Shown one piece after another: positions 1-64,000 of a stretch of DNA of 64,000 bases. The stretch is from assembly GCA_020184695.1 (NCBI GenBank), contig JAANOX010000224.1:366730-430729 (forward strand), in the 5' to 3' direction. How positions within the stretch are numbered: position 1 is the first letter of the stretch; each line of letters begins with the position of its first letter. Source of the stretch: Histomonas meleagridis 2922-C6/04-290x. Taxonomy: Eukaryota > Protista > Parabasalia. A program made the position numbers and the translations under genes. The notes beneath the pieces are model-generated. The model saw nothing but the letters and a program-made list of their open reading frames with translations. It ran no database searches and was not told where the DNA came from.

Positions 1-223
1 AATAATAAAATGCCTTTTTTTAAAACGTATTGATTGATACTAATTTATCATTACCTTTCATACTTTTTTTATCAATCCAAAACAGGAAACCATCCAATCT
101 TTTTTCTTTGATGGATGTTACCAGAATGTATTTGAATCAATAGAAAAAGTCAACATTTTAATTTCAAAGCATTACACAACCTCCTCACATCTTTTATCGT
201 TTAGAGGACGTTTATTATTCACA

Positions 224-231
224 AAACCGTT
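224..231 (-). promoter_or_regulatory. M3-like motif
   Basis: AAACCGTT (reverse complement AACGGTTT) 11 nt upstream of the ATG at 243. Confidence 0.4.
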
Positions 232-242
232 TAAGGAAAGCG

Positions 243-614
243 ATGGAACCAGAAAGCCGCACAATTCTTCCTATCTTAACTCTGAGCCCAAAAAAAAGAT
301 ATTACTTGTTGGAAGCAGAACCTTATTCAAACGAAATAATATTAAACAAAAAAGATGTTATTGATGGAATTAATAAAAATCTCTTAAGATTATTCGGAAC
401 TGCAGAAATCAACAATATACCAATTGATGTCATCGAAAAAGATACTAATATGTTTGTTGTTTCAACAGACATATCAAAATCTGTCGCTCTTAGATCTGGC
501 TTATTATTATCTCCAAACAATTCGCGAATTCATAACTTTAGAGTTCTTTCTGAGGCATCCTTTCTTCAATCCCTTTTACATGATAGTCGTCTATACTTCT
601 CACCTTTGCTATAA
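243..614 (+). CDS. Rpp14/Pop5/Pop8-like RNase P/MRP subunit (tentative)
   Basis: 123-aa ORF; pattern RYYLLE...LLRLFG...IDVIE...FVV...FRVLSEASFLQSL resembles the Rpp14/Pop5 family. Confidence 0.45.
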   Translation: MEPESRTILPILTLSPKKRYYLLEAEPYSNEIILNKKDVIDGINKNLLRLFGTAEINNIPIDVIEKDTNMFVVSTDISKSVALRSGLLLSPNNSRIHNFRVLSEASFLQSLLHDSRLYFSPLL

Positions 615-1320
615 TATGATGTTTTTTTGGTATAAATAAGTAACTCATTTCCCGAGAATTTATTAAAAATAAAATTTAACATCTCTAATTGATCCAAAAA
701 GGCCATCTAAAAAAATTAGGAACATTTTCTGATAAATAAATGTTAATATTAAGATATTTTTTTGATCAGAAACAATATAGGAAATTTTAAAATAATTTTT
801 ATGCACACACATTAAAAAGATTAATTATTTAGATTTATCTCTCAGATTATGTCATTTATTATTACGTTAAATGTGATTATCTGCTACAGAAAAACAATTA
901 ACAAATGAGATTCTTTCCACAATTCATTAAAGCCATTTCTTGTAAAATTTTTTTCATCATGAAAAATGCTTTTTTTTAAGTGCAATCATTTTTGCATTCT
1001 CTTCCAATTATCTTCAATAACCATCCATTTTTAGAGTAGAGGTATTCATAAATACATAGCCCCTGTAAGGATACTGATTATTGGAACGTTTACATCTTTT
1101 TCTTTGCTTGTGATGCGTCAAGATTGTGAGTCTTATTTCAAATAAAATCATCCTCAAATTCCCAAAAGCAATAACTTTTCAAAAGGAAATGTGGATCAGC
1201 CACTGAAAAATCAGTGCAGATAAACGGTTTGCCTCAATTATTGTTTTTGTTTACATTAAGTTTGAAAGATTTCAGCGGTTTTTGCTTGGTCCTTTGCCGA
1301 TTCAAATACCCACAAAGCAA

Positions 1321-2511
1321 ATGCTTCCAATAAATAGAGGAGAGGCTCCGCATACTAACAAAGAAGTTGGTAAACTTGGAGATGTTAAATATTATAATTC
1401 TTCTTATACATCTTTTCCTCGTCATGAACTTAATCCACCTGACCAAGACTATGCTCGTGAACGTTTTAATGCAATCAATCACAACACAAAAGAAGGTGTA
1501 AAACCAATGACCAAAGAAGAACAAGAATTCGAAAGAAGTTTAAATTGGAAATTAATCAAAAAATTCACAATGGCTATCTTCAAAATGGATGTAACAAGGT
1601 TTAGTTTCCCTGTTGGTTATAACGAGCCTCGTACTTTCCTTGAGCGCTCAGCTGATCTTTTTGGTTTTCTTACCCAAATTTATTTGGATCGTGCCGAAAA
1701 TTGTAATGATCCCTCAATGCGTCTTGCCAACGTTGCTGTTGGTATTGCTGCTGGGTATCATTATTATCTTCAGCAAAAGAAGCCATGGAATCCAGTTCTT
1801 GGAGAAACATATATCGGAAGATGGGAAAATGATGTTACTATCTATGGTGAGCAAACTAGCCACCACCCACCAGTTTCACAAATCCAAATTGTGACACCTA
1901 ATAACAAATGGAAGATTAATGCCAAATTCAATTTTGCTATTGACACTGGTATTACACGTATTGATATTCTCCAAAAGGGACTCACTGAACTTGAGTTTGG
2001 TGATGGAACTCATATCGAATGGGAATTCCCAATTATTGCTGTTACAGGATTACTTCATGGAGATCGCGTTGTTAAAGTTAGCGGCGTTGTTGAGATCAAA
2101 GATACAACACATAACCTTATTGCAGTGATTGATGTTAATCCTACACCATCAAAAACAAATGGAATTAAGAAATCTCGACCAACCACAATATATGGTGGAG
2201 TTGCACCAATTCCATCCAACGTTGATAAAAAGGAAAAGAAATCCCTTCAGTTCAACCCAGTTATCAAAGGCGATTATTGTGATAAATTATTTATCGGAGA
2301 TGAAAAAGCTTGGGACATTAATGAGAACATTGTCAAGAGACCAAACAAGCAAGTCGATGATGACGAAATTTTACCATCAGATTGCAGATATCGAATTGAT
2401 AGAGGATATCTTATTGAAGGTAATATGGATGTTGCTGACAAAGCCAAGACTATTATGGAAGAGTGTCAGCGTCACGACTATAAACTTAGGGAAAGCATTC
2501 CTAAACATTAG
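1321..2511 (+). CDS. Oxysterol-binding protein (OSBP/ORP) family
   Basis: KKPWNPVLGETY, EQTSHHPPVS and SDCRYRIDR match the OSBP signatures; first ATG at 1321. Confidence 0.93.
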   Translation: MLPINRGEAPHTNKEVGKLGDVKYYNSSYTSFPRHELNPPDQDYARERFNAINHNTKEGVKPMTKEEQEFERSLNWKLIKKFTMAIFKMDVTRFSFPVGYNEPRTFLERSADLFGFLTQIYLDRAENCNDPSMRLANVAVGIAAGYHYYLQQKKPWNPVLGETYIGRWENDVTIYGEQTSHHPPVSQIQIVTPNNKWKINAKFNFAIDTGITRIDILQKGLTELEFGDGTHIEWEFPIIAVTGLLHGDRVVKVSGVVEIKDTTHNLIAVIDVNPTPSKTNGIKKSRPTTIYGGVAPIPSNVDKKEKKSLQFNPVIKGDYCDKLFIGDEKAWDINENIVKRPNKQVDDDEILPSDCRYRIDRGYLIEGNMDVADKAKTIMEECQRHDYKLRESIPKH

Positions 2512-2551
2512 AATATTCTATTAAAATTTGATTTTTTCTAATTTCTTATTT

Positions 2552-3496
2552 TTATTTCTGTTCTTGTTTAGCCTTCAGCGAAGCGACAATTTGTTCTGTC
2601 GAGGGTACATTACTCTTTTGGAGGTCTGCCTCGGTGACGGTTTGAATTTCCTCGACGGTTTGGAGTGCCCCGTCGACCGTTTTCTTGTTGAGTTCTTTTT
2701 GTTTTCTTCGTTTTTCACCTGTTTTATGTTTCAGGAAATATTCACCGCTTTCAATTTGTCGATCGATTTCGGTGTCTTTCGGATAATCCGGTAAAATGTT
2801 CTTGTTTCTAATTTTTCTCTTGAACTTCTTCTTCTTTTTGTTCATCTTCTTGAATTTGGGTAGAAAACGGTCCCAGTCTTGATTGGCGAGCTCGGGGCGC
2901 TTCATGAGGTCGCGCTTGACCATAAGCGTCTTAATGTGGTACACGGGATGGATGTTATTCATACAATCTGTGGCTACTTTCTGAACTGTTCTTAATCCTT
3001 CTGGTGGTCCGATCGCGGCAACTGTATGTCCTTGTACTAAGATATAACACTTGGTAAGAAGTTCTAAAGCTTTAAGCGTATCACCATTGGGGCCAATTAA
3101 ACGTTGGCGACGTTTAATAAAGCGTTCTGTATTTCTGATATCACGACCAATGACAATGATCATTGACTCAACGTCATCATCAAGAACACGAACCGCATTT
3201 TCAAATGGTACTGATCGTGCTAATAACTTGATTAAATCGCGACATCGGATAATTGCACATGGATCCCAGGTTTCATTGGTGGTACGAACAACCATAACAC
3301 CATCTTTGGTATCAAGAGTACAATCAATCCCCAAAGTTTTAAGTTTTTCTTCAACTTTGGGCCAAATATCAGTCAGATAACGTTCGCGATAATGAGGAAA
3401 TAGAACTGCAAATGAAGACTCTTCTAAGAGAGGGTGTTTCATATCCCCTTTTTGAAATGGGCGCAGAAATTCTGGATCAAGTTCCTGCTGCTCCAT
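2552..3496 (-). CDS. KRR1: KRR1 small-subunit processome KH-domain protein
   Basis: EESSFAVLFPHYRE, RQRLIGPNGDTLKALELLTKCYILVQG, MNNIHPVYHIKTLM, WDRFLPKF; start at 3496 preferred over the longer ORF (3619) because M3-like motifs lie just upstream. Confidence 0.93.
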   Translation of the reverse strand: MEQQELDPEFLRPFQKGDMKHPLLEESSFAVLFPHYRERYLTDIWPKVEEKLKTLGIDCTLDTKDGVMVVRTTNETWDPCAIIRCRDLIKLLARSVPFENAVRVLDDDVESMIIVIGRDIRNTERFIKRRQRLIGPNGDTLKALELLTKCYILVQGHTVAAIGPPEGLRTVQKVATDCMNNIHPVYHIKTLMVKRDLMKRPELANQDWDRFLPKFKKMNKKKKKFKRKIRNKNILPDYPKDTEIDRQIESGEYFLKHKTGEKRRKQKELNKKTVDGALQTVEEIQTVTEADLQKSNVPSTEQIVASLKAKQEQK

Positions 3497-3517
3497 TTTT
3501 TCTTTGGTCTTCCGATT

Positions 3518-3539
3518 AACGGTTGCTAATAAACGGCTT
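3518..3539 (+). promoter_or_regulatory. Two M3-like motifs upstream of KRR1
   Basis: AACGGTTG and AACGGCTT 22-43 nt upstream of the ATG at 3496. Confidence 0.4.
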
Positions 3540-3870
3540 CCATAAAAATCTTCTTTTGGGTGAAATGTATTGTTTGATGAAAACATGATGCATTCTGTAT
3601 TTAACTTACTTATGTTCAAATTATTTTAGCAATATGCAATTTCCTCTAAATCCTCTTAAATTGTGATGAATCTTTTGGAAAAAATAAATAACATTTCTTT
3701 AAAGATATCTCTCACACTTGTTATTATAGTAACTTCCATTTGTAGAAACTGCCTTGAAAAATATGTAGATCGACAACAAAATCTGAAATAAATCATTAAT
3801 TTTTATATAGTTTGTTAGCAAATAGAAATTTTAATACACCTTCAGTCCCAAAAATATTATTTAATTGTGT

Positions 3871-5346
3871 TTAATTGTTTATATCATCGCCCCAAGTTTT
3901 ATAATAAAAAATTGGCGCGCCTATTTGTGTTAAAATTTCGGCTTCTGTCAATTGAACAAAGTTTGGCGCCTTGAGAACGGATGGAATTTCTCCAAAGCCT
4001 TTGATGATACGGTAGTTCTTAAATGGTGAAACAGGAGAATATGCTTGGAATTTATAGCCATTGGCTTGAATTTGAGTTTCTTTGAATCCATCTTTGGAAT
4101 GTGGAGTATATTGTTTACAAGCAATGCTGAGAAGAGGCTTTGTATATGTGTAATCAGAGCGAGTAAAATCAAGATCAGAAATGGGTTTTGTTTCAACAGT
4201 ATATTCGTTAGCAACCTCATGATGATTTTCTAATATAATTTTTTTGGTAATAATCGCAATGTTATTATCTTTTGTTAAAGAAATACAATATGGCATGAGA
4301 ATGAACTGATCGGAATGAGCTTCAATTTCTGCAAGTTTCACGACATTGTCTATAAATAATTCATGAGAAATTGGATTATATAAAGTTAACTCGTTTACAC
4401 CCATTGTCAAAATCCCTTTGCCTGGTAGCAAGATTGATGTGCTATTAAAAATTTGGAATCGTTCTAAATTTTCGTCAACTAAATGAAGATTAAATTCATC
4501 ATCAGATTTCTCGATTCGATACAAATAAGGGTTAATTGAAACATATTGTTGGCCTTCGAAGTTAATGGTGTTGAGTATTGTTTGATACTTCTGCGTTTGG
4601 AAACGATTGAATTCTGAGTAAATTGGTCTGAATGGAATTCTTTCTCCTGTCGAAGAAATACATTGAGCTTTCAACTGCACAATTTCATTCTCAGTGATTC
4701 GAAATACAAGTCCATAAATCACAAAATAAAAGAAATTTTCTCTCCGAATTATAATGGGATCATACCTTCCTGAAATTTCAAAGTTAATTGGTGCGCTTTT
4801 GAAGGTTGTTATGATTGTGTCTCCTATACGGAGCGCAAGAACAAGCTCTGAATTATTTCCTGTCTTATATATGAGAAATAAAGGTGATTCATTATATGAT
4901 AATTGAATCAAATCGCCTCTAAAAAACGGATATCTTAAAAGAAAAGCATAATCACTACTTTCTGTTATTTGTCGGCGATTTGAACGCTGTAAAAATTTAA
5001 TTCCTTTTTCATTTTCAATGATTTCTCCCAAAGAAAGAATTGTCCTTATTTCATTTTTTGGAGCTTTTGAAATCTTTTGTTGGCGCAACTGAGAACTTTT
5101 GTTTGCCATCATTTGCACTTGGGGATAAAATGAAAAAAATTGTGGGAAAAATGGTATCCCATAAAAAGGAAGATATTGATATGGATACATGTATGGTATG
5201 TAACCGCCATAAAGAGGGAAACAATATAACGGAAATGAATAACAGACTATTGAAACATTCCCTTCATTTGGAACTAGGATCATTTGTTTATTATCTTCTT
5301 CTTTTATATCAGCAGAAGCTCCGTGTTTGCTGTGTTGGTTACTCAT
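3871..5346 (-). CDS. Hypothetical protein with Tyr/Pro/Phe-rich N-terminal segment
   Basis: Long ORF (3871-5442); ATG at 5346 lies 10 nt from an AACGGTTT motif; no family recognised. Confidence 0.7.
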   Translation of the reverse strand: MSNQHSKHGASADIKEEDNKQMILVPNEGNVSIVCYSFPLYCFPLYGGYIPYMYPYQYLPFYGIPFFPQFFSFYPQVQMMANKSSQLRQQKISKAPKNEIRTILSLGEIIENEKGIKFLQRSNRRQITESSDYAFLLRYPFFRGDLIQLSYNESPLFLIYKTGNNSELVLALRIGDTIITTFKSAPINFEISGRYDPIIIRRENFFYFVIYGLVFRITENEIVQLKAQCISSTGERIPFRPIYSEFNRFQTQKYQTILNTINFEGQQYVSINPYLYRIEKSDDEFNLHLVDENLERFQIFNSTSILLPGKGILTMGVNELTLYNPISHELFIDNVVKLAEIEAHSDQFILMPYCISLTKDNNIAIITKKIILENHHEVANEYTVETKPISDLDFTRSDYTYTKPLLSIACKQYTPHSKDGFKETQIQANGYKFQAYSPVSPFKNYRIIKGFGEIPSVLKAPNFVQLTEAEILTQIGAPIFYYKTWGDDINN

Positions 5347-5355
5347 GTTAAAAAT

Positions 5356-5363
5356 AACGGTTT
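5356..5363 (+). promoter_or_regulatory. M3-like motif
   Basis: AACGGTTT 10 nt upstream of the minus-strand ATG at 5346. Confidence 0.4.
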
Positions 5364-5642
5364 TTGAAAAAAAGAAAAAGAAAAAATTTTGAATGTTTCT
5401 AATTAGTTTGGAACGAAAATAACACAAGCTTTCGATTATCAACTAAAGGGAATTACATCATTTGTTGGTTCAATCCAAAAAAGTCAAAATTTGAAAATTG
5501 AAAAAATATGATTAATTCAATTTCAAAATTAATTTTTGCTTTAAATATTTACTTAAGTATTACACCAGAGCAACCAAGCAAAAAAACAAAATATTAATAA
5601 TTAAGAACATTTTTATTTATATTTAATAATAAAATTTATCTG

Positions 5643-7049
5643 TTATTCCGTTTTTGGATGTTCTTTTTTCATCATAATTTTATGATCAACGAATGAAATC
5701 GTCGCTGTAAACGAAGCGAACACCACCCAACCCGCCATTAACACGAACACAGTTATATAGAAAAACGCGAGCCAATTAAACAAAGGCGTTCCATCACTAA
5801 ATGCGTTATACGTCGGCATAATATTATCGCCAAGTGTAAAACTCACCAAAATCTCAACCATTGACACAATCGAATGTGCTTTTTCAGCAACACTCGAAAA
5901 CATAAAAATACCAAACAAAAAGAATGCAAAAATAATTGGAACAAATCCAAGTATAACATCAACAATCATAAAAATTCCTTCTCGGATAATTTCAACAAAA
6001 TGATATGAATAATCATTAAATTGAAACCATTGTAATGCCGACAGAAACATAAAGAATGATGATACAGCAAAGTATTGTAATGTTAATAATGATGGATACT
6101 CAGTTAATTTCAAACATTCCACAAACACGACGATGCAGGCGGTTATGATCAGACAGCTCACAAATATTTCGTAAACTAGCCAAACGCCAAAAGTGTAATG
6201 AAACTGTTGACGAGGTTTTAATTCTTGATAAATAACATCAGTATCAAGCCAATGATGATGTTTCGCCCAACGTTGACGGTGTTCATAGAAAAGAATAAAA
6301 AGATGAATTAAGGATGATATGAAAAGAGGACGAATAGCTTCAATTGATTTGAAATAATAATGAAGATGCTTACGATCGATTTTACGACCTTTAATAGAGT
6401 CTCCTTCAAGAGGACATCGATGACGAATGATTTTGGAACTTAGAAAGAAGGCTGGATCAGAATTTACACATGATACAATAACAAGAAATTCCCATAAACT
6501 ACAACCTGGAACTGGTCTACGAGATGAAAAAACATAAATCGGAACTGAGGTACGTATTGTAGTGATGTTTTTGAGTGATTCTGAAGTGATGGATGGTTCA
6601 AAAATAATTGATTCCGTTCCATTATTATATGTAAAATGATGGTACACAAGCGTTGTTTCATTTGGAAAGTCAATGTCCATGAGAAAATCGGTTTTAATAC
6701 TTTCAGCTTTTTCTTGAATTTCTTGATAGTAATTATTAATGAAAGATGCCGTAGCTACCGAAGTTTCATGAGTTTCTAAAAAAAATACTGATTTGAAAAC
6801 TCCACGGATATTGTAAGCATCCATCTGAACAGGTTCAAGTACATTCATTAAGTACATCCAGCAACAAAAAACTTCGATAATGTGGAAAAGTTTTCTCATT
6901 GTAAACCTATGATATATCCGCCATGTTTCAAGAGTGCCAATATTGTTAAAATATGATAAAGAAATTGGAAATGTCACAAGACGAATTCTTAGAGGCATTT
7001 CCTTTCTGCTGTTAACGTTTGCAACTTTAGGGTGCCCCTCAATAAACAA
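5643..7049 (-). CDS. Mucolipin/polycystin-like cation channel
   Basis: N-terminal TM, large luminal loop, then several TMs with a pore-like SMVEILVSFTLGDNIMPTY segment and a final TM. Confidence 0.7.
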   Translation of the reverse strand: MFIEGHPKVANVNSRKEMPLRIRLVTFPISLSYFNNIGTLETWRIYHRFTMRKLFHIIEVFCCWMYLMNVLEPVQMDAYNIRGVFKSVFFLETHETSVATASFINNYYQEIQEKAESIKTDFLMDIDFPNETTLVYHHFTYNNGTESIIFEPSITSESLKNITTIRTSVPIYVFSSRRPVPGCSLWEFLVIVSCVNSDPAFFLSSKIIRHRCPLEGDSIKGRKIDRKHLHYYFKSIEAIRPLFISSLIHLFILFYEHRQRWAKHHHWLDTDVIYQELKPRQQFHYTFGVWLVYEIFVSCLIITACIVVFVECLKLTEYPSLLTLQYFAVSSFFMFLSALQWFQFNDYSYHFVEIIREGIFMIVDVILGFVPIIFAFFLFGIFMFSSVAEKAHSIVSMVEILVSFTLGDNIMPTYNAFSDGTPLFNWLAFFYITVFVLMAGWVVFASFTATISFVDHKIMMKKEHPKTE

Positions 7050-8087
7050 TTGAAATCATTTATCGTTTCTTGATTCACCACTGCTATATGTTACAAGCAT
7101 TATTAAATTGGTCATGAACACTTGCTTGTCTTTTAAAAAACTTGATTTGTTCCAACATTATAGATATAATAAATGTTTTGAAAGTATGTTATTTTTCTTG
7201 ATTTTTAACTTACTCTCGAACCAAACATTGTGTGTTAAATCTAATTTTAGCCTTGAAGTCACAGAAGAAAATGAAAATTTATCATATTTTAAGAATTTTA
7301 CGAAATATTTTTTCATTCAACATAATTATGTTGTCTAACGTTAGACAAATTCCTCGCCATTCATTTTCTCATTGGAATCCATTGGTAGAAGAACTAGTTC
7401 ATAATACTTCCGCTATTTCTATTAAAGATTAATGCATTTCTTTTTTATTCAACATGAAATATTTGGGGAAAAAAATGAAATAATTACAATATCATCTTTT
7501 ACATTTATATTACAAATATACAAAGTTATATTATTATTAATGAAAGCATTGAAACTAATTCTAAATCATTTATTAATTGGAGCACAACAACAATAAATTT
7601 AAATGATAACAAATTCTAACATCATCACTTTCTATATATCTAACTCGGGTTCAATCCGATTCATATACAAATTTATATTTTGACTTAAAAACATCATCAC
7701 TATCATATACATTAGTTCACACCACAATTCGAACATCCAGGATTTCATATATTTCAACAAATGCATCAATGCATATACATCTTCATTAACAATAGTAACT
7801 TACATATATGTCATATCAGCATTACAACACATATGTATAAAGCATATGATGCTTCATAGCAATTGTTATATAAATGCTTGTGTGTAAAAATAAATTATAT
7901 TAATATTAATTGTAAATTTTTTTCATCTATAATGAAAATATGTACAGTATATGATATTTTATCTGTTGCCCATTTTTCCTATATTATCTAATGTTTATAA
8001 TGTTTCGCATTCATTTGTAAATTTACCAAAGAGTAATACATAAAATTATATAATTAAAACATTTAAATAAAAAATTTTTAATCACTT

Positions 8088-9206
8088 TTACTCAGATTTC
8101 ATCACATCCCAAGTACAATAAACAAATTGAAAATCGCTTTCGAATCTATGACCGTCCAAATATCTCAACATCTCTGTTAAATAAGATTTACATGATTTCT
8201 CCATACTTATTTTTAGTGCTGAAGTTTCTTTACTATTTGTTACCAAAGCTTTAACGAAATTCACAACTTTTTCTGCCAAGTCATCGATATCTATTTGATA
8301 CATTCCTACAACAATTCCAGATATGCCAACAACAATTATATCCATTAGTAAGCCTAAATATTCAGTGTTATATGGAGAATCAGCTTCAAAATCTTCTTCA
8401 TCCATTTTGTCTAATTCTTCGATAACTTTTTTTGATGAGGAAATTAAAGTATTCAAATTGCTATCGTTTTCGTTACCAGTGAATAAGTCGTCGCAACTTA
8501 ATGAAATTCGATTAGAAAGAAGAGATATTGTGTCTAATATGCTCCCAGAAAGACGGGAATAAAATAAGTCATTAGTTTTGGAATCTGTTGATTCAGATGC
8601 ACGAATTAATGATTTAAGCCACATACGAATAATATGATGTTGTATCTCAATGGAAAAGCTTTGAGCTTTGCCAATGCCACGTTCTCCATCTCCATAACGC
8701 ATACGATAGCCACATGAAAGAAGATCAACTAATGCTCCATTTACACTTGTTGTAAAACTTTTATAAACTTCGGCGGGTTTAAATATAGTTAAAAGTTCCT
8801 TCGAAAGGTCCATAAGATCTTTATGTAAAGCAATTGATTTACTACGATCTGGAAATTTAAATGTGGGAAGGATTGAAGAAAGAGCTAAAAAGCGTATCTC
8901 TGGATTAGGAATATTATAAATAATATTGAGGGCTTCGAAAAGATGTTTTTCGGTTTTGGCATCAAAAATTAATAATGGAAATTTGGATGTGGATTTCATT
9001 TCAAGCAGAACCAATTTGTTCTTGTTTGTTACTTTTTCAATATTTTCAACATCTACTTTTAACAGAACAGATTTCCAATCGTATGATAGAATTTCGAAGT
9101 ATTTGAGTGAAGTAATTAAATGACAATTTGTAAAAGCTTTAATTTGGGCTTCATTAAACCCATATGATATATTGAAAATTGAACCATGAAATTTTGGAGT
9201 AAACAT
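8088..9206 (-). CDS. Hypothetical protein
   Basis: 372-aa ORF with normal composition; no family recognised. Confidence 0.7.
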   Translation of the reverse strand: MFTPKFHGSIFNISYGFNEAQIKAFTNCHLITSLKYFEILSYDWKSVLLKVDVENIEKVTNKNKLVLLEMKSTSKFPLLIFDAKTEKHLFEALNIIYNIPNPEIRFLALSSILPTFKFPDRSKSIALHKDLMDLSKELLTIFKPAEVYKSFTTSVNGALVDLLSCGYRMRYGDGERGIGKAQSFSIEIQHHIIRMWLKSLIRASESTDSKTNDLFYSRLSGSILDTISLLSNRISLSCDDLFTGNENDSNLNTLISSSKKVIEELDKMDEEDFEADSPYNTEYLGLLMDIIVVGISGIVVGMYQIDIDDLAEKVVNFVKALVTNSKETSALKISMEKSCKSYLTEMLRYLDGHRFESDFQFVYCTWDVMKSE

Positions 9207-9650
9207 TTTTTATTTTGTAAGTTCTTTGTAATACCAACGATCAAAATGAATTTAAAAAACTATTAATAAAAATCAAAACACATCCCAATAATTCTTACAT
9301 ATGTAAACTAATTTGATGAATGCATAAAAGAGTAAAACATCATACCCAAAACATCCCAAAAGGAAATGATGTTAAACACAAAGTTTATTATTTTTTTAGT
9401 TCAATTTAGGAAAAAAAAAGAGTGGAATGAGTTTGCCTGTATCTGTTATAAGAGAACATCGTTCAGCTCAAAAAATCAAAATCCGCAATACATAAAGAAG
9501 TAAAGAGAAATTCCATTGTGTTAACCTGAAGAAAAGCATAACGAAAACATGTTTGTTTGTGTTTCATATCTAAGATATTTAAAGAATTTTCTCTTACCTC
9601 AAAGCAAAAACATTAAGAAACAATTCGAAGATATAAATTTATCAAAAAAT

Positions 9651-10613
9651 TTATTCGAATTTCATTTTCTTTACACCGCCTCTAAGACGTTGATCCGAGT
9701 AACGCTCATTCAACAAATGTTTATCATTTTTCAGAATATTTTTTGCCTTTTTTATCATCCAATCTGATGCCTCTAAAATTTCTTCTTCACCAATATTTGT
9801 TGTATATCTTAACAATAGCTGCATTGGGAATCTTTGATTTAATCCGACAAAAGAAGAATAAACAGCAGCTGCAGCGCCAACAGCTGTTGGACAATCAAGT
9901 GACTCAAAAGACATTATGAAAACTTCACAAAAAAAATTCGCACACTCATAGACAATTGCATCTGTTGAAACAATATCAAGAAACCTACGCACAAAAAACT
10001 TGATTGTAGGATATGTTGTACGAAATGATAGAGCTGGAAGAAGATCCATTTCAGTTGCGATTATTTGATCCGCTATAAAATTTGTATTCGTTTTCTCTAA
10101 ATATTGATCTAAATATCCATACGTGCGTTTGTCGGCTTTAATGGAGAGCCAAAGACATGATAAAACAAAGAGTTGAATATTTTCTGCAAGGAGTTCTGTG
10201 GAACAAAGAACAATGTTGATATAAAATGCTGCATTGAAAAGTGCATCACTGGAACAGCCAATATCTTGCGCTACTCGTATTAAATACTTAATAATGTTTT
10301 CTCTCATTTTTGGAGATTTTTGAAGAATTTTTTCCTGGCGAGTAAGGAATGATTTTTTGGAAACTACATTAGAAAAATCTTCGTCCATGGCATTTAAAAA
10401 AATATCATTTGCAATATATGATAATTTTCTTGGGATACTTTTATTTTGCTCATCAATATCAATTATCTCTTCTTCACTATCTTCAGTGAAATCAGGATCA
10501 CTATATTCATCATCATCTTCTATACTATTTATATTTTGAATTTTCATTGTGCTTTGGGAAACCTTTTCATCTCCTATGTTGTTTAGATTAATTTTAGTTT
10601 CATGTTCATCCAT
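9651..10613 (-). CDS. Cyclin (A/B-like cyclin box)
   Basis: MRENIIKYLIRV, QLFVLSCLWLSIK, IIATEMDLLPALSF, PTIKFFVRRF. Confidence 0.88.
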   Translation of the reverse strand: MDEHETKINLNNIGDEKVSQSTMKIQNINSIEDDDEYSDPDFTEDSEEEIIDIDEQNKSIPRKLSYIANDIFLNAMDEDFSNVVSKKSFLTRQEKILQKSPKMRENIIKYLIRVAQDIGCSSDALFNAAFYINIVLCSTELLAENIQLFVLSCLWLSIKADKRTYGYLDQYLEKTNTNFIADQIIATEMDLLPALSFRTTYPTIKFFVRRFLDIVSTDAIVYECANFFCEVFIMSFESLDCPTAVGAAAAVYSSFVGLNQRFPMQLLLRYTTNIGEEEILEASDWMIKKAKNILKNDKHLLNERYSDQRLRGGVKKMKFE

Positions 10614-11350
10614 ATCGGGTCAATTAATAAACGGGCATTAACGTCAGCTTTGATAAATTTATCCAAAAAAATTAAGAAAATTTACTTTTCAACAGCTTTA
10701 CGACTTCGTTTCGTTTGGACGCTTCAAGGATGTTAAAATGGCATTTTATCCGATTGATATTAATGTCATATTTTTAAATGAAAAAGCATTTATTTGAAGT
10801 ATAAGATAACATTACTACAAAAAAATTTTTATTATCAAATATATAACGGGCTTAACATGTGATAGGGCGAAAGCCTCAGATGAGTAGAAATTGAGCATTA
10901 ATCACAAAAATTAAATATTGTTGCATACTACAATTCATGTTGAGTTACACCTGTGTTAGGCCTCAGCAATATTTGTCGATTAAAAATAAGCAATAATATT
11001 ATTGACGATATTATTCGAAAAAACGCAGCGGTTTTATATTGTTTTTCTTTCTTGAAATTGAGTGAAAACAACATAAATTACGACGCAAAGTTCCGTTTAC
11101 TACAATAGATTTTCAGACAAAATTGAATATAAACCGCCTTGACAACATGAAAAGTGACAGAATGCCTCAAAACCTTACATTCAAATCGTGGTTTTCACCG
11201 GTTTACATATGTAAACAGTTATTCACACAATCCCCCTGAATACAACGTGCCAAAAATTTTACAAGCCATTCAAAATTGAGTTACTGTAATTTCAATTGAA
11301 ATAGATTTGTTTTAACTTTTTGAAATTTTATCAAAAGTTCAAATCCAATC

Positions 11351-11938
11351 ATGAAATCGCACACAAAGACGAAATCCTATCCCCCAACAAATCTGGATAT
11401 CTCGTCTGCGGATGAACTACAGATAGGGGTACCTTTAAGGCTGTTATCTTTTTGTCAATTATGCGGATCTATGGTGAACAAATATGGCGAACCCTTCACA
11501 GGTTTAACAGAAGATGAAGCAGATAACCCAGTGGTTGTTCGCGAAATTACATCTGATTCAACTAAATCGTATCCTTTCGCAAACCACTACTCATCTTCAT
11601 CTGGAAATGAGTTTACACTTTCCGTAAATAATACACAAGCTAAAGCAACTACAGAGGAAAGGGAAGAGCCTTCCGACTTCATTTTTGATGAATTTGACCC
11701 ACAGTCACATTTTATGCAATTTCTCCATAGGACTAACGAAAGTAGACTCAAGTCAATAGGATACACTTACCCATCTTCTACTCCAAACCAGGAAACCACA
11801 TACAATTTTAAGCATTTGTTCAAATCTGTTCCAAATTCAATGGGCGCTGAAAAAAATAAGAAGCGTCCAAGGTCCCATAGCTCTAACTTACCTCATAGCA
11901 TTGCATCAAATGTTAAAATCATCAAGGTTATGAGATAA
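11351..11938 (+). CDS. Hypothetical protein
   Basis: 195-aa ORF with coding-like composition. Confidence 0.55.
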   Translation: MKSHTKTKSYPPTNLDISSADELQIGVPLRLLSFCQLCGSMVNKYGEPFTGLTEDEADNPVVVREITSDSTKSYPFANHYSSSSGNEFTLSVNNTQAKATTEEREEPSDFIFDEFDPQSHFMQFLHRTNESRLKSIGYTYPSSTPNQETTYNFKHLFKSVPNSMGAEKNKKRPRSHSSNLPHSIASNVKIIKVMR

Positions 11939-12366
11939 ATTTCAAATATATGTACAATTTTCCGCTTTGAAAAGGCAACCAAACTTGACCAAGTTTCAAA
12001 CTTTTTATATCAAATCAAATTTGTAATTTAAACAATTGTCTAATTATATCAATTTTATTGCTTTTGGTGCAATATTTTTACTTCTTTTTGTTGTACCTTT
12101 TAAAACATTAAGACAAGTCTACGTATGGCTTCCGATGAAAATCAACATTCGATGGGATAATGCGATGAATCCGAACTTAAAAGTCAAAAATAAACGGAAT
12201 GAAATTTTACGTAAAGCATTGAATCTAAATTTTCATCACTTTCACATTTAATAAAATATAATCCTTTCCAGCTTTTGCATAAAAAAAAACATTTAGTGAA
12301 CAAATTTTAAGGTGTAAAGAAATAGTTTTTACTTTTATGTAATTACCTAACAAAAAATTATTTTTT

Positions 12367-13335
12367 TTACATTGGCTTGCTCGAAGGCGATACCTTCAGA
12401 TGTTTGTATATTGGTAAACATTGTCCGAAGAACAGAATTGCAAACACGACTGATGCTATTAAATTTATTCCAGCAAGTACAATGAACAGAATTCCTAAAA
12501 CAGGATTCTTACCACCGGCGAAAGATACTTCGGAGATTACAATTGATTTTGTTCCTTCGAATGAGCTGACGGGGTATGTATTATTTATTTGCACATAATA
12601 AGTTCCGTGATCAATATCAATGTCAGGTGCTGTAGAAGCCCAAAGTTTCCTAAACTTAGATAACGGTGCTATTTGTACCCAGTTTACAAAATGTTCATCT
12701 TTTTGTCCTTTTGGAAACAAGGTAGAATTGCGAAGCCAAGCACTAGTATCATTGTATGTTGGGTTAGTGTCTTGAAAAAGAGAGTAATAAGTTGAGATAG
12801 ATATGCTATCTGATGTGAAATTTGGTAATGAAGAATCAATTACAAAGGTATCGTTGAATATACTTGTTGGAAATGCGCCACAAGGGGCAAGTGGTTCGCC
12901 AATATCATTAACTCTCATTGGATCACATTTATCTAAATTATCTGATGTAACAAATTCTCCACTGAACTGATCCCAATTTTTCGAGCTCATGTAAAGGAAG
13001 TTATTTTGAAAGAAGTTTGTTAGTTGGTAATAAAAAAATAGCTGAGTTTTCTTCAGATCTCTGTCAACGTCAAAACTTACATTACAAACTGTCCCAATTT
13101 GGCATTTATCATCATATCTTACAATGGCTTCCCAAAGTCCGTCGCTTGCCAAGAATATTGGCAATCCAAATGCGAGTGATACCACTGTTAAAATAATGAA
13201 AATAATTGAAGAAACGCAAGGCGTGTAGAACGGCTTACATGACCCAAGCCTCTGCTGCAGGAACTTCGACTGCGCGTGCGGTACCTCCTCTCCGTGACTC
13301 TCGCTGGACATCGCCGACACGGAACTTGAGTTCAA
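12367..13335 (-). CDS. CDC50/LEM3 flippase beta-subunit
   Basis: FFYYQLTNFFQN, LAPCGAFPTSIFNDTF, DEHFVNWVQIAPLSKFRKLW, FAGGKNPVLGI; two terminal TMs. Confidence 0.95.
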   Translation of the reverse strand: MNSSSVSAMSSESHGEEVPHAQSKFLQQRLGSCKPFYTPCVSSIIFIILTVVSLAFGLPIFLASDGLWEAIVRYDDKCQIGTVCNVSFDVDRDLKKTQLFFYYQLTNFFQNNFLYMSSKNWDQFSGEFVTSDNLDKCDPMRVNDIGEPLAPCGAFPTSIFNDTFVIDSSLPNFTSDSISISTYYSLFQDTNPTYNDTSAWLRNSTLFPKGQKDEHFVNWVQIAPLSKFRKLWASTAPDIDIDHGTYYVQINNTYPVSSFEGTKSIVISEVSFAGGKNPVLGILFIVLAGINLIASVVFAILFFGQCLPIYKHLKVSPSSKPM

Positions 13336-13459
13336 TTTGCGTGTTCAAATGCCATAAACCATTCAATTGTTGGCACTTCGCAAAGTATCAAAACGATTCG
13401 GCGCACTTTGAATTGTGGCGTCAAAAAAAAAATAAATATTTCATAGTGCTTTATCATAT

Positions 13460-15217
13460 TTAGCTGCTTGATGATGTTGAAGAAGATCCAGAGCTCTCAT
13501 CAGAGTCGTCCATTGATGTTGCGTTAGGTGACGATTCATATGAAGAAGATATTTCAGATTCGGATGATCCGGAGGAAGACTCAGAGTCTGATGAAGATTT
13601 GTCTGATGATGACTCAGAGGACGACTTCCTTGGCGGAGGCGGCGCTGGAGCTGGAGCGGGCGCTGGAGCTGGTGCTGGTGCTGGCGCAAGTTTGATCGGC
13701 TTGTTCTTGGGCAGCGATTCGGATGATCCGGAGGAGGACTCAGACTCAGACGACGACTCATCGGAAGACGACTTCTTTGGAGGCGGCGCTGGCTTAGCTG
13801 GCGCTGGCTTGGGCTGCGGCTTGGGCACTGGCTTCTTGCTGGACGACGAGTTGCTTGACTCCTCTGATGACGACTCGGTTTCGGATGATGACTCTTCAGA
13901 AGATGACTTCTTTGGAGGCGGCGCTGGCTTGGGCTGAGGCTTTTGTTCGGCGGGCGGCGCCTTCCTCTCCTTGACGTCTGATGATGGCTCTTCGGAGGTG
14001 GACTCTTCTGACGATGACTCAGATGATGACTCAGAGGTTGACTCTTCCTTCTTAGGTGGTGGAGATGGTGCCTTGGCTGGCTTAGGTGGCTTGTGCTTCT
14101 TAGACGATGAGGTGGACAACTCAGAGAATGATGACTCAGATGATGAATCTTCCTTCTTCTTCGGCTCCTCCTTCTTCTTTGGTTCTTCTTTCTTCTTTGG
14201 CTCTTCCTTCTTCGGTTCCTCCTTCTTCTTGGGCTCTTCCTTCTTTGGTGGCGCTGGCTTGGGCTCCTCCTTCTTCTTGGGTGGAGCTGGCTTCTTTGGC
14301 GCGGCCTTCTTGGCCTGCTTGTTCTTGTCGTTGTAGTTGAGGATTGAGATGACGTTTAAGATGATGATCAAAATGAGTAATGTTGGGATTTCAAAGCCAA
14401 GTAAGAAAGAATTGAAGGCATAGAAGGCAGAAAATGTGTTGACACTGAACTGTGTCCTTTCTTCTTGTGCATCATACTTTTCTAACTCAAGATATGATTC
14501 AGTTGTTGCAACTTCTTCACGATCTTGTAATTGGTGGCTGACATAACATATGTACCCTTTCAAGTTGTCACCAGACCAACTTCCAATGCAACTGTCGGAA
14601 GCAATTGTAAAGAAGCATGGATCATTTGATGAATGATTAAGATTTGACGCATTAACATTAACTGTACATTGGGCAATGGTGGATACTGTGTAACTGTCAT
14701 CTGATGTAATTGCATATGTAACAAAGAAATCTGGATGATCAGCTTGGAATTCTTCTAGTGATGAATAGTTTAAAGCTTGGTAAACTTCAACAAGACCAGA
14801 ACCATCATAGTTATCTACATATTCTCTGAATTCTGAATTACCATTATAATAATTGTAAACTGAAGGAACAATTGTTGTGCCGAATCTAGTGTAATCAAGG
14901 CCCATGATCTGTGAAATTATAAGCCCTAATGATGTAATAATTGAAACAATGAAAATTATAAGTCTGACTATTTTAGCTGCATCAAGTAAGTACATAACTG
15001 TTACGATCAATAATAGGACGGCTGTTACGATAGCGAATACAACGCATAAAATTGCGATAGTATGTACCCATCTGTGAATTCCGTATGTTAATTGAGAGTA
15101 CATATTATTGTCATCAAATAATGCATTATATGTACATGCTGCTATGGACACAATGAAGAGACCAATAGTGCCACACCCAAGGACAAACTCGAGGATGGTT
15201 TCTCTCTTGAGAGCCAT
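13460..15217 (-). CDS. Four-TM membrane protein with Cys-containing loop and long Lys/Pro/Glu/Ser low-complexity tail
   Basis: Three N-terminal hydrophobic helices, a loop with several Cys, a fourth TM, then KKEEPKK repeats, PAPAPA and poly-Ser blocks. Confidence 0.8.
   Translation of the reverse strand: MALKRETILEFVLGCGTIGLFIVSIAACTYNALFDDNNMYSQLTYGIHRWVHTIAILCVVFAIVTAVLLLIVTVMYLLDAAKIVRLIIFIVSIITSLGLIISQIMGLDYTRFGTTIVPSVYNYYNGNSEFREYVDNYDGSGLVEVYQALNYSSLEEFQADHPDFFVTYAITSDDSYTVSTIAQCTVNVNASNLNHSSNDPCFFTIASDSCIGSWSGDNLKGYICYVSHQLQDREEVATTESYLELEKYDAQEERTQFSVNTFSAFYAFNSFLLGFEIPTLLILIIILNVISILNYNDKNKQAKKAAPKKPAPPKKKEEPKPAPPKKEEPKKKEEPKKEEPKKKEEPKKKEEPKKKEDSSSESSFSELSTSSSKKHKPPKPAKAPSPPPKKEESTSESSSESSSEESTSEEPSSDVKERKAPPAEQKPQPKPAPPPKKSSSEESSSETESSSEESSNSSSSKKPVPKPQPKPAPAKPAPPPKKSSSDESSSESESSSGSSESLPKNKPIKLAPAPAPAPAPAPAPAPPPPRKSSSESSSDKSSSDSESSSGSSESEISSSYESSPNATSMDDSDESSGSSSTSSSS
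13560..14310 (-). repeat. GC-rich coding tandem/low-complexity repeats (KKEEPKK, PAPAP, SSSES)
   Basis: Seen directly in the DNA and in the translation. Confidence 0.85.
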
Positions 15218-16135
15218 ATTTCTTTATAATTTCGGTTGGTTGAGCTTTTTCAAGAAACAAATTGAAAAAGCGGAACATTTGAATTGGCTTTTTGGGCCAA
15301 ACGGTTGCGTGCGCTGATCGTTGATTGGTCTTTTAAAATTCAATTAACACTGACCAATTGAGCTTTTTCAAATGAGTTGTATGGGAGAAATGATTTCGTT
15401 TCGTTCCAATTTATACCAATGTTATGATTTTAATTTTATTAACATAATGTTATTCACTTTTTTAAGCTTTACATAGTGTTAAAAGCAAAAATAAATGGAA
15501 TTTAAAAGAATTGCAAAAACACCAAGGTTTTGCATCGTATCAGAATTATTTTCAATACTTTACGGATCAAAAGTCTTGATTTTTTCTCATGCTAAATCTT
15601 CAATTTTTTGCAATTTATTAAGGAAATCGTTTAATAAAAATCATTAATGTTGAATTATATAATATTTAGATGATGACTTGGAACGAAACAATGTTTCTTT
15701 ACGAACTTCTTTTTGTCATCGTTTGTTCGAACAAATAATGTCTTAAATTTTTTGACTTTCAGGTGAGATTCTTATCGTATTTATCACAAATTTTCTTCTT
15801 AATCGCTTCAACTTTTTGATAACTTTATCGTTCGTGATATGTTTACCACAACGTTCAGCTTTTTACCATTTGTTCATATATAACAGTAAATTTTAACAAT
15901 GAAAATCATAGATCTTTAAAGTCCTGACGTATTATACTTAAAGTCTAAGAAACTTCAATAGAAAAATCAATGTTCACCCGTTCAAAATTAACATTGAAAA
16001 TAAAAAAAAAATTGTAACAATGATAACAATTGATATTTCATTGCCTTTCCACCTCACGAGTATTTAGTATTTTATTTAAATTTAGATGAAAAACAGGTGA
16101 GAAAAAAATCATTTAATAAAGTACGTTAATTTTTT

Positions 16136-16143
16136 AACGGTTT
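16136..16143 (+). promoter_or_regulatory. M3-like (Myb-type) trichomonad core promoter motif
   Basis: AACGGTTT ends 3 nt before the ATG at 16147; matches RRCGGYTK. Confidence 0.45.
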
Positions 16144-16146
16144 CTA

Positions 16147-18912
16147 ATGACAGACCAACAAAAACAAGATGTTTTAAAGATCGAAATGGAAATGGAACAG
16201 ACACATATTCTAGGTCAAAGCGTTCAAACAAAAAATAGTTTTTCTTATTTTGGCGGATATGACATGAAAGATCTTTGGATTCAAAATTCGAGTTCTGAAT
16301 TTAATACAAGACTTATTCATGTTGGTACTGTAGCATCAATTACAGAAGGTTTGTCTAAAATTCATGATATGCAATTTCCTTACACAAGAATTATTGGTGC
16401 TTTATGTGTTTTTAATCCCGAATGCAGTATTTCATATATGTTTGGCGGAATGATTCAACAAGCAAACGCTAACAACAAACTCGAAATCATTTGTTCAGAC
16501 AAAATCTATGCACATAAATGGGACAATTTATTTCCAATATCATATTTTAATCCTAACAAAGACATATTTTCCAAGAGGGGATGTTTTTCTCCATGCGGGC
16601 GATGTTTTCATTCAGGTGCATGGGAAATCAATTCATCTTCAATGTGGATTTTTGGTGGTCTTTGTCAAATAGAAGGCACCGTAACCTTTTTAAATGATTT
16701 GTGGAATTGGTCTAACATTACTGGTAATTGGATTCAGGTTGAAGCCCTTAATTCACCATCTCCAAGGATTTATTCGTCACTTTTTTGTGTTGAGAACAAA
16801 CTTTTTCTGTTCGGCGGTTTTACTCAAACAGCCGAAACTTCATTTTTTTGGGTTCTTGATTTATCCCAATCTGTTTTAAAATGGGAAGAAATTGAGATTC
16901 CAGTCCAGCTTAAAAGTCAAGTTTATGGTTGTAAGCTTAAATTTTATAGTGATGATTATAATTCATATCTTGTTTTTGTTGGTGGCTCAAATTTTTATCT
17001 TGATATTAATTTCATAGAAAAAGGAATTAACAATATAAAAGAAGATATTGAAAATCAAGCGCCATTAACCATTTGGTTTTATTCACTTCATAACAAAAAT
17101 TTTAGAAAATTTGTAGTTAAAGATGTGCCTAATGTTTCATATCATAGTTGTGAAATTATTAATGAAGACGTATATATATCTGGCGGCATTATTACTAACA
17201 AACAATTTAATGTTAAGCCCAATAATATAATTTATAAAATTAATTTTAAGAATTTTTTATATAAAAATTCATTTAATAATTCGTATATGATAAACTCAAT
17301 TCAATCGTTTAGTAAGTCATTTAACCCAATTAATGATCAATTTATTAAAGACTTAAGAGATATAATAATAGAAAAACAGAATAAACAAATTTCAAAATTA
17401 TTTATAAAGGAATTAACTGAATTATTTCATTATCATCAAACATATCATTTTCCATTACAAAACTTTGTATGTTATGCTAATGTATATGCGAAAAAAGAAA
17501 TTTTACTTAAACGAATTGGAAAAATGTTTTTTCCTCAAACAGCAATACCAAAAGAATATATATATGACTTAATATATTACGCATATACTGATACAATTGA
17601 TCTAACAAAAACAAAATATACAAATTTTTCTGAGTTTTCTATGTTTATTGAGTTTTGTATGTTAAATAAATTATATCGTTTAATATGGTATGAGTTTGGT
17701 TATCATTTACAGAATTTAATACCTTCACAAGTATTTCGTTTGTGTTTTTCAACATTTGGTAATTCTAAACAACCAATGTTTGAAGATCCTAATTTAATAA
17801 TAATGAAAAAAGTTTTTTTGTTTTTTTTAACTAAATATCATCGATTTGCCGATTTTTCATTACTTATCGGATTATCATCAATTTCATCACGTTTTATCCT
17901 AAAGAAAATTTCATATTTTGAAACTTGTGATTATGAATCAATTAAATTAATATTTCCAAATTCAAATCATAAGTATCAACTTGCATATTTAACAAATGGT
18001 ACAAGAAAAGATATATTAAATAATATATTTAAATTTGATAATGATGTTCTTAATGAAACAGATATTATAATAGTTAAATCAATTCTTTCTTTTACTATTC
18101 CATTACTTTTTGATTTCCATTCGAATAAAATAATTTTCTCTTTGATAAAATTACTTAATTCATGTGATATGAATTTCACCGAAAAATATTTTAATGATTT
18201 AATAGATAACTCTAAAAATTTGTTTTTTATTATGGCAAAAGAAAATATATATTTTAAAAAGGATTTAGTTTCTTTATTGCCGAATATTAAATTTAATTTT
18301 TTGTTATTTTTTGTGCTCGATTTAATTGGAATTTGTGGTAATGTTATTATAATAAATGATGATAATAATATGAAATTTTTTTATGATTCGAATTATGGAA
18401 TTTCAATTCCAAACATAACATTAAATTTAAATATATCAAAAAAATCTATATATGCTATATTTTTCGTCTTATATACTAATATTAAAATCAATGATTTACC
18501 CGATTTTTTTGATATGGAATCATTGGCATATGATTGTTTAACATTGTTAAGTAAAAATTTAATTATTCCTCCGTTTTGTATTATGAATGATATGAAAGAT
18601 TTCGTAATACAAAAATTGTTTATATCTAAAGATAAAAAAGAAGCAATTTATAAAATCGCAAATTTGTTTCCGAAATTATTTAACGCAAGATTACATGAGA
18701 AATTATTTAATTTATATGAATTCGATGAAATTTATAATATTATAAATGAAAATTTCTTAAATGATTGCGATGATGAACAAAAAGAATATTTGATATTAAG
18801 ACATAATTCAATGATTTTGCCTCATGAAGAAGAAATAAATGTGGCAAATATTGATAAAGAAGATGAGTATGATTCTGAATCAGATTCTGATGGAGTTTCT
18901 TATTCAAAATAA
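16147..18912 (+). CDS. Kelch-repeat plus BTB-like protein (LZTR1-like architecture)
   Basis: Kelch motifs SYMFGG, MWIFGG...FLNDLW, PSPRIYSSL, LFLFGG; BTB-like VYAKKEILLKR...DLIYYAYTDTI. Confidence 0.7.
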   Translation: MTDQQKQDVLKIEMEMEQTHILGQSVQTKNSFSYFGGYDMKDLWIQNSSSEFNTRLIHVGTVASITEGLSKIHDMQFPYTRIIGALCVFNPECSISYMFGGMIQQANANNKLEIICSDKIYAHKWDNLFPISYFNPNKDIFSKRGCFSPCGRCFHSGAWEINSSSMWIFGGLCQIEGTVTFLNDLWNWSNITGNWIQVEALNSPSPRIYSSLFCVENKLFLFGGFTQTAETSFFWVLDLSQSVLKWEEIEIPVQLKSQVYGCKLKFYSDDYNSYLVFVGGSNFYLDINFIEKGINNIKEDIENQAPLTIWFYSLHNKNFRKFVVKDVPNVSYHSCEIINEDVYISGGIITNKQFNVKPNNIIYKINFKNFLYKNSFNNSYMINSIQSFSKSFNPINDQFIKDLRDIIIEKQNKQISKLFIKELTELFHYHQTYHFPLQNFVCYANVYAKKEILLKRIGKMFFPQTAIPKEYIYDLIYYAYTDTIDLTKTKYTNFSEFSMFIEFCMLNKLYRLIWYEFGYHLQNLIPSQVFRLCFSTFGNSKQPMFEDPNLIIMKKVFLFFLTKYHRFADFSLLIGLSSISSRFILKKISYFETCDYESIKLIFPNSNHKYQLAYLTNGTRKDILNNIFKFDNDVLNETDIIIVKSILSFTIPLLFDFHSNKIIFSLIKLLNSCDMNFTEKYFNDLIDNSKNLFFIMAKENIYFKKDLVSLLPNIKFNFLLFFVLDLIGICGNVIIINDDNNMKFFYDSNYGISIPNITLNLNISKKSIYAIFFVLYTNIKINDLPDFFDMESLAYDCLTLLSKNLIIPPFCIMNDMKDFVIQKLFISKDKKEAIYKIANLFPKLFNARLHEKLFNLYEFDEIYNIINENFLNDCDDEQKEYLILRHNSMILPHEEEINVANIDKEDEYDSESDSDGVSYSK

Positions 18913-19181
18913 TTAATAAAATGTTTTTAATGTTTAATTTTGTTTTTCATCTTTTTCCTAGGAAATTATTCAATTAAATTTAATATATATTCACTTATAT
19001 AAAGACATGTTTGAAACTTATGTATTATTTTTTGAGGATTTAGAATGCAATTTATATATAAATTTCACTTTGAATCTCTTCTTATCATATCATTAGCTTA
19101 ATTCATAAAATTGTTTTGATTTTGCATAAATTATTAAACGTATAATTTTTATTTAAAAATCCAAAATAATTATTAATACAG

Positions 19182-19892
19182 TTATTGCTTAGCATACTGT
19201 ATAAGCATGTGATGTTCATCATCAATGGTCATTCCGTTTAAGCCATTAAGTGCTGCTGTTGCTTGGTCAATTGTATCAAATTCAACAAATGCAATATCGT
19301 TTTTCTTTGGAACAGTTCGTGCTTCAACAAATCCAAGGTACTGTTGGAACAACATACTAAGTAAGAGCTTGTTATCTGAGTCAGGAAGATTCTGAACAAA
19401 TAATGTCTTATTAGGCGGATTGAGATCTGCTGTTGGAGCAATAACAGGAATTGGTTTGGAATAGGCTGGCTCTTCTGTGATAATTATCTCTTCTTCATCT
19501 TCTGAGAGCATATCGAAATCGTAATATTTTGGAATCGAACCATGTGTAAGAAATTCAGCTTCAGCATCTGATATTCGTTCTGCCTTCCTACCATATGGGT
19601 TAAATGTTCCTGACATTTTTTGAGTAATTTGTGATTTTGCAAGCGCAAAATTTACTGAAATTGGTCTATCAAATAAATAATATTTATCAAGCATTCTTTT
19701 TGCAGCAACAGCACTATCAGTTGATTGAAATGTAATCCATGCTTGACCACGTCTCTTTAATCCTTTATGAGCTCTAATTTCTAGAATTGTTCCGTAAGCA
19801 GAAAATATAGAAAACAAAGCTCTCTTTAGCTCATTGGTACCGATTTTATCGCAAATATGATTAACATAAAGAGTTTGCGAAACAACTGACAT
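19182..19892 (-). CDS. U1A/U2B'' snRNP protein (two RRMs)
   Basis: TLYVNHI...LKRALFSIFSAYG, RGQAWITF, PPNKTLFVQNLP, IAFVEF. Confidence 0.92.
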   Translation of the reverse strand: MSVVSQTLYVNHICDKIGTNELKRALFSIFSAYGTILEIRAHKGLKRRGQAWITFQSTDSAVAAKRMLDKYYLFDRPISVNFALAKSQITQKMSGTFNPYGRKAERISDAEAEFLTHGSIPKYYDFDMLSEDEEEIIITEEPAYSKPIPVIAPTADLNPPNKTLFVQNLPDSDNKLLLSMLFQQYLGFVEARTVPKKNDIAFVEFDTIDQATAALNGLNGMTIDDEHHMLIQYAKQ

Positions 19893-19947
19893 TAGTTTCG
19901 ATTTCACACAACAGTTAAAATTTTGACTGTATCCGTTAACTTAAAAT

Positions 19948-21087
19948 TTGGAATTCTCGAAACAAGAAAATCAATTTTCCAATTTTCTGGAAAAATATTC
20001 TGAATATTTAACTGATGCTCCAAACAAAGATGAACTACTTGTTTTTGGAAAAAAATTATTATCACCTTTTCCTCAAACATCCAATAATAGAAAGTCAATA
20101 CAACTACTTGAAAAAAAGGAAACAGAATTATCAACTCCTCGTAAAGAAGAACATCCTCGAGTGAAATCATCAATATCTTTATATTCTCGATTTGATACAT
20201 TTCCTTTAAATAACAAAACCACAACAGAACAACTCTCAACTGAAATCAATGCAATTCAACATAAAAACGATCTTCTTCGTCTTAAGAAGAAAACACTTCA
20301 GACCAAAAAGTCCGAACTTACCACTCAATATCAAAATATGATAATAGATAGTATTCATAAAAAAGAAGAATTAAACGAAGAACTTTTAACACTGAAACAA
20401 GAGCTTGCTCAGTTAATGCGTCGTTATGACACCACATCACCAGATACGATTTATAATCCCAAAATGAGTGAATTCATTGAACTTAATCAACGCATTATTC
20501 ATCGTATCAACGAACCCAAATCTCTTGCGCGCGATTCCATTCTTCATTGTGAGCGTTGTGTCTTTGATCTTTACAAAACCAAATTAGAAACACTTTTACA
20601 ACATTCATTTCAATTAACGCCAGAAGAAACGCAAAAATATTTTAATGATTCCTCGAATGAAATCGAAGAACAAATAAATCAACTTCGGAAAAGTATAAAT
20701 AACGAAAGTATTCGAAACGAGAAACTTCAAAACGAAGTTCGACAACTCGAAGATTGTGTCATAATACAAAATGATGAAATTCGAACATTAAAACATAAGT
20801 TAACACAAATCGAAGATAACATTGAAGAGATTAATACAATTTCGGTGAATGAAATAATGGAACTAAAGGAGAAATATAACAAATTGTTGAATAATCAAAA
20901 TGAAGAAAATTCATTTGTTTCTTCAGCAAGAGAAAATGGAAAAGAGAAAAAGAAATTAAAAAGAACTTCTTCAATGAAAAATAATATAAAAGATTTGATG
21001 GAGAATATGAAGAGCGAAGAATTCTTTGTCGAAAATAGAAAAGAATTTCTGTTTTCTAAAATTAGTAATCCCGAAAACATTATGTAA
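19948..21087 (+). CDS. Coiled-coil hypothetical protein
   Basis: 379-aa ORF rich in E/K/Q/L heptads. Confidence 0.7.
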   Translation: MEFSKQENQFSNFLEKYSEYLTDAPNKDELLVFGKKLLSPFPQTSNNRKSIQLLEKKETELSTPRKEEHPRVKSSISLYSRFDTFPLNNKTTTEQLSTEINAIQHKNDLLRLKKKTLQTKKSELTTQYQNMIIDSIHKKEELNEELLTLKQELAQLMRRYDTTSPDTIYNPKMSEFIELNQRIIHRINEPKSLARDSILHCERCVFDLYKTKLETLLQHSFQLTPEETQKYFNDSSNEIEEQINQLRKSINNESIRNEKLQNEVRQLEDCVIIQNDEIRTLKHKLTQIEDNIEEINTISVNEIMELKEKYNKLLNNQNEENSFVSSARENGKEKKKLKRTSSMKNNIKDLMENMKSEEFFVENRKEFLFSKISNPENIM

Positions 21088-21494
21088 ATTGTATAAATTT
21101 AATTTAATTTTTTTCATTGTATTACAAAAATGATTATTGGAAGGATAACATTAATCATAAATAGTAAAAAAAAAAAAGATTAATTTTGAAATTATGATTG
21201 AAAAATAATATTTTTATGAATATTCTTCTTCAATGTGATGAACAACTTAAAATATGAGTTCCTTGGTGATAAATCTTAAACATTTCAATATTTCAAATTG
21301 ATTCATATATCATAACTTTGTGGTTGGCTGCTAAAGACATATTAAAATTCATATTTTGAATGATGGGAAAGTTTTTTTTGGCAGCATTATGAACAAATAA
21401 ATATGACATATTATATTTACAAAATCTTATGAATGGTTAAGGTTTTGGCACTGCAAATACCATAAATAATCCAAAAACAAAAAACAGGTACTCA

Positions 21495-22190
21495 TTGAGA
21501 AGAGGATGTGGAGAAGATAATGGTCCATATTTTAACTTGGATTCAATTATTGAACTTGAGAGAATCATATTTAATTTAAATGAAGAAAATATTGAATCAT
21601 CAATTGAAGAAACAATAAAATTATTAAACGATAATTCTATCATTTTTGGAAGAAGAAGGAATGAATATCAATGGTATTATTATCAATGAATCATCAAGTA
21701 ATGGGAATTTATATCTTAAATATTTTCTTCAAAAGAATCAAATACCAAAAAATATTTTATTTATATCTATGTACTGTAAAATCAGGAAACATGTTTGAAC
21801 TTTTGAAATATATCAGATAACAAAAAGAAATTGATGTCAATGCTGAAAATATTTTATAATTTTGTTTTAATAATTTCATATCTAAAAGTAATATATAGAA
21901 ATTATATAAATTGTTTCAAACAGCACTTGAGGTTGAATCTAATTATGGCTTCACTGAAATTGAAAAGTTGATTCGTGAGAAAATAAATCAAATCAAAGTA
22001 TTTATAAATGCGACCAAAAATGGTAAAACGAAGAAAGTTGCAGAACATATACAGAAAAGAGTTAATATAAATGTTAAAGATATTGATTAGATATGTTTAC
22101 TATATAAATCATTATTTTGATATTTTTATATAATATATGGAAATTATTTATATGATTTAAAACAGTTTTCATTTACAGTTGTTAAAGCAC
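21495..22190 (+). pseudogene. Degenerate DUF3447-family/ankyrin locus (locus E)
   Basis: FNLNEENIESSI is shared with the 27394 and 51076 genes; ankyrin remnants TALEVESNYGFTEIEKL and INVKD; spacers at 21851-21919 (69 nt) and 22082-22161 (80 nt); multiple stops. Confidence 0.6.
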
Positions 22191-22335
22191 AACTATTATA
22201 AATAAAGTTTTTTATGAATTTATTAAAAATTGAGTGAAATTTGGCGGAGTGTCAACTTTTTAAATAACTTTTGATCGTTCATATTTTTCAATTTGAATAT
22301 GTCTGTTTGGCAAAAACGAGAAAAATATTTTTCTT

Positions 22336-22728
22336 ATGAATGAAGTTCAGATCGATACAATAAATGAAACCAACAAAAATTTGCTTAGTCGCTCAGTCTC
22401 CAAGCCAAAAGTTTTTGTATCATTCACAGAAGCAACGAAAGCAAACACATTAAAATGTGAATTTGGAATTCAAAAAGATGATACCACAATATATCTCCAC
22501 AAAAGCAAAACGAATTTTACGAGTCTTACTCATTTTGACAAAGTTGTTCGAGAATATTTTCATGCATCACGTTTTGTCACGCCGTTTCCAAAGAAACCAT
22601 CGGACAAACTTATCGATGAACTCAACAAATACTTCTTCGAGCTCATAAAAATTCCGGGTTTTGTTATTTTTTCCCCATTTGTTGAACTTTTTCACTTCGA
22701 TCCGAAAATTTTCGGAGATTTTGAATAA
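22336..22728 (+). CDS. Small protein, possible PX-like domain
   Basis: Pattern SLTHFDKVVREYF...PFPKK...ELNKYFFELIKIP...FVELF resembles a PX domain. Confidence 0.4.
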   Translation: MNEVQIDTINETNKNLLSRSVSKPKVFVSFTEATKANTLKCEFGIQKDDTTIYLHKSKTNFTSLTHFDKVVREYFHASRFVTPFPKKPSDKLIDELNKYFFELIKIPGFVIFSPFVELFHFDPKIFGDFE

Positions 22729-22781
22729 ACTTTTTTCACATCAAATTTCCGACGGTTGAAAAAAACAAAAATATTTAATAA

Positions 22782-23879
22782 TTAATCGAAATCGCGTGAG
22801 CTGGTCCTTCTCGGTGTCACAAGGAACTGGTTTCTGCCTGCATTCACAACAGACGTTCCCAGCCCTGAACGGTTCGGAAAGATGAATTTATTTGGATGGA
22901 AGAAAATCGGATTTGATTCTCCACCTTCTCTAGCTTCTTTCCAATGAAGGTTCGTCTCTATGTTACTTATCACATCATCACAATCACCAATAAGCTCTGC
23001 ATTAAAATCACATTCAACACATTCTCTGTTGATCAATATTGATGGTACATCATAGAACATTGATGGCAAGTTAGCAATAGGCCTTACCTTAAGCGATGTT
23101 CCTATGACAATTAGAAGGTCTGCTTGGATCGAATCTTGAAACGCTTCTTTTTCATCAAAATTTGTATCTTGACCAAAGAAAACTATACCTGGTTTGATAT
23201 AACCTCCACAAGAAACGCAGCGAGGAACTGTACGAGCATTGATTGCTGGCCTCAAATCTTCTATCGAATATGATTTTCCGCAAAAAATACAATGATTTTC
23301 TCTCCATGAGCCATGAACGCATCGGAGCCTCTCTGGAGGAATTCCTTTCTCAAGTGTGTCAACATTTTGGGTGTATACGCGGAGCAATTTACCTTGTTGT
23401 TCAAGAGCTTCAATGAAATAATGAGCTGATGAGTACTGTGGTGTTTCTGAAGGAAATATTAGGTGTGCAACACTCCAAAATATAGATGGATTTTGCAAAA
23501 AGTATTGAATATCAAATACATCATAAGGATCATTAAGAACACCCATCTTTGCGACGGTATCATAAAGTCCACCGGGAGAACGAAAGTCTGGACCTGTACT
23601 TGCACCTGCTCCCATAAGGATCACTATATTTTTTGCCTGATAAATCAGGTTGTAAACCGTTCCGATGTCTGATATTTGTTGCTTAACTCGACCACGGCTT
23701 TCCAAATCTCTTTGGGATGCAATTTGGAAGATAAGATGCCACAAATTTTCCTCAGATACACCCAAAAAAGACGCAGCTTCAGAATGATCTTTTCCTAGAA
23801 GGTCACAGAGGAGATCTTTTGGGTCATCCCCGTGCTCATAGGCCTCGAAAACAGTATTTCTCAACGAGATCGTTTCCAT
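22782..23879 (-). CDS. Sir2-family NAD-dependent deacetylase
   Basis: GAGAS..PDFRSPGGLY, YTQNVDTLE, VHGS, CxxC...CxxC zinc site, KPGIVFFG, GTSLKV. Confidence 0.95.
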   Translation of the reverse strand: METISLRNTVFEAYEHGDDPKDLLCDLLGKDHSEAASFLGVSEENLWHLIFQIASQRDLESRGRVKQQISDIGTVYNLIYQAKNIVILMGAGASTGPDFRSPGGLYDTVAKMGVLNDPYDVFDIQYFLQNPSIFWSVAHLIFPSETPQYSSAHYFIEALEQQGKLLRVYTQNVDTLEKGIPPERLRCVHGSWRENHCIFCGKSYSIEDLRPAINARTVPRCVSCGGYIKPGIVFFGQDTNFDEKEAFQDSIQADLLIVIGTSLKVRPIANLPSMFYDVPSILINRECVECDFNAELIGDCDDVISNIETNLHWKEAREGGESNPIFFHPNKFIFPNRSGLGTSVVNAGRNQFLVTPRRTSSRDFD

Positions 23880-24631
23880 CTGCAGGTTCCTCTCTCAATT
23901 TCAGATTTTCAGCACAGCTTTTTCAATAAAACTGAATCAAATTCTCAAATTCAAATGGTTTTGCTCTCAAAAATATTTGGTCGATCTCGAAAATTCAATA
24001 AAATCGCCGTAAAACAAAATTTGCTGCTTTACATTGCTTTTTGAAAAAAAGTTTCGGTTAGACGTTGGCGGAGGAAATTTTTTGTCTTAACGTTTTAAGG
24101 TGGCAAAAGCAATCCAAAAAAAAGGCAAGACAAAGCCAAAAAGCATATAATTATATTAATGTTAAATTGTTGTGTTCGGTCTTGGAACTTTTCGATGTTA
24201 ACATGTTAAATCCTTGTTGCAATAATTTTTGTCTCATTATTAAATTTTTTATGAGCATTTCCCAAGGTTGGAACACGTTTTCATAATGATCTCGTTCCTT
24301 TGGTCACGTTTTAGGAAATATTTTTTTGTTTTTTCTTATTTGGATTAATTAATTGTTTGTCCAAAAAACAAATAGTTTTATTGGAGCCTCTTTCTACATT
24401 ACGAGAACGAAAGTTTAATCCTTATTATTTTGTTATCTTCGAGCATTTGCGCATGTTCATGCGATGTGAGTTGTGTTTGGTCTTTCATTCAAAAAGTAGA
24501 TTGAGAGCACAAAGAATTACCTCAAAGAAAACGTTTATTTCAGAAAGCGATAAAAATAAATTTTGCCAAAACCGAAACTTTGAGGGCTTATGCTCAACTC
24601 ATAAAAACGACAATTCTTTCACTGTATTACT

Positions 24632-26020
24632 TTATTCTTTCTTTAAGTTCTTTTCAGGAGTTGGTTCTTTTTTGTCTTTTTTCTTTGACCCTATAATTTT
24701 TGCATAGATGTTTACGCCGATGAAAACGCCGAAAGTTAAAATTGTTCCAATATAACCACAACTCCTTCTTACAAAGAAGAATGAATCAAAGGTTCTATAC
24801 CAGAATGTTGACGTAGCGTTTGTCATTGAAATCACCTTCCAAAAGTGATACAATAGATTTCCAAGTTTAGATCTCGAAGACCTTGGATAATATTTCTGAA
24901 GCATTTGATCGGCAACCGACGATGCAACAAGCTCAGGTAACAACATCAAGTATACTGGGTCAAAGCCATGCCATAATGCTGATACAACAAACACAGAATG
25001 ATGTGAAAAGGAGTAGCTAAATCCATTGTCTTTCAGTTGATAGAAAAGATACCTCTTAAAGAAGATATGTGATGTATGATTCCAAACTTGTAACCAAGCT
25101 CCAACTGACGGCGTTGTAAGAAGTTGGACTAAGCCCATGTTGGAACAATCATAGAAATCTTCTACAAGTGGTGTTTCACAAACTCCTGTTTCATAAATGC
25201 TGGATTCAACTGGATGCCATGCTGGATAATATCGACAAAATTGACCAATGGTACACACAATAGATAAAAGGAAACGTATAAAGACATTTTGGCGAACAAA
25301 CCAAGGTTGTGAATAAAATGAGATTTGAACTTTGTTCATAAAAAGAATGTTGAACACGGACCAAAATATGCTTGAAAGGAAGCGTTTGTTGGCATACTTA
25401 CGTGATTTAGAATCAGCTGAAATTTGTGGATGATCACCAATAGTAAGAATGTATTCAAAGATTTTGAACTCAAAACATGGACCTGAGTTGCCTCCCATTG
25501 GTGTTATGCAATATGCAAACCAATCAAGAAGTGATGGTTTTTTATCAAGAGCAAGACGCTTGGAAAATTCACGTTTAACAGGTTTTCCTTCCTTGATTTT
25601 GCGGCCATCAGAAAGGTTGAATGTTGTGAAAACTATACGATTAAATAGAATCATTGTAATTGCAGTTACTTCAAAATCCCATGATTCATTTGCCTTAAGT
25701 TTTTGATAAAGGTTTACAGCAGTATTTATGCCCATTGCAATTAAGGAAACAATATACGGGTTTTTATCTATGATGAAATAAGTTATAAATGTAATTAAAA
25801 TTGGGATGATAAAATCATTTTTGTATAAGATACGGGTAAGGAACAATCCTGTGATAATGTGAAATATAGAATGAAAATATCTTGATTTGATTTTTGGTAA
25901 AACCCAACGATATAGTGGCATTAAGCTCATGGTGATGGTGCAAAGCCAGAACACAGGACCAATGAATTCATATACATCAATAAACCATGCAAAAAGAGAT
26001 TTTTTTGCTTCTTTTTCCAT
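24632..26020 (-). CDS. MBOAT family lysophospholipid acyltransferase
   Basis: Multiple TMs; WNHTSHIFFKRY and VSALWHGF (catalytic His). Confidence 0.92.
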   Translation of the reverse strand: MEKEAKKSLFAWFIDVYEFIGPVFWLCTITMSLMPLYRWVLPKIKSRYFHSIFHIITGLFLTRILYKNDFIIPILITFITYFIIDKNPYIVSLIAMGINTAVNLYQKLKANESWDFEVTAITMILFNRIVFTTFNLSDGRKIKEGKPVKREFSKRLALDKKPSLLDWFAYCITPMGGNSGPCFEFKIFEYILTIGDHPQISADSKSRKYANKRFLSSIFWSVFNILFMNKVQISFYSQPWFVRQNVFIRFLLSIVCTIGQFCRYYPAWHPVESSIYETGVCETPLVEDFYDCSNMGLVQLLTTPSVGAWLQVWNHTSHIFFKRYLFYQLKDNGFSYSFSHHSVFVVSALWHGFDPVYLMLLPELVASSVADQMLQKYYPRSSRSKLGNLLYHFWKVISMTNATSTFWYRTFDSFFFVRRSCGYIGTILTFGVFIGVNIYAKIIGSKKKDKKEPTPEKNLKKE

Positions 26021-26599
26021 TAGGCAGGAATTTTGAGGGTTTACGGTTTTATGGGGACTTTGTAATGTGCAATTTTTTGAATATATATAAACGGTTTTAC
26101 TTCACAATTTACCAAACCATCACTTCACCTTTGTCGCCAAACTGCGTCACTTCAGAAGTGAGGTGATGTTTCACGCATGCGAAAATTTTTAGAAATAATT
26201 TTAAATTCAATAAGAAATTTTATTAAATAATTAATATTTTCCTTAGAAATCTTAGTAATCTTCACGAAACCCAGTGCAAACCGAATGTTTTTAATTTCAA
26301 GAAATTTTAATGATTCTGAGAAAATAAACATATTCTGATGAATTTTTTGATTTTTATAAATTCCCTATCATCACTTAAGTAAAAATCTGTCCTCAAATTG
26401 AGAAAAAAGCATAAAGATCAAAATGGAAATTTCGAAATCAATTTTTTCAAAATATTTATTTTTTAAGTCAAATCTTAATTATTTGTGATTTATATTATAT
26501 TTTACAAATGGTAGTTCTTGAAATCTTAAGGATGATTTTTTTTCATTCAATTTTCTTCATTTTTTTATCACTTTATTTTAAATCATATATAAAAAGTTC

Positions 26600-26952
26600 T
26601 ATGAAGTGGCAGTGGTCTTTTTTTTCTAGCTATAATATTAAAATAAAGAAAATATTAAAATATATGTATCATATTTTTTGATTTTGATGATTTGCCAAGA
26701 TATTTATATTTTGATGGTCAAAAAGTGCTCAAAAATTGGTATTTTATATATTTTTTGTTATGTGATCATATTCAATCAAAATTTTTGTGATTAAAATCGT
26801 TTTATTTGGTTTCACAAATATATTCGTTGAAGAAAATAAGACTTTAATTTTTCAATTTAAATAATAAATAAAAATAAAAATAATCAAATATATTAAAATA
26901 TTAAATTATATATTTTTATTCATAAATAAATAAAGACCAGCGCCACTTCATA
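26600..26952. mobile_element. Non-autonomous TIR element (MITE, Mutator-like TSD)
   Basis: 21-bp TIRs TATGAAGTGGCAGTGGTCTTT (26600-26620) and AAAGACCAGCGCCACTTCATA (26932-26952) with 2 mismatches; 9-bp direct repeat TAAAAAGTT at 26590-26598 and 26953-26961. Confidence 0.7.
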
Positions 26953-27393
26953 TAAAAAGTTGCATTTGCATAAATGTTGGAGAAGTCGTTTTTTTCATGT
27001 ATTTTCACTTTTTCTCAAAAATTTCAATAAAAATGATACAAGATAATAGTTTAGAAAATAAACATATCTAACATACAATATTACTATATGAGAAATATTC
27101 CAAAATTCCCGAAAAAGTATGGTCGAAATCATATCGAATTTGGAAAGATTGAACAATCAAAATTTCATACCGAGGGTATTTTTGTACTCTCCTACCGATA
27201 CCATTATTAACATAAAATTACCGTTGAAAAAATATTGCAGGATTTGAGGTTTGAGTACCTCTGAGTTTTTTTCTAAGAATAAAGATAAAAATGAATTTCA
27301 ATACATTCAAATTTTAATTCATAGAATATTATATATAATTGCAATCGTTCATTCAAAAGTGGATAAGTTTCAAAATTTATTTGCCAGACATTT

Positions 27394-28749
27394 ATGCTTG
27401 ACAATGAAGCGAACCTCAACTTGGGATACACAGTAAGCCCATTTGGAGGTGAATCTAGGCATTCTACAAAGAGTAGGTCTATTTACATGCAGATGTTGAA
27501 ATCACTTCAACATTTAATACTCAATTTAAACGAAGAAAATATTGAACTAACTGTTCAACAAACCATGGATTTATATAGACCGAAATATCCATATTCTTTT
27601 AATCGCATTTTAAGTATTTTGATATATTATTCGTTTATTTCGCAACGAGAGGAAGGAGATACGTATTTAAAATTCATAAAATTAATTCAGAAAAAAGAGG
27701 AAGAAATAAATGAAAATGATCCTAAGATCATTGAAGTGTTTAGTAGTTATTTAAATGACATCCAATTCTCGCAAGAATGTGAATATTTTCTTGAAAAAAT
27801 GATTGAGCAAAATTTAATTGAGAAAAATATTATCAAAAAAAATCGATCGAAATATTTTGCGCATTATAAAACAGAAGAAGAGAACAAAGAATTATATGAT
27901 GATTTTTTTAGTTATATATTTATTCAACAATATGATAAACTTTCGAAGAATGATTGGGAACTTCACAAGAAATATATAAAAGAAGCAGTAAACACATCAG
28001 AAATCTCAAAAATAATTCGAAATGATGATTTAGATAAACTTCAAGAAATATCATCGCAAGCTGAATTTGATTTTAATCAAAAAATAAAACCATCACTTTA
28101 TGAAAGATTTTCATTTATTAATGCGGAAAATGTTTCATTAATTGATTTTGCAGCATTTTTTTCATCAGTTAAATGTTTTAAATATTTACTTATGAATGGT
28201 GCAAAAGTAAATAACACAGCAAAACATGCAACTGCAGGTGGAAACTTAGAAATTATTCATTTATGTGAACAAAATCATTCATCATTTGAAAAATCATATG
28301 AAACAGCAATCGAATTTCATCGAAATGATATCTTTAAATATATTTATAAGAACAAAATCGAAAATTTAGATAAAAATGTACAAAATTCGACTTTTTATAA
28401 TATAGATCAAAACATTTTGAGATTAGTACCACCGAAATCAGATGAATTAAAATCTAAATATCTTAAAAAACTATTAAAATATTCTGATCGAGAAGGAAAT
28501 TATGAAATTTTCTTATATTTAATAAAAGAAATAAAAATCGATTTCAAATTTATTAATATGTTGGCAAGAAATGGAAATTTATTTCTTGTGAAACATTTTC
28601 TGAAAGAATATCCAATTCCTAAAAATATTTTAGTTCCTTCTGTAAGTTCAGGAAACATTGAACTTGTGAAATATGTTCTTAAACATGAAGGAATCGATAT
28701 AAATGCTAAAATTTTTTTGTTTGATTTAAAGATTATTTTTTTAATATGA
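27394..28749 (+). CDS. DUF3447-ankyrin protein, N-terminal part (locus A)
   Basis: LIDFAAFFSSVKCFKYLLMNGA...AGGNLEIIHLCEQ...AIEFHRN; the ORF ends only after running into the first 80-nt spacer. Confidence 0.85.
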   Translation: MLDNEANLNLGYTVSPFGGESRHSTKSRSIYMQMLKSLQHLILNLNEENIELTVQQTMDLYRPKYPYSFNRILSILIYYSFISQREEGDTYLKFIKLIQKKEEEINENDPKIIEVFSSYLNDIQFSQECEYFLEKMIEQNLIEKNIIKKNRSKYFAHYKTEEENKELYDDFFSYIFIQQYDKLSKNDWELHKKYIKEAVNTSEISKIIRNDDLDKLQEISSQAEFDFNQKIKPSLYERFSFINAENVSLIDFAAFFSSVKCFKYLLMNGAKVNNTAKHATAGGNLEIIHLCEQNHSSFEKSYETAIEFHRNDIFKYIYKNKIENLDKNVQNSTFYNIDQNILRLVPPKSDELKSKYLKKLLKYSDREGNYEIFLYLIKEIKIDFKFINMLARNGNLFLVKHFLKEYPIPKNILVPSVSSGNIELVKYVLKHEGIDINAKIFLFDLKIIFLI

Positions 28750-29924
28750 TAATTCTAAATAATATATAGAAATCATTTGTTTTATTTCATACAGCTCTTA
28801 TGATGGCTGTATATAATGATGATGAAATATTAAAATTACTTCTTGAACAAGAAGAAATTAATGTTAATGCTAAAGATGATTTTTGTTTGTTAACTTTTTT
28901 GTTTATTTATTAAATTTAACATTATGTTCGTGTACTTGGAAATTGTTCAAATCATTTGAAACAGCACTTATGTTAGCATCTGAAATTGGTAATGTTAATG
29001 GAATAAAATTACTTCTTAAAAATGAGGATATTAATATTAATCAAAAAAATGTTTTTTCGTTATATTCGAATTTTTTAAAATAATTACGTTATTCCATAAA
29101 ATTTTTTGGAAAATGTTTACATTATTTGAAACAGCTTTAACTATAGCAATTGTAAGGAATCAAACAAATGTTGTGAAATTACTTCTTGAACAAGAAGATA
29201 TTGATATTAATATTGAGGATTTTTAATTGTTTAATTTGATTTTTATTTTGTTCATTTGATATATTAAAATAATATTTGGAATATATTAAATTTATTTAAA
29301 ACGCCACTTATATTTGCATCAATGAATAATAATGCTGAAATAATAAAATTACTTCTTGACAAAGAAGGAATTGATATTAATGCAAAAGATATTTGTTTTA
29401 TTTATTTGGCGTTTTTTAAAATGATATCATATATCAAATTAATATTTGAAATTTTTATAGATAATAAAGAACTGCACTTATTTATGCTTCTGAAAGAAGT
29501 AATAAAAAAATTGTTCAACTACTTCTTGAAAAAGAAGGAATTGATATTAATGCTAAAGATGTTTTATAGTTTTGTTTTGGTTTTATTTTAATAATTTAAA
29601 ATTTAATAGTTTTATATGAAAAATATTTAAATTATTTCAAACAGCATTGATTGTTGCAGCTAACAATGATCAAATAGAAATAGTTGAATTACTTCTTGAG
29701 CAAAAAGAAATTGATGTTAATGCTAAAGATATTTATTTGTGTTGTTATTTGTTTACTTTTGTTATCTAATTTTTCAAAGTATTGTTTGGAGATTGATAAA
29801 ATTATATTTTACAGCACTTATGTTAGCTTTCCAAAACGGAAATACAAAAATAGTCAAATTATTCGAACAAAAAGGTATTAAAATAAGTTCTAAAGATATT
29901 TGTTTAATTTTTTTGATAATATAA
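28711..29924 (+). repeat. Ankyrin array A: 7 ankyrin units separated by 80/83-nt AT-rich spacers
   Basis: Units start at 28791, 28961, 29131, 29301, 29471, 29641 and 29811 (170-nt period); each reads T(A/P)LxxAxxxxxxxIxKLLLxxxxIxINxKD-like. Confidence 0.92.
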
Positions 29925-30389
29925 ATGATTTGGATTAAACCAACTTTTTTTATAAAATAAAAATAAACATAGAAACCAAAATAAAAAACCAAAACAAGAA
30001 AAATTTATAATTAATAAAACTTGTTATTTCATAATAATTTTTTTTAAAAATATAATCATCAAATACGTTGAATTTTTTTTTTCTTTTGGATAAAAAAAAT
30101 AACTATGAGAAATATTCAAATAGAAATATAACTTTGTAATCTCTTATGACTGTATGTAGATTAAAATTGATAAAAATTGATTTCTTTATTTGGACATAAG
30201 CTTTTTATTTTTATCATTTAATAAATGAACAAAATTTAATGTTAAAAATTTATATTTTCATTAATATTCGTAGTCTTAAAAAAGTGTGTTGCAACAAAAA
30301 AGCATAGATTTACACAGAATATATCAGGCTAATTGAAATGAAAGTTAAACATTTTAAGGATATATTCATAACTCTTTTTTATTTAAATA

Positions 30390-30720
30390 AATCAAAAGAA
30401 ATTGCAGTATTGGAATTTTATTTTTTTCCTTTTGCTTTATCATAATGATATAATCATATAACTTTTCTGTTTATTTGAAAGATGAAAGATTATCAATAGA
30501 ACGATGATAAATCCTTTTCCTTGCTTCACCAATGAAGCATGTATTGAATTAAGGTCATCATATCCTCCAGTATAAAGTTGAATGTTTTGGTCATCAACAA
30601 CAAGAATAACTTTTCCAGAAGTTATGCATATTAAATAGTCGGATCATATTCATTTATTAAATGTCCATGCACAAATTGAGTTGTTAGTGCTAATGCAAAG
30701 CAAATGCACCAAAAACTTCA
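30390..30720 (-). pseudogene. Ras/Rap-family GTPase pseudogene
   Basis: Across frames: ALTTQFVHGHLINEYDPTI*, KVILVVDDQNIQL, GKGFIIV; stops and frameshifts present. Confidence 0.7.
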
Positions 30721-30954
30721 ATCACGTAACACCCATAGAAAAAAGAGCATTCAATTTTCAACAAAAAACGATTAAATTTATCAGAAAATGAATGGCATCA
30801 ATCACTGAAGTAGGATCATGAGATCTCATGCGATAATGAACTCCAGCCCCCATCAGTATTTTTGTAAAATAATGATTCCAGTACTTCATAAGAAGTATTG
30901 CATGAGCACATAAAAATGTGAAGAGTAAACCTTGTTTATAAATGGTAAAGGTTA

Positions 30955-31536
30955 TTAATTGCAACACCCTTTTTTCTCATTTTGGGTTGGCCCATTGGAT
31001 TGGATTTGAATTGACTTTCCCTTTGCACTTACTTTGATATTGCAATCTGCAATTTCACCAAATAAGTTTTCTACTCCATCACCTGTTATTGCAGATGTCA
31101 CAAAGTAGTTTTCGGCTAATCCTTCGTTCGATGTCAAATTATCAACAAACTTGGTGGCTTCTTCGATTTCATTGGAACTTAGTAAATCAGACTTAGTGAC
31201 TGTTAAGAAAATCGTGCATTCTGGTGAAATTTCGATAACTTTATCGATCCATTCAGTTAAAGTATTGAGGTTTTCTTTATTTGCACAAACAATGGCAACA
31301 TTTGCACCTCTATAATACATTGGCATAATGGCTTGATATTCTTCTTGTCCGGCTGTGTCCCATAAGTCGAGTTTAACTTTGATGTTTCGGCTGTTAATCA
31401 CAGTTTTGGTGTAATTTTCAGGGCTTACAGTAGAAACAGTTGAGAGATTTTCTCCCCTAAAGTAGTTAAGGAGGGAGGTCTTGCCCACACCAGAGCTTCC
31501 TACAAAAATTACTTTCATTGTATTTTCGTCATCCAT
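30955..31536 (-). CDS. Rab-like small GTPase
   Basis: GSSGVGKTS, WDTAGQEEY, TKSD, TSA, C-terminal GCCN prenylation signal. Confidence 0.93.
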   Translation of the reverse strand: MDDENTMKVIFVGSSGVGKTSLLNYFRGENLSTVSTVSPENYTKTVINSRNIKVKLDLWDTAGQEEYQAIMPMYYRGANVAIVCANKENLNTLTEWIDKVIEISPECTIFLTVTKSDLLSSNEIEEATKFVDNLTSNEGLAENYFVTSAITGDGVENLFGEIADCNIKVSAKGKSIQIQSNGPTQNEKKGCCN

Positions 31537-31735
31537 TTTGGATCAGTGAGTTACGGTTTCCTTTTTGTTTAGTTTACAAAACCGAAAATTGGTAATTAAT
31601 GTAAAATAAAACCTGAAATTATGGTTATTTTAGTGTTTTTAAGAATCTATTTAAAAAGTTTTTCGAAGATTTTTGATTGTTAAATAATTTTCAAATATTA
31701 TTTAGAAATAAAATTATTATTAAATATTTATTTTA

Positions 31736-33870
31736 ATGAACAAAAAAATTATTCAATTCAAAGGATTAAATATTCATTCATTATCATTTGGTACTAATGA
31801 TTCATATCTTAAAGCTATGGAACCTAAAATTAATAAGATATTACCATTAGTAGAAAAATCTTATGCATCTCATGGTAAGATTAGTCCTGAATTAACAGAA
31901 CTTCGAACAGATTTAATTACAATCATTAATAAAGAAACTAAGAATCCTTATGAATTAATTGAAAAACTTAAGACAGCTACAGATGTCCAAAAAGTTATTT
32001 CTAATTCTATGCAAAAGATTGGTGTATCTACAAAGAATTTAATTGAATCAGTCCAAAATAGAAATAAATCATCTAAAACTCAAGCAATTGCAGAAATCAT
32101 TGAATATGTCTCTAATTCTATAGCAGCTATATTCCAAGGATTAAATGTTACATCATGTGAAAATGATTCGATTTATAATGATTGTATTAGAATATTCGAT
32201 TCTTCTTTAATATCAGTACGTTCAATGATTGATATCCTTAAGACTTCTGCAGTTTCTTCTACTTCTATTCTGTTTTTTTTTTTAATGTAGATCTACACGT
32301 TCATTTAATAGAATGTTTGATTCGATGCTTGATATTATGGAAGTATACTAATATCCCAATTTATAAACAAAAGCCTACATCAGATATCGGTAAATCTAAA
32401 TTAGAATTCATGAGAATTGCTTCTGATGTAATTAAATCATTATCTTCAACTATTACAGCTAGAGCAGAATCTAAAATCCCCGAAACATTTGAAATAATGT
32501 TCAATTCACAAGTCGAAAAATTAGAGAAATCTATGAAAGAATTAGAAACTAAATCAACTAAATTATTACAATTAAATACTGATAAACAAGCAGAGAAAGA
32601 ATTTAATAATTTATTTGTTACTATTAAAGAACAATTTGGACAATTCAAAGCTAATGCTAAAAACCCAACATTAAACAAACAAGATTCGGCATTATTTGAT
32701 TTAGTGATTCATTTGGTGGGTTAACACGTGTTATTAATAAGTTAACTGATGCTGTACCTATAGTGCCTGATTTAGAAAATGCCGAAAAACTTAAGAAACG
32801 TTATGTAATGCCATCAGTACCTAAAGACACTGCTAATTTGAAAGTTATTGATTCAGTTAAGAAGTTAAATGAATATATTAATATTTATCAACAAAAGTCT
32901 AAAGCATTTTATGGATTATTCCCTAATGCAAAGAATGCACAATTAGCAGATTCAATGAATGAAGTATATACAGCTATAGATAATGTCGTATTACAAACAT
33001 TAAGAGTTTCAGCTATATCGATGAACTTAGAATTGCAAAGTGGTTTAGCAACTACTTGTAGTAACATTGCAGTAAATTATGATTCATTACTTAAGGAATT
33101 ACGTAGTAGATTCATGTTAAGTGGTGATTGGGATGGACAATCACCGAAATATAGAGAAAACATTAAGAACGCAATTGAAGAGACACAGAAAATCGTGCAA
33201 AAGGCATTAGAAATAGCCGAAGAAGAAGCTAAAGCACAAAATGCAGTTAACGCTAAGTTCACTAATGTATTAAATCCATTAACACAAGTTAAATCATCAT
33301 TAGAAACTTATAATGATAAAGTCAAGACAATGAAGTCAAGTATCTCACGTGAATATGCTACAAACATGTTTGAATTGGTATCACTTTATGCGACTCTGTA
33401 AATCATGTTGTGTTACATGCGAAGGCACATCCAAGTAGTGAAGAAAGCGTCGATAGTTATCTTTCATTAACTGAAGAAGTAACTGAACAAATGAAATTAT
33501 TACTCGACGCGTCAACTAAAATTACTTCACAAGAAAAGAAAGTCGAAGAACCCGAAACTTTGGTCATCGACAGAATGAAAGGATTAAATGGAATCGGAGA
33601 GAAATTCGCAAAGCCGCATAACAATGAGTCACCTGAAGCAAAGGCACTGAGAGAAGGCGTAGTAGTAATATGTAAAGGTGCAAACGCATTAGCAAACTCC
33701 GCAGAAACTGCTTTGACAAGAAGAAGCTGCAAAAGAAGGGCGGCGCTGTCGTGAGAGTTGGAACAACAAAGGAAAGTTTGCTCAAGAGATTGGAGCTCGA
33801 GTCAAGAGTCATTAGAGCACGTATCATACTCGAGAAGTCTGAGAAGAATCTCGCTGAACTTGGATGAAAT
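31736..33870 (+). CDS. Talin/HIP1R-like helical-bundle protein (I/LWEQ-like C-terminus), frameshifted in this sequence
   Basis: Four consecutive ORFs join by single-base shifts near 32270-32345, 32705, 33395 and 33712; the corrected end reads KRLELESRVIRARIILEKSEKNLAELG*. Confidence 0.5.
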
Positions 33871-34250
33871 GAGGAGAAAATTTAACGAAAAAATTAATTA
33901 AAATTACTGTGATGTTTTATACAGAAGAATATGGAAACATTTGGAAAGATCGAATGCGTCCTCATGTAATTACTTCTTTAATATAAACTTCGCACGCAAA
34001 TATATTATTCTGGACATAAGTTTCTCTGTTACGGATTTTTATATTTTCAACATCATTAATTATTTGGCGTGAAACTTGTATAATTTACATGGAGAAAAAC
34101 GACAAAAAGTGCAAAAGTTGTACAGTTGTGTAATGCTTTGAAATGATGCTGTAAACAGCGGCCGATGGATTTTTCTATAAAACGATAATGAATTTTGAGT
34201 AAAAAGTTCTCTTGCATTGAATTACCGTATTTACAGTTCGGACAATCCTG

Positions 34251-36645
34251 ATGTTTCTGTTTTTCTTCCTTTCTCTAACTGAAATTACTCGTTTCAGTAC
34301 TTGGTGTAATGGCATTTCAACAGGAGATTGTGAAGCTGAACTCCAACAAACAGATAATGAATTTTCTTTTTCACATATTGGTGAAAAAGATTATTCTGTT
34401 ACATCACCTCGTATCTCATGTCAACCTGGTGATGAAGTAACTGTTACTGGCGATGTTTTTTATATAAAAGGAGATGCTAAATTTCAAATCATTCCATACG
34501 ATTTTAATAATGATCCAGATTGGTCATTTCAATCTTATCCAGTTGTTGACTCACCTGGAGGATATGCTACTTATACTAGAAAATGGATTATTCCAGGAAA
34601 TTCACGTAATTTCACATTTCGTTTTGTCGGAAGTAATATTACCAATTTTAAGTTTAAATCTATAAAGTGGGATATAACTGGTCACTACGATGCGCCCACA
34701 ATTCGAAATGTCGAACTTGAAAATTCAAACATCAAATTAACATATGATACTCTTTTATTAAATATGACAATTCATGACAAAACCACCCAACGAACTTGGA
34801 CTCAACGTAGACAAACTATTGGTGGCACTACAATAAATTTAAAAACTACCAGTAGTTCAATTTCTATTGATACAATTACACAAGATAATCTTATTCACTT
34901 TAATATTGAACTTTTAGAGGATGGCTTTCGATCTACAGTTGCTCTTGATAACAATAACTCCGAAATTCTTCCACCAGATTATCCGTTTCCATTTATCTCT
35001 TCACTTGGAGATCGTATTGTACTTCCATACTGTGAAGGCATCACACTTCCTGTTGATTTAACCGAACTTCTTGGACGTGATGAATTTTATTATAGTATTT
35101 ATAGTTTATCAATGGCATTTGTTGGTCAAACAAATGATCTAAGTTCAATGATAATAATATTTGAAACGCCTTATGATAGTTCAGTAGCCGTTGTCCGTTA
35201 TAATGAAGAATATTTATATATTAAACCACGATTTAGTCTTGAGAAAGGACGCTTTTCATATCCTCGAAAACTTCGTTATGTCTTTTTAGAAGGAAATCAT
35301 GTTTCTATAGCCAAAAGATATCGAAAATATGCGCAAGAAAAAGGATATTTAGTACCATTTACAGAGAAAATTAAAACTCGTCCAAACGTTGATAAATTAA
35401 TTGGCGCAGTTAATGTATGGACTGTTGGTAGTTTTAATATTAATAAAATCAAATTATATACCGAAATGCAATCGTTAGGAATCGAACGAATATTATCATC
35501 AGGTGGAGGATCAATCAGTGAAGTTAATTATATGAATAATAATATGACTAATATCCTTTCAAGTCGATATGATATTTATCAAGATCAAATGGATCCCGAA
35601 AATATTATCAAAGGTTATGTAAGTAATTCGACAGCATATTTTTATGATGCATTTCCTGATGATGTTATTGTTGATGAAAATAATCAAATAATTACTTCAT
35701 GGTCAGTAAATAATTTATCATGTCCAGCATGTTCAACACTTGAAGAATGTCCACGAGTTGGTTGTGCAGTATTATGTGACTTAAGAGCGCCTGAATATGC
35801 AAAGAAGAAACTTGATAAAGAAATTTCTTCTGGTTATAACTTTACAACACGATTTATTGATACGACATTTGCATCACCTTATCGTGAATGTTATCATCCA
35901 GATCATCCTATGACTCGAACAATGTCATTAGAAGCACGAATCGAACTTTTAAAAGGAATATACAAATCGTGGATTTGTTGTAGGAACAGAGAATGGTAAA
36001 GAACAAGCTATACCTAATTGCGATTTCTTTGAAGGAATGATGAGTCCTGGCGAATATAGAGTACCTAACTCTGGAAGAGATTTAGAAACAGTGTTTACTT
36101 ATGTTCCTGAAGAAACTCAATATATGGTTGATGAAACTTTACGAATTCCTTTGTTCGAACTTGTTTATCATGATTGTGTTATAAGTTATTGGTATTGGGG
36201 AGATCATAATTCGAAAGTAATTCCTCAATGGGATAAAAGAGATTTGTTTAATCGATTATATGGAACTCCTCCAATGTTTTTGTTTAATCAAACAATTTGG
36301 GAAAGATATAAAAATAGATTCGTTCAATCTTATAAAACTGCAGAAGAAATTTCTTATTTAACTGGATATTATGAAATGTCTGATCATAAATATTTGTCTG
36401 ATGATTGGAAAGTACAACAAACAGTGTTCGGTAATAATAGGGTTATTGTCACCGTAAATTTCGGTGATAAAAAATTCGGAGGTATTGAACCAATGAGTAG
36501 TACTGTCATCGTTTATACAGATGCACCTCCTTGGGCAATTGCTGTAATTGTAATTGCTGCTGTGGTAATTGATGGAATAACTTTTCTTGTCCTTTTTATA
36601 ATGAATAGAAAAAAAGGTGAAGAAAAAGACTCCAATGAAGATTAA
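34251..36645 (+). CDS. Membrane-anchored glycoside hydrolase (GH101/GH129-related), one frameshift near 35960
   Basis: Signal peptide and CBM-like N-domain; RFIDTTFASPYRECYHPDHPMTR; NRGFVVGTENG...FFEGMMS after the frame shift; IPLFELVYHDCVISYWYWGD; C-terminal TM. Confidence 0.65.
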
Positions 36646-36714
36646 AAATAATGTGATATAAATAAATATTAATATAAATGATGGAAATTTCTGTATTTAA
36701 CAGATCACATCAAT

Positions 36715-37140
36715 ATAAAACATACTTTCCACTGGTTTTCTGGTGTCTTTATTCCTGTATTTTATAATCTTCTATGTGTTACATATTTTCTTGATTTACA
36801 TCATACAATTTCAAACATTGGTTGGGGCTATAGTCTTCTTTTTATTTTATTATCACATGTGTTTCCATTGGAACACTTACAAGCATTTGTGTTATTGCCA
36901 TTAATGGAGAAATGAAAGAAGGCGGATGTTATTATTTATTATCACGTACACTTGGTCCCGAAATTGGGGCTGCCATTGGTATAACTATTGTTATAGCGCA
37001 TTCTACCTCTGTATCTCTTCGATTACATTATGTTTCTCTTCTTATCACAAATTTTTATTCGAAACCACTTTTGTCATCACTTTATTGGGATCGCGTTTTA
37101 TGGCAATTTCTTTTAATTATCTCCTTTTTCATTTAGTAAT
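36715..37140 (+). pseudogene. SLC12/amino-acid permease N-terminal fragment
   Basis: FTGFSGVFIP...NIGWG...NGEMKEGGCYYLLSRTLGPEIGAAIG; frameshifted and cut off where ankyrin locus B ends. Confidence 0.7.
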
Positions 37141-37440
37141 TTAACTATTTCTGTATATCCTTTTTCATGTGCTAACTTAAGTGCTGTATCAAATAATTTA
37201 AATATTTTCCAAATATTATTTTGAAATATCAAATTATTAAATTTTAAATAAAACAAATAAATATTTTTAGCATTAATATCAATTCCTTCTTGTTCAAGAA
37301 GTAACTTAACTATTTCGGCGTATCCAAATTCAGATGCACAAATAAGTGCTGTATCGATTAATTTACATAATTTCCAGATATTATTTTAAATTATCAAATT
37401 ATTGAAATTAATATCAAACAAAATAAATAAATATCTTTAA
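37113..37440 (-). repeat. Ankyrin array B with spacers (80 nt and 75 nt)
   Basis: Units start at 37352 and 37187 (minus strand); spacers 37432-37353 and 37262-37188; the last unit ends in TAA at 37113. Confidence 0.85.
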
Positions 37441-38270
37441 CATTAATATCAATTCCTTCTGATTTAAAAGATATTCAACGAGTTCAATGTTCCATAATTC
37501 GGGAGAGTATGCAAAAATATTTTTTGGAATTGGATTTTCTTTCAGAAAATAATTAATGAGATAAAGATTACCAATTTTTACCATATTATTGAGAATATTT
37601 TCATTTATTTTCATTCCATTTTTCTGTAAAAACATAAAAACTTCAATGTTCAAAAACATAATACATAGAGAGCCTAATTTTTTTCTATATCATCCATTTC
37701 GATAATTTTATTTTCATAAAGATAATTAAAAATATCATTTCGATGAAATTCAATTGCTGTTTCATATGCATCTTTAAATGATGAATGATTTTGTTCACAT
37801 AAATGAATAATTTCAATGTTTCCACCTGCAATTGCATATTTACCTGTGTTTTCCACTTTTGCACCATTCATAAGTAAATATTTAAAACATTTAATTGAAG
37901 AAAAAAATGCTGCATAATCAATTAATGAAACTTTGTTTTTATTAACAAATGAACATCTTTCATAAAGTGATGGTTCAATTATTTGATTAAAATCAAATTT
38001 TGGTTGTGATGTTATTTCTTGAAGTTTTTCAATTTCATCATTTCGAATTATTTTTACAATTTCATTTGGATTATGTCCTTCTTCAATATATTTCTTATGA
38101 AGTTCCCAATCATTCTTTGATAATTCTTCATAATTAGCAATGATTTGGTTAAAATAGCTAAAATTTTTTTGTTTATAAATTTCTTCTTTAGACATATAAT
38201 GGATAAAATATGGATTTTCCTGATCTTTCAATATTTTTAGATCAAGAATATTATTTTCATACATTTTCAA
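37414..38270 (-). CDS. 5'-truncated DUF3447-ankyrin gene (locus B), possibly a pseudogene
   Basis: LIDYAAFFSSIKCFKYLLMNGA...IAGGNIEIIHLCEQ; two frame shifts (near 37670 and 37460); family N-terminus missing. Confidence 0.65.
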
Positions 38271-38339
38271 AAGTGGATAATATAATTTTTGCTCGTAAAT
38301 TCCTGTGTAATTTGGATCGAGGTCAATAAATTTTGCAAA

Positions 38340-38473
38340 AAGAAGAAAATTAGTAAAATCGCCTGAACTCTGCGTCTTCCGACATTGTGTCTTTTGGCGA
38401 TATCACGCTGACTTAGACCTTCGATAATGTCAGCTTTGATCAGCTCATCAACATTGACCATTGAGTTTATCAT
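38340..38473 (-). mobile_element. Transposase-like HTH remnant
   Basis: IIEGLSQRDIAKRHNVGRRRVQAIL matches the HTH pattern of Tc1/mariner-type N-termini; no catalytic domain follows. Confidence 0.45.
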
Positions 38474-39018
38474 ATATTTTAAATGACCGAAAGAGGATGT
38501 AAAATATTGATTTATTTATTTATTATTCTGTATTTTATATGTATTTGTATACTTTACGTAAAAGTGCAAATAAAAGTGACATCAAATGACGTTAATAGCA
38601 ATAACGGCTTTTTAAAAAATATTTTGACACACTCGACTTTTTGAGATGATAAACTATTAAAAAAGTGGTGTAAATAAAAGTGAGACCTTTTCGTACCACG
38701 ACACTCCAAGTGTGTTATTTTCATCCATGTTAAAAGTAATTTTTTGAGTTTCCGACAAGTAAACTTCAAAGCAATTTTTTACAGATGCTAAGAAAGAAGA
38801 AAAAATTGATCTTTTATTAAAACTTACTTACATATGCAAGTGTATATTTCGTCACTAAAACATATTCAACAAAAATCAGAAATTTTATTTACCAAATCGT
38901 GCATTCAGGGGTCATATTAAGTTTTTTTCCTGATAGAAATTCATCTTTTCTTCGGAAGGTGCCACTCCAAAATCGCCTTCTGAATACACTCTTATTAATT
39001 CTATCAAAAGCGAATCGA

Positions 39019-40585
39019 TCATTCTGCTTTTGCGCCGTTTTCCAATATTTCCAAATTTCGTTCAGTATTTGGTGGGTTTTCTTGTTTTTTCAATTTTATA
39101 GCGACATCTAAAAATTGGAAATTTTGGTTATCGAACATAAATTGACATAACTCCAAAGCTCTTTTTTTTTTTTTGGCAACATTTCCTTTCCCATTTGCGT
39201 AAATTTTAATTAAAGTATCAATAACTTTATAGTAATTCATTTTAATTAATTCTTCACATATATCGACAGCTTTTTGTACATTTTGTTCTATTCCATTACC
39301 ATTTAAATATATTAATGCCATGTTATGCATTGCCATTGTGTCCCCTTTCTTTCTTGCCATTTCGAAATATTCTAAAGCTTTCGGAATATTTTTCATTTCT
39401 TCATCTTGTGAATAAAGTACACCTAAATTATAAATTGCATTTAAATGTCCTTTTTTAGCAGCAGCTTCATAATACTCGGATGCTTTATTTAAATCCTTTT
39501 CGACTCCTTTTCCATAATGATACATAACACCTAAATTAGTTAATGCTTGAACATGGTTATTACTTGCTGCTTTTTGATATAATTCTAAAGCTTTCTTTTT
39601 ATTTTTAGGTATTCCTTCACCTTCTTGATACATTAAAGCTAAGTTATAAGTGCAATCATCATCACCTAATTCAGAACCTTTTTCATAATAATATAATGAT
39701 TTATAAGGATCTTTTTCCCTATAAATTTCAGCTAATTTTTTCATCGAATTTAAATCACCTAATTCAGAAGCTTTCGTTAAAAGTTCGATTGATCTTTTCG
39801 GATTACGTGGCACAAAATGTCCTGGTGTATTAACTAATAAATTTGCTAAGTTATACATTGAACGTGTATGATTTTTTAAGATTGCTTCTTCATAACATTC
39901 AACAGACCTTTGAATAAGACTCGTGTTCTTCCCAATATATTCATAATATTCTCCTAACGAACATAATGCATCAGGATTCTTAGTTTTGGCTGATTCAACT
40001 AAAATTCTTCCACATTTCCCTAAATCTGGTGGAATCTCTTTGTAACCATCGCGATAAAGTATCGCAAGTCTTATTGTGCAATTAAAATACCCTTTTTCTG
40101 ATCCTGTTTCTAATAATTCAATTGCTTTTTGACAATCATAGGGAACATTTTCTCCACTTAAATATTGTAATGCAAGATTATATATAGAATGAGCAAAACC
40201 CTTTTGGTGCTGATGTTTCGAGTAACTCAATACCACGTGGAATATTTTTTGGAACCCCATTACCTACAATATAAATCATCGCTAAATTAAACATAGCTGT
40301 AAGATCGTCATTTAAGACACATTTCTCATATAAGTTGACGGCTTTTGGGATATCAATTGGATTACCTCCCAAACCGATGTGATAAATTTGTGCAAGATTA
40401 AATGATGCATCATTTATTCCTGCATCAGACCCTTTTTGGAAATATTCAACCGCTTTATTGATATCATGTTCAATACCTTCTCCTCTTAAGAATAAATTAC
40501 CAAGATCCATATATATTTGTGGATTTTCTTTTGCTTGTTCTTCAATTTGGGATAAGTTCTCTTTAATTTTAGAAAAATCAGTCAT
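39019..40585 (-). CDS. Sel1-repeat protein (split by one frameshift near 40200)
   Basis: Repeated xNLAxxYxxGxGVxxDxxKAxEYF motifs in ORFs 40178-40675 and 39019-40260; likely start MTDFSKIK at 40585. Confidence 0.9.
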
Positions 40586-40891
40586 AAAATTTTGTTTGGC
40601 AAATCTTTTTTTTATTGAATAGTTTATATATAGGATTTCAGAATGTTGTGTGATGTGATGTTTGAATTGCTTCAAAATTTACCCAAACCGTTAAAAACAA
40701 TGAAAAAGCCGATACATATCGTTAGTGAAGACAAATCATAAAAAAATGAAGAAGCAAAAACAATTAAATGATATCGAAATTCATCAATCAATAATGCAAA
40801 CCCTCTTTAGGTTGGCTAAAACAAATATTATAGAATCAGCAAATTCAATAATTGACATTTTTGATGAAAATCATTATTTAAAATATTTGAA

Positions 40892-41825
40892 ACAGCACTT
40901 ATGAAAGCATCTTCAAAAGGTCATATAGAAATAGTTAAGTTACTTCTTGAACAAGAAGGAATTGATATTAATGCTAAAAATATTTATTTGTTTTATTTGA
41001 TATTTATTTTAATAATTTTGGGATATTTCAAAATAATATTTAAAAATTATTTTAATTATTTAATACAGCACTTATTTTAGCATCTTATTATGGTCATACA
41101 GAAATAATTAAATTACTTCTTGAAAAAGAAGGAATTGATATTAATGCTAAAAATATTTATTTGTTTTATTTAAAATTTATTTTAATAATTTTGGATTTCA
41201 AAATAATATTTGGAAATTAATCCAAATATTTTATACAGCACTTATTTGTGCATCTTCAACTGGTTGTACAGAAATAGTTAGATTACTTCTTGAACAAGAA
41301 GGAATTGATATGGATGCTAAAGATATTTATTTGTTTTATTTAATATTTATTTTAATAATTTAAAAATTCAAAATAATATTTGGAAATTATTTAAATTATT
41401 TTGGACAGCACTTATGAATGCATCTTTATATGGTCATACAGAAATAGTTAAATTACTTCTTGAAAAAGAAGGAATTGATATTAATGCTAAAAATATTTAT
41501 TTGTTTTATTTAAAATTTATTTTAATAATTTTGGATTTCAAAACAATATTTGGAAATTATTTAAATTATTTGGAACAGCACTTATATTAGCATCTGAAAA
41601 AGGTCATACAGAAATAGTTAAATTTCTTCTTAAACAAAAAGGAATTGATATTAATGCTAAAAATATTTATTTGTTTTATTTAAAATTTATTTTAATAATT
41701 TTATATTTCAAAATAATATTTGAAACTTATTTAAATTATTTCAAACAGCACTTTATGTAGCATCTATACAAGGAAATGCCAAAATAATTAAACTTTTTAA
41801 TGAAAAAGTAAAACAATCAGTCTGA
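40892..41825 (+). repeat. Ankyrin array C: 6 units with 83/80-nt near-identical spacers
   Basis: Units at 40892, 41065, 41235, 41405, 41575 and 41745; the last ends in TGA at 41825; not captured by the ORF track. Confidence 0.93.
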
Positions 41826-42404
41826 TGCAAATTTTACATATACACTTTAAGAAAAAGAGTAAAATTATTTTCACAAAATTGATATATAATTAAATTTCAA
41901 TTATATATTATTAAATCATGGAACCAATTTTTAAATTTGCGTTTTCAAACTAAGTTAAGCAAATATATTTAATATGAAAAATTAATATATCTGAGATTTG
42001 CATTAAATAATTTTTTCGTTTTTTGGGATTCTTGGTGTTGAAATTGACCTTTTTTGAAGGGAATTTTATTTGTCATTTTAATATTTACCATGAATGTATG
42101 AAATGAAAACGATCACTAATTAATGATTTAATGAATTTTTGATTTTTATTAATAACTTCCTCAATTTTAAAATGAGATCAAAATCAATGTTTTGATTTCA
42201 AAAGTACTTTTACAAGTTTAAATTAAAACCATTATAACTTATAATTTATTATTTTTAAATTATATTCATAGATGTGGATATGTATGATGTTTAATCAAAA
42301 ATTTGGTTTATTCTTCTTAAAACCATGAATAAGAAAATTCACTTTTTTACGAAAAAGTTTCACCGGAAAGAAAATGAAACCGAAAATTCAAACAGAGCAC
42401 ACAA

Positions 42405-44705
42405 ATGTTTTTTCTTTTCTCTTTTGCGTATCTAGCAAAAGCAGAACCTGTTAATCCTGATTTTGAGAATGATATATTTAGTTGGATCAGTCTTTCTAAT
42501 TTTACAGACCCATTTAAAATCGATATACAAAATTTTTCACAATGGACTTCAACAAATTTAACCCATAATTTAAGTAATCTTACATATGAAATTGATATCA
42601 GCCCAAAAGAAAAAGTATCACTTACTCAAGAAATACAAAATTTACCAGATATTAATTTTACTAAAATCTATTTTTTCTTTAATTCAACAGGAGAAACAGA
42701 CCTGGTAACCGGGTCTTTAGTTTTACCAAAAGAAACGTATACTGTTTCTGCAGGTCATTCAATCAATATCACAATCACTGAAAACATAACGCAAAATATC
42801 ACAATAAGTTTAACAAACAATGGACCCAATATTTCGAATGTACTCCTTCCAGAGGTTATATTTTACACAATGGCAAGCAAAACAGATTATTCGATAACTC
42901 AAAGATCAATGGTTCTAAACCATGCTAAAGCAATCCGGTGTAGCGTGTCTCTTAATGTTAGTTTTGGTGATGTTGAAATCGAAACTGTCAGACTTCCAAA
43001 CATTCATTCAATACCAGATCCACTTCTTCCTTTAAACCAAAAATTCGAAAACGGCGAAGAGTTTTCTATTATACCTGTGCTCGCTAATGATGAAAAGATA
43101 ATCGGTTTCGATATTGAAAGTACAGAATATATTTCTTATTGGAAGGTCAAACAAGTCGACAATATGCATAGCTTTTCAATGAGAATTCGACCTTTAAAGG
43201 CGTTCAGACTTTCTTATGTTGTCATTGAGACATCTTCAACGGATTATCTTCAAGCTTTACAAATTTGGCAGCATTCGTTCAACTCTGTTTACCAAAATGA
43301 GTTTATCGGATCTTTTGTTTCTTATGGAAGTGTTCCTCTACAGATAATTGAATCATTTAATCAAGTTTTTGAGATTGGTAACTTAACAATTGCAAATGGT
43401 ATTCAGTACTTCCAATGGATTCCCGGCTTTTCTGTTAATATTTCTGCACCTCCTGAGAATTTGACTGATTGTGAAGATGAAAAATGTTTATATATCAAAA
43501 AATATGGCCGAAAAAACTCTAAATTGGAATATATTTATTCAAAAATTAATGAAACATTCTATTCATATGAGGTCAGCTTTGTAAAAGATTTATTTTTCAA
43601 CTTGTCAAATCAAACTCTTATGGAGACCGTTTATTACAATGGCTTTTTTTCTGATAAATTTGACAGTACTTTGGTTGATTATAATATTCCAACAAATGCA
43701 GAATTCCCTTTTGCTTTGCTAAAGGATACAACACCATATATACCAGTAATGACTTCATATTTTATTTTTGTAGTAAATAATTTTGAATATTCGCCAAACG
43801 GTTATTTAATGATGGGTAATTGGATTCATCCTCAATTTGCAAATTACTGTATTTCATTTGGTTTCCCTATAGCATTGTGTGGGGAAGTGTTTGATTATTC
43901 AAATGAAAAGAAAAACTCTATTTGGAAAATTCGATTTCAAATTGGTTCAAAACCAATATCACTTATAGAAACAGCCACACAAAACCATGTAGTTAATAAC
44001 TACGAACAGCTTTTCTCAGTTGCTATGTCTGTTAATGCGCATGTTAATACTCATAATCATATTATATGTGGTATTTTAGCGTATAACAATGATGTCATTT
44101 CATACAACACTGCCATGAGGAACATTGGTTCTACCATATATTATCCACGAATCCGTGAGTTTTATACCATATTATTTAATATGTCAGAGCAAATTCCACC
44201 AATGACTGACCTAGAGCATGACTATTTTGGTCTGTCAATGTACTGCAAAGAAACAGATCAAGATAATCCTCAGGAAGTCTGTTATTTAAATGTTTTGGTG
44301 AGTGTTCATAAGTACAATTCGAGTGAAACTGTCACTTTTCGTCATATAAACTTAACGTTCTCCAGCGGTTTAGTTCCAACATGTTTTCAAGTTTCGCAAG
44401 GGATAAATTGTACAACATATCAGACCTCGGTTAATATCGAATTGTCGGTAAATGAAATTCGTACGGCAACAATACAAATTGAAACCGAGATCGAAGAAGA
44501 TTTGTCAAGTTGGGTTTCAGAAAATATTCCACTCGTTATAATCGCAAGCGTGCCAATTATCGCATTGTTGGTGGGTATGGGATTCGGATTATGGTTTATG
44601 TTCTGTAAAAAGAGATCTTCAAAAGAAGCGCTTGCAAGAATTGTAAAAACGGCGAAAAGAAGAAAGAAAGAAAAAACAGAAAAAGAAAAAAATCTTTTGA
44701 CATAA
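42405..44705 (+). CDS. Type I membrane/surface protein
   Basis: N-terminal signal peptide, many N-x-S/T sites, C-terminal TM followed by a basic tail. Confidence 0.8.
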   Translation: MFFLFSFAYLAKAEPVNPDFENDIFSWISLSNFTDPFKIDIQNFSQWTSTNLTHNLSNLTYEIDISPKEKVSLTQEIQNLPDINFTKIYFFFNSTGETDLVTGSLVLPKETYTVSAGHSINITITENITQNITISLTNNGPNISNVLLPEVIFYTMASKTDYSITQRSMVLNHAKAIRCSVSLNVSFGDVEIETVRLPNIHSIPDPLLPLNQKFENGEEFSIIPVLANDEKIIGFDIESTEYISYWKVKQVDNMHSFSMRIRPLKAFRLSYVVIETSSTDYLQALQIWQHSFNSVYQNEFIGSFVSYGSVPLQIIESFNQVFEIGNLTIANGIQYFQWIPGFSVNISAPPENLTDCEDEKCLYIKKYGRKNSKLEYIYSKINETFYSYEVSFVKDLFFNLSNQTLMETVYYNGFFSDKFDSTLVDYNIPTNAEFPFALLKDTTPYIPVMTSYFIFVVNNFEYSPNGYLMMGNWIHPQFANYCISFGFPIALCGEVFDYSNEKKNSIWKIRFQIGSKPISLIETATQNHVVNNYEQLFSVAMSVNAHVNTHNHIICGILAYNNDVISYNTAMRNIGSTIYYPRIREFYTILFNMSEQIPPMTDLEHDYFGLSMYCKETDQDNPQEVCYLNVLVSVHKYNSSETVTFRHINLTFSSGLVPTCFQVSQGINCTTYQTSVNIELSVNEIRTATIQIETEIEEDLSSWVSENIPLVIIASVPIIALLVGMGFGLWFMFCKKRSSKEALARIVKTAKRRKKEKTEKEKNLLT

Positions 44706-45226
44706 ATTGTAAATAAACTGTGTTTAAATGTATATAAAGTTTTATTCTTTGTTGCGGATTGAATCTGCAAATTTTTCAAAAATGTATAAAATGTTCTATA
44801 TGAGATACACAACATAATATATATTTGTATTCATATGATTTAATATTCGAATAAAATATTAATATGATCTCGCTTACAGATAAATATGATAGAAAAATGA
44901 TTGAAGATTATATTTATGGATATTATGCAAAATCTATTTAAAGAGAAATTAATTTATTAAAAGAGAAATTAAATTTATGTATATTAAGCATAATTAAGCT
45001 TTAATTAAAGAGAAAGTTTAAACAAACAGTTCCAGGAAGAACTCACTTTGTTCAAGAAATAGTTCAAACAATAACACAAAATAAATATATAATCTTTAAA
45101 AGTACATTATATATGACATGCAAATTTATTTTAATCAAGTGATTGCGGAAAGGTTTCCCAATGATACAATTCTGGAGTGTTTGACATTTCATTATATATA
45201 TATATAATACAAATAAAACATGTTTA

Positions 45227-46177
45227 TTAACTACATTTAGTCAACTCAATTATCTTAAACAGTTGATCATTTTCGTTAATTTCGTCCAATTTCATATTTA
45301 TATTTGTTTTATTAACTATTACAGTATAAATCGGAATAGAAACCAATCTATAAATGTAACTAATTCCACAGCCAAATATTGTCATTACTATTCTCATTTT
45401 ATTACTTAAATTTTCGCTTAATTCTTTTCTTTTGATGAATCTAATTTTATCGTTTGTATACATTTTTAAACCAGTAAAACAATTCCAAAATATTTTTCTT
45501 CCTTTTTGATCAATTTTTGGTAAATGTTTTTGATACGTTTCATTATAACTTTTAATATATTCTTGAATTTCATTTGAATATGTAATGTTTAACTTAACTT
45601 GTATCCAACTGTTGTCTTCAAATGTCGGCATTTGATAAGTAGTTGTTGCATTTGTAGAATATATAATTTTTGTTGTAGCTTTACAATTATAATAGCTTTC
45701 ACCTTCAGTAAATCCTTTAAACATAATTTCGAGATAAGGAAATTGATTCATTAAATAATTTGTTTCATTTTCATATGAGTAATATGTTTCATATTTAGAA
45801 AAAACACCTTGAACAACTTCATTATCTCCTTCCTTAATGAATGTTACAAGCAAAACCAGATAGGGAAAAATACCAGAGAACATAAGCAACTCAAAAACAA
45901 GAATATTATCATAATATTGACACAAAATAATGAAAACAACAAGAAGAATTTCGGAACAATAAAGTAACCAATGCAATAAAACAAAAACAAATGGTACTTC
46001 AATGAAATCAAGATCTGAATGTTTCTTTTTGGCTTCAAGATACTTACTACGAGAAATAAAGTAAGAGCAAAAGCTCAAAATAGTGAAAAAAATCATGAGA
46101 ATGATGCTTAAAATGATTATGAATTTTCTTTTTTTTTTGTTTGTTAGAGACCTTTTTATTTCCATTAGGAGTATCAA
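45227..46177 (-). CDS. Hypothetical multi-TM protein
   Basis: 316-aa ORF with three N-terminal hydrophobic helices; true start may be slightly upstream. Confidence 0.65.
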   Translation of the reverse strand: MILLMEIKRSLTNKKKRKFIIILSIILMIFFTILSFCSYFISRSKYLEAKKKHSDLDFIEVPFVFVLLHWLLYCSEILLVVFIILCQYYDNILVFELLMFSGIFPYLVLLVTFIKEGDNEVVQGVFSKYETYYSYENETNYLMNQFPYLEIMFKGFTEGESYYNCKATTKIIYSTNATTTYQMPTFEDNSWIQVKLNITYSNEIQEYIKSYNETYQKHLPKIDQKGRKIFWNCFTGLKMYTNDKIRFIKRKELSENLSNKMRIVMTIFGCGISYIYRLVSIPIYTVIVNKTNINMKLDEINENDQLFKIIELTKCS

Positions 46178-46725
46178 TTTTTATATATTTTTTATTGTTT
46201 AATTCAGTCATTTCGATGGAATCATCCACTGACATGTTTTGACAAATTTGGAATAAAGTATTAAATTGTTTTTACAAAATTTCAATTTCAAATACCAATA
46301 AAATGCTCTAAAACAACTAAATAAGCATTAGATATTTATAAGCTAACCAAAAATGCTTAATGTTTATGAAATGCCTTCGAAAAAGTTGCAATTCGGAAAT
46401 TATATTACATTTGATTAAGAATTAAATTTAAAGTTAAAACTAAAAATCCATTTCATGTTTGACTGGTGACGCTTAATTCCAAAATATTTCTAAATCTAAA
46501 AAAACATCTTATTCAAATTGTTCAAAAAACAAAAATTTATTATAAGCGTTACAGTACTGTGAAAGGCAAATCAAAAAAAGTTTTATAAATGAAATCAACT
46601 CTTAAACCAGAATAAGAAATTTGTTGGATCATTCACAGGGGTGACCTGGATTTTGATCTCCGCGTCACTTTTTGACCTTGGTTTATAATGTAAAGTTAAT
46701 AAATCATCGATCACATCACCAACGT

Positions 46726-48141
46726 ATGGACAAAGATACTGATCAGATCCCTTACGAAGAAATTGGTAAAGAAACGGATTGGATACCTCTTAACCAAAGG
46801 GAGTCCTTATCCATATTCCACATTATGGGAATTTGTTGTTCAATGCTTGCATTCCAGATTGCATATAGTGTTGAATTTGCCTTAGGCACGCCAATCATGT
46901 CACGCCTTGGCATTGCGCAAAGTGTACAATCCTTAATTTGGTTCTCTGGTCCACTTTCTGGATTTATCGTCCAGCCATTAATTGGTTTTTATTCAGATAT
47001 TACCATGGCAAAAATGGGGCGAAGGCGTCCATTCATTATTGTCGGCGTTATTGGTATCTTGTTAGGATTTGTATTATTATTATTTGTTGAATCACTCGGA
47101 AACGCAATGGGCAAAAGCGAATCTGCAAAGAAAGGACTTAAGATCTTCATCTTCACACTTGCGCTTCTTATTACAAATATTTCCATTAACGTACTTCAAG
47201 GACCATCACGTACATTAGTGGGAGATGTAGTTCCAAAGGTACAACAAGTTAAGGCCAATACCGTTGGTTCACTTATGATAGGTATTGCCGCAATTATTAC
47301 GAATCTTATTGGAGGATTAGATCTAGCGACCAAACTTAAGTTACCATTTGATAATGAGAAACTTATCTTTATCATTGGTATTGTTCTTATAGCTATTGGT
47401 GTTATAATTACATGTGTAGTTGCTAAAGAAGAACCACTTCGTGTTAAACCAGTTCGTGCAAATCCATTAAAGGAAATATTCCAAGCTGCACGTAATGTAC
47501 CAAAACCAGTGTTACGTATAGCTATAGTTTTCTTCTTTTCATGGATGGCTTATTATCCATTTAACATTGAAACAACTGATTTCTTCGGATTTGATATTTA
47601 TGGCGGTAGATCAAATGGTACAGATAGACAAAAGACAATATATAATGATGGTGTTAACTTCGGTATGCTTGTAATTGCTGTATCTAATGTTTTAGTTTTA
47701 ATTTATGGATTCTTCCAAGAAAAGGTTATTCAACTCGTAGGAATGAAATTGACTTATGCTTTATCACAGATCATCGAAGGTATTTGTCTCGTCTTAGTCT
47801 TCTTCATTTCAAATAAATGGGCTTTGATGGGTATCTTCGCACCACTAGGTATTTCTTGTAATATATTCAACTCTGTTCCTTACGCTGTCGTAGGAATGTG
47901 CGTTTCTCAAGAACAAATGGGTACTTATATGGGCGTACTTAACTCTTGTTGTGTTGTTGGTCAACAAATTTCTAACTTTTTGCTTGGATCTGGTATAGGT
48001 GCTTTGTCTCCTGATTGGAAGGCTCCAATTCTTGGTTGTGGTTCAGTCTTCGCATTCTTGTCAGCTTTGTTGTGCTTCTGGATTATTGTTCCTGAACAAC
48101 AAGAACAAGAAATGTTGGAGCCACTTAAAACAGTCGAATAA
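46726..48141 (+). CDS. MFS sucrose/H+ symporter-like transporter (GPH/SLC45 family)
   Basis: QIAYSVEFALGTP, SGFIVQPLIGFYSD...GRRRPF, NVLQGPSRTLVGD, GTYMGVLNSCCVVGQ. Confidence 0.92.
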   Translation: MDKDTDQIPYEEIGKETDWIPLNQRESLSIFHIMGICCSMLAFQIAYSVEFALGTPIMSRLGIAQSVQSLIWFSGPLSGFIVQPLIGFYSDITMAKMGRRRPFIIVGVIGILLGFVLLLFVESLGNAMGKSESAKKGLKIFIFTLALLITNISINVLQGPSRTLVGDVVPKVQQVKANTVGSLMIGIAAIITNLIGGLDLATKLKLPFDNEKLIFIIGIVLIAIGVIITCVVAKEEPLRVKPVRANPLKEIFQAARNVPKPVLRIAIVFFFSWMAYYPFNIETTDFFGFDIYGGRSNGTDRQKTIYNDGVNFGMLVIAVSNVLVLIYGFFQEKVIQLVGMKLTYALSQIIEGICLVLVFFISNKWALMGIFAPLGISCNIFNSVPYAVVGMCVSQEQMGTYMGVLNSCCVVGQQISNFLLGSGIGALSPDWKAPILGCGSVFAFLSALLCFWIIVPEQQEQEMLEPLKTVE

Positions 48142-48273
48142 ACAAAGTAAAAGAGTAAAATTTAATCTTTAAACTTTTAATTTTTTATCATCACATCAAA
48201 TTTCTTGATGCATTGTATCGTTTTGGGGTGTACCATAGTACGATAGCTGTACAAGTTAAGTGTTATATAATAT

Positions 48274-49788
48274 ATGTATTACTCAGGGAACATGCAATTT
48301 ATTAATGGACAACCAACACAATTTCAACAGACACCTCAAATGCAATATAATGCATCGCAAAAATACCAAAATTTTACATATTTTTCTGGATATAATCAAT
48401 TTGGATATCAATATGGATATGAACAACAGGTATATTCTAATTTTACAGGAAATGGCTATCAACAGTTTCAACAAAAAATTAATAGTAACACAGATTATGA
48501 ACCACATAATAACAGTCATTTCCAACAAGTAGATTATACTCAAGCTAAGTCACAAAATAGACAATCAAATGGCATGAATCCACAATCTGATTACTTGAGA
48601 AATAGTGGAATACAATTTGAGCAATCAAATCGTACACAAACTAATCAATGGTATGATTATCAAATTGAACAGCTAAACAACTCACAACCTAATCATCAAA
48701 ATTATGCACAATTCCAACAACCAAACAATGCGCGAACAGATTACGCAAGAGAATATATACCAAATAATTCCCAAATCAATCCTCAAACTTATACTCCAAA
48801 TATAACAGCACAAACAAAACAATCGTTACGCAGCGAACAATACAAAAATCGTAACAAGCAAATGAATGTAACTCAGTACGAACATCCAAACACAGCACAA
48901 CTCAGTCAACAAAATTATTCACAAATCACTTACATGACAAATACCATAGCGCAAGCAGAGCAAATAGATAACGCTCATTACGAACCGACAAATGCACATC
49001 GGTTTAGTCAACAAAATTATGCACAGTCCAATCAATTAAATAGTACACAAACATATTACGCAAGAAATATCATAACACAAACAGAACATATAAATTGCGC
49101 TCAGTACGACAAACAAAGTTATACACAGCTACAACAATATCAGCAACCGAACAATGGACAATCCAATTACATATCAAATGTTAAACAAAGTAATGCACTA
49201 TATCAACTTCCAAACAATGCAAACGCATACTACGCAGCACAAACACAATACACTCCGAATGCGACAGCACAAAACATTACGCCCACTCTCACATACACAG
49301 GCAAATGCATTCGCATTACTTCTGCTGCGACATTTGCTGAATTCACAGAGAAGCGAAAGCAGCTTCAGCTTGATTTTGTACAGCAACTTAGCGATGCAAC
49401 AATGAATGCTGTCTCCGACATAACCAATGCATTCGACACTATTAACACTGAAGATAATGAAAATCAAATTCAACAAATTGATGCAAATGAAAATGAGAAC
49501 AAAAACTTCGAATCAATTGTTGACACACGTAATGCCGAACGTGTAACTAATTATCTTTTGAATAACAAAAAAAGTAACATAAAAAAGGAAATGGAACAAT
49601 GTCAAGTGCCAATTCTTTTGTGTTTTCTAATGACTGCATGCGACGCAAATGAGCAAATGAAAGAAGAAATTGTGAAATTTGTTGCGTACGCGATCGAAAT
49701 TGTAGAGGAAAAGAAGAAAAAGGATAAAATAAATGAAGCAGATACTGTGATAAGTGAAACGAAGAGGCAATACAAAGGAATAATGTAA
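48274..49788 (+). CDS. Gln/Asn/Tyr-rich low-complexity protein
   Basis: 504-aa ORF; about 340 aa dominated by Q/N/Y/T, then a charged helical C-terminus. Confidence 0.7.
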   Translation: MYYSGNMQFINGQPTQFQQTPQMQYNASQKYQNFTYFSGYNQFGYQYGYEQQVYSNFTGNGYQQFQQKINSNTDYEPHNNSHFQQVDYTQAKSQNRQSNGMNPQSDYLRNSGIQFEQSNRTQTNQWYDYQIEQLNNSQPNHQNYAQFQQPNNARTDYAREYIPNNSQINPQTYTPNITAQTKQSLRSEQYKNRNKQMNVTQYEHPNTAQLSQQNYSQITYMTNTIAQAEQIDNAHYEPTNAHRFSQQNYAQSNQLNSTQTYYARNIITQTEHINCAQYDKQSYTQLQQYQQPNNGQSNYISNVKQSNALYQLPNNANAYYAAQTQYTPNATAQNITPTLTYTGKCIRITSAATFAEFTEKRKQLQLDFVQQLSDATMNAVSDITNAFDTINTEDNENQIQQIDANENENKNFESIVDTRNAERVTNYLLNNKKSNIKKEMEQCQVPILLCFLMTACDANEQMKEEIVKFVAYAIEIVEEKKKKDKINEADTVISETKRQYKGIM

Positions 49789-49906
49789 ATACATAAATTC
49801 ATTTCCCCTCCAAATGAAACATCAGAAGAATTAAACCAAGTTGAAGATGGTGTGCCCGAAAATATATTTTTTGAATGAAATTAATACAGATTTTAGGCAG
49901 ACCGCA

Positions 49907-50193
49907 GTGAAAAACCCGTAGACCAACACCTTAATATAACCCACGCCTACACTGTAGCATTATTCATATAAAACATATTTAGTAATATATATTTAATAAA
50001 TTTTTTTTCGATTTGGTTTTTCACTCACTTCACTAAGGAGAACGTTAACATGAAAAAATCTTTTTTCTTTACATATTTTGATTAATTCATATTTTTGGGA
50101 CTGAACATATGTTAAAATTTTTATTTGCTAACAAACTATGTAAAAATTTATGATTTATCTAAAAATTTGCTGTTGGTCTACAGGTTTTTTCAC
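49907..50193. mobile_element. Small TIR element (MITE-like)
   Basis: GTGAAAAACCCGTAGACCAACA (49907-49928) and TGTTGGTCTACAGGTTTTTTCAC (50171-50193) are near-perfect inverted repeats; CA lies on both outer sides. Confidence 0.55.
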
Positions 50194-50219
50194 CATGGCG
50201 TGTGGAGATTAAGAAATCT

Positions 50220-50550
50220 TATGAAGAAGAAATATGGATAACCCAAATTATTGGAAACGCCATAAAATAGCATTTGCTTGCTTAGCTACTTATACTGGGT
50301 ACATTTTACTATGGAGATGAAATTGGTGATCTTCATGATCATTGGTATTTGGAATTTCTTCATTTCAAATGATAACCTTTCAAGAACTGATGGTCATATT
50401 GAATGGTTTAACAAAAACCAACAAAGATTGTGTTTGTGGTTAATAATGGAACACTCCCAACAAATTTATATGACAATTGTGGGGGAACTTATTTTAGAGA
50501 TTTGATGACAGGACGTGAAATACATTATACTGCGATGCTCTCACGGTAAG
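50220..50550 (+). pseudogene. Possible GH13 (alpha-amylase family) C-terminal fragment
   Basis: GTFYYGDEIG and KIVFVVNN across broken frames. Confidence 0.35.
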
Positions 50551-51075
50551 TATTTAGTAAATATTTAATGTATTTTGCAAAATCACTTTAATGAGCACAA
50601 ATTTTTATTGAAAAAAAATCGAATAATAATGCTTTTGAATCACGGGAAATAAGCAAAAAATGAACACATATTTAGTTTGAAATAAATCATTTTTGTTGCT
50701 TATTTTTTAAGTATAATTTTTATGAAATTTATTAAAGTTTGATATAAAGAATCATTCTGAAAGGGATAAGATGAGATAGGATGATAAAAGAGTTATATAC
50801 TAGATGTAATATTATTGATATCAGATTGTCTAATTTGGTTGTGGTTCTTTTGATCAATTTTTTTTCCATATATATTTTTAATTACCGTTCCTATGTTATT
50901 GCCACTTTTGTGGTAAAGTGTTAAAATTAGGAGGTTATTTCATACATTCTTTCAAACGGGAAACAATCAAAGCCAAAAATCAAAACATCAACAAAAAAAA
51001 AAACACATATCTAATATTACAAAATCTTGAATAATATTCAATTTAAATGAAGAAAATATTGAGGACTCTATAAAA

Positions 51076-52170
51076 ATGACTCTGAATTATTTTGATGATA
51101 AATATACATATTCGTTTAATTTTATTATTTGTAGTATTATATATTCATTTTTCATCTCAAAATATGATGGGGAAATATGTGTAAAATATTTGAAATTACT
51201 TGAATCTAAAGAAAGAGAACTTTATTCAATTAATGATGAAAATATAATATATATTTTTGTAAAATTTTTAAATAATCGCAATGAAGAAGAATCAAATTAT
51301 CTTCTTAATAAAATTTTTGAAAATAGCCTCATTGAAATAAATCAAAAAATCATATCGCGTACACTATACTTTTCACATTATTTATATTCATATGAAATCT
51401 TCAAATATGAAAGTTTTGTAAAATACAAATCATTTTATAAAAACATTAGAATACTTAAAAAACATAATTGGAAACTTCACAAAAAGTTAATAAAAGAAGG
51501 GGTTAATCCAAATGAAATTGCGAAAATCATTCGAAATGATGAAATAGAAAAACTTCAAGAAATATCATCACAAACAAATTTTGATTTTAATCAAAGAATT
51601 GAACCATCACTTTATGAAAGATGTTCAATTATAAATAAAGAAGATGTTTCATTAATTGATTACGCAGCATTTTTTTCTGCAGTTAAATGTTTTAAATATT
51701 TACTTATGAATGGCGCAAATGTAGAAAAAACAGGTAAATATGCAATTGCAGGTGGAAACGAAGAAATTATTCACTTATGTGAACAAAACCATTCATTACT
51801 TGCATGTGCATATGAAACAGCAATTGAATTTCATCAAAATGAGATTTTTAAATATATTTATGAAAATAAATTAAGGAAAATTTATAGTTTAGAAGAATTA
51901 GGAACTAAATGTATTTTATCTCATAACTATGAAATTTTATCATTTTTACAAAATGAAGGAATGCAAATTTGTGATTTACATATCATTGCTTCAATTGAAA
52001 CAGGTAACTTATATTTAATTCAGTATTTGCTTGAACAATATGTGATTGATACATATATACCAAGAATTTCAACAATTTCATGGAATAAAGAACTTTTTAA
52101 TTACCTTGTTACAAAGAATTATATTAACATTAAAAATAAGAATATTTCATTATATTATTTGATATTTTAA
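51076..52170 (+). CDS. DUF3447-ankyrin protein, N-terminal part (locus D)
   Basis: LIDYAAFFSAVKCFKYLLMNGA...IAGGNEEIIHLCEQ; the ORF ends inside the first spacer. Confidence 0.85.
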   Translation: MTLNYFDDKYTYSFNFIICSIIYSFFISKYDGEICVKYLKLLESKERELYSINDENIIYIFVKFLNNRNEEESNYLLNKIFENSLIEINQKIISRTLYFSHYLYSYEIFKYESFVKYKSFYKNIRILKKHNWKLHKKLIKEGVNPNEIAKIIRNDEIEKLQEISSQTNFDFNQRIEPSLYERCSIINKEDVSLIDYAAFFSAVKCFKYLLMNGANVEKTGKYAIAGGNEEIIHLCEQNHSLLACAYETAIEFHQNEIFKYIYENKLRKIYSLEELGTKCILSHNYEILSFLQNEGMQICDLHIIASIETGNLYLIQYLLEQYVIDTYIPRISTISWNKELFNYLVTKNYINIKNKNISLYYLIF

Positions 52171-53416
52171 AATGATATTTATGATTTATTAATAATATTT
52201 AAAAAAATATTTAAAAGCTCATGCCATAAAAGGTTGTTTGATCTTGCGATGTTTCTTATTGAAAATGAATTAGTTGATGTTGATGATATTCATTTGTTTT
52301 ATTTGAAATTTATTTTAATAAATTGATATTTCAAAATAATATTTGGAAATTATATAAATTATTTTTTACAGCACTTATATATGCATCTTCAAATGGTCAG
52401 ACAGAAATAGTTAAATTACTTCTTAAACAAAAGGGAATTAAAATTATAGTCAAAAATATTTAATTGTTTTATTAAATGTTTATTATAATAATACTGGATT
52501 TCAAAATAATATTTAAAATTTATTTGAATTACTTAATCGAGCACTTAGTATTGCTAGTGAGCATGGTCAAATAGAACTTGTTAAATTAATTCTTGAACAA
52601 GAAGGATTTGTAATTAACTGCATGAATATTTACTTGTTTTATTTGATATTTATTTTAATAATTTGTAATTTCAAATTAATATTTGGAAATTATTTAAATC
52701 ATATAAAAAAGCAATTTTATTGGCATCTGAAAAAGGTCATATAAAAATAGTTAAATTACTTCTTGAAAAAGGAATTGATATAAATGCTAAATATAATGAC
52801 ATTTAATTTAATAATTTTGGATTTCAAAATAATATTTGGAAATTATTTAAAACAGCACTTATTTGGGCATCTGAAAAAGGTCATATAAAAATAGTTAAAT
52901 TACTTCTTGAACACGAAGGAATTGACATAAATACTAAATGTGATTACATTTAACTTAATAATTTGATATTTCAAAATAATATTTGGAAATTATTCAAAAT
53001 ACTTATTACAGCACTTATGATTGCATGTCAAAAAGGTAACAAGAAAATAGTTAAATTGCTTCTTGAACAAGAAGGAATTGATATTAATGCTAAAGATATT
53101 TATTTGTTTTATCTAAAATTTAATTTAATAATTTGATATTTCAAAATAATATTTGGAAATTATTTAAAATATTTCAAACAGCACTTATAGAAGCATCTAA
53201 AAATGGCAATACAGAAATTGCTAAACTACTTCTTGAACAAGAAGGAATTGATATTAATGCTAAAGATATTTATTTGTTATATTTCATATTTAATATTATA
53301 ATTTGATATTTCAAAATAATATTTGGAAATTATTTAAAATATTTCAAACAGCACTTATGTATGCTTCAAAAAATGGTAATACAGAAATAGTTAAATTACT
53401 TTCTAAACAAAAATAA
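52144..53416 (+). repeat. Ankyrin array D: 7 units plus a degenerate first unit, with spacers
   Basis: Units at 52368, 52538, 52708, 52852, 53008, 53178 and 53348; preceding spacers 80, 80, 80, 57, 66, 80 and 80 nt; final TAA at 53416. Confidence 0.9.
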
Positions 53417-54111
53417 TAAATAATATAAAATGTTTGATTTATTTAAAGAAGCGATAAAATTTGTAAATAAAAAAATTCAAATCAAAACAGTAAAATTACA
53501 GAGATTTCAAATTGTAATTTTAAGTCAAGAGGAAATTATTCATTATTTAATGATTTTTCTTATTTAAATAAGAAACTTAGGTCTTTTTGATGTCAATATT
53601 TTCTGTGCTAAAATAGATAACAATATTCTATATTTATTATCAGTATATAATTTATATTCATATCAATCGTCCCCATAGGGGCTAATGATCTAATCCAGAT
53701 ATTTTAATCAAAATATATTTTGATCTGTAAGCAAAGAAAAGTGTCAATGAGCAGTGTCACTTTTGCCTCTGAGAGAAGACATATTGCCCCCATTTTTATC
53801 TCTTAATTATTCATTATTTAATTTTTGGAATGGGAAAGAGTCCATTTGCTCATTCGCAAAATTACATCTTGATTATGTGACTATCATCGTTTAACAGCTT
53901 CTAAAGACTTGATTGTCTGGTAGCTAAACTAAATTTGACGCATAAAGAACGATAAATTATCTCAGAAAAAGTGTTTAGAAATTTATGGTGGATAAATAAC
54001 CGTTGTAATCGAGTTCTTAAGAAATTTTTGATAACTTTACGCAGAAATAAACATTTATTTGTTTTCAAAAACCTGGAAAGGGGACGTTTAATTTAGGCCG
54101 AGTATTAATTC

Positions 54112-56457
54112 ATGAATGCTCCAATTACAAAACTATGTCAATTAATGGCAAAACCAGAAAACTCAACGTGCGCTGATTGTGGCGCAAAATCACCAAATTA
54201 TTGCTCACTCAATCTCGGAATTTTTTTATGCAAATCATGCAAAGAAATTCATTCAACTTTAGGAAATCAAATGTTCAATGCAATTTCATGCTCTGACGAC
54301 AGTTGGGATGACGCACGTGTAACATCAGTGTCAAAAATTGGAAATAAAGTTGCAAATAAATATTGGGAATATTTACTTTCAGGAAATTTCCAAAGACCAA
54401 ATAACAAACAACTCGATAAACTTAGAGATTTTATTCACAAAAAATATATTGAGAAAAAATGGGCAAATCCTTCAAAATCACCACCGAATCCATTTGGTGC
54501 AAACGAAACCGAATCACTTGATTCAGATTCATATTCGTCATCATCTCAAAGCCCTTTTGCTGATCCAGGAGAACCGTCTGATAATGAAGAAAATCCTTTT
54601 GGATCAGATGACGATGTTAATCCATTTGTAATCAATGAGCAGCCAAGTGCACCTAACCCGCCAAAGCCTTCACAAACTCCATCAACTTTCCAATTTGAAC
54701 CAAATACTTCAACTGATAACCAATTTGATTTCTTCCATAATAAATCTACACCAAAGCCGCCCATGATTCCCATTCCAAGCACACCCAAACCTTCTCCTTC
54801 CAACACTTCTCCATCAAATCCATTTGATGATGACGACTTTGAAAATCCATTTGATGCCAGTGTACTAGACACAATTCATCCATTCAAAGTCAAAAAGGAT
54901 TCTGGTTCACAACTATTTCAACTTCAAAATGTTGATGTTCCTGAATTGTTTTCTAATGAACCAATAGAACTTGATTCACATGCTCTTCAATTTAAGAGCA
55001 TCAAGGCGCCACTTTATGTTCCTACAATTTTCGTTCCTCCTTTGTTTCGACCAAGTGTTGACTCTCCACAATTCATTCAAAATAACCGCCCTATCGAAGA
55101 GCCCCCCGAATTTGTGCCGATGCAATTTACAGTTTCAGAAGAAGATGAACCGCCACCTTTTGAATTGTTAAATGCACCGCCCCAAAAAGTGCAGCTAACG
55201 GATGTTTTCAGGGCGCCCCCATTTTTCGATCCATCAGCAGACGATTATGAACCTCCACAGTTACAACCAATTCAACAAGTTGCTACTCCTGATATTGGTA
55301 AATTAGCATTGAATACAGAATTTGGAAGTTCTTCAGTCGATGAATTCCCATTTGACGAAGTTGATGATTTCTTAACTGTAACACCAATCATAATGAAACC
55401 AACTATACAAGAGACACCAGAGCCGCAGCCAGAATCTGAACCAGAACAAGAACCAGTAAATGATGAAGAAAGTTCTCATTCTGATAATGCCGAACAACCT
55501 CCAGAAGTTGGACACATTTTCAAGTGTACAATAATACCAATTAACGTCAACATTGAAACGCCAAGTCCATTAGTCAAAGATGCTCCACTAGATGAAGCAT
55601 TTCTCCTAAAAAGCATAATGCATTTGAAGCCAGAACCTCCGCAAGCTACTCCTCAACTCCAAATGAAGCGAAAAGCTATTGACGGAGCTATTCCTGACTT
55701 TGAAGAATGTCAAGGAAATATCAATTCGTTAACACCACTTACCAACCTTAAGTATCCGAACCTTTCAGCTGCTCCTCCAACTGAAGCGCCTGTACCAATT
55801 ACTCCAAACAATGCATTTGAAAATCCATATTTAGAAGCTGCATCAATGAATACATTTGGCAATTCAATTTCAACAAGTCCTACAAACATCCTTCATTCAA
55901 GTATAGTTACACCAACACCACAGTACCCATCTGTTCCTGATGTTGTTCCACTTCTCAATGGAGATAAACCTGTCAAACCTGGAAATGCCGATAAGCCTAT
56001 CGTTCCGGGCACCCCAATGGGACCAAACATCAGTCAGGTACTTAAAAACGAAGCTAAACCAGTATTCGAAGGTCCTAAACCTTCTTTCCAATCTGGCGGT
56101 AAACCATTTGGAAGTATGCCAAGAATGCCATTCCCGATGAATTTCTCAATAGGACAAAATATGAACACAACTGATCAAAGTATGAACTCAATGGGACAAA
56201 GCATGGGATCTATGGGTCAAAGTATGAATTCAATACCACAAAACATCAATCCAATTCCTCAAAGCATAAGCACTATTGGTAACAGTATTGGATCTATGGG
56301 TCAAAGTATGAATTCAATGCCACAAAATATGAATCCTATACCACCAAATCCTGTACGCGCAAGTATGATCACTGCATCATCCGGGATCCCTGTTTTCAAC
56401 AATGAGCCAAATCCATATCAGTCACTTCAAAGCTCGAGTCGACCCAAGTTTAAGTAA
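54112..56457 (+). CDS. ArfGAP-domain protein with Pro-rich, NPF-containing tail
   Basis: CADCGAKSPNYCSLNLGIFLCKSC zinc finger, GNKVANKYWE, FIHKKYIEKKW; five NPF motifs. Confidence 0.92.
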   Translation: MNAPITKLCQLMAKPENSTCADCGAKSPNYCSLNLGIFLCKSCKEIHSTLGNQMFNAISCSDDSWDDARVTSVSKIGNKVANKYWEYLLSGNFQRPNNKQLDKLRDFIHKKYIEKKWANPSKSPPNPFGANETESLDSDSYSSSSQSPFADPGEPSDNEENPFGSDDDVNPFVINEQPSAPNPPKPSQTPSTFQFEPNTSTDNQFDFFHNKSTPKPPMIPIPSTPKPSPSNTSPSNPFDDDDFENPFDASVLDTIHPFKVKKDSGSQLFQLQNVDVPELFSNEPIELDSHALQFKSIKAPLYVPTIFVPPLFRPSVDSPQFIQNNRPIEEPPEFVPMQFTVSEEDEPPPFELLNAPPQKVQLTDVFRAPPFFDPSADDYEPPQLQPIQQVATPDIGKLALNTEFGSSSVDEFPFDEVDDFLTVTPIIMKPTIQETPEPQPESEPEQEPVNDEESSHSDNAEQPPEVGHIFKCTIIPINVNIETPSPLVKDAPLDEAFLLKSIMHLKPEPPQATPQLQMKRKAIDGAIPDFEECQGNINSLTPLTNLKYPNLSAAPPTEAPVPITPNNAFENPYLEAASMNTFGNSISTSPTNILHSSIVTPTPQYPSVPDVVPLLNGDKPVKPGNADKPIVPGTPMGPNISQVLKNEAKPVFEGPKPSFQSGGKPFGSMPRMPFPMNFSIGQNMNTTDQSMNSMGQSMGSMGQSMNSIPQNINPIPQSISTIGNSIGSMGQSMNSMPQNMNPIPPNPVRASMITASSGIPVFNNEPNPYQSLQSSSRPKFK

Positions 56458-56512
56458 ACGATAGAAACGATACAGTACTGACGATCAAAACCAATACAAA
56501 ATAAAATACAAA

Positions 56513-59500
56513 TTAATTCTCATTTATTTGATATTTCATAATGAAATCTCTATGTTCTTTTGACGCGATCAAAGCCACGTTTAGCTTTATGTTTATGTCT
56601 GGTTTTGAAATTCCTTTTTCCGGCAAATTATATAAATCAGATGGAATTGCGATGAAGATCGGCGCTATTTTCAACACGTTTAAGTTATCGATATCGAACA
56701 TATAATTTAATAAGTACTTAATGTTAAAACCTTTATCGATTAAATCGGGTAATACATCACCGATTTTCTGTAACAATTCTTCATTTCCATAAACTAAAGC
56801 GCAATATAAGTCATCGATACCCGGAAACTCGTCTTCATCCACTTCGATATTTTTAAACATTTTATACCAAAAGATGTAATTTTTCTTTAACTTTTCAAGT
56901 TTAACATAATTTTCTATTTCGGTGAATGTAAAAGTACCTCTAAAAATACATTGCAAAATTAAGTTATCATTGTCATCTTTATCTTTTAATATATCGAACG
57001 CTAATTTTGCAATTTCTTTATCATCTGTTTGAATTAGAAACTCAGCGAAATCATAAATTATATATTTAATGTTTTCATTAATTAAATTATATAAATGTAA
57101 AAAATGTTTTGTTAAATATAACAAATTACATTTTCTTCTTTTCATTGTATTAATATATTGTTTCATATGTTCAATATCGAATTCATTTGCATGAACATTT
57201 AAATATGTAAAAAGTTTATCTGTTACTTTATCATCCATTTTATACCCTAAAAATGAAATTATATTTAATAAAAATTCGTTTTCAAATTCTTTTCCTTTTC
57301 GATTAAATATAATTTCAAGCGAAGGTTTATCTTCTCCAATTTTTTTTAATACACTTTCAACACATTTAATAATGTTCTCTTCGTCACTATCAAAAAATGG
57401 ATACATTAATGCTAAAAGTTTAGATTCTGTGATATCATTTGTTTGTAAACGAAATAAAACATTCATAAAAAATTCGATTTTTTGTTGTTTTAATATTTTC
57501 GATTCGATAAATTGTATAAATTCATCTTTGGATTCAGTGCATTGATAAAATAATAAATAGTCATTGGCCTTACAATTACGCTTATAGAACTCATTTAAGA
57601 TAATTCCTTGCGATCCTTTAAATAATGGGAAAATTGTTCGCATTATATAATAATGAACATTTTTAGTACAATTAAAAAATGGTTCAAATAATGATCGAAA
57701 TTTGCTGGTAGAATTCATTTTAAGGTTTTTAGCCCATGGAATTAATATTTGTACAAATTTTGTGACTAATTCACTTTGAATTTTGTCATTACAAATAATT
57801 CCTATAATAAGTTTAATAAATGTTTCTGTTAAATTGGTTAATTTATTTGCTATAAATGTTGATGAATTCTCTTTAGGTATTATTTGATGTAATCCACCTG
57901 ATTTTCTAAAAGTGACAACATGAGGTTGGTTCGGTAACGGTTTCCGTAAACGTGCTTCTGATCGTCTTCGTGACGGTTTAGTATACCATTGAATTCGGTT
58001 GAGTAAATCTATCAAATCTGGGCAAGTCGGAAATATGAAATCATGAGTAACTAAAGCTAAAGCGATTGATAACGCTAAATGTTTATCAGTTTTTAATTGT
58101 TCGTAATATGTAATAGCGAAATAACCGACTATATAACAATTGGACAAAGTAATTAATTCGATTGAATTTAAACAATCAGATAAAATGTTTTGATGTTTTG
58201 ATGCAATTAAAAACAAAGGCTTCAACAATCCAATACATTTATCTATTGGTATGAAATGTATTAATTTATTTAATGTATTAAAACATTTTTTATAATCAAA
58301 ATTCGAATCAGAGTTTGCTATAACACAAGAAATCTCAACAAAAAACACAAAAATTAATTCGGAGATAGAAATGTTTTGGTTTTCTTGTTGCTTAATTATT
58401 TCGGCGATATTATTTTCGATTGATTGACTTGTTAAGTTATAAAATTCAATGATTTCTTGTCTCGAAATTTGTTCATTTATATGACTAAAACATATATTTA
58501 ATATTAATATATAAGAACTTGTTGCGTTTGTAACTTTTATGTTCGTAATGAACTCTTTAAAAATCGATGATCCTTCCAACAACAAATTGACAATTAACTT
58601 ATAAAATTTTATGTTTTCCGTTTGATCTTTTTGTGAATTTAACTTTTGGACAATATGTCGATATATTATTAACTTTCCAAGATTTGTTAACTTCGGTGAT
58701 GTTGATATTTGATGAATCATTTCTTCGAGAAACTTTTCATTTGTAAATGCTAAAGTATATATAAGTGTCGGCTTAAGTTTATATTTAACTAAGTTTTCCA
58801 TAATTGGTTTATATTCATTTATATTTCCTAAAACTAAACCAAAACTTTTGATATGAAAATATTTCGAATTAATATCATTAATTATATTATTCATTGATTC
58901 TTTAAAAGGATTTGATTTAATATATATCTCTAATATTACTTGAAATATAAAATGACAACAAAATTGATTCCGTATTAAGATAAATAAAGATGATTGCGGC
59001 ATGACAATGTTTTCTGGATCTGGATTCCGTAAATATATTTCTTGTGGTGAAAAAAAGATTTTCTTTAAGTTCTCCGTAGAATATGTCGATAAAAATTGAT
59101 ATATTGGTATTTGTAACAAATCTTCGGATTTCCAATCAGGATATGCTATAGTATATATTTCAAATAATAATCGTGCGAACTTTTGGATAATTAATACTAA
59201 CATTTTACTTGATGAATATAAATATAATAAAGTCATCGCATTACAATGTGGTATATCAAATTTAGATACTATTTTCCGGATTTTTGATGTCGCTTTAACA
59301 TATTTTGTTGATTTAAACATTGTAATAATTGATGATAAAAGTTCAGTTAAAAAATATATGATATAATTAATCGTGTTTTTGTCATTAAAATAATATATTT
59401 TCTTAATGGCATTATCAAATGAAATATGTATATACTTAGTTTTCTGTGTACAATATTCAACAAGCTTACTAATGGGATATTCATTTCGAATAAGTTCGCA

Positions 59501-60667
59501 AATATACGGTTGTATCGGCTCTATCGTCGTATCGTTTGCCACTTTTGCAAGCAAATCAAACCTTGATGCGTTAATTGAACGATGTATTAATTCTTGCCGA
59601 ATTTGATCATTAATGTTATTATGATAAACAAGGCATTCATAGAATTCGGTTTTTGATAATGATTCATATTGTAATTTAGAATCGACATTTTTTTTCGATA
59701 AAAATTCATCAATAATTTGACATACAAACTCAGGAAAAGCAATGGTGGAAGGTGGGAGATTCAAAACAATAGGTTCAATTGGTTGAATGTCTTTTACATC
59801 AAGTTGTACAATTATTCGTTTTAATAATAAAAGACATGGTTTGATTAATTCAGAACATTTAAGGCCTTCTGATATCGCTTGAATTTGTTTAAGATTTTTG
59901 TTAAGTAAATTTTGGTTATGAACGACAATGGAAAGAAAAATTAATCTTTTTAAAATATCTTTGGCTTTATGTATTTTTGTACGACTTACTTTGACTTCGT
60001 CACATAATTTGTTACAAATAGAAGATTCAAGATTAAATTTTAATAATACAAGCATTTGAATAATGGAAGATGTAAATTGTTCAGCAAAATCTTTGTTTTT
60101 TAAGAAAGTGGTGGCTTTGGGTATCAAAAGAAAAAGAATTTTTTCTACACATTCACTATGTTCGTCGAAATCAAGTAAACTTAAAATTGGAATATAATTA
60201 CTCATTTTTGGTGATTGCGGGTTTAATGATTGTCTTATGTTCTCACAAATATTTTCAGTGGTTTCTATTGGAAAATTTTTGAGAATAATGTTAAATAATT
60301 TTCCGGCTAATTCTGTAAGTTCATTAAAACAAATCACAGAACTAACAACTTCAAAGAAATCAGGGAGTTGTTTAGCTTTTGGTGGTATAATAGTGAAAAT
60401 TGGTATAGCAATTTGGCAAATTAAAAATTGTGTCGAATACTTAGAAGCTGGTTGTTGACATGATTTCTTGATACAAACATCTAGATTTTTGTAATCAATT
60501 GTAATGGGATTTTTTAATTTGGTTTTTAATTTTATAATTAATGAGATATGAGTTCTTAATTTTTTATACTCAACATCTTTATAATCTTGAATAGGATTCT
60601 TGGAAAACGCCAAAAAAGGTCCTGAAAGAGCTGTTAATTGTTCGAAAAGTCGCTCATTATCTGTCAT
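56513..60667 (-). CDS. Large hypothetical helical (HEAT/ARM-like) protein
   Basis: 1384-aa uninterrupted ORF, Leu/Ile-rich helical pattern. Confidence 0.8.
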   Translation of the reverse strand: MTDNERLFEQLTALSGPFLAFSKNPIQDYKDVEYKKLRTHISLIIKLKTKLKNPITIDYKNLDVCIKKSCQQPASKYSTQFLICQIAIPIFTIIPPKAKQLPDFFEVVSSVICFNELTELAGKLFNIILKNFPIETTENICENIRQSLNPQSPKMSNYIPILSLLDFDEHSECVEKILFLLIPKATTFLKNKDFAEQFTSSIIQMLVLLKFNLESSICNKLCDEVKVSRTKIHKAKDILKRLIFLSIVVHNQNLLNKNLKQIQAISEGLKCSELIKPCLLLLKRIIVQLDVKDIQPIEPIVLNLPPSTIAFPEFVCQIIDEFLSKKNVDSKLQYESLSKTEFYECLVYHNNINDQIRQELIHRSINASRFDLLAKVANDTTIEPIQPYICELIRNEYPISKLVEYCTQKTKYIHISFDNAIKKIYYFNDKNTINYIIYFLTELLSSIITMFKSTKYVKATSKIRKIVSKFDIPHCNAMTLLYLYSSSKMLVLIIQKFARLLFEIYTIAYPDWKSEDLLQIPIYQFLSTYSTENLKKIFFSPQEIYLRNPDPENIVMPQSSLFILIRNQFCCHFIFQVILEIYIKSNPFKESMNNIINDINSKYFHIKSFGLVLGNINEYKPIMENLVKYKLKPTLIYTLAFTNEKFLEEMIHQISTSPKLTNLGKLIIYRHIVQKLNSQKDQTENIKFYKLIVNLLLEGSSIFKEFITNIKVTNATSSYILILNICFSHINEQISRQEIIEFYNLTSQSIENNIAEIIKQQENQNISISELIFVFFVEISCVIANSDSNFDYKKCFNTLNKLIHFIPIDKCIGLLKPLFLIASKHQNILSDCLNSIELITLSNCYIVGYFAITYYEQLKTDKHLALSIALALVTHDFIFPTCPDLIDLLNRIQWYTKPSRRRSEARLRKPLPNQPHVVTFRKSGGLHQIIPKENSSTFIANKLTNLTETFIKLIIGIICNDKIQSELVTKFVQILIPWAKNLKMNSTSKFRSLFEPFFNCTKNVHYYIMRTIFPLFKGSQGIILNEFYKRNCKANDYLLFYQCTESKDEFIQFIESKILKQQKIEFFMNVLFRLQTNDITESKLLALMYPFFDSDEENIIKCVESVLKKIGEDKPSLEIIFNRKGKEFENEFLLNIISFLGYKMDDKVTDKLFTYLNVHANEFDIEHMKQYINTMKRRKCNLLYLTKHFLHLYNLINENIKYIIYDFAEFLIQTDDKEIAKLAFDILKDKDDNDNLILQCIFRGTFTFTEIENYVKLEKLKKNYIFWYKMFKNIEVDEDEFPGIDDLYCALVYGNEELLQKIGDVLPDLIDKGFNIKYLLNYMFDIDNLNVLKIAPIFIAIPSDLYNLPEKGISKPDINIKLNVALIASKEHRDFIMKYQINEN

Positions 60668-61532
60668 ATGTCGCTTTGTTTCCTCTATTTAAATTTTTTT
60701 GACAGCTTAGTGAAAACATCACAATTACTTATCGTCAGAATATTTTGAATTGGTCGATAGAATTTTAAAATGGATGAAACCCCGATAAAGCTTACAAAAT
60801 CTTGATGATAAAATAAATAATTTTATTAAAAAATGTCCGAATATATAAAAGGTCGTTTATAACATATTGAATTCGAACTTTTTGATGGCATAATCGAACA
60901 AACGATTTGAATGCAAACCGAAGTTTTGATACAATATTTGGATGGAATACAACATGAAATTGTAAGAAAATCTCACGGATCAAAACCATGTTATAATGAG
61001 ATAAAAGTCAAATTTACACAAAGCCGTATCTCGTTGTGTTGTGAATAATCAAATAGATAACAAATACCGGTAATTGCGCGCATGTACAACACGTAAACGT
61101 GTTCAACATAATATGTAACAATTAGATAATAGCTCAAATGATCATTGTAATTTTACCCTCATTTCGTTTATTACTAATGTGAAAAATTTAAATTGGATAA
61201 TTATGTTACGATTTTAATAATGTTGATCCTTCAATATTTGGTAATTTTTTATTTAAAGTTTTACAAAATCAAAAGGCACGTTTAATATTTAAAAATGATA
61301 AATTATACAAAAATTACATCTGAAAAAAAAGCTTTTTTTCGTAAGTTAAAATTCTAGTACTAAAACAGAGGTCACAGCATTAAAATGAGTGATATAGTGT
61401 ATGGAGTTCATTTTTTATTTTCTTCTTATTAAATAAATTCTTTCTTTAGTGAAATCTTCAAATAAAAATAGATAAATTCTTGAACTTCCGTTGGAACACA
61501 AAAAATTATTTCCAAATTGTGTTTTATATATA

Positions 61533-62027
61533 TTACAAAGAAATTAATTGATTTGCTTGTTCGCGTTCAGCATTAGATATTTTTTGGTAGTCAAGAAAAC
61601 GTAGGCTAGGGAACAATTTGATAGTAATTAAACGATAGTTTGGCAATGCTGAAATTGGATTGAGATGAAGACTTAAACGCTTCAAAAACTTACATTCTTT
61701 TAATACCTTTATGTCTTCAAAAGAACGTATGTCGTTATTAGATAACATTAATGTATGAAGATTTGGAAGTGTTTCAGCAAAATTTGATCCAATATTCTTT
61801 ACAATATTGTTGTGAACTAAAAGTGTTGTGCAACGCCTAAGGATCGGGAAGTCTTCTAGTGTTTCAATTTGGTTATTTGATAAATCAATTACATCAAATT
61901 GATCTTGTGTAACACCAAGATTCTCAATTCTTGGGATTTTGTTCCCCCTCAAGTCGAGCTCACGTTCATGAAGTGTGTTTCTAAAAGCAGGGGCTTTCAT
62001 GATAACATCAATTGTCAGTCTCCTCAT
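61533..62027 (-). CDS. SNRPA1: U2 snRNP protein A' (LRR)
   Basis: MRRLTIDVI...ERELDLRGNKIPRIENLGVTQDQFDVIDLSNN...NYRL...LRFLDYQKI...ER. Confidence 0.92.
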   Translation of the reverse strand: MRRLTIDVIMKAPAFRNTLHERELDLRGNKIPRIENLGVTQDQFDVIDLSNNQIETLEDFPILRRCTTLLVHNNIVKNIGSNFAETLPNLHTLMLSNNDIRSFEDIKVLKECKFLKRLSLHLNPISALPNYRLITIKLFPSLRFLDYQKISNAEREQANQLISL

Positions 62028-62359
62028 CTTGGTTGGAACTATGCTATCGTACGTCGGTTTTTCTGTGAATATACACTTTTTGAATCAAATGAATGAAAAA
62101 CAATCGTTATGACATCCTCCCTGCAACAACATTTCCCAAGGAACAAAAGGAAAATTTCACTTGCATATTCATCTTTGTTTGTCATTATGAAATACCTCAT
62201 TTATTTTTTCTCATTAAATTATGAAAAAAAGAATATCATTTTTTAAAAACATTTTTATTATGATTACTACTGAAATGATTATTATCAAAACATACTCATT
62301 CATCCCTATGATGCTGATTGTGTTTAAGGATAAGCATTAATACTTCTCAACAAATTAAT

Positions 62360-62968
62360 TTATTGGGGTCCATATTTTAGCCATAGTTCATCTAGAGATT
62401 TACGTGAAAGGCTATCAAGATTAACCAAGCCTTCTTTGTTCTTTTTAAGTACTCTTTGATCGCCTCCATTTTTAATAATTTTTTCAACTTCTGTTGTATC
62501 TTGTAATTGGTTTAGGATTTTACTTAACTCCGACAAGTCATATTTTGGAACATTCCGTATTTGCTGATTTGTGATTTGTTCTGTGACTCTAGCTATCTCT
62601 CGATATAATTCCCTTATCCTTTCCTCATAATTTTGTAAGTTGAAAAGATCAAATTGCTTAAACATTTTTGATGCTTTCTTTTTTAAGTAAATTGCTATTT
62701 CACCAGGAATTGTTTCAGCTGTATTGTATTCTACTGCATTATCGAATATTAAATTTACATCAGCCATCCATTCTTTATGTGATGTGTACACATTGTCTTT
62801 GATTTTCTTTCTGATTGTATCTAAATCCATTGGATTTTTTATCTTTGATAAATAATTTTCATCAACAACAGGTTTTCTAAACATACCAGACAGTGGGTGG
62901 TTTGTAAGTTCCTTTGTGAATTCAGAACAAAGGATCCCTAAAGGCGATTTGCTGAAAACTTCAACCAT
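62360..62968 (-). CDS. Bromodomain protein with ET-like C-terminus
   Basis: FRKPV...YLSKIKNPMDLDTI...WMADVNLIFDNAVEYN; LVNLDSLSRKSLDELW. Confidence 0.88.
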   Translation of the reverse strand: MVEVFSKSPLGILCSEFTKELTNHPLSGMFRKPVVDENYLSKIKNPMDLDTIRKKIKDNVYTSHKEWMADVNLIFDNAVEYNTAETIPGEIAIYLKKKASKMFKQFDLFNLQNYEERIRELYREIARVTEQITNQQIRNVPKYDLSELSKILNQLQDTTEVEKIIKNGGDQRVLKKNKEGLVNLDSLSRKSLDELWLKYGPQ

Positions 62969-63420
62969 TCCTTGACTAACAGACCTTGTCAATACCAAAA
63001 TTGCTTGCCGATAGCAAATGTATCCAGCATGTAATATGAACTGAGGACAATAATCTTTTTTAAAAGTATACTTGCCAAGCACTGATTAAATTGTATAGAT
63101 TTTAGCTTTTAGGAATATTCTTCATACGTGTTGGAATCAGATTTTTTTTTTTTTAATTTACATATTTCTAAGATATATTATAGTTTTTATAATGTTTTTC
63201 AAATTAAAATTCTGCTTTAAGTGTGTTATTGTGAATAATTTTTTCTAAATGATATATTTTTTAAAAAATAAGAAACGTTTTCTCATCAATTTTAAATGAG
63301 TCATGAAGAAAGTTGCATAAAGAGAAAAGAAAGTGTCACAAAATTAAAGTTACTAGCAGATCTTATATTTAACTTAAGGGAAGATAATATTAATTCAACA
63401 GTTCAACTAGTGATAAAAAC

Positions 63421-64000
63421 ATATGACTCTATATTTCCATATTCTTAGAATCTTGTTATGAGCAAAATAATTTATTCATCTTTTATTTCTCAAAGAAAAG
63501 ACGTGAAAGTTTATTTAGATTTCATAAAGGCAATTGAAGCATGCGAAGAAAAAATAACACAAAGCGATTTCAAAATTATCAAAGTCTTTTGGAAGTCTCT
63601 CCTTTTTTTAAAAACTCAGGAATCATATTATTTTCAAGAAAAAATATTGGAGCTTGGAATCAAAAAATCAAAATTAACAAAAATAAATACACTATATTTT
63701 GCACATAAAAAAACATTAACAGAAATCAGAAAAATTAAATATATTGCGCCATTTAATGATGAATTTTTTCCAAAGAAAAAAGAACTTTCAAAAAACAATT
63801 GGGAATTACATAAGAAATTAATTGAAGAAGGAGTTAATCCAAATGAAATTGCAAAAATAATTCGAAATGATGAAATAGAAAAATTTCAAGATATTACATC
63901 ACAAACAAATTTTGATTTTGATCAAATAATTAAGCCGTCACTTTATGAAAGATATTCATTTATTAATCAAGAAAATGTTACATTAATTGATTATGCAGCA
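63421..64000 (+). pseudogene. Further DUF3447-family paralogue (locus F), degenerate 5' part, running off the window
   Basis: From 63782: ELSKNNWELHKKLIEEGVNPNEIAKIIRNDEIEK...PSLYER...LIDYAA; upstream part broken. Confidence 0.7.

Follow-up and report, generated by a model that had tools for sequence, protein, structure and literature searches.

The window, the whole 64,000-nt stretch of Histomonas meleagridis DNA analyzed here, contains five loci (A–E) of a DUF3447-ankyrin family whose arrays alternate between 90-nt ankyrin blocks and T-rich spacers. We put at roughly 55% the probability that loci A, C and D, together with the Histomonas paralogs in L005, are genes that work now or did so until recently, and in which an intron-like spacer at each repeat is removed before translation, as an unconventional intron. 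The strongest evidence is a three-way comparison of Tritrichomonas orthologs, which shows that the homologous spacers are excluded from the coding message in that genus. Spacer removal in Histomonas, its occurrence at the RNA level and the exact boundaries are what we infer from these data. Such introns would lie in a poultry parasite, within a group of organisms thought to be almost intron-free, and would mean that the current annotation truncates the Histomonas DUF3447-ankyrin genes.

Ankyrin arrays and their spacers

Matches in the window to a model made from the repeat units (nhmmer) were confined to 21856–22170 (E), 28637–29897 (A), 37494–37119 on the minus strand (B), 40873–41812 (C) and 52289–53413 (D). 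Gene A begins with an N-terminal ORF (27394–28749, plus strand; 451 aa) containing DUF3447 (Pfam, 1.2e-10) and degenerate ankyrin repeats (Pfam Ank families), which enters the first spacer and meets a stop codon there; the homologous Histomonas 'caskin' models and metagenome proteins likewise stop at the first spacer. Array A (28711–29924, plus strand) comprises seven 90-nt blocks (starting at 28791, 28961, 29131, 29301, 29471, 29641 and 29811), each preceded by an 80-nt spacer (starting at 28711, 28881, 29051, 29221, 29391, 29561 and 29731), with the stop at 29922–29924. The unit period is 170 nt in six of six cases despite a spacer p-distance of 0.40, and each unit rotates the reading frame by −1. 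Gene C (40746–41825, plus strand), whose ATG is preceded by an Inr-like TCATA at a distance of 9 nt, consists of an N-terminal exon of 27 codons (40746–40826), a 65-nt spacer (40827–40891) and blocks C1–C6 (starting at 40892, 41065, 41235, 41405, 41575 and 41745), which are separated by spacers of 83, 80, 80, 80 and 80 nt and end with a stop at 41823–41825. The N-terminal ORF of gene D (51076–52170, plus strand; 364 aa; DUF3447, Pfam 8.2e-07) is followed by array D (52171–53416, plus strand; TRF periods 170 and 147). This array opens with a degenerate half-block (52216–52287), continues with D1–D7 (starting at 52368, 52538, 52708, 52852, 53008, 53178 and 53348) and spacers that measure, from the one preceding D1, 80, 80, 80, ~57, ~66, 80 and 80 nt, and stops at 53414–53416; D2 and D3 have Arg and Lys, respectively, instead of the first-codon Thr.

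The remaining two loci are degraded. Locus B (37113–38270, minus strand) is a pseudogene copy whose N-terminal domain is broken into two ORFs (38270–37674 and 37659–37414), followed by an 80-nt spacer (37432–37353), B1 (37352–37263), a 75-nt spacer that is in frame and open (37262–37188), B2 (37187–37116) and a stop. Locus E (21437–22260, plus strand) is a dead remnant and an example of an array no longer maintained, with N-terminal domain fragments, an ankyrin ORF (21911–22081), an 80-nt spacer (22082–22161) and a second block that contains stops. The ORFs of genes A and D match PF11929 and belong with the parabasalid DUF3447-ankyrin proteins; homologs occur in H. meleagridis, T. foetus and T. 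vaginalis. All window genes outside the ankyrin arrays are single ORFs, and the Histomonas genome beyond the arrays is essentially intron-free.

Measured from after the D/N codon up to the Thr codon, the spacer was exactly 80 nt long at every start for which the first-pass annotation had claimed this length, 22082 included; of the two 83-nt spacers it had reported, the one at 40982 was reproduced, and the one at 28878 is 83 or 80 nt, hinging on a DD codon. Its description of a fixed length was overstated, as spacers in the window also measure 65 nt (first junction of gene C), 75 nt (B1–B2), ~57 nt (D3–D4) and ~66 nt (D4–D5), the last two being in frame but containing TAA, whereas those of L005 measure 280, 180, 140, 100 and 63 nt and those of Tritrichomonas 21–37 nt. 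Because spacers of the family vary between 21 and 280 nt, changing in steps of ~20 nt, the length-measuring mechanism that had been proposed is not supported. The 80-nt spacer itself consists of four degenerate copies of a ~20-nt unit (TRF period 20; T autocorrelation peaks at lags 20 and 40). The conservation of this length across diverged copies is striking: 19 diverged spacers from the window, L005 and three metagenome contigs are gap-free at exactly 80 nt when registered from the Thr codon, and MAFFT inserted no gaps into an alignment of 22 spacers. Neutral introns would not be expected to keep such an exact length, a point that counts against the intron reading. The spacers are 87% A + T, with 53% T and 35% A on the sense strand, also at the minus-strand locus B, whereas other non-ORF DNA is 73% A + T and lacks the T/A skew; such a strand asymmetry is the pattern that an RNA-level feature would be expected to leave.

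Protein-level selection on the ankyrin blocks

Each 30-aa block matches positions 4–32 of the 33 in the Pfam Ank profile above the gathering score (nine single blocks scored 24–38 bits against PF00023, cut-off 21.1), and four profile positions are absent between consecutive blocks. The 22 window blocks that the first-pass annotation had listed are indeed all free of stops, as are 31 of 31 blocks from eight arrays (joint P ~1e-12 given their divergence from the consensus). Every array closes with a shortened final repeat and an in-frame stop, which in B, C and D lies just past helix 2, as previously noted (codons 24, 26 and 22, respectively), and in A7 is found 7 codons beyond the block.

Array C shows differences of 6–9% in its spacers and at synonymous sites (0.087 for spacers; pS 0.056), whereas the hypervariable surface codons (−1, 4, 5, 8, 9 and 11) differ by 56% (pN 0.56), often at 2–3 bases per codon, and the framework pS is 0. 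The change is concentrated in ankyrin surface codons that had been chosen in advance (Fisher p = 5.6e-6), a diversifying pattern. In array A, the framework pN is 0.32 against a pS of 0.45. The marks of neutral decay in a tandem-repeat pseudogene or satellite (dN/dS near 1, stops and frameshifts) were absent from the A, C, D and L005 arrays, and present in locus E and in the N-terminal region of locus B. Selection acts at the protein level on the ankyrin blocks in their present arrangement, separated by spacers, which bears out an earlier proposal to that effect. Intact blocks alone are no proof of current function, because pseudogene B retains them.

An unlikely explanation is that the genes truly end at the first spacer, as annotated, and that the downstream arrays are untranslated relics (pseudogene tails or 3′ UTR), young and homogenized by gene conversion. 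The AUGUSTUS models and all database proteins do end at the first spacer, canonical frame-restoring splice sites are absent, and array D has lost the Thr in D2 and D3 and has irregular spacers; in addition, the near-identical framework in arrays B, C and D suggests gene conversion, and loci B and E, evidence of decay, mark a family that clearly produces pseudogenes. However, the A and L005 arrays are old (spacer p-distance 0.40, pS 0.45), yet their blocks carry neither stops nor frameshifting indels, and the changes in array C fall in surface codons adjacent to a framework without synonymous change, for which gene-conversion tracts need protein-level selection. The relic explanation also conflicts with the three Tritrichomonas orthologs described below, whose downstream segments are under purifying selection equal to that on the annotated ORF.

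Protein-level selection could also act without translation in place if the blocks were silent cassettes, donors of gene conversion for an expressed ankyrin gene (cf. vls, VSG pseudogene arrays and lamprey VLR). Hypervariable surface codons on an invariant framework with invariant spacers, a reading frame that is not preserved from cassette to cassette, and the presence of several arrays within 30 kb would all fit. We nevertheless consider this improbable, as neither protein searches nor nhmmer with the unit model found a spacer-free acceptor gene with the same framework, every array comes with an N-terminal domain and a stop of its own, in Tritrichomonas the orthologs are single and syntenic and under purifying, not diversifying, selection, and the proteins lack recognized surface-antigen features.

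Spacers in Tritrichomonas orthologs

The T. foetus gene TRFO_16669 (L011) has spacers of 22, 37 and 25 nt, and its orthologs have spacers of 22, 33 and 26 nt (L018) and of 21, 25 and 31 nt (L021), at three identical hairpin positions. Length differences of 4 and 11 nt between orthologous spacers, neither a multiple of three, give rise to all three frame relations at a single junction (junction 2). The three segments downstream of the spacers nevertheless have dN/dS values of 0.02–0.31 at pS 0.47–0.68, against 0.22 for the annotated upstream ORF. Such low dN/dS values, like that of the annotated ORF, despite frame-changing spacer lengths show that the Tritrichomonas spacers are left out of the translated message, and it is on this three-way comparison that our view that the spacers must stay out of it rests. 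The flanks are conserved and the insert is free in length and frame, as for introns in general. The test was made in Tritrichomonas; on the Histomonas side paralogs were compared, and the Histomonas case is extrapolated. A Tritrichomonas-like relative (L010) has spacers of 22 and ~79 nt followed by an intact 168-aa ankyrin ORF. Protein searches for gene A and TRFO_16669 found no longer, spliced-looking product, which counts against the intron reading. The first-pass observation of interrupted repeats is partly confirmed, and its interpretation partly supported; its assignment of the DNA to a parabasalid was correct.

The orthologs bear as well on the possibility that the ribosome passes retained spacers by a −1 frameshift (80 = 81 − 1) or a fixed-distance hop, as the first-pass annotation had in part envisaged. 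An 80-nt spacer does put the next block in the −1 frame, frames 0 and −1 are both open across most array C spacers, and one unit contains a U UUA AAA heptamer. However, that heptamer is not conserved, stops occur in both relevant frames of most spacers in A, D and L005 and thus leave no stop-free path, spacers of 57–280 nt cover all residues modulo 3, and the orthologous lengths differ as described above. Neither a conserved slippery or take-off site nor a conserved stimulatory RNA structure was found, and this reading, which we judge very improbable, appears largely refuted by the sequence.

Excision of the spacers from DNA in the expressing nucleus or cell, with the assembly representing the unrearranged form, had also been suggested. 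The only point that counts for it is that the spacers lack RNA splice signals; short direct repeats do occur at their ends (ATTTATTTG ... ATTATTTG), but deletion between them leaves 11 nt and breaks the frame. Two independent Histomonas assemblies, as well as several from metagenomes and from Logan, showed the same layout, and no rearranged version was found among them. A DNA excision system of this kind is not known in parabasalids, no evidence points to one here, and we regard this as the least credible explanation.

Candidate splice signals and comparison with known introns

Our preferred reading, removal of intron-like spacers before translation, was set against the known splice signals. 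Known parabasalid spliceosomes reportedly require both GT-AG and a 3′ motif of 12 nt (PMC12316389), and introns of Trichomonas vaginalis and T. stableri are either short (type B, 23–28 nt) or long (type A, 56–196 nt) (PMC12316389, PMC6260720). In agreement with the first-pass annotation, no frame-restoring GT-AG pair common to the units was found in the arrays, and the T. vaginalis-type 3′ motif matched the window at chance level and nowhere inside an array. The arrays have no GTAYGT or GTWYWD exactly at the exon boundary, and no ACTAACACACAG or TCTAAC-H(1-2)-AACAG motif ending in AG. GT is common at spacer position 9 or 5, yet has no in-frame AG partner; the sole AG close to the 3′ end belongs to the ACA-G of Thr-Ala and is gone where the Thr codon is ACG or ACT. 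No 5′/3′ dinucleotide pair left a hairpin of ankyrin length while also giving uniform ends in all units, and several candidate boundary sets left a stop in 2–5 units. Structured self-splicing or endonuclease-cut RNAs (Rfam, BHB or hairpin introns) were likewise not recognized: no Rfam family matched 20000–54000 at E ≤ 1, and RNAalifold found no pairs in the spacer alignment and four trivial pairs in whole units.

The spacers nonetheless resemble Trichomonas type A/B introns in their parabasalid host lineage, in a GC content below that of the flanking exons and in the presence of some T. vaginalis introns in ankyrin genes; the ancestral-looking Tritrichomonas spacers (21–37 nt) are of type B size or close to it. 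A 22-nt spacer of T. foetus, GTATTG...AG, has the form of a textbook short intron, and two orthologous Tritrichomonas spacers have (A/G)CTAAC five bases ahead of the end; overall, four of nine Tritrichomonas spacers have a type A/B 5′ motif, two CTAAC and one a 3′ AG. In contrast to Trichomonas introns, most spacers begin with AT rather than GT (AT at positions 1–2 in 20 of 25 units, GT in 2), their 3′ end is GG, TG or not definable instead of AG, the 12-nt motif is missing, there are up to 7–8 per gene instead of one (rarely two), and the Histomonas spacer is a four-fold tandem of a 20-nt unit.

The AT start recalls U12-type (AT-AC) introns, to which the spacers do not conform. If counting begins with the AT in the GAT/AAT codon, the 5′ sequence is ATATTTAT, compared with ATATCCTT, and a TTATTTAAA element lies 11–12 nt upstream of an AC, U12-type 3′ ends being known to be flexible. 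However, the 5′ and branch consensus (TCCTTAAC) are matched by AT-rich look-alikes and only if C-to-T changes are allowed, and termination at that AC would give an intron whose length does not suit the frame; with the Thr-codon AC as the 3′ end, the frame is preserved only if the intron starts with TT (positions 3–82). Euglenid non-conventional introns and bypass elements (T4 gene 60, yeast mitochondrial 'byps') are also short coding insertions without GT-AG in genes with a continuous protein. The former depend on base pairing of the intron ends, of which the spacers have no conserved trace, and the latter need matched take-off and landing codons and tolerate little length change, neither of which fits. 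As in exon-per-repeat genes that arose by [exon + intron] duplication (animal ankyrin, collagen), each structural repeat is interrupted once and at the same place, the length and sequence of the interruption having been copied along with the repeat; animal introns, unlike the spacers, are ordinary GT-AG introns of free length in intron-rich genomes.

We propose that one T-rich intron-like spacer came to lie at each junction, in the beta-hairpin between consecutive ankyrin repeats, and that tandem duplication amplified the unit of 90-nt repeat and spacer. In Histomonas the spacer is itself made up of four tandem copies of a ~20-nt element resembling the single 21–37-nt spacer at the same hairpin position in Tritrichomonas. 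The transcript would lose the spacers ahead of translation, most likely by splicing at ends that depart from GT...AG and from ACTAACACACAG. The spacers begin with AT (in some cases GT), carry a branch-like TTAAAT, TTAAT or CTAAC shortly ahead of the 3′ end and share no set 3′ dinucleotide. The predicted mature protein would carry the N-terminal domain and 6–8 contiguous ankyrin repeats, ending at the last-block stop. Among stop-free position models, those with the most uniform ends would remove spacer positions 1–77 or −1 to 75, whereas the four missing Pfam positions predict a 68-nt piece, such as 4–71 or 9–76. In L004, one junction lacks a spacer and retains 12 nt (NVMFES), as many as the Pfam profile would lead one to expect.

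Anatomy of the ankyrin arrays and their spacers

A nucleotide profile made from the repeat units was used to search the window, and it matched at only five places: loci E (21856-22170), A (28637-29897), B (37494-37119, minus strand), C (40873-41812) and D (52289-53413). The block is 30 codons long (T-A-L-x-x-A-S-x-x-G-x-x-E-I-V-K-L-L-L-E-x-E-G-I-D-I-N-A-K-D/N) and is followed by a T-rich spacer. Every block scores above the curated cut-off of the Pfam Ank profile, covering positions 4-32 of 33, and in all of the arrays the final repeat is shortened, with an in-frame stop not far beyond helix 2. ORFs of 451 aa (A) and 364 aa (D), both with the parabasalid DUF3447 domain (Pfam), precede the arrays; the N-terminal exon of gene C is only 27 codons, with an Inr-like TCATA just 5' of the ATG. 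Locus B (37113-38270, minus strand) is a pseudogene: its DUF3447 N-terminal domain is split over several ORFs, and both ankyrin blocks are still intact. Locus E (21437-22260, plus strand) is a decayed member of the family, with a spacer of still exactly 80 nt and stop codons in the block that follows it. The block and spacer anatomy is real.

All of the 80-nt spacers listed in the first-pass annotation were exactly 80 nt when remeasured, and the period of array A is 170 nt in six of six units. Contrary to the earlier claim, the length is not fixed. In gene C, the first junction has 65 nt and C1-C2 has 83 nt; the other exceptions are 75 nt at B1-B2 (in frame and open), and ~57 nt at D3-D4 and ~66 nt at D4-D5 (both in frame and containing TAA).

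The 80-nt spacer consists of four degenerate copies of a ~20-nt unit, which begin ATTTATTTG, ATTTATTTT, ATTTCAAAA and AATTATTTA, with TTTGG(A) at the end of most. Period-20 repeats were detected within the spacers by TRF, and the autocorrelation of T peaks at lags 20 and 40. The sense-strand composition of the spacers is 35% A, 4% C, 8% G and 53% T; in the window's other non-ORF DNA, A+T is 73% and the two bases are about equally frequent.

Two further family members were found at a second Histomonas locus (L005). In one of these arrays, all four spacers are exactly 80 nt despite strong sequence divergence; in the other, the spacers measure 280, 180, 140, 100 and 63 nt, changing in 20-nt steps with an obvious 20-nt repeat. 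When registered from the Thr codon that opens the next block, 19 diverged spacers, taken from the window, from L005 and from the three metagenome contigs L003, L004 and L008, were gap-free at exactly 80 nt, and a MAFFT alignment of 22 spacers contained no gaps. The gap-free alignments and the length range in L005 indicate that the 80-nt length is strongly conserved in the subfamily but not required by the family. The proposed length-measured process is not needed, since 80 is 4 x 20, the paralog changes by 20-nt steps, and the Tritrichomonas spacers are about one module long. Neutral evolution does not explain the complete absence of small indels in these T-run-rich spacers, which have diverged by ~40%.

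The array with the 280- to 63-nt spacers belongs to an intact DUF3447-ankyrin ORF (L005:4200-6700, H. meleagridis contig WSYJ01000186.1) for which no gene is called in the public record. At L005:12097-13614, the ATG of an annotated 505-aa Ser/Thr-rich protein is only 9 nt 5' of the Thr codon in the final ankyrin block of P0004, the gene before it, and the protein is probably the C-terminal part of P0004 and not a separate gene. Owing to this ATG, the ORF that runs on from the last block is ambiguous evidence. In the metagenome relative, a DDE_Tnp_IS1595-type transposase gene is located ~2.5 kb 3' of the ankyrin array (L008:4380-5279, L009:4622-5521).

Protein-level selection on the ankyrin blocks

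The first-pass suggestion that the blocks are under protein-level selection is well supported by the stop-free blocks, the absence of frameshifts and the divergence patterns of arrays A and C. All 31 blocks tested, from eight arrays, lack a stop codon. If the observed differences between blocks and family consensus fell at random, this would have a joint probability of ~1e-12; the value assumes independent blocks and is thus too extreme, though not to the extent of twelve orders of magnitude. No frameshifting indel was found in the blocks, the sole length change being one in-frame codon lost in D3. In the old array A, the spacers (p=0.40) and the synonymous sites (pS=0.45) are equally diverged, with the framework codons held back (pN=0.32).

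In the main rival explanation, truncated genes are followed by arrays that are young, converted relics. Array C is young, with little change in the spacers (0.087) and at synonymous sites (0.056), and a framework pS of 0. At the codon before Thr and block codons 4, 5, 8, 9 and 11, pN reaches 0.56, often with 2-3 bases changed per codon. Using the ankyrin binding-surface codons -1, 8 and 9, chosen in advance, we found that 8 of 9 columns were variable at these codons versus 24 of 161 elsewhere (Fisher p=5.6e-6). Since no conversion tract can make codons 6-7 and 10 uniform yet spare 5, 8 and 9, protein selection is required in array C. Diversifying selection on binding-surface codons in a poultry pathogen makes the family a candidate for host or partner interaction.

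Orthologous spacers in Tritrichomonas and the search for boundaries

The same architecture is present in Tritrichomonas. The annotated T. foetus protein TRFO_16669 (L011) ends in a T-rich spacer placed behind the Gly of an ankyrin-repeat hairpin, and 3' of it are intact ankyrin repeats in other frames. Two orthologs from related organisms were used for comparison, L018 (ENA metagenome; 55% identity over the annotated part) and L021 (Logan run SRR31611284). Three spacers occupy identical positions in L011, L018 and L021 with unequal lengths: 22, 37 and 25 nt, respectively, at junction 1; 22, 33 and 26 nt at junction 2, which spans all three frame relations; and 21, 25 and 31 nt at junction 3. 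The three post-spacer segments have dN/dS values of 0.02-0.31 at pS 0.47-0.68, versus 0.22 for the annotated upstream ORF. Protein-level constraint persists downstream although junction length and frame are free, comparative evidence demonstrating that the homologous spacers are excluded from the coding message in Tritrichomonas; this pattern is the operational signature of an intron. For Histomonas itself, we strongly infer spacer removal from homology and the paralog statistics.

The nine orthologous Tritrichomonas spacers start with GT (four), AT (four) or GC (one), and all of them end in G (AAG, GTG, ATG and six TGG). Among them is a perfect 22-nt short intron (GTATTG...AG), and in two of the nine, (A/G)CTAAC lies five bases from the end. 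They look like descendants of the short parabasalid introns, with degenerate ends. The picture is the same in L010, which comes from a more distant relative and shares its Logan sample with L021: spacers of 22 and ~79 nt are followed by an intact 168-aa ankyrin ORF, the later junctions of which are spacer-free. Run SRR31611284 contains genomic contigs of a Tritrichomonas-like organism (L010 and L021), including the TRFO_16669 ortholog. T. foetus ankyrin genes near TRFO_16669 (L011:700-1450 and 12150-12760) also have T-rich hairpin spacers, ~22-66 nt depending on the hairpin codons counted, some of which are in frame, open and annotated as coding.

Canonical splice signals are missing in Histomonas, as first noted: the T. 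vaginalis 3' motif is absent from the arrays. Counting from the first nucleotide after the D/N codon, 20 of 25 Histomonas spacers start with AT, and the sole nearby AG is the ACA-G of Thr-Ala, which is lost with ACG or ACT as the Thr codon. When every start and end position was scanned exhaustively, no GT-AG, AT-AC, GT-AC, AT-AG, GC-AG or other pair proved common to all units with an ankyrin-length hairpin. Three position models were stop-free in 25 of 25 units with the most uniform ends: 1-77 (AT...TT), which keeps the hypervariable codon, -1 to 75 (AT...AT), and 3-82 (TT...AC). The Pfam profile and the single spacer-free junction of L004 (N-VMFE-S) agree in predicting ~12 coding nt per spacer, and thus a removed piece of 68 nt (e.g. 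positions 4-71 or 9-76); with these models, 2-5 units retain a stop. No conserved RNA secondary structure was found in the spacers or units, and Rfam and tRNA scans gave no match.

Ribosomal frameshifting or hopping, raised earlier as bypassing, is excluded, since both frames contain stops and the ortholog spacers differ in length. A -1 frameshift at U UUA AAA was rejected because the site is unconserved, and coding of the spacer in the downstream frame (NNIWKLFKLF-x-TAL) because several units have TGA or TAA in place of the Trp codon. Nor does the frame-0 spacer serve as a hydrophobic C-terminal tail, since its length is unconserved and in three units a stop comes after 1-2 codons. A deletion running from one terminal direct repeat of the spacer to the other would leave 11 nt, out of frame. 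A variant code with TAA as Gln was also dismissed: the in-frame TAA in the TRF consensus is an artefact, the real blocks are stop-free, and other genes use standard stops.

Candidate unconventional introns and their genomic setting

Parabasalids are textbook near-intronless eukaryotes with rigid splice signals. T. vaginalis has ~63 validated introns, nearly always one per gene (PMC12316389), and T. foetus has been called intron-poor, with splicing of little or no role (PMC12428144). In the relevant papers, parabasalid introns are characterised as rare, GT-AG, motif-bound and almost always single, and predicted Tritrichomonas introns are treated as unvalidated. Full-text literature searches on introns in Histomonas, Dientamoeba, Tritrichomonas and T. 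vaginalis, on Histomonas ankyrin and on Tritrichomonas RNA-seq yielded no account of ankyrin genes interrupted at each repeat.

The spacers most likely represent unconventional introns that form a lineage-specific family, with one intron for each ankyrin repeat and joint amplification of introns and repeats. More tentatively, with a probability of roughly 0.3, Tritrichomonadida (Histomonas and Tritrichomonas) may possess an RNA-excision pathway that removes T-rich 20-nt-module spacers many times per gene, without GT-AG or the parabasalid 3' motif. The machinery would be either a spliceosome with much-relaxed end recognition or non-spliceosomal. If such a pathway exists, 'intron-poor' genomes hide a large unannotated intron class, and the annotation of a whole protein family is truncated. 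If the spacers are spliced, parabasalid genes with at least seven introns exist; their intron ends violate the GT-AG and branch-motif rule, so that motif-filtered pipelines would discard them by design, and the DUF3447-ankyrin family of Histomonas, Tritrichomonas and gut relatives is systematically mis-annotated as short proteins.

No record of the exact gene A product was found, and protein searches returned no longer near-identical proteins for gene A or TRFO_16669. Logan contigs for P0027 are genomic and spacer-free. The two matches in a metagenome DNA pattern scan were both due to chance, and the one match in a prokaryotic genome scan is a contaminated MAG contig without an array. L022 (CALUSQ010000040.1), filed as a 'Candidatus Gastranaerophilales' MAG, codes for a parabasalid protein with DUF3447 that is 46% identical to gene A; this is eukaryotic contamination of the bacterial bin.

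The window is gene-dense and, outside the interrupted loci, contains only single long ORFs, including those for an oxysterol-binding protein, KRR1, a cyclin, CDC50, Sir2, MBOAT, a kelch protein, an MFS transporter and ArfGAP. The coding of the ArfGAP ORF (54112-56457) is identical on the two H. meleagridis assemblies, GCA_020184695.1 and GCA_020186115.1. Both genomes are from Palmieri et al. 2021, with ab initio AUGUSTUS annotation (PMC8529796). On the plus strand at 34251-36645, the ORFs 34251-35999 and 36037-36645 look like a single gene with one frameshift near 35960-36000; as a plain frameshift without a T-rich spacer, it was rejected as a second interrupted gene, and the split is either an assembly error or a pseudogene. 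The ORF at 13460-15217 carries short in-frame tandem repeats with periods of 6-51 nt (13641-14311), and the C-terminal part of the ArfGAP ORF an in-frame tandem repeat with a 21-nt period (56145-56349); both resemble ordinary low-complexity coding repeats.
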